From IMG/VR virus record IMGVR_UViG_2880389630_000006: a stretch of 41,015 bases of DNA; one strand, given 5' to 3'. Positions 1 to 41,015 of the stretch are shown here, piece after piece (within the stretch, counting starts at the first letter, position 1; every line of letters starts with the position of its first letter). The position numbers and the translations under genes were made by a program. The stretch is from a virus (Duplodnaviria; Heunggongvirae; Uroviricota; Caudoviricetes). The notes below the pieces were generated by a model. That model saw nothing but the letters and a program-made list of their open reading frames with translations, searched no databases and was not told the origin of the DNA.

Positions 1-516
1 ATGAAATTTAAAAAATGTCTTCTGCCTGTGGCAATGTTAGCGTCATTCACTCTGGCAGGATGCCAGTCAAATGCTGATGATCATGCCGCCGATGTTTATC
101 AAACCGATCAACTGAATACCAAACAAGAAACTAAAACCGTTAATATTATTTCCATTCTTCCCGCAAAAGTTGCCGTAGACAACGCCCAAAATAAACGGAA
201 CGCACAAGCCTTCGGCGCGCTTATTGGCGCTGTCGCTGGCGGTGTTATCGGCCACAACGTCGGGTCTGGCAGCAATTCCGGAACGACGGCAGGTGCAGTT
301 GGCGGCGGAGCTGTAGGCGCGGCAGCGGGTTCTATGGTGAATGATAAAACCTTAGTGGAAGGTGTTTCTTTAACATATAAGGAAGGCACCAAAGTGTATA
401 CCTCCACCCAAGTGGGTAAAGAGTGCCAGTTTACGACAGGTTTAGCCGTTGTTATTACCACGACGTATAACGAAACGCGTATTCAGCCAAATACCAAATG
501 TCCTGAAAAGAGCTAA
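1..516 (+). CDS. Lipoprotein with Gly/Ala-rich glycine-zipper-like segment; probable host-flank gene
   Basis: ATG at window position 1; N-terminal signal peptide with lipobox (LAGC); Gly/Ala-rich stretch GALIGAVAGGVIGHNVG...GAVGGGAVGAAAG typical of glycine-zipper membrane lipoproteins. Family assignment is by eye. Confidence 0.65.
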   Translation: MKFKKCLLPVAMLASFTLAGCQSNADDHAADVYQTDQLNTKQETKTVNIISILPAKVAVDNAQNKRNAQAFGALIGAVAGGVIGHNVGSGSNSGTTAGAVGGGAVGAAAGSMVNDKTLVEGVSLTYKEGTKVYTSTQVGKECQFTTGLAVVITTTYNETRIQPNTKCPEKS

Positions 517-531
517 TAATCAGGAGGAGTC

Positions 532-1071
532 ATGAAGAAAGTTTTTCTTTGCGCCATCTTAGCCTCCTTAAGCTATCCGGCTATCGCCTCATCATTGCAG
601 GATCAACTCTCGGCTGTCGCAGAAGCGGAACAGCAAGGTAAAAATGAAGAGCAAAGGCAGCATGACGAATGGGTCGCGGAGCGCAACAGGGAAATCCAGC
701 AAGAGAAGCAACGTCGCGCAAACGCCCAGGCCGCGGCTAATAAAAGAGCGGCAACGGCAGCAGCGAATAAGAAAGCTCGTCAGGATAAACTGGACGCCGA
801 AGCCACTGCGGACAAAAAACGCGATCAAAGTTATGAAGATGAGCTACGTAGCTTAGAGATTCAGAAACAAAAACTGGCGCTGGCGAAAGAAGAAGCCCGC
901 GTTAAGCGCGAAAACGAATTTATCGATCAGGAACTGAAGCACAAAGCTGCGCAAACCGATGTGGTGCAATCTGAAGCTGACGCAAACAGAAATATGACTG
1001 AAGGCGGTCGCGATCTGATGAAAAGCGTGGGTAAAGCAGAAGAGAATAAATCAGATAGCTGGTTTAACTAA
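532..1071 (+). CDS. Secreted Lys/Glu/Ala/Gln-rich coiled-coil protein; probable host-flank gene
   Basis: Strong SD (caggagga) 6 nt before ATG; cleavable signal peptide (AIASS); low-complexity charged repeats (AANKRAATAAANKKARQDKLDAEA). Function unknown. Confidence 0.6.
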   Translation: MKKVFLCAILASLSYPAIASSLQDQLSAVAEAEQQGKNEEQRQHDEWVAERNREIQQEKQRRANAQAAANKRAATAAANKKARQDKLDAEATADKKRDQSYEDELRSLEIQKQKLALAKEEARVKRENEFIDQELKHKAAQTDVVQSEADANRNMTEGGRDLMKSVGKAEENKSDSWFN

Positions 1072-1110
1072 ACGATGTTAGTAACTTCAAACCTATAATT
1101 CTTTAGGATA

Positions 1111-1142
1111 AAAAACCCTCTGTAGTAACAGAGGGTTTTGTT
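1111..1142. terminator. Rho-independent terminator, probably bidirectional
   Basis: Perfect 7-bp stem ccctctg/cagaggg (1116-1122 / 1129-1135), 6-nt loop, A-run upstream and T-run (ttttgtt) downstream. Confidence 0.8.
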
Positions 1143-1265
1143 CATTCATAGTGCAGGGTCAAATCATTCCCACTCAATTATTTACGGCATGCATAACCAA
1201 TTGACTGGTAACAACTTTCTGTAACCTGATTTTCACCGTACCGTTTTATATACCGTCACCGGAAA

Positions 1266-1763
1266 TCAGTGCCACGATTTTTGCTTCTTCAGTGAATCGT
1301 ATTGCTGCTCGCAGAATTCCCCTGCGATACGATACTTTTCAGCCTCAGCTGCTGTTGCGTTGTAAACTCGGTTGCTTTCTTCAAGCATGTCGGCGAGCAC
1401 ACCGATGACCTTGCTGGCTGGCGTGCCAGGGGGGAAAGATCCGGTATAGTGTTCGGCGAGCCGCCTGGTTTTGTCAAGCTCGGCGCGCATGCTGTCAGCA
1501 GCGGAATTAGCATACTCAGCATCAGCACGCGCCGCATCGATACGGGATTGTGCTTCACGTTCAATTTGTGTTTTCTCCTGCTCACGCTGTGACCTTAACT
1601 TATCATCAGCCTGTTTCTGATCTTCCTTCGCCTGAGCATACCCGGCATCGTACTGGCGGCTGCCATGCACATTCCAGGCAACAACTCCTGATATGACCAG
1701 AACAGCAAGCATCGCCATGACAACCAACTGTTTCCGGTATGCTTTTGCGAATGCCCAGATCAT
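1266..1763 (-). CDS. Rz-like i-spanin (lysis)
   Basis: N-terminal TM helix then long charged coiled-coil region; start overlaps endolysin stop (ATGA); last gene of the lysis cassette; contains an embedded +1-frame lipoprotein ORF. Confidence 0.65.
1289..1537 (-). CDS. Rz1-like o-spanin lipoprotein embedded in Rz
   Basis: ATG at 1537 gives [17 protein letters not shown] (lipobox LTAC) followed by a Pro-rich short periplasmic segment, wholly inside the Rz gene in another frame. Classic Rz/Rz1 architecture. Confidence 0.5.
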   Translation of the reverse strand: MRRVLMLSMLIPLLTACAPSLTKPGGSPNTIPDLSPLARQPARSSVCSPTCLKKATEFTTQQQLRLKSIVSQGNSASSNTIH

Positions 1764-2389
1764 ACCGCCAGCACCTTACTGGCAGTGATGTACCGCACGC
1801 GCCGGTCGTCGATGCCATTCCTGCCACCATTGATAATCAGAGTTACACGTGCAATATCGCCGGTATACTTCATGCAACCTTTGCTGGAGAAGAACCACGC
1901 CGCGCTACGAGCCGCGTATTCGTCCTGCGCCAACAGTTCAGGATTCTCCAGCAGGTCCACTTTCAGGCCGTTTCCGCAATCACGATAGTTATTCAAACCG
2001 GTAATCTGGATAAGTCCGCGGCCACGGTAATTCCAGCCATCACCAGAGGCATTGTTCCCCATGCGTTTGCTGTACACCAGATTGGCAATCGCACGCTGGC
2101 GCTCAGGTGGCAATGGTGGCTCGCCTGCACGACGACCCAATGCGTTAGCCTGTCCCTGAGTAAGACGACCGGCACGAACGAAGTTAGCCAGTCCGGTGAC
2201 GCTGTAATTGAAATTCTCCTGCAACCTGGTGAAGCCACCAGACTCATGCCCGACCTGAGCAATAAACATTGCCTGATCTTCGGGTTTTCTGATACCAAAC
2301 TCTTTCATCGCAGAAGTTATATGCGAGAACCAGCGTGCGGCCAGAGCCTCGCTAATACCAGCAGCTCGCTGGAATTGTTTAATCTCCAT
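1760..2389 (-). CDS. Endolysin, glycoside hydrolase family 19 (chitinase-like) type
   Basis: Internal ATG at 2389 ([11 protein letters not shown]...) preceded by GAGG; motifs [12 protein letters not shown] and [13 protein letters not shown] typical of GH19 phage endolysins. The ORF-track N-terminal extension is rejected. Confidence 0.85.
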
Positions 2390-2687
2390 GTTTAGACCTC
2401 GATGTTTTGAAAATCTGAACAACGTTACCGCGTGTTTTAATAACCGCGGCAAGCATGACAGCGTTGATAATGACCTCAGATAAATCCACAGCCATTGGCG
2501 TACGTAACCAGATTGCATAGGCGACACGAACAGGAATACTGGCCGCAGCAACAATAAGGAAATAAGCAAGCCACCCTCCCCATCTTCGATGTTGAGAGCC
2601 GTTACGCCGGAATGTGACAACGCGAATTGCTATGCCAGTACAAATAATTGCATTGGTGATAAGCAAAACAAGCTCATTAGTTACCAT
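2379..2687 (-). CDS. Holin/antiholin-like small membrane protein
   Basis: 102 aa, 3 predicted TM helices, good SD (gggag), immediately upstream of and overlapping the endolysin start. Confidence 0.5.
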
Positions 2688-3078
2688 CGCCTTTTCTCCC
2701 AGGAATTAACTGGCGTGGATTATCAGAACGGTGATAGAGCCATATACCAATTCGCACTGCGACAATTGCTGACACGAATGCGCCAGCAGAGAAAACAATC
2801 CCTTTCTCGAAAGAGTCCTGCGTGATGGTAGGTATCATGCTGGCTATTCCGATAAGAATTGATGTTGTTGGTTTGTAAAAGAGAAGACCACAAAGAAAGC
2901 TGAGTATCGACAAGAGTACACGACGACGAACAGGATACTCTACAGCAGAGGTAACAAATATTACCGCACCAGCCAGAGCACCGAGAGCCACCTCTGGCGG
3001 AACGCCGTAGACGACAGAGGCCAGCGCACCCAAGCTTAACCCTTGATTCAGTGAATCCGCCGTAACCGTGCCATTCAT
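2677..3078 (-). CDS. Holin-like membrane protein
   Basis: About 133 aa from ATG at 3078 (the track start at 3087 is GTG); several hydrophobic helices; first gene of the lysis cassette. Confidence 0.5.
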   Translation of the reverse strand: MNGTVTADSLNQGLSLGALASVVYGVPPEVALGALAGAVIFVTSAVEYPVRRRVLLSILSFLCGLLFYKPTTSILIGIASMIPTITQDSFEKGIVFSAGAFVSAIVAVRIGIWLYHRSDNPRQLIPGRKGDGN

Positions 3079-3175
3079 GGTAACCACCGTTTATTGTGCA
3101 TAAAAACCCCCTTAGAAGATGAGGTCCATCATACACAATAAACCATTTACGGATAATAATTACCTAAATTTGGTC

Positions 3176-5827
3176 TTATTTTGATTCCAATAGTTCGAGT
3201 CGCTCTTCAATACGATCGCATCGACGGCGCTGATATGCAGCCTCAAGCCAAGCGCACTGGTCAGGCCGTATACCCCATGAACTACCCGCTTTTTTAACCA
3301 GCCTCTGTTCTCCGGTGTCATATTCGACGGTGACCAACTCACCAGACGTATCGGTAATCTCTTTAGTCGCGATTACCGGCTCAAAAATATCATCCCACTC
3401 GTCATAGCAAAGAAGGCCAAATCTGGTTCCATCAATTCCGTGCGCCAAGAATACATCCCTTACCTGCTGAGCCATGACGCCAAAATGCCATCTGGCACCA
3501 TCGCCCTTCATGGATATAGCGTCGAGCCATCGATACGCCACAACAGAAATATCGCCCCAGGCATCAAGAATGCTGTCTCTATCAGAAGAAAGCATTTCAC
3601 TTAAATCTGATATTGCCTCGGGATTGGTTTTCAGCGTGGCATCTGATGAAACGGTTGGGGCATTTGCAAAGTAGGCGTCTTTAATACGAAACGATGCCTG
3701 ACCAAAATTATAGGTATTGTCAGCAAACGGGCGAAGACCTGTATCATAAAACCGCCAGCGTATGGTTCCTCCCAATGCTGTCGGGTCGCTGTTGCATGCA
3801 ATATCCACCGTGGTGGCAGACCTAAACACAGAAGAACTACCGCCCAATACCAAGCTATTTGCGCTAGCTGTAGCCTGCTGGTCAAGGACCAATATTTTCT
3901 GAGAGTTTGTAGTTGCACCGGCATATGATGATGCAGTGATGCGGTTTAATTGGTTTGTATCAGGATCTGCGTTTTGCTGAATGGTTAAGTTAGATGCCCA
4001 CTGTGCCGGTCGCTGGCGCACAAATACAAAGTCACCAGAAGGATTAGTTGCAACCAAATAACTAATGCCACTATCAGATGAATAATAGTTGACTATAAAA
4101 GTCTGATTATTCGCATTCAGTATTTCAACATATGTGCTGGAAGGGATTGCCACGCCAGATATATCAGCAATGCTGACAGTCCCTGTGTAAAAATTAAATG
4201 CCTTCTGACTCATCTCCTGCATATAGCGAAGAATTTCAGTCATGTTAGTGAACAACGTACCATCTACAGGGTTAACAATCCCCTTCGCACTACGGGGATA
4301 TACCCCAATGCTCGCGTGATCGATATCAAATCCGCGGTAAAGCCTGGATGCAGGTGTAAAATCGATAGCATCTTTATCAGTGGAGAAATCTTCGAAAATA
4401 ACCAAACCTGAATTGTAAGGTTCAGAGCCAGTTCTTTCCTGATGAATGTAAAGTGAATAAATGGATTTTCCATCCTGAGAAACACAAACGCCTTCATTTT
4501 CTATGCGAGTGACGTTCAATCCTGCGGCTTTCATTAAATCCATCATGGCCTGAGGATGAAGCATTGATTCAGTTCGCTTTGTACCGTCAGGGTTAAAAAC
4601 TTTGCTGCCCTGATATTCGTTATATCCTGCGCTTCCTGCCCCATCAGCTATGAAGCCGCCATAGCCGCAGACAAAGTAGTTATCACCTACCGCAATACCC
4701 TGACGCTTGTTGAAATAAGGCGCATAAGGTGAGGTGCTTTTAGTTACATACCCAACATCATGTAACGGCAGCGTTATAGTTGACAGGCGATTGAAACCAC
4801 TGTCGAACACTGCAAGTACAGTTCTTGTGATTTTCTGTCCTACTTCTGGCGCATTCTGCTCAACGAGCCATATACCTCTTCTGTAGCTGAACTGGTTGAA
4901 TAATCCAACATCATGGTTTTGTACAAGAGGCAGATTGCTTCCGTATAATGCCCCCTCCATATTAAATTCACGCAGTATTCCGTTTGTGTGACCAACAAAC
5001 ATTTTTTTGGGGCCATAGTCTGACGTAACCACGATTCCTTCAGCAGCGAAGCCTGGGCCGCCAGCCTGAACATAGAAATAACCTTGATAAATACCAGATA
5101 TGTTAAATACTGCGACGACATTATTCGTCTGTTTAGGCTCAAATGGATAAGTGATGTATATCAAATCTTCGCTAACGCAGAATCCTTGAGGATACATATA
5201 AGTTGCTGACGGGTTAGCAGCCATAATCGCATCATATTCAGGAAAAAGAAGCGGCATCGTAGCTACAATCTTTCTTTGGTGATTTGTAAAAATATCGTTT
5301 TTAGCGCTGTTAGGTGTAGGCGTTACACCTCCAGTAAAAAGATCATCAACATAACCTTTATTGACAGCATCGTTTCTGTCAGTGGCATTTGCTAGATTTG
5401 ATATCTTATTATTTTTTGCATCATAATAGTTAGCCAGAATGCTTGGTTTTATAAGTGCTAACCTCATCCATGAAAAACACTTTTGAATAAGCATTGTCAG
5501 TTTATCGAACGCGTCTTCATGTACCTCAGCGAAGAACTTACCCTGATTACGCAAATCAGTATCCTGCGTAACCGGGAGCTCTCGTGATATAGAAATATGA
5601 TAACCGTTAGCCAACGCCTTCGACAGAATTACATTACCGCCATTATATCCTCCAGCATTGGTTACTGTGTAGTCAGTATCCAGAACCAATTCTGTTACGT
5701 TCCCGTTCAGGTCAGACACCTGAACAACCAGGTCGGATTTTTTGAAAATACGGAAGGTATACGGAAATGATGTCGTAGCTCCGTTACCGGTGTATTCGTT
5801 GTGGTCAACTTCGGTTGAGACCGTCAT
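3176..5827 (-). CDS. Tailspike / tail fibre with C-terminal intramolecular chaperone (peptidase S74-like) domain
   Basis: 883 aa. C-terminus (GDISVVAYRWLDAISMKGDGARWHFGVMAQQVRDVFLAHGIDGTRFGLLCYDEWDD) matches the auto-cleaving chaperone domain of endosialidase/tail-fibre proteins. Central domain of unknown specificity. Confidence 0.8.
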   Translation of the reverse strand: MTVSTEVDHNEYTGNGATTSFPYTFRIFKKSDLVVQVSDLNGNVTELVLDTDYTVTNAGGYNGGNVILSKALANGYHISISRELPVTQDTDLRNQGKFFAEVHEDAFDKLTMLIQKCFSWMRLALIKPSILANYYDAKNNKISNLANATDRNDAVNKGYVDDLFTGGVTPTPNSAKNDIFTNHQRKIVATMPLLFPEYDAIMAANPSATYMYPQGFCVSEDLIYITYPFEPKQTNNVVAVFNISGIYQGYFYVQAGGPGFAAEGIVVTSDYGPKKMFVGHTNGILREFNMEGALYGSNLPLVQNHDVGLFNQFSYRRGIWLVEQNAPEVGQKITRTVLAVFDSGFNRLSTITLPLHDVGYVTKSTSPYAPYFNKRQGIAVGDNYFVCGYGGFIADGAGSAGYNEYQGSKVFNPDGTKRTESMLHPQAMMDLMKAAGLNVTRIENEGVCVSQDGKSIYSLYIHQERTGSEPYNSGLVIFEDFSTDKDAIDFTPASRLYRGFDIDHASIGVYPRSAKGIVNPVDGTLFTNMTEILRYMQEMSQKAFNFYTGTVSIADISGVAIPSSTYVEILNANNQTFIVNYYSSDSGISYLVATNPSGDFVFVRQRPAQWASNLTIQQNADPDTNQLNRITASSYAGATTNSQKILVLDQQATASANSLVLGGSSSVFRSATTVDIACNSDPTALGGTIRWRFYDTGLRPFADNTYNFGQASFRIKDAYFANAPTVSSDATLKTNPEAISDLSEMLSSDRDSILDAWGDISVVAYRWLDAISMKGDGARWHFGVMAQQVRDVFLAHGIDGTRFGLLCYDEWDDIFEPVIATKEITDTSGELVTVEYDTGEQRLVKKAGSSWGIRPDQCAWLEAAYQRRRCDRIEERLELLESK

Positions 5828-5930
5828 GTTAAATCTCCAGATAGTCGCAGCACCCGTTGCGCCGCATATCTGGTTATTCTATTACCTGGAAAACCACATA
5901 TGGATAGAAAGGCTGTAAATACGAATAGAT

Positions 5931-5947
5931 ATTACCTTTCAGGTAAT
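5931..5947. promoter_or_regulatory. 17-bp palindromic operator ATTACC-TTTCA-GGTAAT
   Basis: Perfect inverted repeat; same motif family recurs at the immunity region and other promoters (see findings). Confidence 0.55.
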
Positions 5948-5983
5948 TTGCAAAACGTGCTGGATAGCAAACAAATTATTTGC

Positions 5984-6003
5984 TACTGTATAAATATACA
6001 GTT
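5984..6003. promoter_or_regulatory. LexA (SOS) box
   Basis: TACTGTATAAATATACAGTT = CTGT-N8-ACAG with AT-rich centre, near-perfect match to the E. coli LexA consensus TACTGTATATATATACAGTA; lies 20 bp upstream of the ATG at 6023 and overlaps a TATAAA -10-like hexamer. Confidence 0.7.
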
Positions 6004-6022
6004 ATTGCATGGAGAAGATAAG

Positions 6023-6280
6023 ATGCAGCAGTATCACTATCCACTGGAAGACGGATTTACCGAAAGGATTCACACGCCGGGAGGCGTCAGGTCACTGGTG
6101 GAGGGATCGCACTTGATGAAATTACTCCGGGATCTCGATAAGGATGGATTTAATGTCGATGGCCCACTTGCCGAACTGACTGCACTGATTAACTACGTCA
6201 CCAGCTCACAGATGTCTATGCAGGATCTGCAAACACATCTCGACTATTGTGCCGAACAATTACGAAAACAAACCAGATAA
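6023..6280 (+). CDS. Small protein paralogous to the C-terminal domain of the downstream antirepressor; candidate LexA-controlled antirepressor
   Basis: 85 aa from ATG at 6023 with SD ggagaag; LLRDLDKDGFNVDGPLAELTALINYVTSSQMSMQDLQTHLDY aligns with LLNQLQDDGHDVSGAAAELTTMFCYIVGVSKCLRDIQTHAEY in the 6593-7279 protein. The longer track ORF from 5900 is rejected because it would run through the operator, promoter and LexA box. Confidence 0.6.
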   Translation: MQQYHYPLEDGFTERIHTPGGVRSLVEGSHLMKLLRDLDKDGFNVDGPLAELTALINYVTSSQMSMQDLQTHLDYCAEQLRKQTR

Positions 6281-6310
6281 GGTTTGCAATTACCAAGTGG
6301 AGTGCTTAAA

Positions 6311-6327
6311 TTTACCTTTGCGGTAAA
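6311..6327. promoter_or_regulatory. Operator-like palindrome TTTACC-TTTGC-GGTAAA
   Basis: Same 6-5-6 inverted-repeat family, in the leader between the small paralog and the Bro-N antirepressor gene. Confidence 0.45.
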
Positions 6328-6592
6328 TTTACATCGCACTCCTCTTGTGCCATAGTAATCAGGCACTGGCAAAATCCAGTGCCGGGATTGGCGTCCCGGG
6401 TTACTACAGAGGCACATATGCCGCATAAGCGGTTTTTTTATGTGTAAAGCGCACCTATTCTATGGTGGGCTGTGTGGGGGCACCGAAAGGTGCGCCGGGT
6501 CCTTTGTAGCCGGTTACGCCAACCCTGCACAGTTCACCACCAACCGATTGGCGTCGGTAGTGGTGATTAACCTAACTACAAAGGTGATCACT

Positions 6593-7279
6593 ATGACTGC
6601 TAACGTAACCCCATCTGTTTTTCATTTTGAATCAGAAGCAACCATTCGAGCCATTGTTATTGATGGAAATCCTTGGTTTGTTGCCAAAGACGTTATTAAA
6701 GCTCTTCAACTGACAAACCCCACTATGTCAATAAAATCTCTTGATGATGATGAAAGGGCTAAATTTAACTTAGGCCGTCAAGGCGAAACCAATATTATCA
6801 ACGAGTCAGGCCTCTACACACTGATCCTCCGCTGCCGCGACGCAGTGACACCAGGCACTATCCCCTACCGCTTTCGTAAATGGGTTACAGGTGAGGTTCT
6901 TCCTCAGATCCGCCGCACCGGAAGTTACATTAAAAACTCGCTCCCGCAGGAAGAACGCATAAAGATGGTTGCCGACCAGGTAGCCAACGCCACAGCATCA
7001 GCAGTGATGCAGGCAATGAAGATAGAGAACAAAACCTACAGCGCCCCACTGAAGCCCGGCTACCGCAGTCTGATTCATTCTCCGTCTGGTGTTCTCGGCC
7101 TGACGGAGAACTCACTGCTGATGAATCTGCTGAACCAGTTACAGGACGACGGGCACGACGTATCGGGTGCGGCGGCAGAGCTGACCACCATGTTTTGCTA
7201 CATCGTCGGTGTGAGCAAATGCCTGCGTGATATCCAGACGCACGCGGAGTACATCAACGACAAGGCAGGGTTCTTCTGA
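6593..7279 (+). CDS. Phage antirepressor, Bro-N domain family
   Basis: ATG at 6593 with SD aaggtga; N-terminus (IRAIVIDGNPWFVAKDVIKALQL...ESGLYTLILRCRDAVTPGTIPYRFRKWVTGEVLPQIRRTGSY) is Bro-N/antirepressor-like. Confidence 0.8.
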   Translation: MTANVTPSVFHFESEATIRAIVIDGNPWFVAKDVIKALQLTNPTMSIKSLDDDERAKFNLGRQGETNIINESGLYTLILRCRDAVTPGTIPYRFRKWVTGEVLPQIRRTGSYIKNSLPQEERIKMVADQVANATASAVMQAMKIENKTYSAPLKPGYRSLIHSPSGVLGLTENSLLMNLLNQLQDDGHDVSGAAAELTTMFCYIVGVSKCLRDIQTHAEYINDKAGFF

Positions 7280-7343
7280 CGAGCGGCGGCACAGGGATGT
7301 GCCTTTAAATAATTCTGTACAGATTGCAGGTGAATAGCTTACT

Positions 7344-7360
7344 ATTACCTCACGGGTGAT
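7344..7360. promoter_or_regulatory. Operator-like site ATTACC-TCACG-GGTGAT (one mismatch)
   Basis: Same motif family; right half GGTGAT equals the lambda operator half-site. Confidence 0.35.
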
Positions 7361-7447
7361 CCATAGCGATTAGGCACCGATACAGGAGGAGCCCACATGA
7401 GAAAATTTGACGAGTACGAAGGCGTTTAACATTCGGATAGTTTAATG

Positions 7448-7471
7448 ACGGGGCCATTAGGCCCCGTTTTC
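7448..7471 (+). terminator. Rho-independent terminator / possible attenuator
   Basis: Stem acggggcc/ggccccgt with loop atta, then TTTT; sits between a 10-codon micro-ORF (7397-7429, strong AGGAGG SD) and the GTG start of the 7489 gene. Confidence 0.7.
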
Positions 7472-7488
7472 ATGTCTGGAGACAGTTT

Positions 7489-8028
7489 GTGTTAAGTGAA
7501 GAAATGCAATTTGCCATGGCTGTGGCTCAAATCGTAAGTGCAGTCGCGGTTTCGCTTGGCTTGTTCATAGCTATCGCTACTATTATTTATAATGTAAATA
7601 CAGCGAGAAAAGTACACACTTCAGTATTCCTTGGTGAAAGCAGGTTTGATGTAGATTATAAGAAAGGCCTATCTACTATGCGCCGCATTCACGAATCGAA
7701 CAAATCATTCCGCTCTTATATGTATCCAAGCAATGGGCAGGCTGATCTTACGGATGAAGAAAAGACAGAGAAGAGAGAAATAATTTACTGTCTAGGTTTC
7801 TACGAACGCATGGCTGTGAGCGTGAAGCGGAAAACTTATGATGAGACCATGATTAAGGAAGTATTTTACAGCTCCGTTGTAAATAACTATCAGATTGCGC
7901 TACCTCTTATACAAGCCATTAGAGAAAAAGAAAACATAAACACATATTTTAAAGAATATGAATGGTTGGCCACACGATGGAAGGATTGCCCATTGAAGGA
8001 TAAATCCCCGTGGTACAAGTTTTGGTAA
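7489..8028 (+). CDS. Membrane-anchored protein of unknown function (AT-rich moron; candidate superinfection-exclusion or abortive-infection protein)
   Basis: 179 aa; GTG start with SD ggag 8 nt upstream (alternative ATG at 7504); single N-terminal TM helix (AMAVAQIVSAVAVSLGLFIAIATIIY) then a soluble domain; markedly AT-rich relative to its neighbours; opposite strand to the structural operon. Confidence 0.6.
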   Translation: MLSEEMQFAMAVAQIVSAVAVSLGLFIAIATIIYNVNTARKVHTSVFLGESRFDVDYKKGLSTMRRIHESNKSFRSYMYPSNGQADLTDEEKTEKREIIYCLGFYERMAVSVKRKTYDETMIKEVFYSSVVNNYQIALPLIQAIREKENINTYFKEYEWLATRWKDCPLKDKSPWYKFW

Positions 8029-8029
8029 G

Positions 8030-8052
8030 CCAGCGCTGCGGGCTTTTTTTTG
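8030..8052 (+). terminator. Probable intrinsic terminator after the membrane-protein gene
   Basis: GC-rich imperfect dyad (gccagcgctgcgggc) immediately followed by TTTTTTTT. Confidence 0.45.
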
Positions 8053-8123
8053 TGGACGAAACAAAAGTCAGTGCTACACTCATTGACGCCACATTGAGGT
8101 GGCTTATGGATGGAAATTTCACA

Positions 8124-8285
8124 ATGAAAAAAGCATTTGCTGCACTGTTCGTTTTGTTGTCTCTGGTAGCTTCAACTCAGGCCTTTGCCGGCCGTTGTCA
8201 GCACGACAGCGATACTGCCGCTGACGGCTCCCGCTGCGGTGGGCGTTCTGCGGATTCCCGCCCTGGCGGCGGTGGCATTCGTTAA
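8124..8285 (+). CDS. Possible small secreted Cys-containing peptide
   Basis: MKKAFAALFVLLSLVASTQAFA signal peptide then a 31-aa Gly/Arg/Asp-rich segment with 2 Cys; weak SD (alternative ATG at 8106). Speculative. Confidence 0.3.
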   Translation: MKKAFAALFVLLSLVASTQAFAGRCQHDSDTAADGSRCGGRSADSRPGGGGIR

Positions 8286-8308
8286 AAACAAGGCCGCGAA
8301 AGCGGCCT
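8282..8308 (-). terminator. Rho-independent terminator ending the minus-strand structural operon
   Basis: Perfect hairpin aggccgc-gaaa-gcggcct (8291-8308), followed on the minus strand by a T-run (plus-strand aaaaac at 8284-8289). Confidence 0.6.
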
Positions 8309-8320
8309 GTGACATGTCAC
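8309..8320. repeat. 12-bp perfect palindrome GTGACATGTCAC, copy 1 of 3 (function unknown)
   Basis: Exact sequence; lies between the lipoprotein stop codon and the terminator hairpin. Confidence 0.9.
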
Positions 8321-8323
8321 GAC

Positions 8324-8737
8324 TTATAAAGATGACTGATATTTTACAACTCTGTTCATGGCATCTTTTTTCACCGAGCTGATATCAGTTCTTATTTTGG
8401 CTTCGTCATTACTGCTTATCATGCTATTAATTTTTTGCACTGACATGCCGTTTCTTTCAGCCATTGCACATACAGCAGCATCGTATGAAGAACTCGCTGC
8501 GATGGATATCACCTTGTTACACTCAAACACAGCACCTTCAGCAATATCAGATGCCGATGAGGCTGGCTTGGTATAAGTCTTGACGTAGTGATCAATACAA
8601 CTATCCTTCGCCGTCTTGGCAAGAGAAAAATCCACTTTAACTTTGTCGCAATATGCCTTATCAACACCGTCATAAACATCATAGGATGTCGAGCAAGCGG
8701 ATATCAAAAATACCGATAACAGCAATAATTCCTTCAT
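8324..8737 (-). CDS. Lipoprotein, last gene of the structural operon (candidate receptor-masking or exclusion lipoprotein, or tail accessory protein)
   Basis: Lipobox LISAC after a signal peptide; SD aaggaac; 6 further Cys residues; immediately downstream of the 824-aa virion protein gene. Confidence 0.65.
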   Translation of the reverse strand: MKELLLLSVFLISACSTSYDVYDGVDKAYCDKVKVDFSLAKTAKDSCIDHYVKTYTKPASSASDIAEGAVFECNKVISIAASSSYDAAVCAMAERNGMSVQKINSMISSNDEAKIRTDISSVKKDAMNRVVKYQSSL

Positions 8738-8746
8738 TGTTGTTCC

Positions 8747-11221
8747 TTATTGCGGAGTGACATCCTGAGGTCGCCACCAGTATGTCTGGTTAAACTCTTT
8801 CTTCGAACGTTGCTCCATTTTACGCAAATAGCCTGGTGAAAAATACTCCTGCATCTGATTAAAGATCATGTGATCGAGAGCCGCCTTCAAGTACCAGAGA
8901 TTCGCACCAGGCATCAAACCTTTCCCAAGCTTAACCAGATCACCACCAGTCTGCTCATTCTTCCCTTCCACAGCATTTAACGGTATGCCCTGAGCAATCT
9001 TCACTACGTCATCAACCAGACCAGCTACCGGGCCAAGCATCGACGCTAGTGCGCCGCTCCCGTACCTGGTGTGGTCAGAGAAAAGAAAATCACCATACAA
9101 CCCTGCCCCACCACCTTTTAAAAATGCATTTATCCAGAATTTAACCATGTTGTCACCGGTCATTTCTTTTGGATTTCTCCCATTAATAAGATCAGTAATC
9201 TGCATGGAAAGAGCACCAAGCATGGTTGTGCTTGCTAAAAACGTTGCTATATATGCCGCACGCCCACCAGCAGACGGCATACCCATAGCGCGTGACCAGT
9301 GACGCATAACAACCGAGATAGGGAACGATTTAAACAGGAAAACACTTCTCGTTAATTCACCTTTCCATGTTCCACGCTGAAGACCAGACCCTACGAACAT
9401 CTGTTCACGTGCGCCCGGTGTAATAACAGCCATATCAACTTCTTCAGTTACGGCACCGAGCAGTTTACGCATTGCCTCAAATTTCACGCGTTCAGACTCA
9501 CCAAGATGTTTAACTGCTGAATCAGGGATACGCATAATGCTTTCCGGTGTCAGCATCGTATTATTACCGTTCCCCCAGTCCTCCTGTTGCGCCAGCTTCC
9601 ATACGCTCCAGTCTGTGTCAGTAATCCCTTTGCTTTTCAGGATACGAAAATCAGAGTCATCGAGGCTACGAAGGTCTGGTGTCCGTGACACTACTTCTCC
9701 CAGGCTTCCCATCATGGTTACGCCATAAGCGCGCTTGTGCGCATCTGACCATGCTGTAAGCCCACTGGCACGCATTACCGCCGTTGCCGCCCAACGAGAT
9801 ACTGACGGCCCCATATTATCCATCGCCCAGCGGTTAACGCTGCCAAGTAGAGATTCCATCGCCAGACCAGCGCGGCGCGCCCGCGCAAGTTCTGTACGGT
9901 TCGTTGGGTCCATAGCTTCAAGCTGGTTGCGGAATAACTGGTTCATTGGAAGGTTGGTCACCTTCGCAGACAGATACATGGTTCCAAGATCAGAGAACGA
10001 TGACAGCAACGCGGATCCGAGTCTGCTGGCAACCAGCCAGTTGCGGATATTGTCAGACCATCGCGCGATGTGCGGATTCGCTACAGGCTGTGTCTTTCCG
10101 GAAATAAAGTTGTACAGATTCTCTGTTTTGTTCGCCAGCCGCTCGACGCTACCGGTTTTACTCGGGTTAGCTGTTGCCGTTTCTGCCTTCACCTGATCAA
10201 GAAGGGAACGGAAAACATGATCGGGGTTTGGACCATATGTTTCCACCAAAGCAATATCTTTACTGATACCTTCCAGGTGACCGACCATGATTTCCCATAG
10301 AGAGCGATCGCCATAAAGTTGCTGATATTGCAGATAGGAATCTGCATCTTTGAAATGTATCTGTCGTGATGCATTACCACGGTTAGCACGTGCGCCGGAA
10401 ATTCGCATTCCGGTATCAGTAAGCTTATTCAGCCCACCAGTAGCGATCGTGTTATAAGCCTCTCCAAGAAATGCAGACAACTCGGCATCGTTCATCAGTT
10501 GTCCATCGGCTCGGGTATAATATTTGCGATCCAGCTTACCTATAACATCGCTAACCCACTTATCCTTTGATACCGCCCCAACCTTTTCCATAGAATGATG
10601 TTGAGGGATCCCCCAGTTTTCGAGATAGCCAATGTCCCCACCAGCATCATTAAACCGGCGGCGCAGCAGCTCTGTAACTTCTCTCCACGCCTTAGCACCT
10701 TTTCTTGCTTTAGCATTGCCAGTATTTTGCCCCCGCATTTCATATACCAGGTCACGTACGCCCGCTTCATCTTCAAACAGGCCAAAAAAGCGAGGATCAA
10801 CTGCTTCAAATGCCTCCTGCAATTGACTCAATGCATAATCACGAGTGGCTTTTGTTCTGGATTCAACAGAGAGGAAATTCGATTTACCGTCTGCATTAAA
10901 AGCAATAGTACGGTTAAGAGCGCCAAGTTTCCCATCAGCCCCTTGATAGCTATTGATAAATTTATCCAATCTCTGACGTGCGGCTATAGTGAGGGCCACA
11001 CGACGTTTCTTTAATGCCGCTTCTCGCTGTAATTCTTCAGATGCCAATTGTGCTGCACGATACAACCGTTCTGATTCGGAAAGTTGTCGCCACGACATAG
11101 GGTCATCACGAGCAATGGAGCGCATATTTCGATAAATGCGGTCTTCAATGTTCTGTATTTCTCGCGCCGTTAACGTGCGCTGCGCCGCCTGCTGGACCGC
11201 TTGTATACATTCCTGTCTCAT
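8747..11221 (-). CDS. Large virion internal / ejection protein (T7 gp16-like position)
   Basis: 824 aa, no TM or enzymatic motif recognised; assigned by position in the structural operon. Confidence 0.55.
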   Translation of the reverse strand: MRQECIQAVQQAAQRTLTAREIQNIEDRIYRNMRSIARDDPMSWRQLSESERLYRAAQLASEELQREAALKKRRVALTIAARQRLDKFINSYQGADGKLGALNRTIAFNADGKSNFLSVESRTKATRDYALSQLQEAFEAVDPRFFGLFEDEAGVRDLVYEMRGQNTGNAKARKGAKAWREVTELLRRRFNDAGGDIGYLENWGIPQHHSMEKVGAVSKDKWVSDVIGKLDRKYYTRADGQLMNDAELSAFLGEAYNTIATGGLNKLTDTGMRISGARANRGNASRQIHFKDADSYLQYQQLYGDRSLWEIMVGHLEGISKDIALVETYGPNPDHVFRSLLDQVKAETATANPSKTGSVERLANKTENLYNFISGKTQPVANPHIARWSDNIRNWLVASRLGSALLSSFSDLGTMYLSAKVTNLPMNQLFRNQLEAMDPTNRTELARARRAGLAMESLLGSVNRWAMDNMGPSVSRWAATAVMRASGLTAWSDAHKRAYGVTMMGSLGEVVSRTPDLRSLDDSDFRILKSKGITDTDWSVWKLAQQEDWGNGNNTMLTPESIMRIPDSAVKHLGESERVKFEAMRKLLGAVTEEVDMAVITPGAREQMFVGSGLQRGTWKGELTRSVFLFKSFPISVVMRHWSRAMGMPSAGGRAAYIATFLASTTMLGALSMQITDLINGRNPKEMTGDNMVKFWINAFLKGGGAGLYGDFLFSDHTRYGSGALASMLGPVAGLVDDVVKIAQGIPLNAVEGKNEQTGGDLVKLGKGLMPGANLWYLKAALDHMIFNQMQEYFSPGYLRKMEQRSKKEFNQTYWWRPQDVTPQ

Positions 11222-11226
11222 TTAAT

Positions 11227-13029
11227 TTAACCTCTCAAGAAACACGCCACAGCGACATCAAACAGGCTGGAATCCTGTATTGCCTGCTCACTTTCCCTGT
11301 TCGCTTCATCCAGCACTTCACGCGCGCTGCGCGATTGTGGATTACCATCATCATCCAGCACGGTGATTATCATGTCAGGTGATTCAAGCAGCGAGTCTTC
11401 AGCTATGCGCAGATCAATATCTCCTGCCTGATCCGCCATCATTTTTTGTTCTGCATGTTGCAATATTTTATCAGGCTCAAAAGGAGCTACTTCGTCTGGC
11501 GTCCTGACCTCTGCTGTTTTATAGAATGAAACAGCCTGAGCATTAAGTTCACTTTCTGCCTGCTGTCTCCGAGCCAGTTCTGCTCGAGCTTCAAAAAACT
11601 GACCGCCAGGCTCATGCGGTGCCAACGCGTTACGGGAAAATTCCAGGCGTTCTTGTGCCTGCCGGATTCGTTGTTCAATATCGCGAATTCTGGCCTGTTT
11701 ATCTGATCGAGCACGAGACAAAGCTTTACCGCTACCAGTTGGCTCTTCTGCAAGAATTTGTGCACGCTGTTCAGTGAGATTTTCAATAATTCGTTGGCTA
11801 TTAGCGATTTCAGACTGGTAAACCTGTCTATCTCCACGCGGCAAAAGCTGCGCGGCCTGTTCTTCAAGCAACCGATTTTCTATAGCGCGCGCCGTTACTC
11901 CATCATCTACAGATGACAGAGCCTCATTAACTGCCTGAGACAGCAGACTCTTGCGCCCAGGAATTTCACTGAAAGATGCAGACTCAACAATGCTGGCAAC
12001 GTCTACAGGTCTCCCCTGGCTAACATCAGACATAGCTTTTCGCAGAGCCTGAATGTGAGAATTGCGCGAAAGCACGTTGATCGGCACGCCGGGCGCAATA
12101 TCAATTTCAGCATGATGAGCGGCATTCGCCGCCAGTGCAGCATCAACATCAACTGGTGAAAAATTTGGTGCGCTTGTAGACTCGCCGCGAGAGTTAATAA
12201 ATCTGCCGACTCCACCAAAAGCCACCCCAAGAACAGCATCAATAGCAATTGCCTGTCGATCCAACACATCATACTGGTTAGCCATTTCGCTATAGCCACC
12301 ATCACGAAGCGTTTTTGCAGTAAGCCCGCGCTGTGCCATACCGAACGCAATATTTGTACCTGCGGCATAGGCAATATCTGGCGTTGCACGTACTGCTGTT
12401 GCCGCGGCGCGTCGCACTGAACTTTCACCCGTCCGCGCAAGCTGAGCCGCCACACCTTCCGCCAGCGCACCACCAGCACGTAACCCGAGACTCATAGGGA
12501 TCAGTGTTCCGGCACCAGCAGTAATACCCTGCACTAATCCCGCTTCCTGCGCCGTCCTGAAATCAACCCCCTGCGCTGTCAGTCGTTCAAACTCAGAAAA
12601 ACCCTGTAGCGAAGTTACCGCCGCAGCACCTCCGACCGGACCACCGAGCGTTGTACCGACAACAGCCTGCCCGCCCATATCGAACAACCCATAAAGAACC
12701 TGCCCTGCGGTTCCGGTTGTCGCGGCATCAGGCGTCAGCCGCTTAACCTGCTGCTCTGCTAGTTTTCTCTGCTCGGCAATGTATGAAACTGAAGTGTCAT
12801 TGAGCGAGGTGTTTTCGTTAACAAACTGAGCAATCGGGGATACGATTTTATCCATCCCTGCCCATAGCAACTGATCTGGCTTTGCCACCAGCCCGGAGTA
12901 CAAACCAGACAATGCCGCTCCTACAGCATTGTCGAAAAAACCAACATCGCTGTTAAAGCCAACTGGATTTGATGCTGCTTCGTCAAGCTGCTGATTCTGG
13001 TTTACTGGATTAAGGCCAAAGTAACTCAT
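11227..13029 (-). CDS. Virion internal protein, Gly/Ala-rich
   Basis: 600 aa, Ala/Gly-rich central region and coiled-coil C-terminal half; positional assignment. Confidence 0.55.
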   Translation of the reverse strand: MSYFGLNPVNQNQQLDEAASNPVGFNSDVGFFDNAVGAALSGLYSGLVAKPDQLLWAGMDKIVSPIAQFVNENTSLNDTSVSYIAEQRKLAEQQVKRLTPDAATTGTAGQVLYGLFDMGGQAVVGTTLGGPVGGAAAVTSLQGFSEFERLTAQGVDFRTAQEAGLVQGITAGAGTLIPMSLGLRAGGALAEGVAAQLARTGESSVRRAAATAVRATPDIAYAAGTNIAFGMAQRGLTAKTLRDGGYSEMANQYDVLDRQAIAIDAVLGVAFGGVGRFINSRGESTSAPNFSPVDVDAALAANAAHHAEIDIAPGVPINVLSRNSHIQALRKAMSDVSQGRPVDVASIVESASFSEIPGRKSLLSQAVNEALSSVDDGVTARAIENRLLEEQAAQLLPRGDRQVYQSEIANSQRIIENLTEQRAQILAEEPTGSGKALSRARSDKQARIRDIEQRIRQAQERLEFSRNALAPHEPGGQFFEARAELARRQQAESELNAQAVSFYKTAEVRTPDEVAPFEPDKILQHAEQKMMADQAGDIDLRIAEDSLLESPDMIITVLDDDGNPQSRSAREVLDEANRESEQAIQDSSLFDVAVACFLRG

Positions 13030-15539
13030 TGCGGAATATCTCCGGAGAATCTCTGACGCTTCTGTGTCAGATCAAGAACAACGGGAGAACCATCATCTTT
13101 TAGCAGATAACCAGTACCAAGTTTCACCAGGTACTGACTATCGCCGTAACTTTGCAAACCATACTGACCAGGCGGTGTTTTTATCCCTGTGCCAACAACT
13201 TGTTCACTCCAAGCCTGATTAACCTGCTTATCGAATTGCTCTGCAGACATTCCCCACGGCAAAAGAACATTCCCCATTCCGTTATAGTCATGCACGCCAC
13301 CTGTAGCTACGTTAACAGCCTGTTTCCAGATATCATTGTCAATTTCGCCTGATACCACGCCTTTTTTCGCCATCACACCAGCGTAATAGTCCTTTGCGAT
13401 CTCGTATGCCATTGATGCCCCCTGAGCATCACCAGCAAATGCATCCTTCACCATGTCAGAAAACTCAAGGCGAAGATCAGCATCTTTAGGCATCGGAATA
13501 CCTTTCGCGTCATCAGTACCTTTACGAGCCGCCGCGCCAGCAAGAATTGTCTGCGCAGCGGTTTCTGGAGACACGGAAACATCCGGATTAAACCAGTTTT
13601 TTTCTGCCAAAATACCACCTGGCTTATCCATCAGTATCCCGGCAACGGCAGCAGATGGAGCGTTGGCACTGATCTGCTGTAGTGCTGACATATACACCTG
13701 CCCACCACCAGTGCTCTGCCTGATGGTATCGAGATATGCTGCCTGTTGGGAAACGGGCGCATCACGAAAGAAAACACCGATCTGATTGGCCTCGTCTTTG
13801 GAAAAGAACGTCAGTGGAGTGCCATATGACTTAGCAAGGTCACTGACCTGAGCAGCACGCAAGGCAACGCTCTGTCCAAAGTTATCCTTATTGCTCATGT
13901 CGATAGGCTTTGCCTGTCCGGCGGCAAGAGAGAACTGCACAGGATCCGATTGCCGCTGCTTTATCACCTGATTTGCAGCCGAAACAACGTTGTCATAAAG
14001 AGCTGCGCGTGCCGCATACCCCTCCCCTGTCTCACCAGTATCCGGGCGTAATTGCTCAACATATGCTGTAATGCTGCTTGTCGGCATGTTGCGGAAAGAG
14101 CCTATATACTGTCCGGCGATCTGCGTATTCTTAAACTCGGTATATCGCAGGTTTCCTTCTCTGACTCCATAAGCTGCAATAAAATCAGCCTCACCAGGTG
14201 GGTTAGGAAATTCAACTCCACGCATATACGCAGCTGTTGCATCTCGAACCTGGCTGTCAATCATCGTTTTATATTCAGCCTGCTGCTGCCGACGCAGTTG
14301 ACCAGCCTGTCGCATAAAACTTGCCTGCGCCTCAGGAGATGCCGCATCGAATGCTGCATTACCGGTATAGCGTTTGGTGTTGGTTGGAATTGTTGATAAA
14401 CCAAGTGCTGCACTGACACCAGCAGTTAACTGCTGATCACTGTATGGCTGGCTACCGTTCTCATGATGGATAATGGCTGCACAAAGCGCCTTCAGGGTAT
14501 CAGGATTTGATGCATCGAGAGGCTCATCAGCAGAAACGCCAAGTTGTTCGCACACCGCTTTGATATACGACATTGTGTCATTTTTATCAGTGGGCGGTGC
14601 CCAGCGATTAATTATCTCGCTGACGGTATCAATACCCTGCCGCTGATACGACATCAGGTTCCGCCCTAATGCACGAATCCCGTGTTCAGGTGTTTCGAAT
14701 TTAGCAAATCGACCATCATCACCGGTCTGGCCTACCCACGGATTAGTTTTGCTGTATTCGAGATTTCCTGGGTTATTGTTGCGTATGCCACGGGCACGCT
14801 CGGAAGAGTCACTATCTGCTACAGCACGGCGAGCTCCAGCAGCAGTATCACTTAACTCGCCATTACTTTGGATGAATGCGGTCGCATTGTTTGCCGACCA
14901 CTGGGACAATGCAGCATCAGCAACCTTCTCTTTAAACTCGATTTTCTTGGCCTGGATTTGCTCGTCACTCCAGCCATGTGCAATGCCGTAATCCTCAATT
15001 TGCTGGAAAGTTTGCTTATTAGCCAATACGTATGCGGCGTTGTCGCCATACAATGCTGCGGCATTTTTACCATTGTTCAGCAGCGTAGCCTGAAACTGGC
15101 CTTCTTCGTAGGCATTTATTTGCCCTATCTCGTGCCGCCCTGCCTGCGTAGTGAACTGAATGCGCTGCTGCTGCGCCTGCTGCATGAAAGCATTACGAGC
15201 CTGTTCATCCGGCAGCGACATAGCCAGTTGTTCGACCTGAGCATCAAACTGCTGCGTATACTCATGGCCTTTTCCAATAGCATTTTTCCCTTTCAGGTTA
15301 AGCAATCCTGTTTCAGGATTATTCAGCAGATCACTGCTTATCTGACTGAGGTTAAGAGATGCCTCCTGAGCCAGAGCGATATTGGCACGCTGTTTTGCCT
15401 GACCAAAAACATCAATTGCCTCTGTCCCTGCCCGAACAAAAGCATCACCAATACCTGGCTGAGAAAACGTCTGCAAGCCTGCTGACTGAACTCCACGGCT
15501 CTGAACCTGACGGCCGGATACTGTTGGTACGACTGGCAT
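13026..15539 (-). CDS. Large virion internal / ejection protein (T7 gp15-like position)
   Basis: ATG at 15539 (MPVVPTVSG...) preceded by GGAGG and overlapping the upstream stop (TAATG); the track's 25-residue N-terminal extension is rejected. Confidence 0.55.
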   Translation of the reverse strand: MPVVPTVSGRQVQSRGVQSAGLQTFSQPGIGDAFVRAGTEAIDVFGQAKQRANIALAQEASLNLSQISSDLLNNPETGLLNLKGKNAIGKGHEYTQQFDAQVEQLAMSLPDEQARNAFMQQAQQQRIQFTTQAGRHEIGQINAYEEGQFQATLLNNGKNAAALYGDNAAYVLANKQTFQQIEDYGIAHGWSDEQIQAKKIEFKEKVADAALSQWSANNATAFIQSNGELSDTAAGARRAVADSDSSERARGIRNNNPGNLEYSKTNPWVGQTGDDGRFAKFETPEHGIRALGRNLMSYQRQGIDTVSEIINRWAPPTDKNDTMSYIKAVCEQLGVSADEPLDASNPDTLKALCAAIIHHENGSQPYSDQQLTAGVSAALGLSTIPTNTKRYTGNAAFDAASPEAQASFMRQAGQLRRQQQAEYKTMIDSQVRDATAAYMRGVEFPNPPGEADFIAAYGVREGNLRYTEFKNTQIAGQYIGSFRNMPTSSITAYVEQLRPDTGETGEGYAARAALYDNVVSAANQVIKQRQSDPVQFSLAAGQAKPIDMSNKDNFGQSVALRAAQVSDLAKSYGTPLTFFSKDEANQIGVFFRDAPVSQQAAYLDTIRQSTGGGQVYMSALQQISANAPSAAVAGILMDKPGGILAEKNWFNPDVSVSPETAAQTILAGAAARKGTDDAKGIPMPKDADLRLEFSDMVKDAFAGDAQGASMAYEIAKDYYAGVMAKKGVVSGEIDNDIWKQAVNVATGGVHDYNGMGNVLLPWGMSAEQFDKQVNQAWSEQVVGTGIKTPPGQYGLQSYGDSQYLVKLGTGYLLKDDGSPVVLDLTQKRQRFSGDIPQ

Positions 15540-16084
15540 TATAATCCTCCGGGTAATCTGGTTCCTGCTGCTGCCCCGATTGGCGCAGGGGTGCTTTGAG
15601 TAAACGGACTCCACGTCCCACCAAACATCTGGTACGCACCGTATGCCTTCAGAGGCGCAGTGAGCAATGTTGTTGCTGCTCCTACATTCCCCTGTTTACG
15701 GGCTGAACTGGCTTCTGCTTTATAGTTGGCAGCCTGAACCTGATAACCGTAAGCCTCGCGTTGCGCGTTATTCACCGTCGTCAGAGAATCAAGAGCGCCA
15801 AACTGGGCAGTGTCGCCAAATATATCCAGCGCGTTACCTGTAGATAAATCAGCGCCGGTAGCCCCCATTGTCGCCGCCTGTGTACCAAGCCGCTGTCGGG
15901 TCTCTCTGCGCCGTTGCTCAGCTTCAGCGTTACCTCTGTTTATTGCATCATTTGCCTGAGCAGTGGCTATATCTGCGTTCGCTTCTGCAACCTTCGAGGC
16001 ATACTTTCCCTGTTGGTACTGGGTGTATGCCTGAATGCCACTCATGGCGAGCATTGCGCCACCAGCAATAACCGGATCGCACAT
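15539..16084 (-). CDS. Small virion internal protein (T7 gp14-like position)
   Basis: 181 aa, Ala/Gln-rich; translationally coupled to its neighbours. Confidence 0.5.
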   Translation of the reverse strand: MCDPVIAGGAMLAMSGIQAYTQYQQGKYASKVAEANADIATAQANDAINRGNAEAEQRRRETRQRLGTQAATMGATGADLSTGNALDIFGDTAQFGALDSLTTVNNAQREAYGYQVQAANYKAEASSARKQGNVGAATTLLTAPLKAYGAYQMFGGTWSPFTQSTPAPIGAAAGTRLPGGL

Positions 16085-16548
16085 TATTTTCTCTCCATGT
16101 GAAATCTGTGGAAATTAAGACCAAGAGCACCATAAGGCGCGGCCTCTTCAAGCCTGAATCCAAGCCAGTGCAGCCATGCTTTGGCAACATGGTTTCGCTC
16201 GTCGACGTAGTTTTCCAGGCGCGGATAAACTGCCAGCATCTGCTGCAATAAAGGTCGGCAGTGGCGAAGAAATGTCTTCTGATATTTTTCAATACGGCTG
16301 GTTCCGACCAGCCAGGGCGTACCATTGCCACCGATCATTGACGCCGGAGATACGCCAAACATGGTTACCAGTTCTCCGTTCGCAAATCCTGACCAGGCCA
16401 TAGTCGCAGTACGCAGACCAACACGCAGCGCATCTTCGGTAGTCATCAGTGATACCGCATACAGTTCGTCAATATCAGCCTGACGAACATCCGGCAAAAT
16501 CATCTGAAGATGCTCTTCGGTAGCGGGAATAATTCGAACATCGATCAT
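16084..16548 (-). CDS. Virion protein (T7 gp13-like position)
   Basis: 154 aa; start overlaps the stop of the upstream tail gene. Confidence 0.5.
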   Translation of the reverse strand: MIDVRIIPATEEHLQMILPDVRQADIDELYAVSLMTTEDALRVGLRTATMAWSGFANGELVTMFGVSPASMIGGNGTPWLVGTSRIEKYQKTFLRHCRPLLQQMLAVYPRLENYVDERNHVAKAWLHWLGFRLEEAAPYGALGLNFHRFHMERK

Positions 16549-19019
16549 CAGAATCCCCCAACAGTAAGGCGAGGAATAACGGCAAGAACAGACAGCGGCA
16601 ACGGGTCAAGCTGACGGATTTTTACACGTCCGTTTTTGCCCCAGTTACTGTCCAGTTTCACTTCTACTTTTCCGGTAGCGTCATCAACAGGATCATCGTA
16701 GAACTCGAATTCACGCTGTGGATATTCGTACCATTTACCGCCGGGCGTAGTCGCCCAGATGCCGCGACTGGCATTCACAACCAGAGTAACGGAGGGGATC
16801 ACCTGTTTTTTGTCCAGCAGCGTTTCCTGTCCGTTAATGTTGATATCCAGTGTTTCGAATTCAGCAGTTATTGGCAGGCCGATGTGCACTACAGCCCCCG
16901 GAGATTCCAGCGTGACGGCACCTCCGGAAACCACTTTCTGTGGTTCCACGTTCGCATCAGAGAGAATGTTTACGGTCTGGCCTTCAAGATGAGACAGGCC
17001 TCCAAATGTCCGGCGCGCCATCTGCCAGTTCGTGGTGGCCACATTCCTGAGGGATGGCGGGACGTTCCTGTTAGCACGAACCACTACAGCGGTATTGCTG
17101 GTTACAGAAATAATGTCGCAACGTAATTCTTTTGACACTTCATCGCCAGTATCAGGAACAGTTCCGGTATAAGGGAACTGTAGTTGCGCACCGACATCAC
17201 TACTGGTGAAGTACGCACCACCAGAAACACTGATTGTATATTCCTCGCGGTAATCCCATTCGCCAGAACCACCAGTGATTGTCATCGTTCTGTCAGACGT
17301 ATTTCTTCCATCATAGCTAAGGCCAGAATCAACAAAGAAAGCGTCTTCATCGCTGGTAAATAAACGGCTGGACAGCCGTTCGATGTATCTCACTGTTTGC
17401 CCGTTAACGGTTCGGTTAACGACGAAATACACCGCATCTTCATTGCCTTCGCTGATACTGCATGTGCTTTCATATTTTCCGGTACTGGATTGTGGTGCCC
17501 ATGCAAAAACCTGCTGATCACGCAAATAGGTCATCACCAGTAATTTACCGTCATCACGAATGCAGAAGGCGCTGGAGTAAGGGACAATCGAGAAGCACCA
17601 GTCAACAATGCTGTGCTTCTGAAAAAGATGATTGGCAAGGATGGTCAGGTCGTTCCCCTGATAGCCGTCAACATCGAATGAGTAGGCCAGATCACGGACA
17701 ACACTGCCTTTCTCCTGGACGAACAGAGCAATATTCGCCACGGCAATTGGTGGGACATTGCTCGAGCCATTTGATCCCTGAGAGCTGAATGCAAATGATG
17801 ATGGGGTAAGCACTTTGTTCTGGTCGCCAGTGATGACGTACTCACCTCCGGAAGTCAGCGCCACCAGCGAACCAACATCAATCAGGTGACGGATCTCATT
17901 AACCTGACGCCCGGCATAGGTGTAGATAATTCTGTCGTCATCCTGCGTAGGATTGCTTTTGCCAAAATCCTTATAATCCCCGGTACGGCTGGCCCAGATA
18001 GTCTGAGGAAACGCAGTCGATGCGGCGAAGTAAAGGCGTTGTTGATAATAAACAACAGTGCCAGGATAACCGTTAATACTGTCCCAGGCATATTTAGCCC
18101 ATTTATAGCTGGCATTATCCTCGCCAACTACCTGCGAAGGGATATAGGAAATCACCTCGGCAGTTGCAGTAGTTCCATTTGCAGCAGAGATACGGGCAAT
18201 GCCAAAACCACTGTGCAGATACTCCCACTCAATGCCGGTATCATCATCACCGGATCCGCCCCAGCCATCCCATGATGTGCCTTCTGTATGCGAAGGGCGC
18301 AAAGTGCCTGTTTTGCCTGCTGTAACGGCGCGATAGTAGTTACTGTCTGCACGGCGAATATCGCCAATCGACGTACTCTTACTGGTTTCCCATACCGGCA
18401 CAGAATCCACTGCAGGCTGTTCCAGATAGAACAATTTGCCTACCTGCTCCGCGCCAAAAATTGAGGCGCTTGCCGTTAACGTAATTGTCCCGGTGCTGGC
18501 GCTGGCATAAACCGTCACTGACTCGTCAATATTGATATCTTCAAATGGCCCGTTCTTCGTTACCACATCAACCAGTTGCCAGTTGTCATGCGCATAGCGG
18601 CGCAACTCTTTCGGCGGGTATGCCGGATGAACCAGCGTAAGCACGTCTGCGCTTTGCGTGAATTTAATTCGGAACAGATCGGCTTCAGTATATGGCGTGG
18701 CAATTTCATAAATAACATTGCTGCTGTTCAGCACCAACGCACCATCTTTGATAACGCGCATGTACTGGTGTCCGAACTCCAGAGCATAAGTCTGAACCGT
18801 CGAGAACTGGAACGGGATCAGGCGGCATTTCCGATTTGGGTATTTGGCGGCACCGACAAAACGCGTACCAGGTCGATTCTCAACGCCGCCATACTGCCGC
18901 ACGATAAAGTTATCGCACTTGCGCAATGCCACCTGGTACTTCGCCATGTCGATACGACCGTACAACGACGGTCCAATCTCACCACCGGCAAAGCTGGGCT
19001 GGATCCAACTGATAGCCAT
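16548..19019 (-). CDS. Tail tubular protein B-like (nozzle)
   Basis: 823 aa, immediately after the gp11-like gene; size and position match podovirus tail tube B. No enzymatic motif seen. Confidence 0.5.
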   Translation of the reverse strand: MAISWIQPSFAGGEIGPSLYGRIDMAKYQVALRKCDNFIVRQYGGVENRPGTRFVGAAKYPNRKCRLIPFQFSTVQTYALEFGHQYMRVIKDGALVLNSSNVIYEIATPYTEADLFRIKFTQSADVLTLVHPAYPPKELRRYAHDNWQLVDVVTKNGPFEDINIDESVTVYASASTGTITLTASASIFGAEQVGKLFYLEQPAVDSVPVWETSKSTSIGDIRRADSNYYRAVTAGKTGTLRPSHTEGTSWDGWGGSGDDDTGIEWEYLHSGFGIARISAANGTTATAEVISYIPSQVVGEDNASYKWAKYAWDSINGYPGTVVYYQQRLYFAASTAFPQTIWASRTGDYKDFGKSNPTQDDDRIIYTYAGRQVNEIRHLIDVGSLVALTSGGEYVITGDQNKVLTPSSFAFSSQGSNGSSNVPPIAVANIALFVQEKGSVVRDLAYSFDVDGYQGNDLTILANHLFQKHSIVDWCFSIVPYSSAFCIRDDGKLLVMTYLRDQQVFAWAPQSSTGKYESTCSISEGNEDAVYFVVNRTVNGQTVRYIERLSSRLFTSDEDAFFVDSGLSYDGRNTSDRTMTITGGSGEWDYREEYTISVSGGAYFTSSDVGAQLQFPYTGTVPDTGDEVSKELRCDIISVTSNTAVVVRANRNVPPSLRNVATTNWQMARRTFGGLSHLEGQTVNILSDANVEPQKVVSGGAVTLESPGAVVHIGLPITAEFETLDININGQETLLDKKQVIPSVTLVVNASRGIWATTPGGKWYEYPQREFEFYDDPVDDATGKVEVKLDSNWGKNGRVKIRQLDPLPLSVLAVIPRLTVGGF

Positions 19020-19627
19020 CAGGACAACCTCGCAATGGTAAACTCGTCAACCGGTGGCTGTGGTTCCTGTGATTCATTCTGGCTATGCGAGCCAGCACTA
19101 AGAATCACGCGATTGTACATATTGAGGGCAAACGTACCGAGGTCTGCATTCCCAGTCAGCGCCATGTTAATAGCTGCCGCAAGACGCCAGGCCAACGCCT
19201 CCATAAAAATGGCATCAAACATGTTCACATCTGAAACGCGAGAGACATACTTGAGCCATGCCTGCGGCTGGTCTGTGTAGATCAACTTTCCTGTTCCGTC
19301 GGTGTCTGCACCAACTTCGTACTGAACTCGCATTGCTGCTGTTGGATTGCGAACACCGGGAAGCATGATTTCAGTGATGCGCAGGCAATCAGACGGGTAC
19401 TGATACGCATACGCCCAGTCAGGCGGTGGATTGCTCGTATCTGCAAGCGCCACGCGTTTGGTAGCAAAGTTCCAGTCAAAATCAGAAAGCACAGCATCAC
19501 GACAGGCATCGAAATGCAGGGAACACTCCCCCGCCTCTTTGCTGGCCTCAGTCAGGCTATTGATGCTGCGACTGTTGCCGATATTCGACAGCGCGCGGTT
19601 GCAGATCTCGACAACAGAAGCCATCAC
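19019..19627 (-). CDS. Tail tubular protein A-like (adaptor / gatekeeper)
   Basis: 202 aa; N-terminus ICNRALSNIGNSRSINSLTEA resembles the T7 gp11 N-terminal pattern (VNDILASIGEPPVSTLEGD); position between head genes and the nozzle gene. Confidence 0.5.
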   Translation of the reverse strand: MMASVVEICNRALSNIGNSRSINSLTEASKEAGECSLHFDACRDAVLSDFDWNFATKRVALADTSNPPPDWAYAYQYPSDCLRITEIMLPGVRNPTAAMRVQYEVGADTDGTGKLIYTDQPQAWLKYVSRVSDVNMFDAIFMEALAWRLAAAINMALTGNADLGTFALNMYNRVILSAGSHSQNESQEPQPPVDEFTIARLS

Positions 19628-19953
19628 TCACCCCCGTTACCGTAAAGGGTTTCAGCAGCGGATTTATCCGGCTCGCCGGTTGCAGGTGCGATCGCCATGT
19701 CGGTGATCTGCAGGTCTGCGCTACGGTTAACGCCGTCATCAGTTTCGCGGGCAGACAGTCCGCGAATTACCGCCTTAGCAGTAATCATCACTTCGGTTCC
19801 TACACCCTGCGGTTGCGCCTTGAGCTTATTCAGCGTGTCATTGTTCAACGTGATGCAAAGCCCCCATGGATATTCGTCGCGGTTTTTGGTTTCTCCGCTC
19901 TCGTCCTGGTAGCTGTCGGTGCCGATTTTGAGGTTGACCAGTTCCATATACAC
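19624..19953 (-). CDS. Small head/tail-junction protein
   Basis: 109 aa ORF translationally coupled to the downstream tail gene. Confidence 0.45.
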   Translation of the reverse strand: MYMELVNLKIGTDSYQDESGETKNRDEYPWGLCITLNNDTLNKLKAQPQGVGTEVMITAKAVIRGLSARETDDGVNRSADLQITDMAIAPATGEPDKSAAETLYGNGGE

Positions 19954-19997
19954 TCCTGCAATAAAGGGGCCGAAGCCCCTTGTCTGATACGCGAGGC

Positions 19998-20333
19998 TTA
20001 CACGCCCAGTTCTTTGCGCTTATCTGCGATTTTCTCGCGAAGCGTTTCGGCTTTGGCGTTATGGTGCGGCTTCTCGTTAAAGAGCAGTTCATACTCTTCG
20101 CGGATCTTATCCAGATCGCCATCTTCGGCTGCATCGTTGATGGGTTTGGCACTGGTTACGGTTTCTGCTGCTTTACCTGTAACCTTTGCTTTCGCCGCCT
20201 TCGCTGCATCGTTGATGGGCTCCAGTGCACTACCTGGCTCGCCGTCGTATTCAATTTCAGAGCCCTCCGGCCACAGGTTATTGTGGATATGAGAGAGGCG
20301 CAGAACGCGGTACTTCGGTTTCTCACCTGACAT
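19998..20333 (-). CDS. Small capsid-associated protein (possible decoration/staple protein)
   Basis: 111 aa, Lys/Ala/Glu-rich, directly downstream of the capsid-region genes. Confidence 0.45.
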   Translation of the reverse strand: MSGEKPKYRVLRLSHIHNNLWPEGSEIEYDGEPGSALEPINDAAKAAKAKVTGKAAETVTSAKPINDAAEDGDLDKIREEYELLFNEKPHHNAKAETLREKIADKRKELGV

Positions 20334-20343
20334 CGATATCCCC

Positions 20344-20781
20344 TTAGCCGGTTACTTTGGAGCGGATCGGATACGGCGTATTTGCATCAACATCCAGGTT
20401 AATGCCGGAAGTGAATTTGCCGGCCGTTAGTGGGTCAGTTGCGACGGAGTAGTTAACACGCAGATATCGCTGAACACCGGCAGGCACCTTTGCAGAAACA
20501 ACTCGTTTACCTGCTGTCAGGGTAGCCTTTGCCAGTGCGCCACTATCATAAATAGTGGACCATGAGCTGTTATTCTCACTCGTCTGCAACTGGATGTTTA
20601 CAGTTGCCTCACCACTTGCCGTGGCGGCTTCGTTAACCAGCGCCCAAAACTCAAGCGGGTAACCCACGCCGATATCGCGACGATTTCCATCAATTGGACC
20701 GAGATCGATTACGTCAGTAGAAGCCGCGGTATCAGTTACCGCCTGTGCTTCGGAGAACATCAACAGTTTGTCGGTGATCAT
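20344..20781 (-). CDS. Capsid-associated protein (possible decoration protein)
   Basis: 145 aa, Ser/Thr/Ala-rich beta-type composition, directly after the major capsid gene. Confidence 0.45.
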   Translation of the reverse strand: MITDKLLMFSEAQAVTDTAASTDVIDLGPIDGNRRDIGVGYPLEFWALVNEAATASGEATVNIQLQTSENNSSWSTIYDSGALAKATLTAGKRVVSAKVPAGVQRYLRVNYSVATDPLTAGKFTSGINLDVDANTPYPIRSKVTG

Positions 20782-20832
20782 CTTCTTTCTCCATTAGTGG
20801 GTCTGTTACGACCCACTGGTTAATAACAGGCG

Positions 20833-21825
20833 TTACACCACACGGGCTTCTGTTTCCAGAAGCGCATCAGTTTCACGGATTGGTACACCACGGAATGAAG
20901 TCCACCACTCGCCTTCTGTCTCTTTTACGCTGATCGCCAGAGATGTTTTCTCCAGAGATTGCAGATCAAGAGCCTGGCCTACAGTGCGGTTCATGTAGAA
21001 CACCGGGCGACCCATTCCACGGTTTGGAATGCGATGCAGTGCTTTAACCATCAACTTCGCAATATTTGCGGCAGAGGAAGGTTCTGAAAGATTGCTGACA
21101 TCGATGTTTGCAATGCGAACAACATAACGCCAGTCACGCAGAGCAAGTCCGTTGTCCCATTTGTAATGGGTGCGATAGCCTTCGTACTTGCCGCCATTAG
21201 CATCTTCCAGTGTCACCTGGCCTTTATCTTCCATCTGGATGCCAGCCTTCTGCCCTTTCGGGAAGATGCCATGCACGGTGTTTTCGCCCCACACCACTAA
21301 CCAGATTGAGGTGTTATCTGTACCCGTGCCACCAGCATCAATGATGTTCTGAGCATTACCCGCAGACAGGCTGGAATAGCGGGAGGACAGTCCCATAAAC
21401 TGCTGAGGGTTAACGCTGGAATCACCATAAAACAGTGTCTGCGCCATCTGCTGATTCATCGCCTCAATAAATGCGCGGTCTTCAGACAGGCGGAATTCGG
21501 CGGTATTACCGTTCAGATCAGCCAGTGACTTATCGACTTCAGCATAGGTTTCCAGCATGCCAACGTAATCGGTGACCTGCACTGTGGTTGATTTGCTTGG
21601 CTGTACGCCATAGTTCAGCAAACGCCAGGTAGCTGAAGGTAAACCAGAACGAATGGTGGTTCGGTGTCCGGTAGGAAGGTTCCCTTCGACAAAAGGCATA
21701 TCCTGAAGGATCGGGTTAGTTTGACCGAGAAGCTCGATAATCTTATCGACTTTCCCGTTTGGATCGACGCGCTTACCCCAGTCAGCCAGCGTTAGCGCAG
21801 TTAAGCCTTTAACAGACATTGTCAT
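20833..21825 (-). CDS. Major capsid protein
   Basis: 330 aa, directly downstream of the scaffold gene; size and position typical of a major head protein. Confidence 0.65.
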   Translation of the reverse strand: MTMSVKGLTALTLADWGKRVDPNGKVDKIIELLGQTNPILQDMPFVEGNLPTGHRTTIRSGLPSATWRLLNYGVQPSKSTTVQVTDYVGMLETYAEVDKSLADLNGNTAEFRLSEDRAFIEAMNQQMAQTLFYGDSSVNPQQFMGLSSRYSSLSAGNAQNIIDAGGTGTDNTSIWLVVWGENTVHGIFPKGQKAGIQMEDKGQVTLEDANGGKYEGYRTHYKWDNGLALRDWRYVVRIANIDVSNLSEPSSAANIAKLMVKALHRIPNRGMGRPVFYMNRTVGQALDLQSLEKTSLAISVKETEGEWWTSFRGVPIRETDALLETEARVV

Positions 21826-21833
21826 TTCCTCTC

Positions 21834-22535
21834 TTATTTGCCATAGAGCACTTCGGCCGCACTACGCTGGCCTTCATTACCACCGGTGACCATGCCATCT
21901 TCAGACATCGCCTTTCCGATTTTCACGAACGTTTTGACCAGATCAGGGTGATTACCCAGCCCGGTGGTGTTCAGATATTCTTTGAGTTCAGGTGTCCCGA
22001 ACTGGTCAAGCGCACGCTGTGCGGCGCTAAGGTTAGAAATCAACTTGTCGCCACCGATTTCTTTGTCAGCTTTTACATCCGCAGCCCACTGCTCGGTTGT
22101 TTTCTGCCAGGCTTCTGCCTGGCGCTGCTGAACACCTGCCAGAATCTTCGGATAAGCATCAACCAGCTTTTGCGCTTGCTCGTTGGTCAGGTTTAGTTCT
22201 CGCGCCACCGGCTCGAATTCCTTCAACGCTTCTGTATCCAGCTCTACGCCTTCGGCAGCCTGAAACTCGTACTTCTCAGGCGCACCATCTGGTTTATCGC
22301 CGTCCTTTTTTTCATCCTGCTTATCGTTTTCAGGCTTTTTGTCATCAGCAGGTTTATCGCCATCAGCAACAGGTTGTGGCTTATCACCTTCCGGTTGTGA
22401 TGGATCACCAACTGGAGCAGGGTTATCACCTGCAGGCGCTGACGGTTCTGACGCAGCCGGAGCTGCTCCACCATCGACTGGTTGCTCATTGCAAAGACGG
22501 CGATACAGCAAACGCTCAAATAAATTCATGATCAC
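21834..22535 (-). CDS. Scaffolding protein
   Basis: Highly acidic Pro/Asp/Lys-rich N-terminal half (PAPVGDPSQPEGDKPQPVADGDKPADDKKPENDKQDEKKDGDKPDG), helical C-terminal half; between portal and capsid genes. Confidence 0.6.
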   Translation of the reverse strand: MIMNLFERLLYRRLCNEQPVDGGAAPAASEPSAPAGDNPAPVGDPSQPEGDKPQPVADGDKPADDKKPENDKQDEKKDGDKPDGAPEKYEFQAAEGVELDTEALKEFEPVARELNLTNEQAQKLVDAYPKILAGVQQRQAEAWQKTTEQWAADVKADKEIGGDKLISNLSAAQRALDQFGTPELKEYLNTTGLGNHPDLVKTFVKIGKAMSEDGMVTGGNEGQRSAAEVLYGK

Positions 22536-22828
22536 TCCTGTTCACTGGCCTCTTTGGCCATCTTCAAATACTGTTCAGGGCAATGCGCCATAACGCGCTG
22601 AAACAGTTCCAGCGCCAGATTGCGTTGCCCCTCATTAAATGCCATTGCCATAGCGTCCATCGGTGAGATAGCGGAAAACACACGGCCTTTCTCCAGCACC
22701 GACCAGACAACGCGACGCCCCTGTTCACTGCTCATGACAAAGCGAATGTCATCAATTTCACGCTGTGCCATGTCACGTTGCTTACGGGCGTTTTCTTCTT
22801 TCAGTTGATCATCTTCGTAATCTGTCAT
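22532..22828 (-). CDS. Small head-assembly-associated protein
   Basis: 98 aa ORF overlapping portal stop and scaffold start (translational coupling). Confidence 0.45.
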   Translation of the reverse strand: MTDYEDDQLKEENARKQRDMAQREIDDIRFVMSSEQGRRVVWSVLEKGRVFSAISPMDAMAMAFNEGQRNLALELFQRVMAHCPEQYLKMAKEASEQE

Positions 22829-24504
22829 TGTGATTGCCCACCCTGACCACTAACTGCATTCGCCATAGCTGACAAAACACTCGGATCCGAAGTTTTAGCT
22901 TCGCTTAGCGTCTTGGCGCCCTGTGCCGCCGCCATTCCCATCGCCATCATTTGTTGCTGCTGTTGCTGCTGTGCCCGTTGCTGGCGAGCCTGCTCAACCT
23001 GTTCCTGCGGAACAATGACGGTTGGAGACACTCCGGACATATCAGCGAATGCATCGATCGCCTGATCAACATTGAGTTTGTCGAGAGCTTCTGGTTTCGC
23101 TTGCGCAAGTTGACCAATGAAGTTGACCGTAGACGCCAGACTGGACAGGCCGATAGACTTCTGCGCCTGAGCCATGACGGAAATGTATTCGACCTTCAGG
23201 GGCATACCTTCCATCGCGTCAGGCGGTGGCGGCAGCATGTTTTTACGCACCATCATCGAGAAAGCGCGGTCAATGAGAGGATTAAGACATTCGTCGTTCA
23301 GACGCTCCAGAACCGGCCCCAACATCAGAAGTTTTTCTTCTTTCATTTCGATCACCGCTTCAACAGGCATCGAGCGGGTATTGATGTTCTGCAACATCAT
23401 GAACAGATCGACAAAGTAGGCGCTGTTAATGATTTGACGAGTGTCCTGAATGTCTGCCACCAAATCTGCTGTACTGGGGTTAACCAGATAAGCAGGCCTG
23501 AAGCCATCCTGACCAGTAATCTGATCGATATACGTGATGTCGCCAGGAAGAAGGGAGGCGCGCTGATTCTTGAGGGAAGTCGGAGCAACCATCGGCGGAT
23601 TGGTGGCTTTATCAATCAACTGCGACTTGCGCTTCTGGAGAAGCTGCAATGCCTTAACAGGTCCAAGCGCCAGCATACCCGGGCATGATGATCCATAAAC
23701 ATCTTCGCCGTTAACTTCCCAGCGCGGAGCCATAATTGGAAACTCATCGAATCCGGACTCACGCAACAACTTGTCGTTATCTCCACCAACCTCGTAATAA
23801 ACCGATTTGAATGGCTTGTTCTTGCTATCCAGCTTCGATGTATCGCGGTCAATGTTCGGGTAAACCGAATGCATCACTTCGATCCACTTCTCGTAGGTGC
23901 CGCTTTCCCACATGCTTTTTACGGATTCGCTGACGTTATTTAGCCCGAACTCCTGAACAAGCTGACGAACAGTCATAGAGAACTTGCGAAAACAGGTGTC
24001 AACACTGCCACGAGGTGAGTTAGCCAGGTAGTAACTGCCTATCGGGAATGGCATTGTGCGAATGATGTCCTCGTCATCCTCCAGCACTGCCATTGCACCA
24101 GTGCTGTATGTGCCGAGGCTTCCGTATAACTGCGGAAGAGACTGGTAGAGATTCGAATTATTGAACATATCGTTCATGCGGTTCTGAACTGCCTCAAGCC
24201 ACAACTTAACAGGGCCATAATCCATCATTTCAGGATCTGGCGTAGCCAGGCGAAACCACGGACGCGCAGGGCTTGTGATGCCTGACATCATGCCGCTGGC
24301 GAGAGTGCGCGCCGCCATAGTCCCGGTCGAATCAATAATGCGTGTATTGCGTCGATCGTTACGGTTGACCTCAGAAGTCAGAAAGCGGGAACCACGCGGG
24401 TTGATGTAATCACTCAACTCGCGCCAGTGCGGCTCGAACGACTGACGCTCGCTTTCAAGTTGTGCGAACTGTTTGTTCAATCGCTCTTTAGTTGTTTCCG
24501 CCAT
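22825..24504 (-). CDS. Portal protein
   Basis: 559 aa, first large gene after terminase; Gln-rich C-terminal tail (QQRAQQQQQQQMMAMGMAAAQ) typical of podovirus portals. Confidence 0.7.
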   Translation of the reverse strand: MAETTKERLNKQFAQLESERQSFEPHWRELSDYINPRGSRFLTSEVNRNDRRNTRIIDSTGTMAARTLASGMMSGITSPARPWFRLATPDPEMMDYGPVKLWLEAVQNRMNDMFNNSNLYQSLPQLYGSLGTYSTGAMAVLEDDEDIIRTMPFPIGSYYLANSPRGSVDTCFRKFSMTVRQLVQEFGLNNVSESVKSMWESGTYEKWIEVMHSVYPNIDRDTSKLDSKNKPFKSVYYEVGGDNDKLLRESGFDEFPIMAPRWEVNGEDVYGSSCPGMLALGPVKALQLLQKRKSQLIDKATNPPMVAPTSLKNQRASLLPGDITYIDQITGQDGFRPAYLVNPSTADLVADIQDTRQIINSAYFVDLFMMLQNINTRSMPVEAVIEMKEEKLLMLGPVLERLNDECLNPLIDRAFSMMVRKNMLPPPPDAMEGMPLKVEYISVMAQAQKSIGLSSLASTVNFIGQLAQAKPEALDKLNVDQAIDAFADMSGVSPTVIVPQEQVEQARQQRAQQQQQQQMMAMGMAAAQGAKTLSEAKTSDPSVLSAMANAVSGQGGQSQ

Positions 24505-24518
24505 TTCAATGACTCCGG

Positions 24519-24725
24519 TTACTGACCAAGCAGCGTTTTACCGCTGGTATTAGCGGTTGATGTGTCGCCCTGAGAACCGGTAAGCAGCGTAGAACTACGA
24601 CCAGCAGCAGCGCGACGGCGACGTGTTTCTTCGTCGCGGGCATCAACAACGGCGGCATCCTGCTCCTGTGGTGCTGCCTGAACTTCTGGTGTTGCAGGCA
24701 CTGATGGTGAGCTACCCATGCACAT
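24519..24725 (-). CDS. Small ORF upstream of portal
   Basis: 68 aa with GGAG SD 9 nt upstream; Ala/Thr/Arg-rich; may be spurious. Confidence 0.3.
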   Translation of the reverse strand: MCMGSSPSVPATPEVQAAPQEQDAAVVDARDEETRRRRAAAGRSSTLLTGSQGDTSTANTSGKTLLGQ

Positions 24726-24793
24726 ATCAATGACTCCGTACGCAATTAAATCATTACCAATTTAACCACATATGATTTATTTATCGTAGAATG

Positions 24794-24831
24794 TTGACAT
24801 TTAACGCGTGAATTATTACCTTTCAGGTAAC
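24794..24831 (+). promoter_or_regulatory. Putative promoter (TTGACA -35) with overlapping operator ATTACC-TTTCA-GGTAAC upstream of the tRNA
   Basis: TTGACA at 24794-24799; the 16-bp operator core at 24815-24830 is identical to the site at 5931. The -10 element is ambiguous. Confidence 0.4.
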
Positions 24832-25152
24832 TAAAGAGCTCATTCTGGTTACTAACCTGACTGGCTTGTCGTTAAATTAAACAGGTGGAGTGAGCTTTTA
24901 TTTTGAGCAGTACGGCGTATGGCACATGCGCCGATAGCGGTCTGGATACGTTTAAGGGGCACCCTCCCTTGCTCGGGCAAACGAACCAGGTAGCCGGAAT
25001 GTGCAAGTCGAGCGGTTTTATTCCGCGCACGGGGATTCACCATCCCGGCGATTCGGTGTGACGCCTCGGAAGAGACGAGGGTACAACGATGAGAGCATTT
25101 ATGGAGCCGCGACAAAGTGTGGCGCCTTAACAGGCTAAGTGCTCTCAGCGTT

Positions 25153-25229
25153 GTGGCATTAGCTCAGTCGGACAGAGCAACCGCCTTCTAAGCGGTTGGT
25201 CGCAGGTTCGAATCCTGCATGCCACGCCA
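25153..25229 (+). tRNA. tRNA-Arg (anticodon UCU)
   Basis: Hand-folded cloverleaf: 7-bp acceptor stem GTGGCAT/ATGCCAC, D-arm gctc-agtcggaca-gagc, anticodon stem accgc/gcggt with loop CT-TCT-AA, T-arm gcagg-TTCGAAT-cctgc, discriminator G plus encoded CCA. Resembles but is not identical to enterobacterial argU. Confidence 0.85.
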
Positions 25230-25427
25230 GAATCACGCCTAAGGACCGTGATGCCAGAAGTTCCAGGGGCTTGGCGGTGATGGTTTCCCTTGAAGGACTA
25301 TCACCGCCCTTTTTACAGCAGGACGCCATTGCGATGACTTCATGCTGTAAACCCGTACAGCCACGGAAGGCATAACTCATTGCTTCCAGTTCGCCCGGTT
25401 CGCCGGGCATTTTTTTAAGGTGAGATT

Positions 25428-25799
25428 ATGAACGACAAGCAAATCGAAAAAGAAATCGTTGAGAAAGGCAAAACGGCACCGCGCGTTACGCCAGACCATA
25501 TCGAAGGCATTATTGCTCAGGAGGCATATTTCACAGCAGAAGATGGTGCCTTTGGCAAAGCCATAAAAGCGAAACATACTGGCGGAGAGGTAAACTACCA
25601 GCCGCACGAATCACTTTCTCTGCTGACGTTCTGCGTCCTGGTGCTGCGCAACGGCTTCACCGTCACCGGAGAGAGCGCCTGTGCAAGCCCGGAAAACTTT
25701 GATGCAGAAATTGGTCGGAAGATTGCCCGGCAGAATGCTGTAAACAAAATCTGGATGCTCGAAGGTTACTTGCTGAAGCAGAAGCTAAGCGAGCAATAA
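25428..25799 (+). CDS. Conserved phage protein, Gp49-like (tentative)
   Basis: 123 aa on the strand opposite the flanking terminase/portal genes; family assignment from memory of the Gp49-type signature (LTFCVLVLRNGFTVTGES), unverified. Confidence 0.45.
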   Translation: MNDKQIEKEIVEKGKTAPRVTPDHIEGIIAQEAYFTAEDGAFGKAIKAKHTGGEVNYQPHESLSLLTFCVLVLRNGFTVTGESACASPENFDAEIGRKIARQNAVNKIWMLEGYLLKQKLSEQ

Positions 25800-25802
25800 C
25801 AC

Positions 25803-25814
25803 CGTGACATGTCA
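25803..25814. repeat. 12-bp perfect palindrome GTGACATGTCAC, copy 2 of 3
   Basis: Exact sequence, between the stop codon at 25797-25799 and the terminator hairpin. Confidence 0.9.
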
Positions 25815-25846
25815 CAAACAGCCAGCCGATGAGCTGGCTTTGTTTT
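25815..25846 (+). terminator. Rho-independent terminator
   Basis: Stem agccagc/gctggct with loop cgatga followed by tttgtttt. Confidence 0.7.
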
Positions 25847-25889
25847 ATCCTCATCAGAGGATATCAACGACATTATCCCCACCAGCGGA

Positions 25890-27365
25890 TTAAGCATAGG
25901 GATCGTAATCTGTGATGGCCTTGCCTTGCTGGTTCTGCTGCCCGGGAATTCGCAGACGCTTCGACACAGGGAACGCAAACGTCAGCAGTAGCGCATCGCC
26001 TTTACCAGGCGAACGCCCAAGCCGCTCCTTGATATCTTCCTTCGGTTCGATAACGATTTTACCGTCCACTCGAACTTTGTACTCTGCCGCCGACAGATCG
26101 TCCGCTGTTTCCTGGTCATCCAGCATCCCGCCCAGCCTCAGCCATGTCTTGCATGAGTTGAACATCTCCCCACGCTTGTTGAGCATCTGCTGGTCAGTAG
26201 ACGCGCCACCGAACGGAACAAGTTGCCATGTACGACCCCAGCCGTCACCGATTGACTTCAAACCGGTTCCGTAACCGAAGTCGATGAACACCGCGTCAGC
26301 CTGATACTGGTCTTCAAAGTCAGCGATACGCTTCGCCATAATCAGATCGTCGGTAGTCTTGTTGCCAGTCCACAGCACCTTACTGTGTAGCCCCTGCCGC
26401 AGGTATATCACAGCGTCATCAACGCCGGAGTATGCCGGGTCAACGCCGATTATCACCGGAGCATGTGCAACCTGCGCAGCGGTGACCACCCGTTTCATTG
26501 CCTCGTCAGTAAGTCCGGTAGGGATAAACTGCAATTCAGATGCATCCGGGAATATGCCGCGCACACGGATTTTAACGAAGTCGCTGTCTTCCCCGTAGTC
26601 ATCAACCCATTTCTGCAACTGCTGTTTGTTAGTGCCTTCCACCGTCCGGCTGTCAATCTGCGCAGTTTTCCAGCGGTGTTTATATTTGCGGAAACATTCG
26701 CGGAAACGCCCGGTGTTACGTGTAGGGTTTCCGAACGCCACCCAGATAATCTCAGTGTCTTCGTCCGTAAGCGCACCCTCAGCAACTTCCCACACCAGAT
26801 CCGCAATGTTCGACGCTTCATCGAATACCACGATGATGCGTTTGCGCTCGTTGTGTAGTCCGGCGAATGCCTCAGTGTTGTGCTCAGACCAGGGTATTGC
26901 GTCAGCTCGCCACCGCTTGTCGTGTCCAGGATCATTGCTGTACATCGCGGTAGCGGTACAGGTAAACCAGTCTTTCGTGATAGCAAGGTTCGACCACTTG
27001 ATAATTTCCGGCCAGGTCTTCGTTCGTAGCTGGTTGTCGGTGTTGGCGGTCACCACAACCTTACAATCCTCGCAAGTGGACATGCCCCAGTTGATCAGCA
27101 TTGAGATGAATGCGGATTTACCAATACCGTGACCCGAAGCGCGTGCCAGCATAAGCGGCTGATAGCGCGTCTCTGGATTCTGCAGGTGATCACGTATCTC
27201 TCGGAACGCATCAGCCTGCCACTGACGTGGACCGGTGGCATGTGCCAGTTCAGTCCCATCTTCCCCCCACGGGAACGCATAGAGGGCATAGCCAAGCGGA
27301 TCGTGAGTGAACCCTGCAATATCCTCGATTAACTGCTCTTCAGGAGATAACGCTGTATCTGTCAC
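25890..27365 (-). CDS. Terminase large subunit
   Basis: 491 aa; P-loop-like ARASGHGIGKSAF in the N-terminal ATPase region, acidic nuclease-type motifs in the C-terminal half; follows the small-subunit gene with ATGA overlap. Confidence 0.8.
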   Translation of the reverse strand: MTDTALSPEEQLIEDIAGFTHDPLGYALYAFPWGEDGTELAHATGPRQWQADAFREIRDHLQNPETRYQPLMLARASGHGIGKSAFISMLINWGMSTCEDCKVVVTANTDNQLRTKTWPEIIKWSNLAITKDWFTCTATAMYSNDPGHDKRWRADAIPWSEHNTEAFAGLHNERKRIIVVFDEASNIADLVWEVAEGALTDEDTEIIWVAFGNPTRNTGRFRECFRKYKHRWKTAQIDSRTVEGTNKQQLQKWVDDYGEDSDFVKIRVRGIFPDASELQFIPTGLTDEAMKRVVTAAQVAHAPVIIGVDPAYSGVDDAVIYLRQGLHSKVLWTGNKTTDDLIMAKRIADFEDQYQADAVFIDFGYGTGLKSIGDGWGRTWQLVPFGGASTDQQMLNKRGEMFNSCKTWLRLGGMLDDQETADDLSAAEYKVRVDGKIVIEPKEDIKERLGRSPGKGDALLLTFAFPVSKRLRIPGQQNQQGKAITDYDPYA

Positions 27366-27994
27366 TGATTACCATCCTGACGTTCTTTGAGTCGCTTCCT
27401 GGCTGCTGCTATGCGATCAGCAATTGTCACATTCACATTAACATCCAGACGTTCTTTGAATGCGTTGACATCAACATGCTTACCAATCAGCTCAAGGTTC
27501 TTCACCTTGTCAGGCCATTTCACCTTCTTCAGGATATGCTCGACATCCTCAACAGAGAGATCCGCCTCGCCATTCTCTTTTTGCAGGGAAGCCTGGGTTG
27601 TCTTGATGGTAGCGATATCCATAGCACTGAGAGAGGTACGCCAGACCTTCGGCCATTCAGCGATCGGCTTCATCCCGCCGTCATCGTTCAGTATATCCAG
27701 CACGTCCATCTGGTCGATCTCCACCAGGCGCATGAGAACGTAATCAGCACTGACGCGCATTCGTTTGTTGCGCTCCTCCATCAACTCGGCAATCCGTTTT
27801 TGAATGCGTTCATCGCGCATCATGACACTTGCTTTAACTGCCGCTGTATTTGGGGAGAATCCTGCGTTAATCGCTGCCTGAGTCTGGTTTTCAGGCGTTT
27901 TGATGTATGACTGGCAATAAGCCTCCTGCATTGCTGTTAGTGGCTTAAATTGCGTTGATTTACGTTTATAGGTTTTAGGTTCAGCAGGCATCAT
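27362..27994 (-). CDS. Terminase small subunit
   Basis: Internal ATG at 27994/27991 (MMPAEPK...); the track start is TTG and its extension runs through a tandem DNA repeat, so it is rejected. Confidence 0.6.
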   Translation of the reverse strand: MMPAEPKTYKRKSTQFKPLTAMQEAYCQSYIKTPENQTQAAINAGFSPNTAAVKASVMMRDERIQKRIAELMEERNKRMRVSADYVLMRLVEIDQMDVLDILNDDGGMKPIAEWPKVWRTSLSAMDIATIKTTQASLQKENGEADLSVEDVEHILKKVKWPDKVKNLELIGKHVDVNAFKERLDVNVNVTIADRIAAARKRLKERQDGNQ

Positions 27995-28068
27995 AACCAC
28001 CGTGGTAATAGTTACCGTTGTGGTAATAGTACCATGCAAAATAAAGCCGCCATAGTTGGCGGCAGTAT

Positions 28069-28281
28069 TCAAAGTCCATCAAATTCATCGTAAAAACTCT
28101 CGTCAAGATACCATTCCCATTTACCGCGAATGAAAATTACATCCTCGCCGCAAGGGTGCTGACTGTCGATAACTATATCCCTCCTGGCGCAACCATACTT
28201 ATTCATGAGAAATTTAACCTCTTTCGGAAAATTTGCTGAGTTATCTCTCATATCTTCAAGGTCGTAGCGTATTTTTGGCAT
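28069..28281 (-). CDS. Hypothetical small protein
   Basis: ATG at 28281 (MPKIRYDL...); AT-rich; the track's GTG start at 28302 lies inside the 12-bp palindrome. Confidence 0.4.
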   Translation of the reverse strand: MPKIRYDLEDMRDNSANFPKEVKFLMNKYGCARRDIVIDSQHPCGEDVIFIRGKWEWYLDESFYDEFDGL

Positions 28282-28290
28282 AACACCTTC

Positions 28291-28302
28291 GTGACATGTC
28301 AC
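28291..28302. repeat. 12-bp perfect palindrome GTGACATGTCAC, copy 3 of 3
   Basis: Exact sequence, overlapping the stop codon of the 28299-28640 gene. Confidence 0.9.
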
Positions 28303-28640
28303 ACTATTAATTTCGTTTCATGCCAGCCTTTGGTCACCCAGCATTGCGAGTCACCATTACACGGGCATGAATTAACTGGAACTCTCTCGCCGCACTTACC
28401 GCAACGTTTTCTGCTGATCGATTTTATACGCCCGCGCACGCGTGCATCATCCTGGCGGATCAGTAACGCTATATACTCACCAAATTCGTAAGGCGCACGC
28501 CCGGGGCGACGCGTGGCACAGTTACGCTCCAGCATTTCAATTTCCTGAGCATCAAGCACAATTTCCAGCTTACGCACACCAGATGCAGCTTGTCTGGCTC
28601 TCTGAGCGGCTTTGCGCTCTGCTGCTGATTTAGCCATCAA
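28299..28640 (-). CDS. Small basic protein with C-terminal Cys-rich (zinc-ribbon-like) segment
   Basis: 113 aa; RKRCGKCGERVPVNSCPCNGDSQCW cysteine cluster; basic N-terminus. Confidence 0.45.
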   Translation of the reverse strand: MMAKSAAERKAAQRARQAASGVRKLEIVLDAQEIEMLERNCATRRPGRAPYEFGEYIALLIRQDDARVRGRIKSISRKRCGKCGERVPVNSCPCNGDSQCWVTKGWHETKLIV

Positions 28641-28672
28641 TATTTACCTTTATCGCGAACACATTTACCGGT

Positions 28673-28915
28673 TTATCTCCTTTGCATAGCACGTAATTTT
28701 TTCAGATGGTTCTCCTGTTCTGTTTCAGCCAGGATCTGGTGATATTCTCTGTGATCAATGTGTTCGAATAAATTATTGAATTTTCTGATGCACACTCTTC
28801 CAGGATAGCCATCCATCCTCTTGAAGAATACTGAGTGATCAGTACTACGAATGATTTTTACTGGATAGCCAGCGCTATCGGTGTATATCTGACCACGTTG
28901 AATCAGAGAGAACAT
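28673..28915 (-). CDS. Hypothetical small phage protein
   Basis: 80 aa ORF, AT-rich. Confidence 0.4.
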   Translation of the reverse strand: MFSLIQRGQIYTDSAGYPVKIIRSTDHSVFFKRMDGYPGRVCIRKFNNLFEHIDHREYHQILAETEQENHLKKLRAMQRR

Positions 28916-28981
28916 TCGTTTATCCCCAGATAAAAATATAGCAATACCAATTACATAAAATACTTCAGGCCAAGCATCATT

Positions 28982-29515
28982 TCACCCCTGCGGCGGTTCT
29001 GGTAGAGGCATCCAATTGATTACATCGCATTTAGGGATGCTGATATCATCACCAAGCCACCCTTGACCTTCAGACCAGCATTGCACGTAATACCCGTATT
29101 CTGTGTTCACTACGCACCACTGCGCGTCGTTCGGCATTCGATCACTACAGCTTATCCAACCATCCGGAGTTACCGGAGTTGGTCCATCGAATTCGGGCAT
29201 GTCAGGACCTTTTCTGATAGCTTTAGCCAGCTCCAGCGGGTCATCGTAAAGCCAGTCGCCAGTTTGTGGGTGATTTGCTTCTGCAAGCTGCGCAGCCCAT
29301 TCAAGACCATCTTTTTGACCTTGGAGATAATCAAGTGGCAACTCTTCATGATTACTTGCAGGTTCGGCACTATCAGCTTCGCGCCGCTTCTGTAGCTCTG
29401 CTGCCATTGCTCTCACGACTTCAACTGGTGCCCTTGCAGCAAACTCTATGTTGGTGATCAGCTCATTAAGATATTGCTCGCCTGGATACTGTTTCTTATC
29501 GGTTATAGTGGTCAT
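28982..29515 (-). CDS. DUF551-like phage protein (tentative)
   Basis: ATG at 29515 with SD AAGGAGAG; C-terminal W/C-rich segment (WISCSDRMP...WMPLPEPP) resembles the DUF551 signature. Confidence 0.45.
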   Translation of the reverse strand: MTTITDKKQYPGEQYLNELITNIEFAARAPVEVVRAMAAELQKRREADSAEPASNHEELPLDYLQGQKDGLEWAAQLAEANHPQTGDWLYDDPLELAKAIRKGPDMPEFDGPTPVTPDGWISCSDRMPNDAQWCVVNTEYGYYVQCWSEGQGWLGDDISIPKCDVINWMPLPEPPQG

Positions 29516-29516
29516 A

Positions 29517-29924
29517 TCACTCTCCTTTCCCATGAAGCATAGCGGCGCGGCAGGCGTTCCATATTTCGGCAGCAATATCGCGCTCGCTATCGGTTAATTT
29601 GTACGTGGAAACATAGCCAGAGAGCATTTCTACGTTTTCCGGAGTTGCTTCTTCCGGCACTACCGGCGCTGGCGGGGCGGCAAATAGATATCCGCCAAAG
29701 TCAGGAAGCTCTCCAATGGCCTGTACGAACTTTTGTTTGCCTACGTCAACTCCTAATGGGTAATGAGCTATAATCTTTGCCACCGGCTCTGCTTCCAGCG
29801 ATAACAGTGCAATTCGTGCCAGTTCTTCCGCTTCTTCTGCTGGCAGTACAACGTTGCTACCCGGTCCGTATGTTTCGCGCCACTGCTTGATTGTCAGCAG
29901 TCGCCCTTTGGTAATAGTGATCAT
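29517..29924 (-). CDS. Hypothetical phage protein
   Basis: 135 aa ORF coupled to its neighbours. Confidence 0.45.
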   Translation of the reverse strand: MITITKGRLLTIKQWRETYGPGSNVVLPAEEAEELARIALLSLEAEPVAKIIAHYPLGVDVGKQKFVQAIGELPDFGGYLFAAPPAPVVPEEATPENVEMLSGYVSTYKLTDSERDIAAEIWNACRAAMLHGKGE

Positions 29925-30436
29925 GCCGCGTTTCCTTCTTTCTTATTAACAATCACACCGTCATATATTTCATTAAGGTGCCCTCTCAACTCCATGCGCC
30001 TTAATGCAGATAACATGTAATCGCATTCAACCTGCTTATTCCCAGTAAATGGCTTATCGTCAGGATTACCCCAACAGCAATTACCCCTGGGCCATCCATG
30101 TACTTTCCGTACTCTTCCGTTAACAACGTGAAGTAATCCCCAGCCGGGAGGTAAATCCTCAACTGAAATAATTTCCGGCTCACTAATAAAGAATCGCCAG
30201 TCGCCCATGCCAAGTGAGGGATTTTTACGGAAACGCTTTTTTCTATCTGCCAACAAGTCAGCACGAGAACACTTCGCCTCTATCAGGCATGATGCTGAAT
30301 TTCTGAATCCCATAGCATCTGGCTGTTCTCCGGTACTGGTTACAGCAACAAAGCGGTCATGAAAGCAAACCTTGAACCCGTTGCGCTTAAGGAACTTGTA
30401 CGCAATCTGACAGAGTTCGTGGTGTGTTAACGCCAT
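29921..30436 (-). CDS. PD-(D/E)XK nuclease-like protein (tentative)
   Basis: ATG at 30436 with SD AAGGAGAG; D...EAK motif (PDAMGF...CLIEAKCS) consistent with a restriction-endonuclease-like fold. Confidence 0.4.
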   Translation of the reverse strand: MALTHHELCQIAYKFLKRNGFKVCFHDRFVAVTSTGEQPDAMGFRNSASCLIEAKCSRADLLADRKKRFRKNPSLGMGDWRFFISEPEIISVEDLPPGWGLLHVVNGRVRKVHGWPRGNCCWGNPDDKPFTGNKQVECDYMLSALRRMELRGHLNEIYDGVIVNKKEGNAA

Positions 30437-30437
30437 A

Positions 30438-30881
30438 TCACTCTCCTTTGATGCGAATGCCTGTTGCAATGCTGTTTATGATGCTGTCAGTGCATGGGGT
30501 AGAAAGCTGGGCATCTCCAGCAATTTTCATGACCTCAACATCTGCATATCGAATACCGAGGTGTATCAGACCGGCTATGCCTGACTTAAGCCGAGCATTT
30601 TCCATAAATAGAACTTTTGCCCGCTGTTTTTCTGCTTCAAGCTCAACGCGCAGCTTCCCTACCGTTAGCGCAATATCCTCGTTCTCCTGATCGCGGCTTT
30701 TGATGTATTGCAGGTTTCTTTCCCGTTCATCCAACAATGCCAGCGCGATATCTGGCGAAAAGTGCTTCATAAAATCGTTAAGCGCATTAATTCGCTGATC
30801 GAAAGGCATTACAGGTGCTTCACCAGCAATTTTTGTTTTTTCAGCGATTTCACGAAGCTTTTGATAATCAATCTTGCTCAT
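30438..30881 (-). CDS. Ead/Ea22-like protein
   Basis: N-terminus MSKIDYQKLREIAEK and coiled-coil centre typical of lambdoid Ea22-like proteins. Confidence 0.5.
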   Translation of the reverse strand: MSKIDYQKLREIAEKTKIAGEAPVMPFDQRINALNDFMKHFSPDIALALLDERERNLQYIKSRDQENEDIALTVGKLRVELEAEKQRAKVLFMENARLKSGIAGLIHLGIRYADVEVMKIAGDAQLSTPCTDSIINSIATGIRIKGE

Positions 30882-31315
30882 TGGATGACTCCTTTACGAA
30901 GCTGGGCGGCTAACTCATCACATATGTGCGTCAAAGAACAAAGTTTGATTGATGGATGTTCGCGCATCATCTCTACCCCCTGCGCCCGCACTTCAGACAG
31001 GAAAGCATCGGTGGCTGGCATATTTCCTGTTGCCTTCATTGCCTCCAAAATAACCAGAACGCCATCTCGCCCAATCTCCTCGCAGATAACCTCGGTGCTG
31101 TCGCCAACAACATCGCAAAATGCCTGAACTGCTTTACGAGCCAGCGCATTCTCCGCAGCCAGCGCATTAGCACGCACCAGTTGCACTTCCAGCTGCGTTG
31201 CCAAATCGCTGATCAGCTTTGCCACACTGCGCATATCAACGGCACCACATTCTGCTTTCAGTTCCGAAGCCATCTCATGCCCGGCGGAAACTAACCCTTT
31301 GATATTACTTTCCAT
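30878..31315 (-). CDS. Hypothetical phage protein
   Basis: 145 aa ORF overlapping the downstream start. Confidence 0.45.
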   Translation of the reverse strand: MESNIKGLVSAGHEMASELKAECGAVDMRSVAKLISDLATQLEVQLVRANALAAENALARKAVQAFCDVVGDSTEVICEEIGRDGVLVILEAMKATGNMPATDAFLSEVRAQGVEMMREHPSIKLCSLTHICDELAAQLRKGVIQ

Positions 31316-31376
31316 CTTTACCCTCGCTTATCCACATAACTTATTGATTACATTGATAACTAAAAAGATCGTCGAT

Positions 31377-31985
31377 TCATGCCGATCTATTTTTCATCAG
31401 TGATTCATAAAACTTTTGCCACTTATGCCGACCGAAATTAGCCTTCGAGTTACAGCTCGAACAAAGGCAAATAAGGTTCTCCTGACGACAATCTTGCTTG
31501 TCGTAATTGATGTGATGAGTTGTTAGCCTTTTGTCTGTTCCATCACAACCTGGGTTCTGACAAGTAAAACCATCTCGCTCAATAACCCTCTTGCTCGTTT
31601 CTCGGAAATCCCACGGATACGGCAATCTCGATAATCCACCAGACCAGTTTGGATTTCCTTCCCCCTTCATCAGAGAAGAACGCATTATGTTGGAACACTG
31701 TTTCGAGCAGCATTTATGACGCTTCTCATGACTCAAGAAAACGGAGAACGAAGATCCGCATACGCAGCATATTTTTAATACTCGCTTTAGTTCCCGATTT
31801 ACCGTCTTGCCTCGCTGTGAAATTCCTACACACTGAAGTGAGCAGAACCTTGAAGATGAGTTGGCTCGCTTAACCTGATATTGCCTGCCACATACGGAGC
31901 AAACCTTTTCGATTTTCCCACCCTTCCAATTCGGGTTTTTATCACCGGATACAATCAATCCCGCAGCATTGGGCTTCTCGCTCAT
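31377..31985 (-). CDS. HNH endonuclease with repeated Cys-rich zinc-ribbon motifs
   Basis: HNH-type motif TTHHINYDKQDCRQENLICLCSSCN; two N-terminal CxxC...C clusters (VCSVCGRQY..., ICCVCGSSF...). Confidence 0.75.
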   Translation of the reverse strand: MSEKPNAAGLIVSGDKNPNWKGGKIEKVCSVCGRQYQVKRANSSSRFCSLQCVGISQRGKTVNRELKRVLKICCVCGSSFSVFLSHEKRHKCCSKQCSNIMRSSLMKGEGNPNWSGGLSRLPYPWDFRETSKRVIERDGFTCQNPGCDGTDKRLTTHHINYDKQDCRQENLICLCSSCNSKANFGRHKWQKFYESLMKNRSA

Positions 31986-32335
31986 AGTTCCTCAACCTCC
32001 CATCCACCACCGAGCTTTTTAGGTTTTGGATAAGCAACCTGAAAGACAAACGGATAGCTGTCTGCCGCAACCTTCATCTTGACTCTCGCATCGTCAGTAA
32101 AGACTGACTTACTTCCCTTAACGTCCACCATCACCAACTGCCCGTCAGCCAACATCACGGCAAAATCTACAGTCAGGAAGCAGTTGTCAGCTAACCGTAG
32201 CTTGATACCCTCGAATCGATACCAGGCGATTTCCCCTGCACGTTTACGAAGCTCAAGGTGCTGGCAATACGCAGATTCTGTTTTGTTCATCTGGCCTGTT
32301 TTGAGTCGACCAAGAGCCTGTATCTGTTTTCTCAT
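31982..32335 (-). CDS. DUF1064-like PD-(D/E)XK nuclease (tentative)
   Basis: 117 aa; AGEI...FE and DF...VDVKG motifs reminiscent of the DUF1064 phage nuclease family. Confidence 0.5.
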   Translation of the reverse strand: MRKQIQALGRLKTGQMNKTESAYCQHLELRKRAGEIAWYRFEGIKLRLADNCFLTVDFAVMLADGQLVMVDVKGSKSVFTDDARVKMKVAADSYPFVFQVAYPKPKKLGGGWEVEEL

Positions 32336-32337
32336 GA

Positions 32338-32354
32338 TTTACCCCTGAGGTAAT
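32338..32354. promoter_or_regulatory. Operator TTTACC-CCTGA-GGTAAT abutting the start codon at 32335
   Basis: Perfect 6-5-6 inverted repeat. Confidence 0.5.
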
Positions 32355-32399
32355 TAAAAACCACATAAGACACGAAATCAATAGATTTTAGAATATTTT

Positions 32400-32416
32400 A
32401 TTACCTAACAGGTAAT
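32400..32416. promoter_or_regulatory. Operator ATTACC-TAACA-GGTAAT
   Basis: Perfect inverted repeat 46 bp from the previous site, between the P-like and DUF1064-like genes. Confidence 0.5.
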
Positions 32417-32452
32417 TGTCGAGGCGTAAAAAAATGCGCTATCGCGCTGGTA

Positions 32453-33253
32453 TTACTTGATAAATCCTGCCGCCTTTCCCCGCCTGTATTCCTCCATCAG
32501 CCACTGCGCCGGTGTTATTCCCCCCAGGGTAGCGGCGTTAGGCATACACCCGAAACTTCGCCCTGGTGGATGGTAAACGTCTCTCCCTGTGTCCGGAGGC
32601 GTACTCATGGGTTCTGGCTTTGCCTGTATGCTGATCACCGGATCGGGTATCTGCTGTCCGGAAGCCACCTTTTTCGCCCAATCATCAAGCAGCCTGCGCG
32701 CGTGTTTCTCAACCTCAATCTCGCTAAGCTGGCGCTGATACATTGCACGGCGGGTATCACATACGACCCAGTACATAACCGGATGCCGCCACGGGAATCT
32801 TTCGGGACCACCAGGATATAAACTTTTTTCCTTGCTGTACCGGTGAAACTCCGCCATCACATCGTCAATGGTGACGCCAAGAACCATCTTGCTGTCTTTA
32901 CACCACTTGATAAATTGCCCTGGCGACGGCCAGAACGGAGATTCACTGGCGCGGGCGTGGCGCATACCAGCAGAAACCTGTTCACGGGTTCGGATCCCCC
33001 CTTCGGCAAACGCAGCAATCCACTGCTGTTTTGCAGCAACTTCCTGCTCTGGCGTCTTCAGGTTGGTTACCACTGCCGCCGGAAACAGTTGTTTCAGCTG
33101 TTTAAAAAGGGCATCAACAAGCCTCTCTGCTGACATGTTCACCACATTGTCATTGTTGACGTACTGATGCTCATAACCTGACATGCGAGAAAGGGCTTCT
33201 CCGTCACGGTTTTGTATCGCGGTAAAAACGTTGTTCACAAGAAATCCTCCCAT
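32453..33253 (-). CDS. Replication protein P-like (helicase loader)
   Basis: Strong similarity to lambda P: here LFPAAVVTNLKTPEQEVAAKQQWIAAFAEGGIRTREQVSAGMRHARASESPFWPSPGQFIKWC versus lambda P LATFPASLANRDQNEVNEIRRQWVLAFRENGITTMEQVNAGMRVARRQNRPFLPSPGQFVAWC (recalled from memory). Confidence 0.85.
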   Translation of the reverse strand: MGGFLVNNVFTAIQNRDGEALSRMSGYEHQYVNNDNVVNMSAERLVDALFKQLKQLFPAAVVTNLKTPEQEVAAKQQWIAAFAEGGIRTREQVSAGMRHARASESPFWPSPGQFIKWCKDSKMVLGVTIDDVMAEFHRYSKEKSLYPGGPERFPWRHPVMYWVVCDTRRAMYQRQLSEIEVEKHARRLLDDWAKKVASGQQIPDPVISIQAKPEPMSTPPDTGRDVYHPPGRSFGCMPNAATLGGITPAQWLMEEYRRGKAAGFIK

Positions 33254-34050
33254 GCTTCAGGGCTGTTCCAGTGCGGAACGTTGTTATCAGGTAATGTTGA
33301 TTGCTTCTGTCTGCTAATCTGCAGCCGCCTTGCCAGCTTCTGCTCCCACTGTGCCTGATGGTATGCCTTACCCTCAGCCATCCAGTAAATTCTGAACTCT
33401 GCAAGTTCCTGTGCCGTTGGCAGACTGTCCAGGTAGATCCCCTGCAATGAGCTTTTCCGAAGAAAGTCATCTGATGGCTGCCATTGTTCATGCATGACAA
33501 ATTTGCCTAATTGCCCTGGCCCACCAGGAGGAACAAAGTTATTCATCACGGCGTTGTTTGCTCCGGGGTCATGAGGCACAGAATCCCCGCTTTTTGTCCT
33601 GCTCTCCCTCTCTTGGTTAAATGACTGGTTATATGACTGGTTCTGGATCCCGTTTTTGGGATCATTCAACATCCCGTTTTTGGGATCATTCAACATCCCG
33701 TTTTTGGGTATATTCCCGTTTTCGGGTATATTCCCGTTTTCGGGTTCATTGCCCCCCTCCCGGTTGCCTTTAATGTTCCCGTTTTTGGTTATATTAAGAG
33801 AGAAAACCCGCACTCTTTTTGTCGCTCCCTTTCTCTCTCCGGTATCTGAAATAATCCCCATTTTCATGAGCGATATAAGCCCGGCCTGCACGGTTTTTTT
33901 ATTCAGGCAAGTGTCTTTAACGAGGCGTTCTATGCTGGGGTAGCAGAGGTTATATTCATCGGCTCTGTCAGCCATCGAGAGCAGTATGAGCTTTAATGAT
34001 GAGCTACCTGGATCTGTCTCCCAAGCCCAATCTGTTGCATGTCTGCTCAT
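33235..34050 (-). CDS. Replication initiator O-like protein
   Basis: HTH-containing N-terminus, iteron array inside the coding region (Asn/Gly/Pro peptide repeats), immediately upstream of the P-like gene. Confidence 0.7.
   Translation of the reverse strand: MSRHATDWAWETDPGSSSLKLILLSMADRADEYNLCYPSIERLVKDTCLNKKTVQAGLISLMKMGIISDTGERKGATKRVRVFSLNITKNGNIKGNREGGNEPENGNIPENGNIPKNGMLNDPKNGMLNDPKNGIQNQSYNQSFNQERESRTKSGDSVPHDPGANNAVMNNFVPPGGPGQLGKFVMHEQWQPSDDFLRKSSLQGIYLDSLPTAQELAEFRIYWMAEGKAYHQAQWEQKLARRLQISRQKQSTLPDNNVPHWNSPEAWEDFL
33647..33796. repeat. Replication-origin iterons (about 6 copies, core TCCCGTTTT(T/C)GGGAT)
   Basis: Two identical 24-bp units atcccgtttttgggatcattcaac (33647-33670, 33671-33694), then four shorter variants through 33796, followed by an A/T-rich tract; palindromic core like lambda ori iterons. 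Confidence 0.7.
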
Positions 34051-34065
34051 GATTAATCTCCGCTA

Positions 34066-34266
34066 TCAGCTTGAATGTTGTGGGGAGGAATTAATCATGA
34101 TCTGCTTAATCTCTGCCCTGATGCGACGGTTTGACTCCATGGTGCACTCAACACAGTGTCCGTTGTAAACCCAGCGTTCACTGTCATGTCCGTGCTTACA
34201 TGGTTTTCCGGTGTAGTAGCGTTTAAGTCCGCGCTTTGCGGCATCAATACGTGTAATGATTTCCAT
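34066..34266 (-). CDS. Small Cys/His-rich protein (zinc-binding?) in the cII-equivalent position
   Basis: ATG at 34266 (MEIITRIDAAKRGLKRYYTGKPCKHGHDSERWVYNGHCVEC...); no similarity to lambda CII recognised. Confidence 0.4.
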   Translation of the reverse strand: MEIITRIDAAKRGLKRYYTGKPCKHGHDSERWVYNGHCVECTMESNRRIRAEIKQIMINSSPQHSS

Positions 34267-34344
34267 GGTAAGCCCTGTTATTAGTATTGGGATTACGGTT
34301 ATTTTGTGCTGACACAAAAAAAAGATCAACCAGATTTGGTTTTT

Positions 34345-34361
34345 TATTACCTTTGAGGTAC
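34345..34361. promoter_or_regulatory. Operator-like site ATTACC-TTTGA-GGTACG (degenerate right half)
   Basis: Same motif family, between the Cro-like gene and the next gene. Confidence 0.35.
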
Positions 34362-34416
34362 GAATAGATATGAAAAGACCGCCGGATGGCGGTCTACAGA
34401 GGGTTGTTGCCAGATA

Positions 34417-34647
34417 TCATGAGTAGAAGAAGTATGCCAGTTCCGCTTTTGAGCGCAGCCATTGTCTTGTTTTACATGCTTTAAAAAGCCCATTCATCAA
34501 TACCTTACCTGGCATTTTGCGCTTACCTGTTAAGTGAGTCTGGATATAGTGACTCGTCGTTCCGGCTTCCTGTGCGAAGGCTTCACGCTCATCCGGAGTA
34601 AGTGCAAGCCAGTGCTTTTTGAAATCGAAATGTCCGTTATCGCTCAT
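34417..34647 (-). CDS. Cro-like HTH regulator
   Basis: 76 aa, divergent from the repressor gene across the operator cluster; HTH-like AFAQEAGTTSHYIQTHLTGKRK. Confidence 0.5.
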   Translation of the reverse strand: MSDNGHFDFKKHWLALTPDEREAFAQEAGTTSHYIQTHLTGKRKMPGKVLMNGLFKACKTRQWLRSKAELAYFFYS

Positions 34648-34682
34648 AGCTATTGCCTGATATTTATTTCAGATAATAAATA

Positions 34683-34747
34683 TTCACCCATAAGGTAACA
34701 AAAATCAAGGATAGTTACCTATGGGGTGCATTTACCTGTTGGGTAAT
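34683..34747. promoter_or_regulatory. Immunity-region operator cluster (three 17-bp sites) with divergent promoters
   Basis: Sites TTCACC-CATAA-GGTAAC (34683-34699), GTTACC-TATGG-GGTGCA (34714-34730), TTTACC-TGTTG-GGTAAT (34731-34747) in the 154-bp gap between the Cro-like and repressor genes. Confidence 0.55.
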
Positions 34748-34801
34748 ATTGCTTTAAATTGAATCATCTACTGATTCATATATGAGGCGATTTTCCAGAA
34801 A

Positions 34802-35386
34802 ATGAAAAGTATCCAGGACGTCCGCAGGCAAAATCTCAACGACTTGATCGACCGTGAATTCAATGGTGTTCAGACGCGGATGGCAGAAAAACTTGGAACT
34901 CAGGCAAATCTGGTAAACCGCTGGGCTCTTGGCAAGAAGGTTATCGGCGACCAGGTTGCGCGAAAAATTGAAGCTGCCGCCAATAAACCCCGTAACTGGC
35001 TTGATATCGATCGCTCGCTTTCTCAGGAAGGTTTTCAGCCTGTCGGCCCAAGCGACATTGGTCAGCTGGCAGCTCACAACCTGGAACGCTGGATGAGTGA
35101 AAGCCGCGACCTTTCAACTCAGGGAAAACTTCACCGCGCATCCGGCGTCGCCCAGGTGACAATCAGCCGCCTGTTAAACAATGAGGTCAGCGTTTCCATT
35201 TCCACCCTGGAGAATGTTGCATCCGCATTCGGGCGTCACGGATATGAACTACTGATTCACCCGCACGACCCTGCGACTATCAACTATGACCGCTCACGCT
35301 ACGCATTGTTACCCGAAACCGAGAAAGCAAAGATCGAAAGTTACATTGAATTTGTCATCAACCAGAACGAAAAAAACAAACAATAA
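34802..35386 (+). CDS. Prophage repressor, tandem HTH-XRE domains, no S24 peptidase domain
   Basis: Two HTH-like segments (GVQTRMAEKLGTQANLVNRW and ASGVAQVTISRLLNNEVSVSISTLENVASAF); no Ala-Gly/Ser-Lys autocleavage motifs; divergent to the Cro-like gene. Confidence 0.65.
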   Translation: MKSIQDVRRQNLNDLIDREFNGVQTRMAEKLGTQANLVNRWALGKKVIGDQVARKIEAAANKPRNWLDIDRSLSQEGFQPVGPSDIGQLAAHNLERWMSESRDLSTQGKLHRASGVAQVTISRLLNNEVSVSISTLENVASAFGRHGYELLIHPHDPATINYDRSRYALLPETEKAKIESYIEFVINQNEKNKQ

Positions 35387-35406
35387 AACCATATTTTTCA
35401 GTAAGT

Positions 35407-35431
35407 AAGCCGCCTTATGGCGGCTTTTTTA
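35407..35431 (+). terminator. Rho-independent terminator after the repressor gene
   Basis: Stem aagccgcc/ggcggctt, loop ttat, then TTTTTT. Confidence 0.85.
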
Positions 35432-35442
35432 TTGCCTATTCG

Positions 35443-35521
35443 ATTACCTAACGGGTAATTTTTTTAACTCATATCTATTGACATCAAACCATATACGCAT
35501 AATTATTACCTCAACGGTAAC
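35443..35521 (+). promoter_or_regulatory. Early promoter with two operators (OL-like)
   Basis: ATTACC-TAACG-GGTAAT (35443-35459); TTGACA at 35478-35483; A/T-rich -10 region overlapped by ATTACC-TCAAC-GGTAAC (35505-35521). Confidence 0.5.
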
Positions 35522-35539
35522 AGACCGAGGTAACAAGTT

Positions 35540-35692
35540 ATGCAGTGGAAAATCATCAACGGTTGGTACTGCGTTACTGCATGCGGATTCATGAGCTGGA
35601 AGTTCCGCACCTTACAGGAAGGCATTAAGTGGGCTTTCGTCAGCAAAGAAGCTCGCGATGTGGCCAACGATAACGAGATATGGGAGGGCTGA
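35540..35692 (+). CDS. Small ORF (50 aa), first gene of the early operon
   Basis: ATG at 35540 with GAGG 9 nt upstream; MQWKIINGWYCVTACGFMSWKF...; below the 60-aa track cut-off. Confidence 0.35.
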   Translation: MQWKIINGWYCVTACGFMSWKFRTLQEGIKWAFVSKEARDVANDNEIWEG

Positions 35693-35694
35693 TA

Positions 35695-35994
35695 ATGAAC
35701 GTTAATCAGCAGAAAAATCTTCAAAAAATCATGCTGGCATTCGACAAGGACTACCGTCTGTCAGAACAGCTATATGACCGACAAGTTGAACTGATTGAGA
35801 GTATCCGGCTTCATCAACTGGCATCAACTTTCGACGTTGTAACAGTTAAAGGCGTTCGCCAGGAAGTACTGGAGGCCGCTAAAGACAGCCCTGAGTTCGA
35901 AGAACTAATGGATGCCTACCGGCGCGAGGCAATGGCAATTATCGCCCGCTGGGATCTGGCTGATCAGCTTGATGGGCAGAGGGACGCGGCATGA
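35695..35994 (+). CDS. Hypothetical early protein
   Basis: 99 aa from ATG at 35695 (MNVNQQKNLQ...), acidic; overlaps the exonuclease start. Confidence 0.45.
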   Translation: MNVNQQKNLQKIMLAFDKDYRLSEQLYDRQVELIESIRLHQLASTFDVVTVKGVRQEVLEAAKDSPEFEELMDAYRREAMAIIARWDLADQLDGQRDAA

Positions 35995-36812
35995 AACCGG
36001 GAATTTATTTCGACATCAGCAACGAAGACTACCACGCCGGTGACGGCGTGAGTAAGTCGCAACTGGACATGGTTGCCAAGAATCCGGCGCTTCTTAAATG
36101 GGTTCAGGCAGCACCAGAAGACGAAGAGAAAAAGTCTGCACTGGATATGGGAACCGCATTGCACTGTCTGCTTCTGGAGCCTGGAGAGTTCGACAAACGC
36201 TTCATTGTTTCACCGAAATTCGATCGTCGGACGAAACAAGGTAAAGCTGACGAAGAGGAATTTCTTCGTGATGTGGCGGATATGGGGATTACGGTACTTG
36301 ATGCCGAGCAGTGGCGGAAACTGGAGCTGATGCGTGATAGCGCAATGGCTCACCCGGCGGCACGCTGGATGCTGGAAGCACCTGGTTACTGCGAAGCATC
36401 AATGTACTGGAACGATGAAGAGACGGGGGAGTTGTGCCGAATTCGTCCAGACAAATGGCTGAACGAGCACAACGTGATCGTCGACGTGAAAAAGGTTGCA
36501 GATATGGACCGTTTTGCACGCCACATCGAGGAATTCCGCTACCACGTGCAGGACGCAATGTACCGCGAAGGCGCAATGAGGGTTACTGGTCAGCCGCATG
36601 GTTTTTTCTTTCTTGCCGTGAGCGAAAGCATTGATTGTGGTCGGTATCCGGTACGCGTGTTCGAGCTGGATGCGCAGGATGTCGATGCCGGGCACGCTCT
36701 GTTCCGCCGGGATCTGAATACCTATCACGAATGCCGCATCAATGATGAATGGGGCGGTGTGGAAATCATTAAACGCCCTGAGTGGGCACGCAAACAGGAT
36801 ATGTACATATGA
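35991..36812 (+). CDS. RecE-like PD-(D/E)XK exonuclease (exonuclease VIII-type)
   Basis: 273 aa; D...IVDVKK core motif; size and context match prophage exonuclease VIII-like genes; upstream of and overlapping an annealase gene. Confidence 0.65.
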   Translation: MKPGIYFDISNEDYHAGDGVSKSQLDMVAKNPALLKWVQAAPEDEEKKSALDMGTALHCLLLEPGEFDKRFIVSPKFDRRTKQGKADEEEFLRDVADMGITVLDAEQWRKLELMRDSAMAHPAARWMLEAPGYCEASMYWNDEETGELCRIRPDKWLNEHNVIVDVKKVADMDRFARHIEEFRYHVQDAMYREGAMRVTGQPHGFFFLAVSESIDCGRYPVRVFELDAQDVDAGHALFRRDLNTYHECRINDEWGGVEIIKRPEWARKQDMYI

Positions 36813-37750
36813 GCAACGACATCGCAAACATCAACGCACCAGTAGACACAGCAATCGCTGGAACTGCTGCAACTATTTTCAGCCCAGACGGCTTGAACCA
36901 ACTGATGAAATTCGCCGAGGTAATGGCGCAAAGCCGCGTAACGGTACCGGCGCACCTCGCCGGGAAACCAGCTGATTGCATGGCCGTGGCAATGCAGGCT
37001 GCGCAGTGGGGAATGAACCCGTTTGCCGTGGCTCAGAAAACCCATGTTGTGAACGGCACGCTAGGTTATGAAGCCCAATTAGTAAACGCAGTTATCTCAA
37101 CGATGTCGCCAACAAAAGATCGCATCAACTACGAGTGGTTCGGGCCGTGGGAACGCGTGATCGGTAAGTTTGTTGAGAAAACATCCAAAAACGGCAATCC
37201 ATATATCGCACCAGGCTGGACTCTAAAAGACGAAGAAGGCTGCGGTGTTCGCGTATGGGCAACCATGAAGGGCGAGGATCAACCTCGAGTGCTTGAGTTA
37301 ATGCTGTCTCAAGCACAGGTAAGAAACTCCACACTTTGGGCCAGTGATCCGAAACAACAACTCGCATACCTTGCGACAAAACGCTGGTCTCGCCTGCACT
37401 GTCCTGACGTAATCATGGGCGTCTACACCCCAGACGAATTACAGGAAACGGCACCGCGCGTTGAGCGAGACATTACTCCGCAAACGACCACTGCTGCGGG
37501 AATGAACAGTCTGATCAACGCTAAACCAGCGAAAAAGCCTGATGAGCAAACGCGTAAATCGGACAGCCGTGATCCAGAAGAAATGCTGATGGCCTTTACC
37601 AGCGCAGCGATGAATTACAGCACTGTCTCCGAACTGGATAAGGCTTACAAATACATTGCACAAAAACTTTCAGATGATGACGAACTGCTGGCAAAAGCAA
37701 CCGACGTTTACAGCGTTCGTCGGGAAGAATTAAACGAAACATCTATGTAA
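36809..37750 (+). CDS. RecT-family single-strand annealing protein (tentative)
   Basis: ATG at 36809 overlaps the exonuclease stop (ATGA); size and pairing with the exonuclease suggest a RecT/Bet-type annealase. Confidence 0.5.
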   Translation: MSNDIANINAPVDTAIAGTAATIFSPDGLNQLMKFAEVMAQSRVTVPAHLAGKPADCMAVAMQAAQWGMNPFAVAQKTHVVNGTLGYEAQLVNAVISTMSPTKDRINYEWFGPWERVIGKFVEKTSKNGNPYIAPGWTLKDEEGCGVRVWATMKGEDQPRVLELMLSQAQVRNSTLWASDPKQQLAYLATKRWSRLHCPDVIMGVYTPDELQETAPRVERDITPQTTTAAGMNSLINAKPAKKPDEQTRKSDSRDPEEMLMAFTSAAMNYSTVSELDKAYKYIAQKLSDDDELLAKATDVYSVRREELNETSM

Positions 37751-37799
37751 CCACCACCGCGGCGCCACGTGCGCCGCACTGCAACCAAGAGAGGTATTC

Positions 37800-38048
37800 A
37801 TGAAAGGTGCATTAGGTAAGAAAGAACTCCTGGCGGTGGTGCCACTGTCATGGAGCACTATCGACCGTATGGAGCGCGCAGGGGAATTTCCTAAACGCTG
37901 GTATATCACCGATAAACGCTGCGCATGGAACCGTGATGAAGTTGAGCGTTGGCTTGATGAACGTCAGGCAGCAAGCCCGGCAGAGTTCCAGGGTAAAAAG
38001 CCTCCTGTTCAGCAACGTGTATATCGTCCCGTGAGCAACGCTGCATGA
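37800..38048 (+). CDS. AlpA-family HTH protein (transcriptional regulator / excisionase-like)
   Basis: LSWSTIDRMERAGEFPKR...AWNRDEVERWL matches the AlpA/Xis-type winged-helix pattern. Confidence 0.55.
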   Translation: MKGALGKKELLAVVPLSWSTIDRMERAGEFPKRWYITDKRCAWNRDEVERWLDERQAASPAEFQGKKPPVQQRVYRPVSNAA

Positions 38049-38157
38049 GTGCGCTGCTAAGGCACTGGAGCAAATGGTCAGGATGGTACTTATTCCTGGC
38101 CTCTGTTTCAGCATGGCTTTATCTGCTGGCATTAATTTTCAGAGAGGGTTGGATTAA

Positions 38158-38457
38158 GTGAGAAAGTTAAGCCGACTTGAAAAATATCACATGAATAAGG
38201 TTTCAATGCGCAGTCCGTCAAAGATTGTCGCCGTTACTCCTGCGGCGATAGAGATCGAAAAACGCGCGATTGAAAGAGAGAAAAAAGGGCAATTCCGCAT
38301 TGCCGCTCACCTTTGGCTTCAGTGTATGGATGTTGCTTCTGGTGATGTTGAACGTGCAAGGATCGCGGTTCGCAGGGACCAATGTATCACAAAAGGTAAC
38401 GGCCTTCGCCGTGGCGACTATAGCGGCATAGGATGTTGTGGGGTGGTTTATGACTAA
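38158..38457 (+). CDS. Small regulator-like protein, possibly PerC-family
   Basis: Segment RIAAHLWLQCMDVASGDVERARIAVRRDQCI resembles the PerC-family core as I recall it; start is ambiguous (GTG 38158 with SD, or ATG 38191). Confidence 0.35.
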   Translation: MRKLSRLEKYHMNKVSMRSPSKIVAVTPAAIEIEKRAIEREKKGQFRIAAHLWLQCMDVASGDVERARIAVRRDQCITKGNGLRRGDYSGIGCCGVVYD

Positions 38458-39100
38458 GAAATACACACTAATCTATGCAGATCCACCCTGGGTATACCGG
38501 GACAAAGCCGCAGATGGTAATCGCGGTGCCGGTTTTAAATATCCGGTTATGAGTGTGCTGGATATCTGCCGCCTTCCTGTGTGGGATTTGGCCGATGAAA
38601 ACTGTCTGTTGGCCATGTGGTGGGTGCCAACACAACCACTCGAAGCACTAAAAGTTGTTGAAGCCTGGGGATTCCGTCTGATGACGATGAAGGGCTTCAC
38701 GTGGATAAAATGTGGTAGTCGACAACCAGATAAACTGGTTATGGGTATGGGACACATGACTCGCGCCAATAGTGAAGATTGCCTGTTTGCGGTAAAGGGA
38801 AAACTACCTACGCGCATTAATGCAGGGATCGTTCAGTCATTTACCGCACCGCGGCTTGAGCATTCAAGAAAGCCAGATATCGTTCGTGAAAAACTTGTGC
38901 AATTATTAGGCGATGTTTCTCGCATTGAACTGTTCGCCCGCCAGACGTCTCATGGCTTCGATGTTTGGGGTAATCAGTGCGAAGACCCGGCAGTGCAACT
39001 ACACCCTGGATACGCGTTGGATATCGGCGGATTAACAAATGCATTCAGCAATGCTCCGCTGTCACCAACAGACAACCAGGGGCGGGAGCGTGCAGCATGA
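38450..39100 (+). CDS. MT-A70 family N6-adenine DNA methyltransferase
   Basis: Catalytic DPPW motif ([10 protein letters not shown]) near the N-terminus; 216 aa. Confidence 0.8.
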
Positions 39101-39756
39101 ACCTATATCAACGCATCAATGGCGCTGACTGGTGCAATATCTTCGTCGTCGGCGATCTGCATGGGTGCTACACGCTGCTGATGAACGAACTCGACAAAGT
39201 TTCATTCGACCCGGCGCGCGATTTGCTTATTTCCGTTGGTGACCTTGTTGACCGCGGCGCTGAAAACGTCGAATGCCTGGATTTGATTACTATGCCGTGG
39301 TTCCGAGCTGTTCGTGGCAACCATGAGCAGATGATGCTGGATGCACTGGTCAACGGCGGAAGTTTCGGACATTGGATGTCAAACGGCGGTGGATGGTGGC
39401 ACCAACTTGATTCTGAGCAGGATGTGCAACTCAAATACCTTCTGCCAAAGGTTACCAACCTCCCGATGATTATCGAACTGGTTACCGGCAATAAGAAGGT
39501 CGTCATCTGCCACGCAGACTACCCGCACAACGAATACGCATTCGATAAGCCAGTACCGGAAGAAATGGTGATATGGAATCGTGAGCGGGTTAGCGACGCG
39601 CAGGACGGTATTGTCTCGGAGATAACCGGTGCCGATTTGTTCATCTTCGGTCATACGCCAGCACATCACCCACTGGTGTATGCAAACCAAATGTACATCG
39701 ACACCGGCGCAGTGTTCTGCGGAAATCTGACGCTTACCAAAGTCCAGGAAGGATAG
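39097..39756 (+). CDS. Ser/Thr protein phosphatase, lambda-PPase-like metallophosphoesterase
   Basis: Motifs GDLHGC, GDLVDRG, GNHE and GHTP in canonical order; start overlaps the methyltransferase stop. Confidence 0.85.
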
Positions 39757-39758
39757 AA

Positions 39759-41015
39759 TTATTTATTACTGTCTTCCATCCACTTCTCAAACTTCGACGG
39801 GGAGAACGGAATCAGATCCGTATGCTCCCCGTTAATCCAGGAATCAATCATATCGGCCCACTGCTGCAACATGTAGGCGCGCTGTCTGGCGTATTCCGCT
39901 TTGTTATATACGGCGCGCACACCTTTCTGCTCGTGTGCCAGAGCCTTTTCAATCCAGTCTGAAGGATAACCAGCCTCATGCAACAATGTACTGGCTGTAC
40001 GGCGCATATCATGTACAGTAAAATCCTGAATATGCTCACCATCTTCATTTATTATTTTCACCGTTCTGTCGATCAGAGAGTTCAGCGCGGCATTAGATAA
40101 TGGCTTCCGGAAATTGTAACGACCAGGAACCAGATATTCACTTCCACCAGCGCACATCTGCAACCCGACTAATATATCCTGTGCCTGTTTAGGCAGGTAA
40201 ATAACGTGCGCCCGACTTCCCTTCATGCGGTCTGAAGGAATTGTCCATGTCCATTTTTTAAAATCTATTTCATCCCACGTTGCATTGGTGAATTCTCCCT
40301 TACGAACCATGGTGATAAGCACCAGCTTTAAAGCCATTTTCATAGTGCCCATAGCACCAATGGCATCCAGCGTGCGGAAGAACAGGCCAATTTCTTCTGG
40401 TGTCAGTGTTCGCTCTCGTGGTTTAAATATGGCGATAGACGAAGGTTTAATGTCAGCCGCAGGATTAAACAAACCATGACCACGGTCATTGGCGTGACGG
40501 TATACGCTGCTGATGATCTCCCTGGCCTGTACTGCTGTTGCCCGACCACCGCGTTCGACAATCCGGTCACACAAATCACGAACCATTGATGTGGTAATTT
40601 CAGCCATCATTTTGTTGCCAAGAACCGGAAGTATGTCACGGTCGATCACCGCCTGCTTCATTGCGCGGGTACTGTCAGCCAGGATGACGTGTTTCATATA
40701 ACTGTCGGTATGTACCGCAAACGTCTCGGCACCACGAATCTTTTTAATACCGTCACGTTTAGCCGCAGCCGGTGACTGGCCTGCTTTAAGCAGCTTCTTT
40801 GCAGCAATCAGTTCTTCTCGCGCTTCTGCCAGGCTGATACCGTCACGCCCATACTGCCCGATTACCAGTGTTTCGCGGCGACCGTTGATACGGTAGTCAT
40901 AGCGAAACGAGACCGTGCCTGACGTAAGCACAGCTACATACAGCCCGTCACGATCGGAGACCTTGTACAGTTTGTCCTGCGGCTTGAGGTTTTTTAATTT
41001 TGTATCGGTAAGCAC
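39759..41015 (-). CDS. int: Tyrosine integrase, N-terminus truncated by the window edge
   Basis: N-terminal LTDTKLKNLKPQDKLYKVSDRDGLYVAV (integrase arm-binding domain); C-terminal catalytic region with HDMRRT and ...GYPSDWIEKALAHE...VRAVYNKAEY; the reading frame runs off the window at 41015. Confidence 0.85.
   Translation of the reverse strand: MLTDTKLKNLKPQDKLYKVSDRDGLYVAVLTSGTVSFRYDYRINGRRETLVIGQYGRDGISLAEAREELIAAKKLLKAGQSPAAAKRDGIKKIRGAETFAVHTDSYMKHVILADSTRAMKQAVIDRDILPVLGNKMMAEITTSMVRDLCDRIVERGGRATAVQAREIISSVYRHANDRGHGLFNPAADIKPSSIAIFKPRERTLTPEEIGLFFRTLDAIGAMGTMKMALKLVLITMVRKGEFTNATWDEIDFKKWTWTIPSDRMKGSRAHVIYLPKQAQDILVGLQMCAGGSEYLVPGRYNFRKPLSNAALNSLIDRTVKIINEDGEHIQDFTVHDMRRTASTLLHEAGYPSDWIEKALAHEQKGVRAVYNKAEYARQRAYMLQQWADMIDSWINGEHTDLIPFSPSKFEKWMEDSNK

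Follow-up and report, generated by a model that had tools for sequence, protein, structure and literature searches.

Hardies et al. (2016; PMC4819975) reported that tubular tail protein B and the internal virion proteins of phage epsilon15 are homologous to those of T7, and HMM-HMM homologies have already been published there for epsilon15 gp12, gp13, gp14 and gp17. The tail of Legionella phage LME-1 has been described as closely T7-like, containing 12 copies of the adaptor and 6 of the nozzle. For phiV10, epsilon15 and ZX5, the sequence AATCATTCCCACTCAAT has been published as attP/attB at the guaA site (PMC9782041). Here, we report that positions 8747-28072 of a 41,015-nt stretch of viral DNA (IMG/VR record IMGVR_UViG_2880389630_000006; the whole stretch is called the window) are, with little doubt, the late operon of a phiV10-like Uetakevirus (epsilon15-like) prophage, apparently intact and located at the 3' end of guaA in an E. 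coli chromosome. A sequence-only reading of the window had guessed at a temperate epsilon15-type podovirus combining a T7-related virion module with a lambda-style early region and an integrase; given the identity of the prophage, this guess was in essence correct. Positions 8747-28072 hold the virion genes of a prophage type that is ordinary and well known in E. coli, and the result is already known and adds nothing new.

At the nucleotide level, the block is 96.7% identical to Escherichia phage phiV10 with 99% of its length covered, which is far beyond chance; epsilon15 is 76% identical over 53%. The whole-genome comparison with temperate podoviruses bears out the proposed relationship, phiV10 aligning at a mean identity of 95.6% to 79% of the window's prophage portion. 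Among 5426 complete E. coli genomes, 283 carry 80% or more of the block, and the carriers whose context was examined always show the chromosomal arrangement yfgI-prophage-guaA. The ends of the element are as follows:

1..1071, plus strand: host flank, not phage, with yfgH (1-516) and yfgI (532-1071); Pfam Gly-zipper and DUF5384
1162..1178: 17-bp att core, AATCATTCCCACTCAAT, the prophage/host junction on the lysis-gene side
39759..41015, minus strand: P4-type tyrosine integrase (PF13356, PF00589, PF22022), 99% identical to that of phiV10

Identity to E. coli K-12 (97.8%) runs up to window position 1178 and ends there. The att core is an exact 17-mer of phiV10 26720-26736 and overlaps the final guaA codons of the unoccupied site; NZ_CP054388 has the identical yfgH/yfgI flank arrangement, with guaA beyond the integrase. 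The prophage extends from this core to the integrase at the window end, which lies about 6 nt upstream of the integrase start. The second att junction is located beyond the window and the strain is known here from sequence alone, which leaves some room for a decayed, non-functional prophage remnant; however, the structural ORFs are all full length with protein identities of 82-100% to plaque-forming phiV10, the genes for lysis, integrase, repressor and replication functions are intact too, and no frameshifted ORF was seen in the block, making decay quite unlikely in our judgment.

The apparently intact phiV10-like prophage carries its virion genes as one co-linear, minus-strand block that fills 8747-28072, in the order TerS, TerL, portal, Bbp19-like, scaffold-like, capsid, cement, 111-aa ORF, staple, adaptor, nozzle and five more. 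The packaging and head part, with the insert that it contains, reads:

27362..28072, minus strand: terminase small subunit TerS (PF03592; PHROG_51; 85% identical to phiV10)
25890..27365, minus strand: terminase large subunit TerL (PHROG_2; 99% identical to phiV10)
25428..25799, plus strand: N4 gp49 / Sf6 gp66 family gene in moron orientation (PF13876, 8.9e-35)
25153..25229, plus strand: tRNA-Arg, anticodon TCT, antisense to the late genes (ARAGORN; Rfam tRNA, 73.3 bits)
22825..24504, minus strand: portal of the T7 gp8 family (PF12236, 3.8e-187; PDB 8ck0_A, 2.9e-178)
22532..22828, minus strand: Bbp19-like small head-module protein, 98 aa (PF25181, 2.8e-17)
21834..22535, minus strand: 233-aa protein between the Bbp19-like and capsid genes (PHROG_458, "protease")
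20833..21825, minus strand: major capsid protein (PF20911, 5.5e-149; BPP-1 3j4u, 5.9e-128; epsilon15 gp7 3j40, 9e-85)
20344..20781, minus strand: Bbp16-type cement protein (Pfam PF21190, 2.5e-46)
19998..20333, minus strand: 111-aa ORF among the head accessory genes
19624..19953, minus strand: gp10-type capsid staple (Pfam PF21628, 1.3e-48)

The podovirus gene order proposed earlier holds from the portal to the internal proteins, which are co-linear; the terminase genes placed before the portal, the three small head genes in the interval from capsid to adaptor, and the plus-strand insert (tRNA-Arg and the gp49/66-family gene) between TerL and portal depart from it. The prophage genes use AGA codons at a frequency of 5.1-8.6 per 1000. 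The 233-aa protein bears the database label "protease/peptidase" and has no domain in Pfam or NCBIfam; its first 100 residues are acidic and Pro-rich, followed by a C-terminal half that is all-helical in a low-confidence AlphaFold model (pLDDT 43.6). It is more likely a scaffolding protein than a protease, a plausible if unproven assignment.

The tail and internal virion genes follow:

19019..19627, minus strand: adaptor, tubular tail protein A-like, 202 aa (PDB 8ck1_E "Connector Protein", 5.6e-27)
16548..19019, minus strand: tail nozzle, tubular tail protein B homologue, 823 aa (PDB 8ck1_A "Tail Nozzle", 6.5e-219)
16084..16548, minus strand: 154-aa protein occupying the T7 gp13 position (PHROG_308 internal virion protein, 6.6e-62)
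15539..16084, minus strand: T7 gp14-family internal virion protein, 181 aa (PF24072, 2.5e-7)
13026..15614, minus strand: large internal virion protein with a muralytic domain (PDB 9vvp_L Gp29, 3.6e-38; endolysin 7q47, 2.7e-17)
11227..13029, minus strand: 600-aa epsilon15 gp16 homologue in the internal-virion-protein block (PHROG_1145; 98% identical to phiV10, 32% to epsilon15 gp16)
8747..11221, minus strand: 824-aa virion protein, epsilon15 gp17 homologue (PHROG_684 virion structural protein; 96.6% identical to phiV10p20, 27% to epsilon15 gp17)

Both tail proteins are sequence-related to their LME-1 counterparts: the adaptor matches the dodecameric adaptor 9efk_T (6.3e-6), besides PHROG tail and tail tubular families, and the nozzle matches 9efk_M (2.3e-15; 5.3e-59 with a profile). 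Structural homology to siphoviruses or myoviruses had been raised as a check on the podovirus reading; no sheath or tail-tube family was found, and the sole "tape measure" PHROG match sits on the muralytic domain of the large internal virion protein. That domain is of lytic transglycosylase type (about aa 274-424); the protein also matches PHROG head protein, endolysin and injection transglycosylase families, is 59% identical to epsilon15 gp15, and its gene likely starts at 15539. Five genes are counted after the nozzle, not the three to four internal proteins anticipated. The 181-aa protein scores 31.2 bits against PF24072 (cutoff 27), a family that T7 gp14 matches too as a control. The 154-aa protein has no match to Pfam T7 Gp13; its epsilon15 counterpart gp13 has been termed an IVP-A homologue (PMC4819975). 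The Fig. 7 legend of the same paper has epsilon15 gp16 homologues within the internal-virion-protein gene scheme, and its Table 2 lists epsilon15 gp17 as equivalent to T7 gp16 (internal virion protein D).

The final ORF in this block, 8747-11221, had been taken for the tailspike. We reject this: its product is the epsilon15 gp17 homologue, has no PDB or Pfam match and no tailspike domain, and its predicted model is almost wholly helical at low confidence (pLDDT 36.5). The tailspike is encoded at 3176-5827, outside the block; plus-strand and accessory genes, some 2.9 kb in all, lie in between.

On sequence comparison, the T7 relation is real for the portal, the nozzle (profile E 6.7e-5 to T7 gp12) and the gp14-like protein, and this part of the proposed T7-like structural assignments stands; it does not cover the capsid protein (PF20911, nearest Bordetella BPP-1; 62% identical to BPP-1 and 43% to epsilon15) or the terminase. 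No significant match to a T7 protein came from direct pairwise searches with BLASTP or phmmer, and the adaptor, nozzle, gp13-like and capsid proteins fall below the Pfam models that T7 proteins match. An epsilon15 RefSeq note gives the adaptor homologue an HHpred match to T7 gp11. Shallow profiles of the adaptor did not match T7 gp11, and those of the 824-aa protein matched neither T7 gp15 nor gp16, so the adaptor/gp11 and 824-aa/gp16 assignments rest on literature and position.

Might the virion module be P22-like (Lederbergvirus-type) instead of T7-related? The overall layout is P22-like, with the terminase genes first and then portal, scaffold and coat, and with the tailspike coming after an antirepressor (immI-like) region that itself follows the ejection proteins; moreover, P22, T7 and epsilon15 form one broad tail homology group (Hardies et al., PMC4819975). 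However, none of the structural proteins matched P22 by BLASTP or phmmer, no needle (gp26) homologue was found, the portal falls in PF12236, as does T7 gp8 in our control, and not in PF16510 with the P22 portal, and the nozzle profile in hhalign matches T7 gp12 but not P22 gp10 (E 0.2). These comparisons indicate that adaptor, nozzle and portal would resemble T7 and LME-1 more than they resemble P22 gp4, gp10 and gp1, and a P22-like module is very improbable. A genuine T7 supergroup (Autographiviridae-like) member with acquired lysogeny genes, for which the T7-family portal and gp14, the T7 gp12-related nozzle and the T7-like adaptor/nozzle/internal-protein order could be cited, has next to no chance of being right, because no RNA polymerase or DNA polymerase gene is among the approximately 50 ORFs scanned, replication is by a DnaT-domain initiator and a lambda P-type loader, the capsid protein is in PF20911 and not in the T7 Gp10A family, the terminase genes precede the portal whereas those of T7 are at the far end, and the terminase and capsid of epsilon15 were reported to group with siphoviruses (PMC4819975).

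The phiV10-like prophage encodes its receptor-binding and lysis functions on the host-junction side:

3176..5827, minus strand: tailspike/receptor-binding protein, 883 aa (PHROG tail spike/tail fibre families; PF13884, 2.9e-12)
2379..2687 and 2677..3087, minus strand: two holin-family genes (PF05449, 7.5e-27; PF16931, 9.2e-12)
1760..2392, minus strand: endolysin, glycoside hydrolase family 19, start set at MEIKQF (PF00182; 95% identical to that of phiV10)
1289..1585: Rz1-type o-spanin ORF inside the Rz gene in another frame, lipobox LLTAC
1266..1763, minus strand: Rz-type i-spanin, DUF2514 (PF10721, 4.6e-21; 52% identical to the phiV10 spanin)

The tailspike has an N-terminal anchor common to phiV10 and epsilon15, anchor families being matched by aa 1-165; this is followed by a receptor-binding domain that can be exchanged and, at the C-terminus, by an S74 chaperone. 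Kayfunavirus tail proteins share 71% identity with aa 171-883, and there is a weak match to the T7 tail-fibre N-terminal family.

The regulatory genes cited in the sequence-only reading lie outside the block, at 1266-3087 and 28299-41015. Those beyond the late operon include:

28299..28640, minus strand: 113-aa transcriptional regulator, epsilon15 gp49 homologue, immediately upstream of the late operon (PHROG_536, 8.3e-55; 98% identical to phiV10p55)
32453..33253, minus strand: lambda P-family helicase loader (PF06992, 1.5e-56; 30% identical to lambda P)
33235..34050, minus strand: DnaT-domain initiator among the replication genes (PF17948, PF13730)
34417..34647, minus strand: Cro-like gene
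34802..35386, plus strand: repressor with HTH_3 only and no peptidase domain (PHROG repressor families)
35991..39756, plus strand: leftward early genes for a RecE-like nuclease, RecT, AlpA-type Xis/regulator, PerC-like protein, MT-A70 methylase and NinI-like phosphatase (66% identical to lambda NinI)

The immunity switch (34417..35520) is flanked by TTACC-N5-GGTAA operators. Repressor-type palindromes of this form are dispersed, with 13 in the window versus 0.66 expected. The "lambdoid" core was partly right: layout, flanking operators, P protein, Ea22/NinI-like genes and Rz/Rz1 are in common with lambda, but there are few lambda homologues otherwise, and no N, Q, O-family initiator or S24-peptidase (cleavable) CI was found in the prophage.

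Between tailspike and late operon lie the following:

5986..6001: near-consensus LexA (SOS) box, CTGTATAAATATACAG, just 5' of the gene at 6023-6280
6023..6280, plus strand: 85-aa epsilon15 gp19/phiV10p24 homologue (94% identical to phiV10; PHROG_1760 "anti-repressor", 4.8e-7)
6363..6439, plus strand: isrK-family RNA (Rfam RF01394, 74.7 bits, gathering 50)
6458..6544, plus strand: C4 antisense RNA, after the isrK RNA (Rfam RF01695, 79.5 bits, gathering 45)
6593..7279, plus strand: Bro-N domain antirepressor, start placed at MTANV (PF02498, 7.8e-20; 77% identical to phiV10p23)
7489..8028, plus strand: DUF4760 protein, accessory, not in phiV10
8010..8285, plus strand: 91-aa ORF, accessory, not in phiV10
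8324..8737, minus strand: 137-aa ORF, accessory, not in phiV10

The position of the LexA box is kept in phiV10, epsilon15 and the NZ_CP054388 prophage and is missing in lambda and P22. The C4/isrK RNAs precede the Bro-N antirepressor gene. PADLOC gave no match for the accessory cargo at 7489-8737. The 85-aa protein, a candidate small antirepressor, is related to the Bro-N protein in the latter's C-terminal part, and the ZX5 homologue of the Bro-N antirepressor has been demonstrated to promote lytic development (PMC9782041).

From these homologies we infer how the phage may work. TerS and TerL would drive DNA through the T7 gp8-family portal into a capsid built from the epsilon15/BPP-1-type protein, probably on the helical scaffolding protein, and reinforced by cement and staple. 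A T7-type stubby tail would consist of a dodecameric adaptor and a hexameric nozzle. The five internal-virion/ejection proteins, including the gp14-family and muralytic-domain ones, would be carried in the virion and expelled upon infection, digesting peptidoglycan and forming a trans-envelope DNA conduit. Six trimeric tailspikes, encoded apart, would dock by their conserved N-terminal anchor, and the exchangeable domain may set O-antigen specificity. In the lambda-style layout, divergent repressor and Cro-like genes with their operators lie between replication on one side and recombination and integrase on the other, and there is a holin/endolysin/Rz-Rz1 cassette for lysis; induction would probably proceed via antirepressors rather than repressor cleavage.

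The prophage on this stretch belongs to Uetakevirus, a phage genus that is known, named and characterised structurally, and in that sense it is already known. When its minus-strand late operon (8747-28072, the virion block) was compared with phage records by megablast, phiV10 (NC_007804) matched 99% of the query at 96.7% identity, and ZX5, PAS61, phiv142-3 and the O157 typing phages 9 and 10 matched as well as phiV10 did; these phages and TL-2011b are close relatives of phiV10. Epsilon15 (NC_004775), the type of the genus, gave ~76% identity over 53% of the block. The parts of the window flanking the block matched the same phages patchily. By local blastn, 79.3% of the prophage part aligned with phiV10 at a mean identity of 95.6%, i.e., a product of ~76%. 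With coverage times identity of about 70% or more taken as genus level and 95% as species level, the similarity to phiV10 is, on this nucleotide measure, genus-level and below species level. The sequence-only reading had proposed a temperate podovirus in which a T7-like virion module is combined with a lambdoid core and an integrase; the analysis bears this out in outline and places the element among the phiV10/epsilon15-like temperate podoviruses. The podovirus shape of the particle is inferred from the near-identity to phiV10 and the description of ZX5. Of 5426 complete E. coli genomes, 283 carry at least 80% of the virion block, and NZ_CP054388 matches it best (99.2% identity).

The prophage and phiV10 have the same gene order, the same att core at guaA and a 100% identical repressor protein; identity is ~98% in the early region (32183-39102) and in the integrase. 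The segments left unaligned were 3180-5483, 7291-8743, 28681-31144, 31380-32182, 39103-39775 and two short gaps. This ~21% of the prophage part without a phiV10 DNA counterpart comprises the greater part of the tailspike gene with its receptor-binding domain (3180-5483), the 7291-8743 cargo, a region of small ORFs (28681-32182) and the gene for a NinI-like phosphatase beside int, where phiV10 has a DUF1382 gene. The spanin is 52% identical to that of phiV10. RecE-like and RecT proteins (35991-37750, plus strand) are encoded by two overlapping ORFs here and in NZ_CP054388, whereas the phiV10 record shows one RecE-RecT fusion.

Over window 1-1178 the sequence shares 97.8% identity with E. coli K-12. 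[quoted passage not shown] Its final 17 nt (1162-1178, AATCATTCCCACTCAAT) are the att core; they equal phiV10 26720-26736 and are the same 17-mer as the published attP/attB core of phiV10, epsilon15 and ZX5 (PMC9782041). In NZ_CP054388 a prophage of this kind is flanked by yfgI and guaA, and its integrase lies next to guaA. The far end of the window is occupied by one gene:

39759-41015, minus strand: P4-type integrase, 99% identical to the phiV10 integrase

Because the integrase ends the sequence, the second att junction lies just beyond the window. With a host flank at one end and the integrase at the other, the window is an integrated prophage bordered by host DNA on one side rather than the genome of a free phage.

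The virion block reads as follows from TerS onwards, all on the minus strand:

TerS, minus strand: PF03592
TerL, minus strand: PHROG_2
Portal, minus strand: PF12236 (E 3.8e-187); closest PDB entry 8ck0_A
Bbp19-like protein, minus strand: 98 aa
21834-22535, minus strand: 233-aa protein without a Pfam domain; PHROG_458 label 'protease'
Major capsid protein, minus strand: PF20911; PDB matches BPP-1 3j4u, 8cjz and epsilon15 gp7 3j40
Head accessory genes, minus strand: Bbp16-type cement protein, a 111-aa ORF and gp10-type staple protein
19019-19627, minus strand: 202-aa 'tail protein' (adaptor); PDB 'Connector Protein' 8ck1_E and the 12-chain orf17 of 9efk
16548-19019, minus strand: 823-aa 'tail protein' (nozzle); PDB 'Tail Nozzle' 8ck1_A (6.5e-219) and the 6-chain orf18 of 9efk
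Two small 'internal virion proteins', minus strand: the 181-aa one in the T7 gp14 family, PF24072 (31.2 bits, cutoff 27)
13026-15614, minus strand: 862-aa ORF; aa 274-424 a muralytic domain by PDB sequence search (9vvp Gp29, 3.6e-38, and an endolysin)
8747-11221, minus strand: 824-aa ORF, homologue of epsilon15 gp17/phiV10p20; PHROG 'virion structural protein'

From TerS to the 824-aa ORF, phiV10 and epsilon15 have a homologue of each gene in the same order, and all three have a separate gp20-type tailspike with a common N-terminal anchor. The virion block is real, but its extent and its last gene had been set wrongly: the 824-aa product, taken for the tailspike, has no spike domain, and the tailspike gene is at 3176-5827. 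Five genes follow the nozzle, not the three to four internal-protein genes expected, with the muralytic domain in the third. The 600-aa (11227-13029) and 824-aa proteins had no match among solved structures by sequence search, and for ten window proteins no usable NCBIfam family was obtained. The AlphaFold2 model of the 824-aa protein is almost all helix at low confidence (pLDDT 36.5); the IVP-C and IVP-D candidates have been described as almost entirely helical, and epsilon15 gp17 as the IVP-D (T7 gp16) homologue (PMC4819975). A siphovirus reading could be drawn from a PHROG 'tail length tape measure' match of the 862-aa protein; the match covers only aa 211-448, and because this is the region holding the muralytic domain, it is not siphovirus evidence.

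Some inherited labels are questionable. The N-terminal ~100 residues of the 233-aa protein are acidic, Pro-rich and apparently disordered, and its C-terminal half is all helix without strand in a low-confidence model (pLDDT 43.6). No peptidase family was found for it in Pfam or NCBIfam. From this model and the family searches, the protein seems to fit a scaffolding protein better than the 'protease/peptidase' label, which is probably wrong. The scaffold assignment made at first from gene position is thus plausible but unproven: the helical half and the absence of a peptidase family fit it, and the model confidence is low. Only secondary-structure content was taken from the 233-aa and 824-aa models, since fold matches to models of such low confidence are meaningless. 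The database label 'head protein' for an ejection protein is probably wrong as well.

When all window proteins were compared with the six-frame ORFs of T7, lambda and P22 by BLASTP and phmmer, there were no structural matches; the only hits were P, Ea22, NinI, int and a few ea-type ORFs, and no significant pairwise similarity to T7 proteins was seen. The T7 relation therefore shows only at profile level. In control searches T7 gp8 reached PF12236 at 2.8e-113, the same model as the window portal, while the P22 portal reached another Pfam model, and T7 gp14 reached the same model as the window 181-aa protein. T7 gp11, gp12, gp13 and gp10A reach Pfam models that window proteins fail to reach; the adaptor has no PF17212 match and the nozzle misses PF25675. 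The nozzle search returned 18,279 proteins at E<=0.001 from 1.84 billion representative proteins, and a profile of 43 diverse homologues drawn from them (36-88% identical to the query) aligned with T7 gp12 residues 308-465 in hhalign (E 6.7e-5, 140 columns, probability only 64%). The same profile reached a PDB 'nozzle gp13' chain at 1.4e-5 and P22 gp10 at E 0.2. On sequence profiles, this agrees with Hardies et al. 2016, who reported a strong HMM-HMM match (E<1e-10) of epsilon15 gp12 to T7 tubular tail B, with its centre at T7 gp12 354-556 (PMC4819975). The adaptor gave E 0.38 against T7 gp11 with a shallow 3-sequence profile, and the 824-aa protein E 0.25-0.27 against T7 gp15/gp16 with a shallow profile (hhalign, Neff about 1.1 for both); these two profiles are uninformative because the homologue searches gave only relatives at least 81% identical. 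Indirect support for a link of the adaptor to T7 gp11 comes from the PDB 'Connector Protein', the dodecameric LME-1 adaptor and an HHpred note in the epsilon15 RefSeq record. In the tail of Legionella phage LME-1 (9EFK), the portal and adaptor rings are dodecameric, the nozzle is hexameric and there are six fibre trimers, and its authors describe it as 'closely resembling' the T7 tail (PMC12407071).

With T7 the prophage shares the Pfam families of the portal and the gp14-type protein, the central nozzle domain that aligns to gp12, and the order portal, scaffold-position gene, capsid, adaptor, nozzle, internal proteins with a muralytic domain, fibre/spike. In contrast, the capsid protein belongs to PF20911 and that of T7 to PF21703 (the Gp10A family), and cement and staple proteins are extra in the prophage. 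T7 has four internal genes with the muralytic domain in the last, and the prophage five with it in the third; the terminase is at the right end of the T7 module, whereas TerS and TerL precede the portal here. T7 encodes a single-subunit RNA polymerase and a DNA polymerase, and the temperate prophage has neither: no polymerase family was found among the window ORFs scanned with Pfam, where all ORFs >500 aa are structural proteins, nor were a T7-type family-A DNA polymerase and primase-helicase, the replication genes being those of a DnaT-domain protein and a lambda P-family protein. The idea of a T7-like virion module thus stands for portal, gp14-type protein and nozzle, but not for capsid family and terminase position.

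The late operon is not uniform within the group. Nozzle, adaptor and TerL are 88%, 85% and 95% identical to epsilon15, and the portal 81% (44% to BPP-1, NC_005357); the capsid protein is 62% identical to BPP-1 and 43% to epsilon15, and cement and staple proteins are 36% and 40% identical to epsilon15. Judged from these identities, the capsid-shell cassette (19624-21825) is itself mosaic within the genus. Horizontal exchange has been described for epsilon15, whose terminase and capsid group with siphoviruses (PMC4819975). Epsilon15, with a virion solved by cryo-EM, matches the prophage gene for gene in late operon, lysis cassette, integrase and immunity order; it differs in its distal internal proteins (only 32% and 27% identical), its repressor (42%), its tailspike and its O-antigen polymerase conversion genes. 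BPP-1, of a wider group with BcepC6B and LME-1, has the same head-tail order and a related nozzle (39% over 264 aa). The Bbp16 and Bbp19 families are also represented in BPP-1 and the wider epsilon15 tail homology group, and the adaptor and nozzle of LME-1 are sequence-related to those of the window. Unlike the prophage, BPP-1 combines the same virion module with its own DNA polymerase, primase, helicase and a diversity-generating retroelement, has no lambda P-type replication genes and uses another att site.

The other half of the prophage resembles lambda in layout more than in its regulators. The immunity genes are:

34802-35386, plus strand: repressor, 194 aa, HTH domains only
34417-34647, divergent from the repressor: Cro-like gene, 76 aa

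Lambda-like traits are this divergent pair with predicted operators on both sides, the P protein, Ea22-like, Eae-like and small DUF551/DUF1064 ORFs, RecE-like/RecT and int to the left, an AlpA-type regulator, embedded Rz/Rz1-type spanins and the NinI-like protein. A NinI-type Ser/Thr phosphatase (38977-39756, plus strand; 66% identity to lambda NinI) adjoins the integrase and is not in a nin region. The helicase loader is of the P family (PF06992, 1.5e-56; 30% identity to lambda P), whereas the initiator has DnaT-domain and HTH_36 parts and no similarity to lambda O. The repressor lacks an S24 (LexA-like) peptidase domain; comparison with lambda N and Q and with P22 gp24/gp23 gave no match, and cII and cIII homologues were not found. 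The regulator before the late operon is PHROG_536 without a Pfam family. The lysis cassette combines holins of two families with a GH19 endolysin and a DUF2514 i-spanin whose gene encloses a lipoprotein ORF with the lipobox LLTAC; these genes show no sequence similarity to lambda S, R and Rz and are functional analogues. Non-S24 repressor, DnaT-domain initiator, missing N/Q/cII/cIII, P4-type integrase, GH19 endolysin and palindromes at late and accessory operons all set the prophage apart from lambda. What survives of the proposed lambdoid core is the layout, P, the Ea22- and NinI-like genes and Rz/Rz1, but not an S24 CI, an O-family initiator or N/Q.

TTACC-N5-GGTAA, a 15-bp palindrome, is present at 13 places in the window with at most one mismatch, against 0.66 expected (5932, 6312, 7345, 24816, 27994, 28012, 32339, 32401, 34347, 34684, 34732, 35444 and 35506). 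Near the repressor, predicted operators are at 34684, 34732 and a degenerate one at ~34715 on one side, and at 35444 and 35506 on the other. Among the other sites, 27994 and 28012 are at the 5' end of TerS, 24816 precedes the portal genes, 32339 and 32401 follow the P gene, and 5932, 6312 and 7345 surround the antirepressor region. These positions before late, portal, post-replication and antirepressor units suggest that the repressor may directly control many operons; they mirror the 'repressor' sites annotated at analogous positions in the epsilon15 RefSeq record.

The stretch from the last internal-protein gene to the tailspike contains a second region of immunity type. In it, a near-consensus LexA box (TACTGTATAAATATACAGT, 5986-6001) lies ~20 nt upstream of 6023-6280, an 85-aa gene homologous to epsilon15 gp19/phiV10p24 whose product resembles the C-terminal part of antirepressors. 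A CTGT-N8-ACAG scan of the window found 17 sites against 14.5 expected, i.e., chance level, and only the site at 5986 was kept; this box keeps its position in phiV10, epsilon15 and the NZ_CP054388 prophage and is absent from lambda and P22. Since the repressor has no peptidase domain, the arrangement suggests that the SOS response may induce the prophage via an antirepressor under LexA control, the route reviewed for coliphage 186 and the Gifsy prophages (PMC7380047). An isrK-family RNA (6363-6439, 74.7 bits) and a C4 antisense RNA (6458-6544, 79.5 bits), both well above Rfam thresholds, stand in tandem directly upstream of a Bro-N antirepressor ORF (6593-7279). The ZX5 Bro-N counterpart has been shown experimentally to favour lytic growth (PMC9782041). 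The isrK/C4 and antirepressor arrangement is like that of P1/P7 immI, and the P22 immI region likewise lies between ejection-protein genes and tailspike. It is a tentative and rather doubtful proposal that the repressor acting directly at every operon via the 13 palindromes, SOS response via the LexA-boxed 85-aa antirepressor and the C4/isrK-gated Bro-N would make a three-layer, non-lambda immunity design. The literature searched gave no description of such a design for Uetakevirus; the epsilon15 genome paper, outside that search, may well have one.

In the tailspike (3176-5827), aa 1-165 match the phiV10/epsilon15 anchor and the C-terminus carries an S74 intramolecular chaperone. Tail proteins of lytic T7-like Kayfunavirus phages share 71% identity with aa 171-883, the receptor-binding part, which has no relation to the phiV10 spike. 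A constant anchor with an exchanged receptor-binding domain is documented in Uetakevirus, where the tailspike gene determines O-antigen specificity and is used in phage and tailocin engineering (PMC10408124). phiV10 has oac (O-acetyltransferase) after the tailspike and epsilon15 its polymerase genes; the prophage has no O-antigen-modifying gene there, only 88 bp to a holin-like gene. The cargo cassette at 7291-8743, absent from phiV10, encodes a DUF4760 protein, a 91-aa ORF and a divergent 137-aa ORF. PADLOC gave no defence-system match for the accessory ORFs except a generic HNH for 31377-31985. A tRNA-Arg(UCU) (25153-25229, plus strand), also found in several phiV10 relatives, lies antisense between TerL and portal and overlaps an 83-aa ORF (25159-25410, minus strand), so that this ORF, phiV10 p04, is doubtful. 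AGA codons are used at 5-9 per 1000; they are enriched in the variable genes and most frequent in the tailspike and distal internal-protein genes.

Beyond correct annotation the value of these results is little, as the T7-related tail and ejection module of this genus has already been analysed in print (PMC4819975). In practice, the prophage boundary is fixed at guaA, the tailspike gene is corrected and doubtful database labels are flagged. The mosaic is a textbook case of modular phage evolution and not a new principle: the backbone is conserved, while exchange affects the receptor-binding domain of the tailspike, the capsid-shell cassette and the accessory cassettes.

Follow-up and report, generated by a model that had tools for sequence, protein, structure and literature searches.

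Why does a prophage carry a small transcription unit that runs against its own packaging and head genes, and under what conditions would this unit be expressed? We addressed this question in a 41,015-nucleotide stretch of phage DNA (hereafter the window), which is a prophage of the phiV10/epsilon15-like type (Uetakevirus) with ~96% identity to phage phiV10. A preliminary description had placed a unit of opposite orientation, equipped with a promoter and operator of its own, in the interval between terminase and portal. Our analysis confirms this arrangement: the parts of the unit are on the plus strand, and the two flanking genes, TerL (25890-27365) and portal (22825-24504; PF12236), are on the minus strand. 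The features of the interval are as follows.

24519-24725, minus strand: gp3-like gene (68 aa), between the portal gene and the plus-strand unit
24746-24782, no strand assigned: invariant 37-bp block TTAAAT(C/T)ATTACCAATTTAACCACATATGATTTATTT, between the gp3 start and the plus-strand -35
24794-24822, plus strand: putative sigma-70 promoter (-35 TTGACA at 24794-24799, 17-nt spacer, -10 TACCTT at 24817-24822)
24816-24830, no strand assigned: candidate operator palindrome TTACCTTTCAGGTAA for the prophage repressor (Rep), overlapping the -10 and the predicted transcription start
24831-25152, plus strand: structured leader RNA of ~320 nt, from covariation
24907-25084, plus strand: core of the leader
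24913-24933, plus strand: leader hairpin H1
within the leader, plus strand: H2, which encloses a variable hairpin
within the leader, plus strand: H3, a hairpin with a UUCACCA loop
25064-25080, plus strand: leader hairpin H4, CCUCG-GAAGAGA-CGAGG
25085-25097 with 25140-25152, plus strand: leader long stem of 13 bp with a hypervariable tip (25098-25139), ending 1 nt before the tRNA
25153-25229, plus strand: tRNA-Arg(UCU) with encoded CCA, from ARAGORN and the Rfam tRNA model
25232-25252, plus strand: 3' trailer hairpin AUCACG-CCUAAGGAC-CGUGAU, read from the sequence
25273-25314, plus strand: terminator T1 (hairpin 25273-25308 with a 14-bp stem, then CTTTTT), from a terminator scan
25365-25416, plus strand: hairpin 25365-25387 followed by terminator T2 (stem 25393-25408, T-run 25410-25416), which abuts the ribosome-binding site
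25417-25424, plus strand: Shine-Dalgarno sequence AAGGTGAG
25428-25799, plus strand: Acb4-family (PF13876) gene, 123 aa, from Pfam
25820-25839, plus strand: terminator T3, separating the cargo gene from the terL 3' end

As the best explanation for the locus as a whole, which we consider moderately probable, we propose that it is a plus-strand accessory transcription unit of a Uetakevirus prophage, probably repressor-controlled, that comprises a leader, a tRNA, and an Acb4-family cargo gene. In the lysogen, Rep bound to the palindrome over the -10 of TTGACA-17-TACCTT would keep the unit off. Upon infection or antirepressor-mediated induction, host RNA polymerase would start near 24830 and produce a transcript whose 5' part is the ~320-nt leader, with its last helix (a structure drawn from covariation) abutting the tRNA. 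The tRNA-Arg(UCU), which is canonical, would be freed by the normal tRNA-processing enzymes and would add AGA decoding capacity. The majority of transcripts would stop at T1 or T2, and a read-through fraction, arising from leakiness or an antitermination step, would allow translation of the 123-aa protein, which by homology would assemble into an oligomeric sponge and soak up the cyclic oligonucleotides through which CBASS defence signals. Lastly, T3 would end the unit and protect terL against transcription in the antisense direction.

In themselves, the “Gp49 family” gene and the tRNA are routine features, with annotations already present in hundreds of genomes. For instance, the unit of tRNA-Arg and Gp49 family protein is in the RefSeq annotation of 222 of 5,426 complete E. 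coli genomes, and phiV10, O157 typing phages 9 and 10, SPN9TCW, SPC32H, and RefSeq E. coli prophages have ~96-100% identical DNA at the locus. As here, records of the phiV10 group place a tRNA-Arg and a hypothetical or “Gp49 family” protein in the terminase-portal interval; the leader RNA and the anti-CBASS role are unannotated in them, and the operator is annotated in epsilon15 only. An exception is the RefSeq record of phiV10, where the tRNA is missing and an antisense ORF, PhiV10p04, stands in its place. We judge this minus-strand ORF (25159-25410; PHROG 4647), antisense to the tRNA and T1/T2, to be spurious.

We find that the cargo gene, previously described only as a Gp49-like “conserved phage protein”, is indeed a PF13876 gene and can now be placed in the Acb4 anti-CBASS sponge family. 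The 123-aa protein matches PF13876 (Phage_gp49_66) over all 82 profile positions (119.5 bits with a cut-off of 27; E = 8.9e-35), and PF13876 is the Acb4 family (PMC11722364, PMC12265669). In a phmmer comparison the protein also matches 9E4W_A (E = 0.006), a chain of SPO1 Acb4, the anti-CBASS 4 sponge of a Bacillus phage (PDB 9E4W; Chang et al., PMC11722364). An AF2 model of the protein (pLDDT 84.8) has strands at residues 29-36, 66-73, and 78-84 plus helices, and shows the three-stranded antiparallel sheet, N-terminal helices, and long C-terminal helical extension of the Acb4 protomer. Using this model as a Foldseek query, the best 13 matches are all 9E4W chains (probability 1.00; target-normalised TM 0.56-0.72). 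Based on sequence similarity and predicted structure, the protein is assigned to the Acb4 anti-CBASS sponge family. Its relationship to SPO1 Acb4, which has the same Pfam family and a matching predicted fold, is a distant one (~22% identity, with a 25-residue N-terminal extension here), and a point against our best explanation is that the SPO1 ligand contacts are only partly conserved. Among the contacts that we compared (K36, F48, E49, V56, Y57, F62, N63, I66, T70, and K81, of which K36 and K81 fall outside the aligned stretch), equivalents of F48, F62, and I66 are kept, whereas the guanine-reading E49 is changed to T, V56 to C, Y57 to A, N63 to D, and T70 to I. Acb4 sponges are further characterized by a homotetramer that takes up 3'3'-cGAMP or related signals and so blocks CBASS. 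Acb4 homologues from phages of Gram-negative hosts show altered specificity and bind cAA too (PMC11722364).

The position that holds this gene is, from sequence comparison, an accessory-gene recombination hot spot. Homology among relatives stops at T2 and resumes at T3, and cargo replacements always span exactly T2-T3. In a census of 93 unique slots, ~40 carry Acb4-like cargo, 6 carry Tad2-like cargo (PF11195; E-values of 1e-23 to 4e-26), and others carry several unknown families. Since Acb4 and Tad2, both known sponge families, share the T2-T3 slot with at least 8 uncharacterised cargo families, this well-delimited slot is a good starting point in the search for new genes of anti-defence or defence. 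Some of the alternative cargo is AT-rich and has its own TATAAT promoter.

How the cargo would be expressed is less straightforward. The preliminary description had noted a terminator in the unit; there is one, but in fact there are three terminator-like hairpins, two of them between the tRNA and the ORF. T1 has compensating changes in three stem variants, and its stem base and TTTTTACA tail are conserved in Uetakevirus, lambdoid, and other contexts. In T2, the stem GCCCGG/CCGGGC becomes GCCCAC/GTGGGC in relatives, a compensatory change. Neither a promoter scan nor inspection by eye found a promoter between T1 and the ORF at 25428-25799. Two good terminators between tRNA and ORF leave cargo expression unexplained, and this counts against our best explanation.

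We find that the 320 nt upstream of the tRNA are a conserved structured RNA and not a spacer. In an alignment of the leader (A2) with 49 base pairs, 99.3% of cells are paired, and 7 pairs are changed on both sides compared to 3.8±0.8 in shuffled alignments (the observed value was reached in 0 of 500) and 0-2 in slid controls. A second alignment (A3), of 17 cores from several contexts, has compensated changes in 11 of 28 pairs against 4.4±1.3 (0 of 500). Invariant parts include single-stranded segments such as GGAAUGUGCAAG and GGCGAU.CGGUGUGAC as well as the UCACCA and GAAGAGA loops. A small ORF over the leader, with the peptide-like stretch DSPSWRYGVTPRKRRG, was rejected: its starts, frame extents, and C-termini vary among relatives, and its nucleotides form covarying helices. 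In Rfam, the region 24831-25152 has no family match (the tRNA alone passes the threshold, and everything else has E >1), and permissive thresholds likewise give nothing for the leader or for the tRNA-like RNAs described below. In other phages, RNase P-processed leader RNAs are known from P1/P7 (C4) and P4 (CI), and HK022 has the put antiterminator RNA. Like these RNAs, the leader is a structured RNA in the 5' part of a phage transcript, here predicted to be early and repressor-controlled; sequence and Rfam comparisons show no similarity, and no antisense target of the leader was found within the window. A C4-family RNA is present elsewhere in the window, at 6458-6544.

The leader core does not occur in this context only. 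In the C1-controlled ban operon of P1, it lies directly after trnI. In the lambdoid phage mEp460, a whole chassis of leader core, long stem, tRNA-shaped RNA, trailer hairpin, and T1 is found between a PL-like operator/promoter and the first ORF, and since a T1-like terminator precedes that ORF, the early-left genes of mEp460 would need read-through. Outside the Uetakevirus terminase-portal context, the chassis is also found at 7 loci in enterobacterial genomes. An RNA that is tRNA-shaped but non-canonical stands in for the tRNA at 24 of the 93 slots, and the trailer hairpin at 25232-25252 is retained behind both kinds of occupant. A first alternative to our best explanation is that the RNA chassis is primary and tRNA-Arg is one interchangeable occupant, in which case the leader could be an RNase P/RNase E processing platform, a nut/put-like element for antitermination past T1/T2, or a ligand-sensing or regulatory RNA. 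The covariation in both alignments, the invariant segments and loops, and the spread of the core to the P1 ban operon, mEp460, and the 7 loci outside the Uetakevirus context all favor this reading. However, epsilon15-type slots are without core, stem, and tRNA and retain H1, T1, T2, and cargo; since these slots keep both terminators and the cargo without the core, read-through of T1/T2 does not require it. In addition, a short-word blastn search of the leader against HK022 24000-30100 (the put region) returned only chance matches of 9-13 nt, and antisense matches of the leader within the window are at chance level (10 matches of 11 nt, with ~11.7 expected). A literature search on P1 ban-operon RNA found nothing relevant. 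On balance we consider a primary role for the chassis rather unlikely.

A further proposal on the leader itself, which we put forward tentatively and hold at somewhat less than an even chance, is that it represents a structured RNA family, widespread in phages and not yet described, with a dedicated function. Such a family would be defined by a ~170-nt core, invariant junction and loop nucleotides, and a long stem with a hypervariable tip. It would travel as a mobile cassette that also includes a conserved terminator and either a tRNA or a hypervariable RNA of tRNA shape, and it would sit in early transcripts under repressor control in Uetakevirus, P1-like, and lambdoid phages, three groups of temperate phage that are unrelated to each other. 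Its candidate functions would be the processing of tRNA-shaped effector RNAs, the formation of a terminator-resistant polymerase, or the sensing of a signal, and the tRNA-shaped variants could serve in regulation or, at the RNA level, in counter-defence. The leader RNA and these variants are a candidate new class of phage RNA, common to P1 and Stx2c-converting phages.

We next consider the tRNA, which in our preferred account serves decoding. ARAGORN calls a single tRNA in the whole window, tRNA-Arg(tct) at 25153-25229 on the plus strand, and the Rfam tRNA model scores it at 73.3 bits against a gathering score of 29, so the fold predicted earlier is accepted by both tools. The cloverleaf comprises an acceptor stem of 7 bp, the D, anticodon, and T arms, and an anticodon loop of 7 nt in which positions 34-36 read UCU. 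The earlier characterization as argU-like with different stem sequences also holds: compared with E. coli argU, the tRNA has 14 differences, which are compensated in the acceptor and anticodon stems and otherwise comprise D-loop and variable-loop bases, and it retains the argU anticodon loop CUUCUAA and A20. The identity elements for ArgRS are A20, C35, U36, and a purine discriminator base. In the alignment with argU, these are found in the D-loop AGUCGGACA, the anticodon loop CUUCUAA, and the 3' end G-CCA. The tRNA is present in 69 of the 93 unique slots and is at least 95% conserved across phages of E. coli, Salmonella, and Klebsiella, with flanks 75-82% identical, an indirect indication that it may be expressed, processed, and aminoacylated.

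The suggestion that this tRNA serves rare codons receives some support, but is unproven. AGA is used at 6.8 per 1000 codons in the window and in phiV10 compared to 4.2 per 1000 in epsilon15, which is without this tRNA, a comparison of two phage types with different hosts; host usage is ~2 per 1000. The AGA codons cluster in early, tail, and ejection-protein genes, and none are found in the genes for portal, major capsid protein, and terminase. That epsilon15-type phages manage without the tRNA counts against our best explanation. There are precedents for such tRNAs: the P1 genes trnA, trnT, and trnI of the ban operon encode rare-codon tRNAs in a phage operon under prophage-repressor control, as predicted here, and ileZ-argN-argO of Stx phages are tRNA genes in a repressor-controlled or late operon. 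In contrast to these operons, here a single tRNA lies in a small self-contained opposite-strand unit in the packaging/head module, coupled to an anti-defence gene.

This coupling suggests a second alternative, compatible with our best explanation, in which the tRNA would act mainly in counter-defence: being nuclease-resistant, it would replace the host tRNA-Arg(UCU) that an anticodon nuclease cuts, or serve as a decoy for it. In addition to its place in the same transcription unit as anti-defence sponges, every variable stem pair differs from argU while the anticodon loop is identical, and the non-canonical tRNA-shaped RNAs at the tRNA position (24 of 93 slots) have hypervariable centres, an arms-race-like pattern. 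A precedent also exists in phage T5, whose tRNAs allow infection to proceed despite PARIS and retron systems that cleave tRNAs. On the other side, we are not aware of any defence nuclease in these hosts with specificity for tRNA-Arg(UCU), colicin D excepted, and the higher AGA usage of the tRNA-bearing phages fits the simpler codon explanation. We therefore regard counter-defence as the main role of the tRNA as doubtful.

When the unit is expressed depends on its promoter. The arrangement TTGAC-N18-TACCTT is found at fixed spacing in 90 of the 93 unique related slots, and a promoter scan gave no other plus-strand candidate upstream of the tRNA. However, a simple scan did not call TTGACA-17-TACCTT, and the -10 fits the consensus at only 3 of 6 positions, which weighs against our best explanation. 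The palindrome TTACCTTTCAGGTAA over this -10 is one of 13 copies of TTACC-N5-GGTAA in the window, where 0.66 are expected by chance. The remaining sites are in the repressor/cro and ant/C4 regions and upstream of two genes, terS (27994-28026) and the tailspike gene (5932). The geometry at 24816-24830 recurs at four other promoters, where the first T of TTACC is the last base of the -10 hexamer. The GenBank record of epsilon15, our source for this comparison, marks these sites as bound by the repressor, with “protein_bind: repressor” at the homologous site, and the window encodes a repressor with an HTH_3 domain (34802-35386). From this sequence evidence, the plus-strand unit is probably controlled by the prophage repressor. 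Because the predicted Rep operator overlaps the -10, the unit is predicted to be off in lysogens and on early. An Acb4-type anti-CBASS gene under predicted prophage-repressor control in a compact early unit would be a simple model for the timing of counter-defence in temperate phages.

Because this operator is symmetric, it could regulate the minus-strand gp3/portal operon instead of, or besides, the plus-strand unit, a further point against our best explanation. In a third alternative, the gp3-portal-head operon on the minus strand would be the target of both the invariant block and the operator at 24816-24830, while the plus-strand unit would be driven otherwise. The block at 24746-24782 is identical in 8 of 8 aligned phages from E. 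coli, Salmonella, and Klebsiella hosts, with flanks 75-82% identical, and an exact 30-mer from it is found at >120 IMG/VR loci. It shares the motif CATATGTGGTT-N5-GGTAAT with 5880-5902 on the minus strand, and the motif is thus upstream of both gp3 and the tailspike gene. The preliminary description had suspected a signal for the portal operon at 24730-24790, and the block and shared motif fit this suspicion; the block may be a promoter or activator site for the minus-strand gp3/portal operon, or alternatively a UP-like element for the plus-strand promoter. Operators also lie upstream of terS and the tailspike gene, both late minus-strand genes, and the epsilon15 authors placed their operator annotation on the late-gene strand. 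Nevertheless, the homology of distant relatives breaks off precisely where the operator ends on its right side, which leaves no conserved minus-strand promoter upstream of it. The plus-strand TTGAC is conserved at a fixed 17-nt spacing from TACCTT, and before the tRNA the plus strand offers no alternative promoter candidate. Exclusive minus-strand control is therefore improbable in our view, and plus- and minus-strand promoters may share the operator. A search of genome contigs with the 68-aa gp3 protein as query found no related loci.

Returning to the plus-strand unit, which the preliminary description had called a moron, we very much doubt that it is a classical one, transcribed from the repressed prophage and of benefit to the lysogen, for instance as a source of a rare tRNA for the host. 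Its promoter and terminators, opposite strand, and presence/absence polymorphism among related phages, together with the moron-typical AT-rich cargo noted above, fit the anatomy of a moron, but the -10 lies inside a predicted repressor operator that recurs 13 times at lytic promoters, and an anti-CBASS sponge serves the infecting phage rather than the lysogen. Morons of lambdoid phages, reportedly described by Juhala et al. in 2000, are likewise promoter-gene-terminator inserts between two conserved genes that vary among relatives. The moron anatomy of the unit thus stands, while the sequence argues against the hallmark of expression from a repressed prophage, which is not expected from a promoter that carries a predicted prophage-repressor operator.

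At the distal end of the unit, T3 is annotated in phiV10 as the terminator of terL, and its tail on the minus strand is weak (GTTTGTG).

Across 24500-25900 the window shares 95.9% identity with Escherichia phage phiV10 and with O157 typing phages 9 and 10; with Salmonella phage epsilon15 the identity is about 81% and covers only part of the region. Based on these identities, we assign the window to a phiV10/epsilon15-like prophage of the genus Uetakevirus. Late genes are encoded on the minus strand in the order terS, terL, slot, gp3-like gene, portal, head, tail and tailspike, where the slot is the plus-strand unit inserted between terminase and portal.

Genes flanking the slot
~28036 down to 27362, minus strand, terS
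27365-25890, minus strand, terL
24725-24519, minus strand, gp3-like gene, 68 aa
24504-22825, minus strand, portal gene (PF12236)

The unit is real, as the preliminary description stated, and is already known at the level of annotation. The slot is listed as “tRNA-Arg” and “Gp49 family protein” in KP869107, SPN9TCW, SPC32H and RefSeq prophages, and at least 80% of the 1.14-kb unit is present in 222 of 5,426 complete E. coli genomes. Our analysis adds a predicted repressor control, an Acb4 assignment, a cargo hot spot, and a conserved leader RNA with tRNA-shaped variants. In the phiV10 RefSeq record the tRNA lacks annotation and an antisense ORF, PhiV10p04, stands in its place. We regard the corresponding 83-aa ORF of the window (25159-25410, minus strand; PHROG 4647), antisense to the tRNA and to terminators T1 and T2, as spurious; PHROG 4647 looks like an annotation artefact turned database family.

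Pairwise comparison of the window with seven relatives uncovers fixed module borders. The stretch 24512-24833 is kept in all seven, T1 (25273-25314) through T2 (25365-25416 region) is kept regardless of what comes next, and cargo is swapped precisely from T2 to T3 (25820-25839). There are three terminator-like hairpins where a single terminator had been described. Using an exact 30-mer of an invariant 37-bp block (24746-24782), we retrieved more than 120 IMG/VR loci, giving 93 unique slots, of which 69 carry tRNA-Arg(tct) and 24 carry none. The cargo is Acb4-like in about 40 slots, Tad2-like in 6 (in three architectures), and in 10 a 140-aa family beginning MKT.DMLA (L014, L033, L034 and others). 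Proteins of 200-296 aa with membrane and coiled-coil segments (L102, L009, L040, L075, L086, L088, L094) are encoded as complete ORFs in at least 6 slots, and about 9 more slots of 1534 bp each appear to hold this family, as checked in one. Their gene is AT-rich (37% GC); in L102 (slot bases 685-1534), the one sequence inspected, it is preceded by its own TATAAT and the operator-like TTACCTTAAAGGTAT. This cargo could be a superinfection-exclusion or defence moron. Several smaller uncharacterised families also occupy the slot, and some slots are empty. Further cargo (L007, L022, L012, L016, L004) comprises a TL-2011b type of 115 aa and three families with lengths of 146, 90 and 88 aa; the 88-aa family bears the motif GYESYSPAEAFESGY. 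SPN9TCW carries a 138-aa membrane protein. The 140-, 115-, 146-, 90- and 88-aa families and the SPN9TCW protein have no Pfam match, and we consider these T2-T3 families candidate new anti-defence genes.

In epsilon15, some 330 bp surrounding the tRNA are missing. Short direct repeats, GCGGTCTGGAT (24938-24948) and GCGGTGATGGT (25275-25285), bracket this segment. The sequence at the epsilon15 junction is GCGGTCCGGATGGGTTCCC, which is what recombination between the repeats, removing or adding the RNA cassette, would be expected to leave.

The window's own cargo, noted earlier as a conserved Gp49-like phage gene, is ORF 25428-25799, which matches PF13876 (E = 8.9e-35). The founder of this family is the Bacillus phage SPO1 protein Acb4, which forms a tetrameric sponge for 3'3'-cGAMP and related CBASS signals (PMC11722364); PF13876 and PF11195 correspond to Acb4 and Tad2, respectively (PMC12265669). 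The window protein matches 9E4W_A by sequence over residues 67-108 (E = 0.006), and the best 13 PDB matches to its AF2 model (pLDDT 84.8) are 9E4W chains only (probability 1.00, target-normalised TM <=0.72). Based on the Pfam, sequence and predicted-fold matches, we judge Acb4 family membership to be solid. The hydrophobic ligand contacts F48, F62 and I66 of SPO1 Acb4 are kept in the window protein; E49, Y57 and T70 are not.

The 320 nt from operator to tRNA are conserved at the nucleotide level across E. coli, Salmonella and Klebsiella phages, and reading frames across them have no consistent starts or stops among relatives. RNAalifold of 15 diverse leaders gives 49 pairs with 99.3% of cells paired. 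Two-sided changes occur in 7 pairs; shuffled alignments give 3.8+-0.8 (0/500 as high as observed) and slid controls 0-2. Three compensated pairs lie in a 13-bp stem (25085-25097 with 25140-25152) that encloses a hypervariable tip, and the tRNA begins one base past its end. G-U pairs show that the leader RNA is read from the plus strand. For 17 diverse copies of the leader core (~24907-25085), 11 of 28 pairs are compensated (4.4+-1.3 shuffled, 0/500; slid controls 0-3), and no variation is seen in two loops or in several single-stranded stretches. Rfam has no match for the leader.

The 24 tRNA-less slots carry RNAs of 130-260 nt at the tRNA position. These open with GTGGTGAA or GTGGTTAGCTCAG, close with a T-arm-like hairpin followed by CACCAC, and have hypervariable centres and cloverleaf-like multibranch predicted folds; neither ARAGORN nor Rfam calls them. 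A trailer hairpin and T1 follow tRNA and tRNA-shaped occupants alike. The position of the leader would suit a sensor, a processing platform or a nut/put-like antitermination site. We found no similarity to the HK022 put region and no antisense targets within the window. An essential role in passage through T1 and T2 is argued against by epsilon15-type slots, which lack core, stem and tRNA yet still have leader hairpin H1 (24913-24933), T1, T2 and cargo.

The core also occurs outside the genus: in P1, P7, D6, SJ46 and RCS47, and in lambdoid phages such as mEp460, cdtI, 2H10 and Stx2c-converting phages. Its place in P1 is immediately past trnI and ahead of ban, within the C1-controlled ban operon. 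In mEp460, the core comes after a PL-like operator/promoter beside the repressor gene; then follow a tRNA-like RNA, a terminator resembling T1 and the first ORF. A TTGCAT-17-TATCTT promoter a short way upstream of this core (mEp460 locus L149, 1900-1960) is overlapped by two operator-like 15-bp palindromes, TTGCATATCTCGCAA and TTGCATAATGCGCAA. This puts the RNA chassis where the early-left transcript begins, the position of nutL and N in lambda. Fifteen enterobacterial reference genomes contain the core, 7 of them outside a terminase-portal context. One Phytobacter ursingii genome (L135, L145) has three copies; past two of these ARAGORN calls an unusual 79-nt “tRNA-Ile(aat)” ~470 nt downstream, and more GAAGAGA-type hairpins follow the cores.

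Upstream of the leader, the palindrome TTACCTTTCAGGTAA (24816-24830) is one of 13 TTACC-N5-GGTAA matches in the window, with 0.66 expected by chance. Others flank the repressor gene and its divergent promoter, precede the isrK/C4/antirepressor region, or lie between early genes, and sites also occur close ahead of terS and the tailspike gene.

Palindromes and regulatory features
TTACC-N5-GGTAA starts: 5932, 6312, 7345, 24816, 27994, 28012, 32339, 32401, 34347, 34684, 34732, 35444, 35506
34802-35386, repressor gene (HTH_3)
6312-6326, Rep operator
6363-6439, isrK-family RNA (74.7 bits)
6458-6544, C4 antisense RNA (79.5 bits)
6440-7279, putative antirepressor ORF (Bro-N domain)

Homologous sites in the epsilon15 record carry a repressor-binding annotation. 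According to the literature, the Rep tetramer of phage SPC32H, whose genome has this slot as well, binds to palindromic DNA and is taken apart by an antirepressor. In four other promoters, the last base of the -10 hexamer is the first T of TTACC. On the plus strand at 24816, TTGACA is followed after 17 nt by TACCTT; this -10 lies inside the operator, and the TTGAC/TACCTT spacing is kept in 90 of the 93 slots. We infer a plus-strand promoter here, which a simple promoter scan did not call. Since its -10 lies within the Rep operator, the unit is predicted to be repressed in lysogens and should be derepressed early. The 13 sites, spread over early, late, tailspike and antirepressor promoters, suggest that the repressor acts directly on many operons, like that of P1, rather than through one lambda-like switch region. 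Region 6312-7279 is a P1-like module of the immI type.

The sole tRNA that ARAGORN finds in the window is the expected tRNA-Arg(tct) (25153-25229, plus strand; Rfam tRNA model, 73.3 bits), with CCA encoded. It is argU-like with changed stems, as proposed: 14 differences separate it from E. coli argU (taken from beside the DLP12 intD gene), 6 at compensated positions of the acceptor stem, 4 at compensated positions of the anticodon stem, and the remainder in the D-loop and variable loop. The two tRNAs agree throughout the anticodon loop and at A20. In the window, as in phiV10, AGA accounts for 6.8 per 1000 codons, against 4.2 in epsilon15, where the tRNA is absent; the E. coli value is ~2. AGA codons are common in the window's early, tail, ejection-protein and tailspike genes, and its portal, protease, major capsid protein and terminase genes have none. 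In what is a thin comparison, this fits a supplementing tRNA made early.

Finally, we considered how the portal operon is expressed across an opposing unit. In a direct reading of the minus strand, neither T1 nor T2 has a T-tail and that of T3 is weak, which makes read-through from terL toward the portal operon possible. A portal-operon signal had been suspected near 24730-24790. The motif CATATGTGGTT-N5-GGTAAT is common to 24752-24774 (minus strand), upstream of gp3/portal, and 5880-5902 (minus strand), upstream of the tailspike gene; the former copy falls within the invariant block adjoining the gp3 start. This shared motif supports the suspicion, short of proof; the block is a plausible candidate late promoter or activator site. 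A one-mismatch copy of the motif lies at 32359-32369.

Follow-up and report, generated by a model that had tools for sequence, protein, structure and literature searches.

What is made from the DNA that separates an early phage promoter from a tRNA gene some 320 nt further downstream? The question is raised by a phiV10/epsilon15-like (Uetakevirus) prophage of E. coli (IMG/VR record IMGVR_UViG_2880389630_000006), of which a stretch of 41,015 nt, here called the window, was analysed. A preliminary description of this DNA had proposed that the leader of the tRNA, from 24832 to 25152, may encode a structured non-coding RNA, which could give rise to a small RNA by processing or regulate in cis. This proposal is borne out by abundant compensatory base changes and by the conservation of both sequence and structure in unrelated phages, and its extent has to be narrowed: the plus strand from 24912 to 25152 is almost certainly a member of an RNA family without a match in Rfam that is carried by temperate enterobacterial phages, and the DNA before it (24829-24911) is a poorly conserved leader.

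A covarying RNA between the early promoter and tRNA-Arg

Over the 711 nt around the element, identity is 100% with E. coli 1517k and ~98% with phage phiV10. Both flanks named in the preliminary description, a promoter and a tRNA gene, were found where it had placed them (Table 1). Judging from its sequence, we take the TTGACA/TACCTT pair to be a real early promoter with a predicted transcription start at ~24829; it was not called by a consensus promoter scan, and both hexamers and the spacer length are kept in epsilon15-like relatives, in which the sequence of the spacer varies. The operator-like palindrome is kept in the window, in the relatives L068, L075, L085, L104 and L026, and in epsilon15, the record of which has repressor and IHF sites annotated in the stretch corresponding to the promoter and palindrome of the window; the promoter is probably under repressor control. 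The Gp49-family gene is the sole protein gene of this rightward transcription unit and is convergent with the large terminase gene. Since the terminator T2 touches the ribosome-binding site of the Gp49-family gene, an arrangement also present in Tyrion and epsilon15, there is no room for a promoter between the two in the window.

Table 1. Coordinates of the element and its surroundings in the window
Feature	Position	Strand	Basis
Portal gene	22825-24504	-	
Small gp3-like gene	24519-24725	-	
Putative early sigma70-type promoter: -35 TTGACA (24794-24799), 17-nt spacer, -10 TACCTT (24817-24822)	24794-24822	+	from sequence
Operator-like palindrome TTACC-N5-GGTAA, overlapping the -10 hexamer	24816-24830	.	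conserved
5' leader, poorly conserved, length varying among relatives	24829-24911	+	
Conserved core, 176 nt (family core ~160 nt): five helices and a pseudoknot	24912-25087	+	covariance model R1
Helix P1, hairpin CGGCGUAU-GGCAC-AUGCGCCG (24913-24920 with 24926-24933)	24913-24933	+	covariation
Helix P2, enclosing P2a and a variable tip (24937-24944 with 24987-24994)	24937-24994	+	covariation
Helix P2a (24948-24952 with 24980-24984)	inside P2	+	covariation
Near-invariant 19-mer GGUAGCCGGAAUGUGCAAG	24989-25007	+	conservation
Helix P3, hairpin variable in sequence and length (GCGG/CCGC in the window)	25012-25026	+	per-sequence folds
Helix P4 (GGGA 25032-25035 with UCCC 25043-25046)	25032-25046	+	covariation
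H-type pseudoknot: P4-loop CACC 25038-25041 with GGUG 25055-25058	25032-25058	+	covariation
Helix P5, hairpin CCUCG-GAAGAGA-CGAGG with conserved purine loop (25064-25068 with 25076-25080)	25064-25080	+	covariation
3' domain: closing helix (25082-25101 with 25136-25155) and hypervariable tip	25082-25155	+	fold, duplex energies
tRNA-Arg(UCU), fused directly to the element	25153-25229	+	
Intrinsic terminator T1, 14-bp stem and U tract	25273-25316	+	
Intrinsic terminator T2	25393-25416	+	
Gp49/Sf6 gene 66-family protein gene	25428-25799	+	Pfam PF13876, 8.9e-35; RefSeq annotation of identical prophage

The element consists of a core followed by a long hairpin that ends in the first bases of tRNA-Arg. 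A search of Rfam 15 returned nothing within 24832-25152, neither at the gathering score nor at E ≤ 10, and in the whole window only tRNA, C4 and isrK passed the gathering score. The covariance-model search that had been suggested as a check is thus negative with Rfam, from which the family is absent, and positive with a model of our own, R1, which finds homologues: it has a single match in the window (24912-25087, 146.2 bits, E 2.6e-40) and 100 matches across IMG/VR and genome loci, and it also matches phages P1, mEp460, Tyrion, SopranoGao and BUCT708.

A hand-drawn structure of seven helices was tested on two alignments, one of 39 diverse cores made with MAFFT (A2) and a model-guided alignment of 100 matches with 77 distinct rows (A3). 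In each of them 93.8% of the pair cells are paired, as compared with 27-44% (A2) and 31-41% (A3) in controls in which the partners were slid by 1-3 columns. The compensatory changes that the preliminary description had proposed to look for are present, 17 of the 36 pairs in A2 and 16 of the 28 in A3 having changed on both sides. Cells changed on both sides number 107 in A2, where 34 were expected from shuffles, and 258 in A3; the covariation score was matched by 0 of 500 shuffles in A2 and by 0 of 500 in A3. It is this comparative evidence that is decisive, because folding of the single sequence of the window (z = -2.5, equal on both strands) is weak on its own.

Helix P1 (8 pairs) is paired in 97-98% of the cases, and its fifth pair alternates between G-C and A-U (16 versus 22 sequences in A2, 48 versus 27 in A3). 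P2 is 100% paired with C-G/U-A and G-C/A-U switches, and in P2a all five pairs show two-sided changes, as do four of the five pairs of P5 and, for P4, three of four pairs in A2 (99.4% paired) and four of four in A3 (98.1% paired). The pseudoknot helix is 98.6% paired, with CACC/GGUG replaced by AACC/GGUU in four sequences of A2. The two hairpins that the preliminary description had singled out, which correspond to P4 and P5, are therefore real and covary, with their positions shifted by 1-3 nt. P3 was left out of the covariation scoring because no consistent alignment of it could be obtained. Between the helices lie near-invariant single strands (AGCGGUC, GGUAGCCGGAAUGUGCAAG, GGCG and GGUGUGAC); GUGC at 25001-25004 can pair either with GCAC in the loop of helix P1 (24922-24925) or with GCAC at 25026-25029, candidate pairings that never vary.

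G-U pairs are frequent among the conserved pairs (at two positions in 37-39 of 39 sequences) and would be A-C mismatches on the opposite strand, so that the folded molecule must be the RNA of the plus strand, which is also favoured by an excess of G over C across the element.

Could the stretch instead be a protein gene on the minus strand, or a DNA control region (the 'promoter/ArcA site of sRNA-17', see below)? Both are very improbable and are contradicted by the tests run. For a protein speak existing annotations: mEp460_037 is a minus-strand protein annotation over the element, PhiV10p04 one over the adjacent tRNA and terminator, and PHROG 4647 is a family of the ORF antisense to the tRNA. 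However, indels do not keep the reading frame (core lengths modulo 3 fall into all three classes, 33/31/13), variable sites are spread evenly over the codon phases without a 3-nt periodicity, and a Pfam search of the ORFs in the interval gave no match. The minus-strand 'hypothetical proteins' of mEp460 and phiV10 are therefore probably artefacts, and the earlier view that no credible protein is encoded here stands, with the correction that the ORFs are not all on the minus strand, since two short plus-strand ORFs with TTG/GTG starts are also present. DNA-binding sites, for their part, would explain neither the compensatory changes nor the strand-specific G-U pairs.

Distribution and genomic contexts

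The region 24912-25156 is ~83% identical to unannotated DNA of the lambdoid phages mEp460, cdtI, 2H10, Ayreon, Stx2c and some Stx2a phages, and 24912-25074 is ~80% identical to a stretch in P1, P7, D6, SJ46 and RCS47. Shorter matches to the core were found in Tyrion, in the Klebsiella phage SopranoGao and in a phage listed as infecting Stenotrophomonas. The 19-mer GGUAGCCGGAAUGUGCAAG is identical in phage P1, mEp460, Tyrion, SopranoGao and BUCT708, five phages identified through BLAST and not via the motif. A scan of IMG/VR with it yielded at least 120 loci, almost the same ones that are retrieved by an independent 5' motif, with which it nearly always co-occurs.

In complete E. coli genomes the core is present in 1839 of 5426 (~1/3), with 2470 occurrences in total, 554 of them on plasmids; no annotated feature lies under the core in any of the matches listed (12 of 2118 records). 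Among loci from species-representative genomes 13 of 100 match the model strongly, and the 10 named ones are all from Enterobacteriaceae. These loci had been picked by a 16-mer, which is too short for 596 Gb, so that most of the at least 120 matches are due to chance and the taxonomic breadth is under-sampled; the carriers sampled are almost confined to phages of Enterobacterales. Epsilon15 has a truncated element (34.6 bits) and retains T2 and the Gp49-like gene. The e14 immunity region of E. coli K-12, considered as a carrier, is too short for the element.

About 62 of 130 loci are of the lambdoid type, in which the element is found ~120 nt downstream of a same-strand gene for an S24 CI-type repressor. 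The order is: repressor gene with its terminator, operator-bearing promoters (6-55 nt upstream of helix P1), element, ~100 nt, a strong terminator, yfdP, yfdQ (DUF2303) and yfdR. From the element to yfdP/yfdQ/yfdR these loci have no protein gene and no promoter-like site. Likewise, in L004 and BUCT708 a strong terminator separates the element from the first gene and is followed by no promoter-like site. An N gene was sought in the interval between the PL-like promoter and the early-left genes; none was found there and none is annotated as N. A second copy on the PR side was also sought, and none was found: the window and each lambdoid locus have a single copy, in the PL-like position only. The sole double is L027, where an intact and a decayed copy flank an inserted gene of reverse orientation.

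In the epsilon15-like type the early promoter is followed by the leader, the element, a tRNA-Arg fused at GUUGUGG, T1, T2 and the Gp49-family gene. The P1-like phage-plasmids have the order tRNA-Ile(CAU), 14 nt, core, a short leader ORF and ban, and in phage P1 no terminator lies between the element and ban. SopranoGao carries the element near the genome end, after the terminator of the lysis genes and behind a promoter of its own that ends 7 nt before helix P1; in BUCT708 it has a promoter and an immediate terminator. A convergent membrane-protein gene, of ~1 kb in some phages, separates the element from the next co-directional ORFs in L046, L089 and L027.

In every annotated context the element is co-directional with the next annotated downstream gene. 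Plain counts of the orientation of neighbouring ORFs were contaminated by spurious antisense ORFs, and a home-made terminator finder, which missed known terminators, was kept out of the statistics. A tRNA directly abuts one end of the element in 46 of the 130 loci; in the other 84 the core is conserved without a tRNA within 1.2 kb.

The 3' boundary, tRNA-Arg and sRNA-17

The 3' domain of the window folds at -37.4 kcal/mol. The 3' strand of its closing helix (...UGCUCUCAGCGUUGUGG) continues into tRNA-Arg, so that the first bases of the tRNA, GUG at 25153-25155, are common to both. Twenty-nine distinct variants retain a closing duplex of 17-20 bp (-17 to -30 kcal/mol) in changed sequence, for example GAUGAGAGCA/UGCUCUCAGC, AGGUAAGAGCA/UGCUCUUUCC, GAGAGCGCAC/GUGCGCUCCC and AAAGAGCG/CGCUCUUU. 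The 3' strands sit 43-204 nt past the end of the core, from which it follows that the apical inserts vary widely in length. Duplex energies were calculated for each sequence because RNAalifold recovered only the outer helix of the domain, the subtypes of which differ by a one-base bulge. Relatives linked to tRNA-Arg have the same junction with differing inserts, the tRNA starting at an offset of 164-230 nt; the junction sequence was read directly in L013, L074 and L083. In phage P1 proper the 3' domain is absent. Owing to the fusion with tRNA-Arg, a cut by RNase P at 25152/25153 should define the 3' end of the element in the window.

The module beyond the boundary can be exchanged, being tRNA-Arg in some members and sRNA-17 or something else in others. 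The 193-nt sRNA-17 was mapped by RACE and Northern blot in a mEp460-like prophage of E. coli K1 RS218; according to its authors it has no homologue in Rfam, and the DNA upstream was treated as its promoter (PMC7719688). From the published supplementary alignment we located it on mEp460, where GTTGTGGTGAATG... and ...CTGGTACCGCTCTTTT delimit a stretch of exactly 193 nt. It begins (GUUGUGG...) with the 3' strand of the closing helix of the element, 2 nt from the position equivalent to the start of tRNA-Arg in the window, and it ends at the terminator. The window has no homologue of sRNA-17 (best match 13 nt, E 0.26). Thus, sRNA-17 is not the element but its downstream neighbour: in mEp460-type prophages the two share a transcription unit and overlap only via the GUUGUGG strand, the position of sRNA-17 is occupied in the window by tRNA-Arg, and the element itself went unrecognised in the earlier study (PMC7719688).

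No sigma70-like promoter was seen by eye just upstream of the 5' end of sRNA-17, which is therefore most simply understood as a processing site; sRNA-17 probably derives by processing from the 3' part of a longer early transcript and not from a promoter of its own. The same finding, and the conservation of the core where sRNA-17 is absent, speak against taking the element for the DNA control region of sRNA-17. The RACE-mapped end that lies there in a mEp460-type relative is in vivo evidence for transcription of the strand and for a genuine RNA end at the 3' boundary. It also follows from the accumulation of sRNA-17 with its 3' end at the terminator that termination after the element is not abolished in cultures of the lysogen. 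The 95-fold increase of yfdP in the published deletion mutant of sRNA-17 (PMC7719688) is uninterpretable, because in the deletion a CmR cassette replaced the terminator.

The GUUGUGG strand can close either the hairpin of the element, by pairing upstream with CAAC, or the terminal helix of the cargo, by pairing downstream with CACCACAAC in sRNA-17 or with the 3' strand of the acceptor stem in the tRNA. Such a switch would suit a maturation platform that folds or presents its 3' cargo, and T-arm-like hairpins (GGTTCAATTCC) within some inserts of the 3' domain, e.g., in L013 and L040, are in line with it. We consider this role unlikely: in phage P1 the tRNA is on the 5' side and the 3' domain is missing, most members have no recognisable cargo, and an invariant core of 160 nt far exceeds the needs of a processing signal.

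Possible function of the element

We class the element as an RNA family that has no entry in Rfam 15 and no description in the literature searched, and as belonging to a general kind that is known, the phage early-leader or stable structured RNAs. It is neither svsR, a 77-nt RNA within the 3' end of cI, nor one of the Pas sRNAs, which are base-pairing sRNAs. An ordinary tRNA 5' leader was rejected on account of the 84 loci without a nearby tRNA and of phage P1, where the tRNA precedes the core. Structured phage RNAs that are co-transcribed with adjacent tRNA genes and are not known to have a function include T4 RNAs C and D and GOLLD/ROOL. The element resembles them in being phage-borne, structured and directly next to tRNA genes; it is smaller, and GOLLD and ROOL, which are in Rfam, do not match it.

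A sensor of the riboswitch type, in which the core would bind a metabolite, an ion or a host factor as an aptamer and so gate the early transcription or translation of the phage, is suggested by the aptamer-typical architecture (invariant junctions, a pseudoknot and variable peripheral stems), by the leader position upstream of terminators and by the alternative pairings of GUUGUGG. It is nevertheless quite improbable, and membership in a riboswitch class was rejected, since the downstream genes (tRNA, the ban helicase, yfdP/Q/R and the Gp49-like gene) are unrelated and share no common function. Moreover, the distance to the terminator varies, with a whole tRNA intervening in the window, phage P1 has no terminator after the element, and no aptamer of Rfam matches even at E ≤ 10.

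The put RNAs of phage HK022 bring about read-through of terminators without phage proteins, and their action is blocked by mutations in the zinc-binding domain of the β′ subunit of RNA polymerase. Like the put RNAs, the lambdoid elements are structured and encoded in cis; they lie behind the PL-equivalent promoter, with terminators downstream and no N gene on the way from that promoter to the early-left genes. They are not put sites: HK022 between 24 and 32 kb has no BLAST, motif or R1 match to the element, which shows no homology to put and is present in one copy at the PL-like position, whereas put is found in both early operons. Furthermore, put consists of two stem-loops of ~70 nt, whereas the element is composed of a core of ~160 nt and a long hairpin, and its antitermination activity is putative.

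A nut site used with an N-type phage protein was rejected for want of an N gene in the interval that leads from the promoter to the early-left genes; nut and rrn leaders have, in addition, no counterpart to the large conserved core of the element. The purine loop of P5 begins with GAAGA, presumably like the boxB loop of lambda nutL, but is 7 nt long rather than 5 nt. After its core, L089 has a hairpin and then TGCTCTTTAACAA, which we take to match the rrn boxA consensus; a near match is present in L046 and, by eye, in L033. The full boxA-like run of 12-13 nt (type GCUCUUUA) occurs only in L089. Most 3' domains contain a boxA-like UGCUCU(C/U), and the UGCUCUC of the window lies inside a helix.

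We tentatively favour the possibility that the element is a cis-acting RNA that lets RNA polymerase read through terminators, i.e., that it does the job of HK022 put or of an rrn/nut leader by means of an unrelated RNA. The reasons are its position in an early operon or behind early promoters that look repressor-controlled, the co-directional downstream gene with a terminator in between (in the window and several relatives), the convergent gene of ~1 kb that intervenes in some phages, the lack of an N gene before the early-left genes of the lambdoid carriers, and the boxA-like sequences just described. Two observations from the literature point in the same direction. Casjens and colleagues independently suggested that the lambdoid phage LLS, which has the same type of early-left operon without an N homologue, may use a put-like RNA (PMC12315714), and mEp460 and mEp390 bear the prefix of the mEp collection, which was isolated as Nus-dependent (PMC11893012; the two phages are not named there).

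According to this proposal, transcription of the plus strand would start at the early, seemingly repressor-controlled promoter, and the nascent RNA of the element would act in cis on its own RNA polymerase, possibly together with Nus factors of the host. The polymerase so modified would resist termination, cross the untranslated element, the tRNA, T1 and T2, and thus reach the Gp49-family gene or, in the lambdoid relatives, the N-less early-left operon. The element would then represent a second, independently evolved family of RNA processive antiterminators, working alone or via Nus factors recruited by the boxA-like 3' strand, and driving the early genes of N-less lambdoid phages (including Stx2 phages) as well as of P1 and phiV10-type phages; to this wider proposal, too, we give less than even chances.

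Several observations stand against antitermination in cis. Each phage has a single copy, and none lies on the PR side; the version in phage P1 is located in the middle of an operon after tRNA-Ile, without a 3' domain and without a terminator before ban; epsilon15 has kept T2 and the Gp49-like gene despite the truncation of its element; and in SopranoGao the element is found with its own promoter after the lysis genes. In addition, sRNA-17 accumulates as a terminated product (PMC7719688), and the boxA-like bases are paired in most members.

Almost as likely as a role in cis is that the element is a stand-alone, stable RNA acting in trans, which would be cut from the early transcript by tRNA-type processing: at its 3' end by RNase P in the window, at its 5' end by 3' maturation of the tRNA in phage P1, and elsewhere by RNase III or RNase E at the long helix. 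As one of the first RNAs made after infection it might bind a conserved factor or RNA of the host, e.g., as a sponge, a decoy or an anti-defence RNA. It would then be comparable to the stable RNAs C and D from the tRNA cluster of T4 or to GOLLD/ROOL. This possibility is in accord with the tRNAs that abut the element in 46 of 130 loci, with the gap of only 14 nt to tRNA-Ile in phage P1, with the 5' end of sRNA-17, placed by RACE at 2 nt from the equivalent junction, and with the interchangeable downstream cargo. The module is also found in phages unrelated to one another and in unrelated parts of their maps, comes with a promoter of its own in SopranoGao and with a promoter plus immediate terminator in BUCT708, and its long invariant single strands resemble a binding surface. 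On the other hand, both the partner and a stable RNA species of the element are putative, the co-directional next gene in every annotated context would not be needed by a free-standing RNA gene, and in many members ~100 nt separate the element from the terminator.

Phage P1, the Shiga-toxin phages and the O157 typing phages have been much studied, and yet they have in common a strongly conserved, covariation-supported RNA of ~240 nt that Rfam lacks and over which dubious proteins have sometimes been annotated. From its location in an early operon or behind promoters that appear to be repressor-controlled, the element is probably one of the earliest RNAs to appear upon infection or induction. 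A role in the control of termination would explain the expression of the early-left genes in a large class of lambdoid phages without N and would provide, after put, a second model of the modification of RNA polymerase directed by RNA. If it acts in trans, it would be a candidate for a host-takeover or anti-defence RNA present in about one third of E. coli genomes.

sRNA-17 and the 3′ boundary of the element

The published 193-nt sRNA-17 of E. coli K1 RS218 (PMC7719688), when placed on the mEp460 relative (L002), has its 5′ end at the GUUGUGG strand of the structured RNA's closing helix and its 3′ end at the terminator. This 5′ end is probably a processing site, and the DNA described as its promoter and ArcA site probably encodes the structured RNA itself.

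Features of the window and of relatives' loci (L numbers) discussed in this part
Feature	Location	Strand	Basis or remark
sRNA-17 (193 nt)	L002 (mEp460) 2738-2930		published; equivalent junction in window 25151-25153
mEp460_037, overlying the structured RNA	L002 2443-2811	-	annotation
83-aa ORF, antisense to tRNA-Arg and terminator T1	window 25159-25410	-	PHROG 4647, 8.4e-53
13-codon ORF (MRAFMEPRQSVAP) within 3′ domain	window 25089-25130	+	GAGGG upstream
Two tandem element copies	L027 3993-4153 and 4800-4958	-	
Truncated element (P1 helix and start of P2 only)	L001 (phage epsilon15) 1820-1923		34.6 bits
Terminator-like hairpin, then boxA-like sequence, in place of 3′ domain	L089 3363-3375; L046 about 2246; L033		
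isrK and C4 antisense RNA, side by side	window 6363-6544	+	Rfam

Protein annotations over the RNA genes

Several annotated or possible proteins lie over these RNAs (see table). The 83-aa antisense ORF of the window carries the annotation PhiV10p04, and the entire family PHROG 4647 is probably an annotation artefact. The 13-codon ORF of the 3′ domain is common to the window and the mEp460-type relatives; it is probably not functional, because the other subtypes have no AUG.

Duplicated, truncated and rearranged copies

One of the two tandem copies in L027 is intact and the other is decayed, with mutations in two near-invariant single strands of the core (the 19-mer and AGCGGUC); between them lies a reverse-oriented ORF of 166 aa, and the arrangement looks like an insertion with partial duplication. 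The type phage epsilon15 has kept the terminator ahead of its Gp49-like gene despite the truncation of the element. In L089, L046 and L033 the core is followed by a convergent membrane-protein gene, and a terminator-like hairpin, which in L089 has an A run and a T run on opposite sides, substitutes for the 3′ domain. After this hairpin comes a sequence that matches the consensus of rrn boxA (TGCTCTTTAACAA) or differs from it slightly.

Pieces resembling tRNA seem to accumulate at the 3′-domain spot: L013 and L040 have T-arm-like hairpins (GCTGGTTCAATTCCAGAC, GGTCCGTTCAATTCGGAC) within the hypervariable tip of the insert, and L077 has a T-arm-plus-acceptor-like sequence downstream of the element. 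Phage vB_SmeS_BUCT708 (L008; recorded host Stenotrophomonas), the only member listed outside Enterobacterales among those examined, has the full element between a repressor gene and a strong terminator.

The isrK-C4 pair and terminator T2

Elsewhere in the window isrK (74.7 bits) and the C4 antisense RNA (79.5 bits) both exceed their Rfam gathering scores; we read the pair as an immI-type antirepressor control module, P1/P7-like, in an epsilon15-like prophage. Terminator T2 abuts the Gp49-family gene (window 25393-25430), its U tract leading directly into the gene's Shine-Dalgarno sequence and start codon. In the epsilon15-like phages examined (the window, Tyrion and epsilon15), the gene therefore seems to depend on read-through of T2 for its expression.

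Follow-up and report, generated by a model that had tools for sequence, protein, structure and literature searches.

Gene content and transcriptional layout

The window, by which we mean the whole 41,015 nucleotide stretch of DNA that was analysed, carries five plus-strand open reading frames between positions 37800 and 39756 (Table 1). A preliminary description of this region had named four of them, as genes for an AlpA-like protein, a PerC-like protein, an MT-A70 methyltransferase and a phosphatase; its coordinates proved exact, all four identities were correct by family matches, and the genes are real and conserved, not chance reading frames. The fifth, encoding a 38-aa membrane peptide, had been missed. 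Each gene after the first starts within the end of its predecessor. The coordinates of the convergent integrase gene begin two bases past the phosphatase stop, and its start codon lies at the last base of the window.

Table 1. Coordinates of the genes and signals in and around the region 37800-39756.
Feature	Position	Strand	Evidence or remark
Early-left promoter region	35443..35521	+	Promoter with two flanking operator-like palindromes
GC-rich hairpin GCGGCGC-CACGU-GCGCCGC	37759..37777	+	recT-alpA spacer; no T-run after it
AlpA-family winged-helix protein, 82 aa	37800..38048	+	Family and structure matches
Single-transmembrane peptide, 38 aa	38045..38161	+	phrog_17484, 2.6e-27; ATGA overlap with alpA stop
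PerC-family protein, 99 aa, GTG start	38158..38457	+	PF06069, phrog_868; GTGA overlap with peptide stop
Orphan MT-A70 (beta-class) N6-adenine methyltransferase, 216 aa	38450..39100	+	PF05063; overlaps PerC-like stop by 8 nt
Lambda NinI-type Ser/Thr (PPP-family) metallophosphatase, 219 aa	39097..39756	+	1G5B; ATGA overlap with methyltransferase stop
Swapped cassette	39103..39775		Replaces DUF1382 gene segment of phiV10 and TL-2011b
P4-type tyrosine integrase	39759..41015	-	Arm-DNA-bind_3, Phage_int_M and catalytic domain; convergent with operon

A sigma-70-like promoter (TTGACA-17-AATTAT) was located at 35478-35506, just beyond the terminator of the repressor gene (35407-35436), with an operator-like palindrome (TTACC-N5/6-GGTAA) on either side of it, at 35443-35459 and 35505-35521. 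At the corresponding place in epsilon15 the annotation marks repressor-binding sites. Neither an internal promoter nor a plus-strand terminator was detected between 35540 and 39756 by a simple consensus scan, which could miss a weak promoter, and over 34700-41015 a single promoter-like site was seen against 6.1 ± 2.4 expected. By the same kind of scan the genes at 37800-39756 lack the promoter and terminator of their own that mark a moron. Their placing at the end of the early operon, as had been proposed, is borne out by the start and stop overlaps, the single upstream promoter-like site and the failure to find a plus-strand terminator. The five genes, together with the rest of the operon, are probably silent in the lysogen and expressed at induction or infection.

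The spacer between recT and alpA holds a hairpin (-17 kcal/mol, z -2.6). It is kept in phiV10, epsilon15 and BUCT554, where changes in one arm are compensated in the other; the epsilon15 annotation has a stem-loop at this position, upstream of gp33.

Relatives of the prophage and conservation of the genes

From its sequence, the window is a phiV10/epsilon15-like (Uetakevirus) temperate podophage prophage beside guaA, the gene that lies beyond the integrase in E. coli Ec55. The region 37700-39800 was 100% identical to Ec55 and eight other genomes among the matches listed, and 98.3% identical to Escherichia phage vB_EcoP_PAS61 (OQ921333). The Ec55 prophage is collinear with the window, but two segments (~6.6-8.7 kb and 28.1-31.2 kb) are divergent, which rules out identity over the full length. 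Phage PAS61 and the prophages of Ec55, VE-V11-M and other E. coli have the five genes and the integrase in the same order and with the same product names, and show essentially no difference from the window in gene content; the PGAP annotation of these relatives omits the 38-aa reading frame and starts the PerC-like gene 16 codons later.

Identity to phiV10 was 98-99% over 37700-39102, where the similarity stopped. In phiV10 (gp36-gp31) and TL-2011b the alpA, transmembrane peptide, PerC-like and MT-A70 genes were 98-100% identical to those of the window; RecE and RecT are annotated in phiV10 as a single fused gene. Epsilon15, the Salmonella phage that is the type species of Uetakevirus, has homologous proteins of 77-87% identity in the same order (gp33-gp29), namely AlpA (85%), the 38-aa peptide (82%; gp32, curated as a membrane protein), the PerC-like protein (78%) and MT-A70 (77%), with a small reading frame, gp30, between the PerC-like and methyltransferase genes, where BUCT554 has DUF1317. 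In BUCT554, from Enterobacter, identities were 78% for AlpA, 74% for the PerC-like protein and 81% for MT-A70, and a small reading frame occupies the position of the peptide. The order recE-recT-hairpin-alpA-TM-perC-(DUF1317)-MT-A70-(slot)-int is common to epsilon15 and BUCT554. The gene set and its arrangement are already known, being annotated publicly in phiV10, epsilon15, PAS61 and hundreds of E. coli genomes.

Because AlpA, the peptide, the PerC-like protein and MT-A70 occur in Salmonella and Enterobacter relatives, and the PerC-like gene also in Klebsiella relatives, these genes belong to the genus core. They are conserved genus-wide, and among collinear relatives only the phosphatase shows the variable presence expected of a moron. 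The description of the region as cargo therefore holds for the phosphatase and fails for AlpA, the PerC-like protein and MT-A70, the order of which is conserved.

A phosphatase gene in a variable slot before int

The phosphatase matched the structure of lambda NinI/ORF221 (PDB 1G5B) with an E value of 7e-100 and 66.8% identity over 217 ungapped residues, and phrog_246 'NinI-like' with 1e-108. It has the GDxHG, GDxVDRG and GNHE motifs and the metal ligands by which homologues of lambda PPase are recognised, and nine of nine catalytic and metal-binding residues are kept, identical to those of lambda NinI (D20, H22, D49, R53, N75, H76, H139, R162 and H186). Scores fell below the NCBIfam equivalog cut-offs (NF008516, 266 against 326 bits; NF007425, 221 against 332). 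The ninI genes of HK225 and phi80 are ~79% identical to it in DNA. The location is different: lambda ninI belongs to the early-right nin region, between the replication genes and Q, whereas the window gene ends the early-left operon, between the methyltransferase gene and int.

Breakpoint alignments placed the left end of the exchanged segment after a common ATGAAC, which contains the start codon, and the right end within the last codons of int. By these alignments the phosphatase is a clean single-gene cassette, swapped into a slot before the convergent integrase. In phiV10 (65 aa) and TL-2011b the slot holds a DUF1382 gene, in epsilon15 it holds a serotype-conversion gene, and in BUCT554 it is empty; PAS61 and BP9 have the phosphatase there, as does the window. 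The full phosphatase-bearing module was found in 143 of the 643 E. coli records having any match. Exchange of the integrase along with the phosphatase was rejected, as the integrase is 99% identical to that of phiV10 over residues 1-413 of 418, only the last five residues differing, and the point at which the megablast match stopped was the end of the query.

The phosphatase might be an anti-defence gene, selected for and not neutral baggage, that reverses abortive infection by Ser/Thr/Tyr kinases or hydrolyses a nucleotide signal. The gene is intact with a complete active site, it was inserted precisely, as the last gene of the early operon, it is maintained in the 143 E. coli records, and its family is related to the ApaH/PrpE diadenosine tetraphosphatases. 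Lambda ninI, however, is non-essential, of unknown function and without known phenotype (PMC10695390, PMC3224144), and neither a biological role nor a defence link for NinI was found in the literature. We regard an anti-defence function as unlikely.

The AlpA protein and the integrase

The AlpA protein scored 24.2 bits against PF05930, above the curated cut-off of 21, and matched both phrog_66 'excisionase and transcriptional regulator' (2e-16) and the solved AlpA-family structure 8c3t (E 1.8e-11). A P4-type integrase with an Arm-DNA-bind_3 domain is encoded convergently 1.7 kb downstream in the same prophage. Since the epsilon15 homologue, gp33, is curated as 'excisionase and transcriptional regulator', in agreement with phrog_66, the protein is more likely an excisionase (recombination directionality factor) of the adjacent integrase than a free-standing host regulator.

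The PerC-like protein

The assignment to PerC had been given with low confidence, a caution that was not needed at the family level: the protein scored 30.1 bits against PF06069, over a gathering cut-off of 22.6 (residues 35-80, profile positions 5-50 of 90), and matched phrog_868 over its full length (6e-62). All the invariant residues (E, R, A, W, R and C in a 19-member alignment) of the PerC core signature, E-x2-G-x-[WFY]-R-x-A-A-x2-W-L-x3-D...R...RR-x2-C, are present. Since the clade conserves residues 1-24, the start calls that give 84 aa in RefSeq and 89 aa in phiV10 look too short. The structure model predicted four helices with a three-helix MIT/TPR-like core; a fold search with it gave non-significant MIT/TPR-like three-helix matches only (best E 0.3), and a profile search of the PDB gave no match. 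The score against the ANR family was 23.6 bits, below the cut-off of 32. Pairwise identity was 29% over 49 aa with YfdN and 45% over 49 aa with an uncharacterised 104-aa member of the family (P0275).

PerC of EPEC and PchABC of EHEC, which activate LEE1 by displacing H-NS (PMC4764244), have PF06069 and the core signature in common with the window protein, and its epsilon15 homologue, gp31, is curated as an activator. The similarity of the window clade to PerC/PchABC was seen, however, only in profile comparison; the clade has an extra conserved N-terminal helix and a C-terminal YSGI..GVVYD tail, and its genes are core to Salmonella, Enterobacter and Klebsiella phages, upstream of the methyltransferase. 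A tblastn search of 72,556 plasmids (E<=10) recovered the clade itself and one weak match (E 5), to a PerC-family gene of a Salmonella IncI1 plasmid. The hosts of the phages that conserve the clade are not known for a LEE island. The parallel that had been drawn with activators of host virulence loci does not transfer to a protein whose clade is conserved in phages of such hosts and whose one plasmid match outside the clade, in that search, was weak.

A broader form of the same idea would have the prophage express the four named genes as lysogenic-conversion cargo, with the PerC-like protein acting on virulence loci, the methyltransferase on the host epigenome and the phosphatase on host signalling. 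It would fit with the membership of the Pch/PerC activators of LEE1 in the PerC family (PMC4764244), with the slot before int, which does hold a lysogenic-conversion gene in epsilon15, and with the presence of the phosphatase in only some relatives. Against this, all of the four except the phosphatase are core genes in phages of Salmonella and Enterobacter, the PerC-like one being present in Klebsiella phages too. The window PerC clade is tied to the rest of its family by profile similarity only, no promoter of their own was detected by consensus scan, the starts overlap upstream stops and the operon promoter has operator-like sites on both sides. Cargo of this kind appears to us quite improbable.

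The methyltransferase

The methyltransferase matched PF05063 over profile positions 1-172 of 172 (2.8e-22) and has the catalytic motif DPPW at residues 11-14. Its AlphaFold2 model (pLDDT 77, pTM 0.77) corresponds to a bare METTL3-like catalytic domain with a low-confidence C-terminal tail. Foldseek matched the model to METTL3 (E 3e-13, TM 0.65) and MTA1 (E 7e-12); human METTL3 and ciliate MTA1 are the closest solved relatives, and the epsilon15 homologue is curated as Mettl3-like. Eukaryotic MT-A70 catalytic subunits require a partner subunit, and for the window enzyme a homodimer is assumed. On sequence and model, both this enzyme and the phosphatase look competent.

The methyltransferase gene is flanked by the PerC-like and phosphatase genes. 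No partner restriction endonuclease was found among the annotations of the collinear Ec55 prophage, nor by Pfam in ten reading frames from the two most divergent segments, five of which had no Pfam match of any kind; within that annotation and those ten frames, the claim that the enzyme lacks a recognisable restriction partner stands. No published specificity or characterisation of the enzyme was found in the literature. CATG occurs 172 times in the window against ~160 expected and GATC 153 times against ~160, so neither is depleted or enriched.

Orphan adenine methyltransferases of other prophages are silent in the lysogen, act promiscuously once cloned and are presumed to shield phage DNA (PMC5778455, PMC3526280, PMC4659465). 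M.EcoGI/GII, M.CsaIII and M.BceSVII are, like the window enzyme, orphan and prophage-borne, with a presumed role in protecting phage DNA during lytic growth (PMC5778455, PMC3526280), and, like them, the window enzyme is probably repressed in the lysogen. Homology with M.EcoGI/GII was nevertheless rejected: M.EcoGII is a 349-aa DPPY enzyme of another beta-class branch, unlike the 216-aa DPPW MT-A70 domain described here. Likewise rejected were homology with M.EcoGIX, which is plasmid-borne and single-strand-specific, and kinship with the promiscuous methyltransferases of Drozdz et al. (M.HaeV and relatives), which are alpha-class.

It had been proposed to find the target by comparing the methylomes of a lysogen and a cured strain, an absence of any prophage-dependent methylation motif, and of any transcriptional effect of the small regulators, counting as refutation. 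As no promoter of its own was found, the early promoter is flanked by operator-like sites and the precedents are silent, this comparison would be uninformative and the refutation criterion unsound; the result would probably be negative even with a fully active enzyme. Methylation should instead be sought in induced cultures, in virion DNA or with the cloned gene.

Pairing of PerC-like and methyltransferase genes

A degenerate DNA pattern for the PerC core was used to search IMG/VR, and 27 loci were examined. In 22 of them a DNA methyltransferase gene lay 0-1.7 kb downstream on the same strand; three of the remaining five were too short to judge. The methyltransferases came from four unrelated Pfam families (PF05063, PF05869, PF02086 and a PF00145+PF05869 fusion), many of the pairs had overlapping stop and start codons, and some stood behind a ParB-HTH gene. 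Pairing was also seen in SfV, ST64B, mEp460, a Stx2a phage and CPS-53 of K-12. At SfV orf40-dam, ST64B sb43-sb44 and K-12 yfdN-yfdM an orphan adenine methyltransferase gene has a PerC-family gene immediately before its start. These three differ from the window in that their PerC domain has a winged-helix-like domain fused to it on the N-terminal side, their methyltransferase belongs to PF05869, and the two genes are placed behind the replication genes in the early-right operon. The Uetakevirus pair lies in a different operon with a different upstream neighbour.

These data raise the possibility that the two genes are a functional pair and that PerC proteins are dedicated companions of phage DNA methyltransferases, which might control expression or activity of the methyltransferase, clear H-NS from phage DNA or neutralise a host nuclease that depends on methylation. 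On this view Pch/PerC would have been co-opted for virulence secondarily. We advance this tentatively. The loci are not phylogenetically independent (~6 of 10 clades were paired), and the lambdoid phages have both genes behind the replication genes, a stretch in which methyltransferases are frequent in any case, so that position alone could account for part of the signal. PerC genes without a nearby methyltransferase occur in N4-like phages, on an IncI1 plasmid and at two loci (L030 and L038). MT-A70 homologues as close as 70-78% identity were found where there is no PerC gene, which indicates that the partnership is not obligatory, and physical partnership across four different folds is unlikely. 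Two apparent PerC-MT-A70 fusions were rejected as Rosetta-stone evidence, one (P0123) reading as a one-base loss from a T-run at the gene overlap and the other (P0121) as an internal deletion.

Discussion

The best explanation of the region is that it forms the last part, furthest from the promoter, of an early-left operon under repressor control in a phiV10/epsilon15-like prophage beside guaA, and we hold the account as a whole, including the roles that follow, to be probable. One transcript would start at the operator-flanked promoter near 35478-35506, pass through gp37/gp36-like genes and the RecE/RecT-like recombination genes and run into the five translationally coupled genes; it would be shut down in the lysogen and be made upon induction or infection. 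AlpA may serve as excisionase or directionality factor for the convergent P4-type integrase, and possibly as an activator of int. The MT-A70 enzyme would methylate adenines of replicating phage DNA, allowing progeny to escape restriction in the next host; it is probably a homodimer, and its specificity is probably short or relaxed. The predicted three-helix PerC-like protein may work with or control the methyltransferase, and not host virulence genes. The phosphatase would be an optional accessory gene that the variable slot received from a lambdoid nin region; early in lytic growth its product probably removes phosphate from phosphoproteins of the host or the phage.

The region is ordinary and typical of its genus, and its sole new lead is that PerC-like genes usually lie just upstream of phage DNA methyltransferase genes, a placement shared by many temperate phages of enterobacteria, the present one included. 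That the small helical PerC proteins are primarily companions of phage methyltransferases, and the PerC/Pch activators co-opted descendants of such a phage module, is a proposal we consider doubtful as it stands. Such a companion could gate the expression or activity of the methyltransferase, open H-NS-coated DNA to methylation or block methylation-dependent restriction.

As a compact METTL3/MTA1 relative from bacteria, the MT-A70 enzyme could have practical interest if it is promiscuous. A PerC-family annotation in a prophage should not be taken to denote a virulence regulator where the gene is core to Salmonella, Enterobacter and Klebsiella phages. The pairing with methyltransferases, if it holds up under controlled comparison, would give a function to a poorly understood family and point to an evolutionary origin for the Pch/PerC regulators of EHEC and EPEC.

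Gene content of the integrase-proximal region

Five open reading frames were found on the + strand between 37800 and 39756, successive frames overlapping by ATGA, GTGA, 8 nt and ATGA. A preliminary description had listed four genes here, encoding AlpA-like and PerC-like regulators, an MT-A70 methyltransferase and a Ser/Thr phosphatase, and ORF calls and family matches bore out their coordinates and identities. The PerC call, then given with low confidence, is sound at the family level. The additional frame, between alpA and the PerC-like gene and overlapping both, encodes a conserved single-TM peptide that has no PGAP annotation in E. coli Ec55, which carries a near-collinear prophage. The names assigned by PGAP and in phage records already agree with those in the preliminary description. 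Upstream, RecE-like and RecT proteins are encoded by two overlapping genes, whereas phiV10 is annotated with a single RecE-RecT fusion protein.

Features of the window, with family or structural matches and protein identity to epsilon15
Feature	Coordinates	Strand	Match or property	Identity to epsilon15
Segment divergent from Ec55	6440-8737			
tRNA-Arg (anticodon TCT)	25153-25229	+		
Segment divergent from Ec55	~28100-31200			
Imperfect palindrome	33483-33502		ATTGTTCATGCATGACAAAT	
Operator-like palindromes (two)	35443-35521	+	TTACC-N5/6-GGTAA	
Sigma-70-like site	35478-35506	+	TTGACA-17-AATTAT	
RecE-like nuclease and RecT	35991-37750	+	PD-(D/E)XK, DUF3799 (RecE-like)	
recT-alpA hairpin	37759-37777	+	-17 kcal/mol, z -2.6	
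AlpA family, 82 aa	37800-38048	+	PF05930 24.2 bits (cut-off 21); phrog_66 2e-16; PDB 8c3t E 1.8e-11	85%
Single-TM peptide, 38 aa	38045-38161	+	phrog_17484 2.6e-27	82% (gp32)
PerC family, 99 aa	38158-38457	+	PF06069 30.1 bits (cut-off 22.6); phrog_868 6e-62	78%
PerC-like residues 35-77	38260-38388		NF033650 E 3.4e-5, 23.6 bits (cut-off 32)	
MT-A70 methyltransferase, 216 aa	38450-39100	+	PF05063 2.8e-22; DPPW, residues 11-14	77%
Lambda NinI-type phosphatase, 219 aa	39097-39756	+	PDB 1G5B E 7e-100	
Convergent gene ends	39754-39775			
P4-type integrase	39759-41015	-	convergent; 2 bases beyond phosphatase stop	87%

The region was 100% identical to Ec55 and eight further listed complete genomes, and 98.3% identical to phage vB_EcoP_PAS61; phiV10 and related phages matched the portion up to 39102 at 98-99% identity. 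The Ec55 prophage lies between yfgI and guaA, and the window is collinear with it except at ~6.6-8.7 kb and 28.1-31.2 kb. These divergent segments encode Bro-N antirepressor-like, DUF4760, DUF551 and Ead/Ea22-like proteins, and several of their small proteins had no Pfam match. The tRNA-Arg gene falls within the prophage and is oriented against the structural genes. The imperfect palindrome has a CATG-containing centre and may be the one mentioned in the preliminary description.

Core genes and the variable slot

The gene order recurs in epsilon15, type phage of the genus: RecE-like and RecT-like genes are followed by a stem-loop, by gp33 with the annotation 'excisionase and transcriptional regulator', by the membrane protein gp32, the activator gp31 and the small ORF gp30, and then by a Mettl3-like methyltransferase, a serotype-conversion gene in the last slot and the convergent integrase. 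Enterobacter phage BUCT554 shares this order with the last slot empty, and in phiV10 and TL-2011b the slot holds a DUF1382 gene. Klebsiella phages also carry the PerC-like protein (64-65% identity). The last slot was the sole variable position among the relatives compared. The label of integrase-proximal cargo thus fits the phosphatase; the AlpA, 38-aa, PerC-like and MT-A70 genes, whose order is kept in epsilon15 and BUCT554, are genus core.

In alignments, the left breakpoint of the phosphatase segment falls directly after a common ATGAAC at the start codon and the right one within the last few int codons, and the phosphatase DNA shares ~79% identity with ninI of HK225 and phi80. These data argue that the phosphatase is a single-gene cassette derived from a lambdoid source. 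Apart from its last five residues, which the swap altered, the integrase is 99% identical to that of phiV10. Among 643 E. coli records with any match to the query, 143 carried the phosphatase. It aligns without gaps to lambda PPase (66.8% identity), retaining D20, H22, D49, R53, N75, H76, H139, R162 and H186, and scored under the NCBIfam equivalog cut-offs. Lambda ninI is non-essential and its role is not known (PMC10695390, PMC3224144).

The methyltransferase

By Foldseek, the predicted methyltransferase structure (pLDDT 77) superposes on the catalytic domain of METTL3 (E 3e-13, TM 0.65) and on MTA1 of ciliates. The protein comprises this METTL3-like domain and a tail modelled with low confidence, and lacks a separate recognition domain. 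Kinship with M.EcoGII was rejected, that enzyme being a 349-aa DPPY protein as against 216 aa and DPPW here. A literature search found no report on the specificity of the window's enzyme. The preliminary description of an orphan enzyme stands: neither the Ec55 annotation nor a Pfam scan of ten ORFs from the divergent segments, five of them with no Pfam match, revealed a restriction enzyme.

Homologues with 70-78% identity have different surroundings in other phages: one lies between the ninB and ninD genes of P22-like prophages and another upstream of ParB-domain genes. The gene therefore moves as an independent module. At four database loci (L018-L021), in P22-like or lambdoid prophages, genes 70% identical to that of the window lie between ninB and ninD. 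The methyltransferase and phosphatase are thus both gene types of lambdoid nin regions too; in the window they adjoin each other within the early-left operon.

Promoter and predicted expression

A consensus scan of 34700-41015 found one sigma-70-like site, against 6.1 +/- 2.4 in shuffled sequence, a depletion of promoter-like sites across the operon. It lies directly downstream of the terminator of the repressor gene, flanked by two palindromes that resemble repressor operators; epsilon15 has annotated repressor-binding sites at the same position. No + strand terminator-like site was found between 35540 and 39756. Because the lone promoter is operator-flanked and no internal terminator intervenes, the five genes would form the distal end of a single repressor-controlled early transcript and would be off in the lysogen. 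There is no terminator between the convergent stop codons, only 2 nt apart, and early-left transcription would therefore read antisense into int. The GC-rich recT-alpA hairpin lacks a T-run and is kept in phiV10, epsilon15 and BUCT554, where changes in one arm are compensated in the other; epsilon15 annotates its counterpart as a pausing stem-loop.

Other prophage adenine methyltransferases are genomically silent, and active, often promiscuous, once cloned (PMC5778455, PMC3526280, PMC4659465). With the genes presumably off, a lysogen-versus-cured methylome comparison would probably show no difference, irrespective of the enzyme's activity, and the proposal that a lack of prophage-dependent methylation would count against a role for it does not work.

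The PerC-like protein and its methyltransferase neighbour

Residues 1-24 of the PerC-like protein are conserved across its clade (Salmonella, Enterobacter, Klebsiella and Citrobacter homologues), so the product is likely the 99-aa form with a GTG start at 38158, and the later starts that give 84 aa in RefSeq and 89 aa in the phiV10 record look wrong. The protein has the family core signature, and its profile matched 55 representative clusters among 1.84 billion proteins. The structure model has four helices, with a core of three weakly resembling MIT/TPR units. The clade profile matched 11 separate stretches of a 923-aa protein (P0248) and four of a 428-aa protein (P0264), so the core may represent a TPR-like helical unit that can be repeated. 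A sub-threshold match to an 'ANR family transcriptional regulator' model hints that the two families are related.

The characterised member Pch binds AT-rich DNA and displaces H-NS (PMC4764244). The earlier reading as a virulence regulator is unwarranted, since this clade is core to Salmonella, Enterobacter and Klebsiella phages; it is related to other PerC family members at profile level only.

In many temperate phages of enterobacteria, as in the window (38158-39100), a PerC-family gene lies directly upstream of a methyltransferase gene; further cases come from among loci L022-L048, L008-L011 and L013. A search with a degenerate DNA pattern of the PerC core recovered 27 IMG/VR loci, all with true family members, in roughly ten clades. 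A DNA methyltransferase gene followed on the same strand within 0-1.7 kb at 22 of them, a count made without a position-matched control; pairing occurred in about six clades, and three of the five remaining loci were too short to judge. The partners belong to four unrelated Pfam classes (MT-A70, PF05869, PF02086 and a C5+PF05869 fusion), some behind a ParB-HTH gene. In Uetakevirus, the genus of epsilon15, the pair occupies another operon than elsewhere and has another upstream neighbour. In K-12 CPS-53, PerC-family yfdN abuts yfdM, whose truncated methyltransferase product belongs to PF05869, an unrelated family; the pair is intact in SfV, ST64B, mEp460 and an Stx2a phage.

Position, rather than a link to PerC, could account for part of this pairing, as both genes lie after the replication genes in lambdoid phages, where methyltransferases are common anyway. 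The PerC genes of N4-like phages and of an IncI1 plasmid lack a methyltransferase neighbour. In the virulent N4-like phages (Schitoviridae) Pollock (L049) and Pylas (L050) they lie near the right genome end. No title or abstract found in a literature search on PerC/Pch and methyltransferases addressed a link. The association is a lead, not a result.

The region is an ordinary, already annotated module of a common prophage type, with a lambda-type phosphatase as its sole variable gene.
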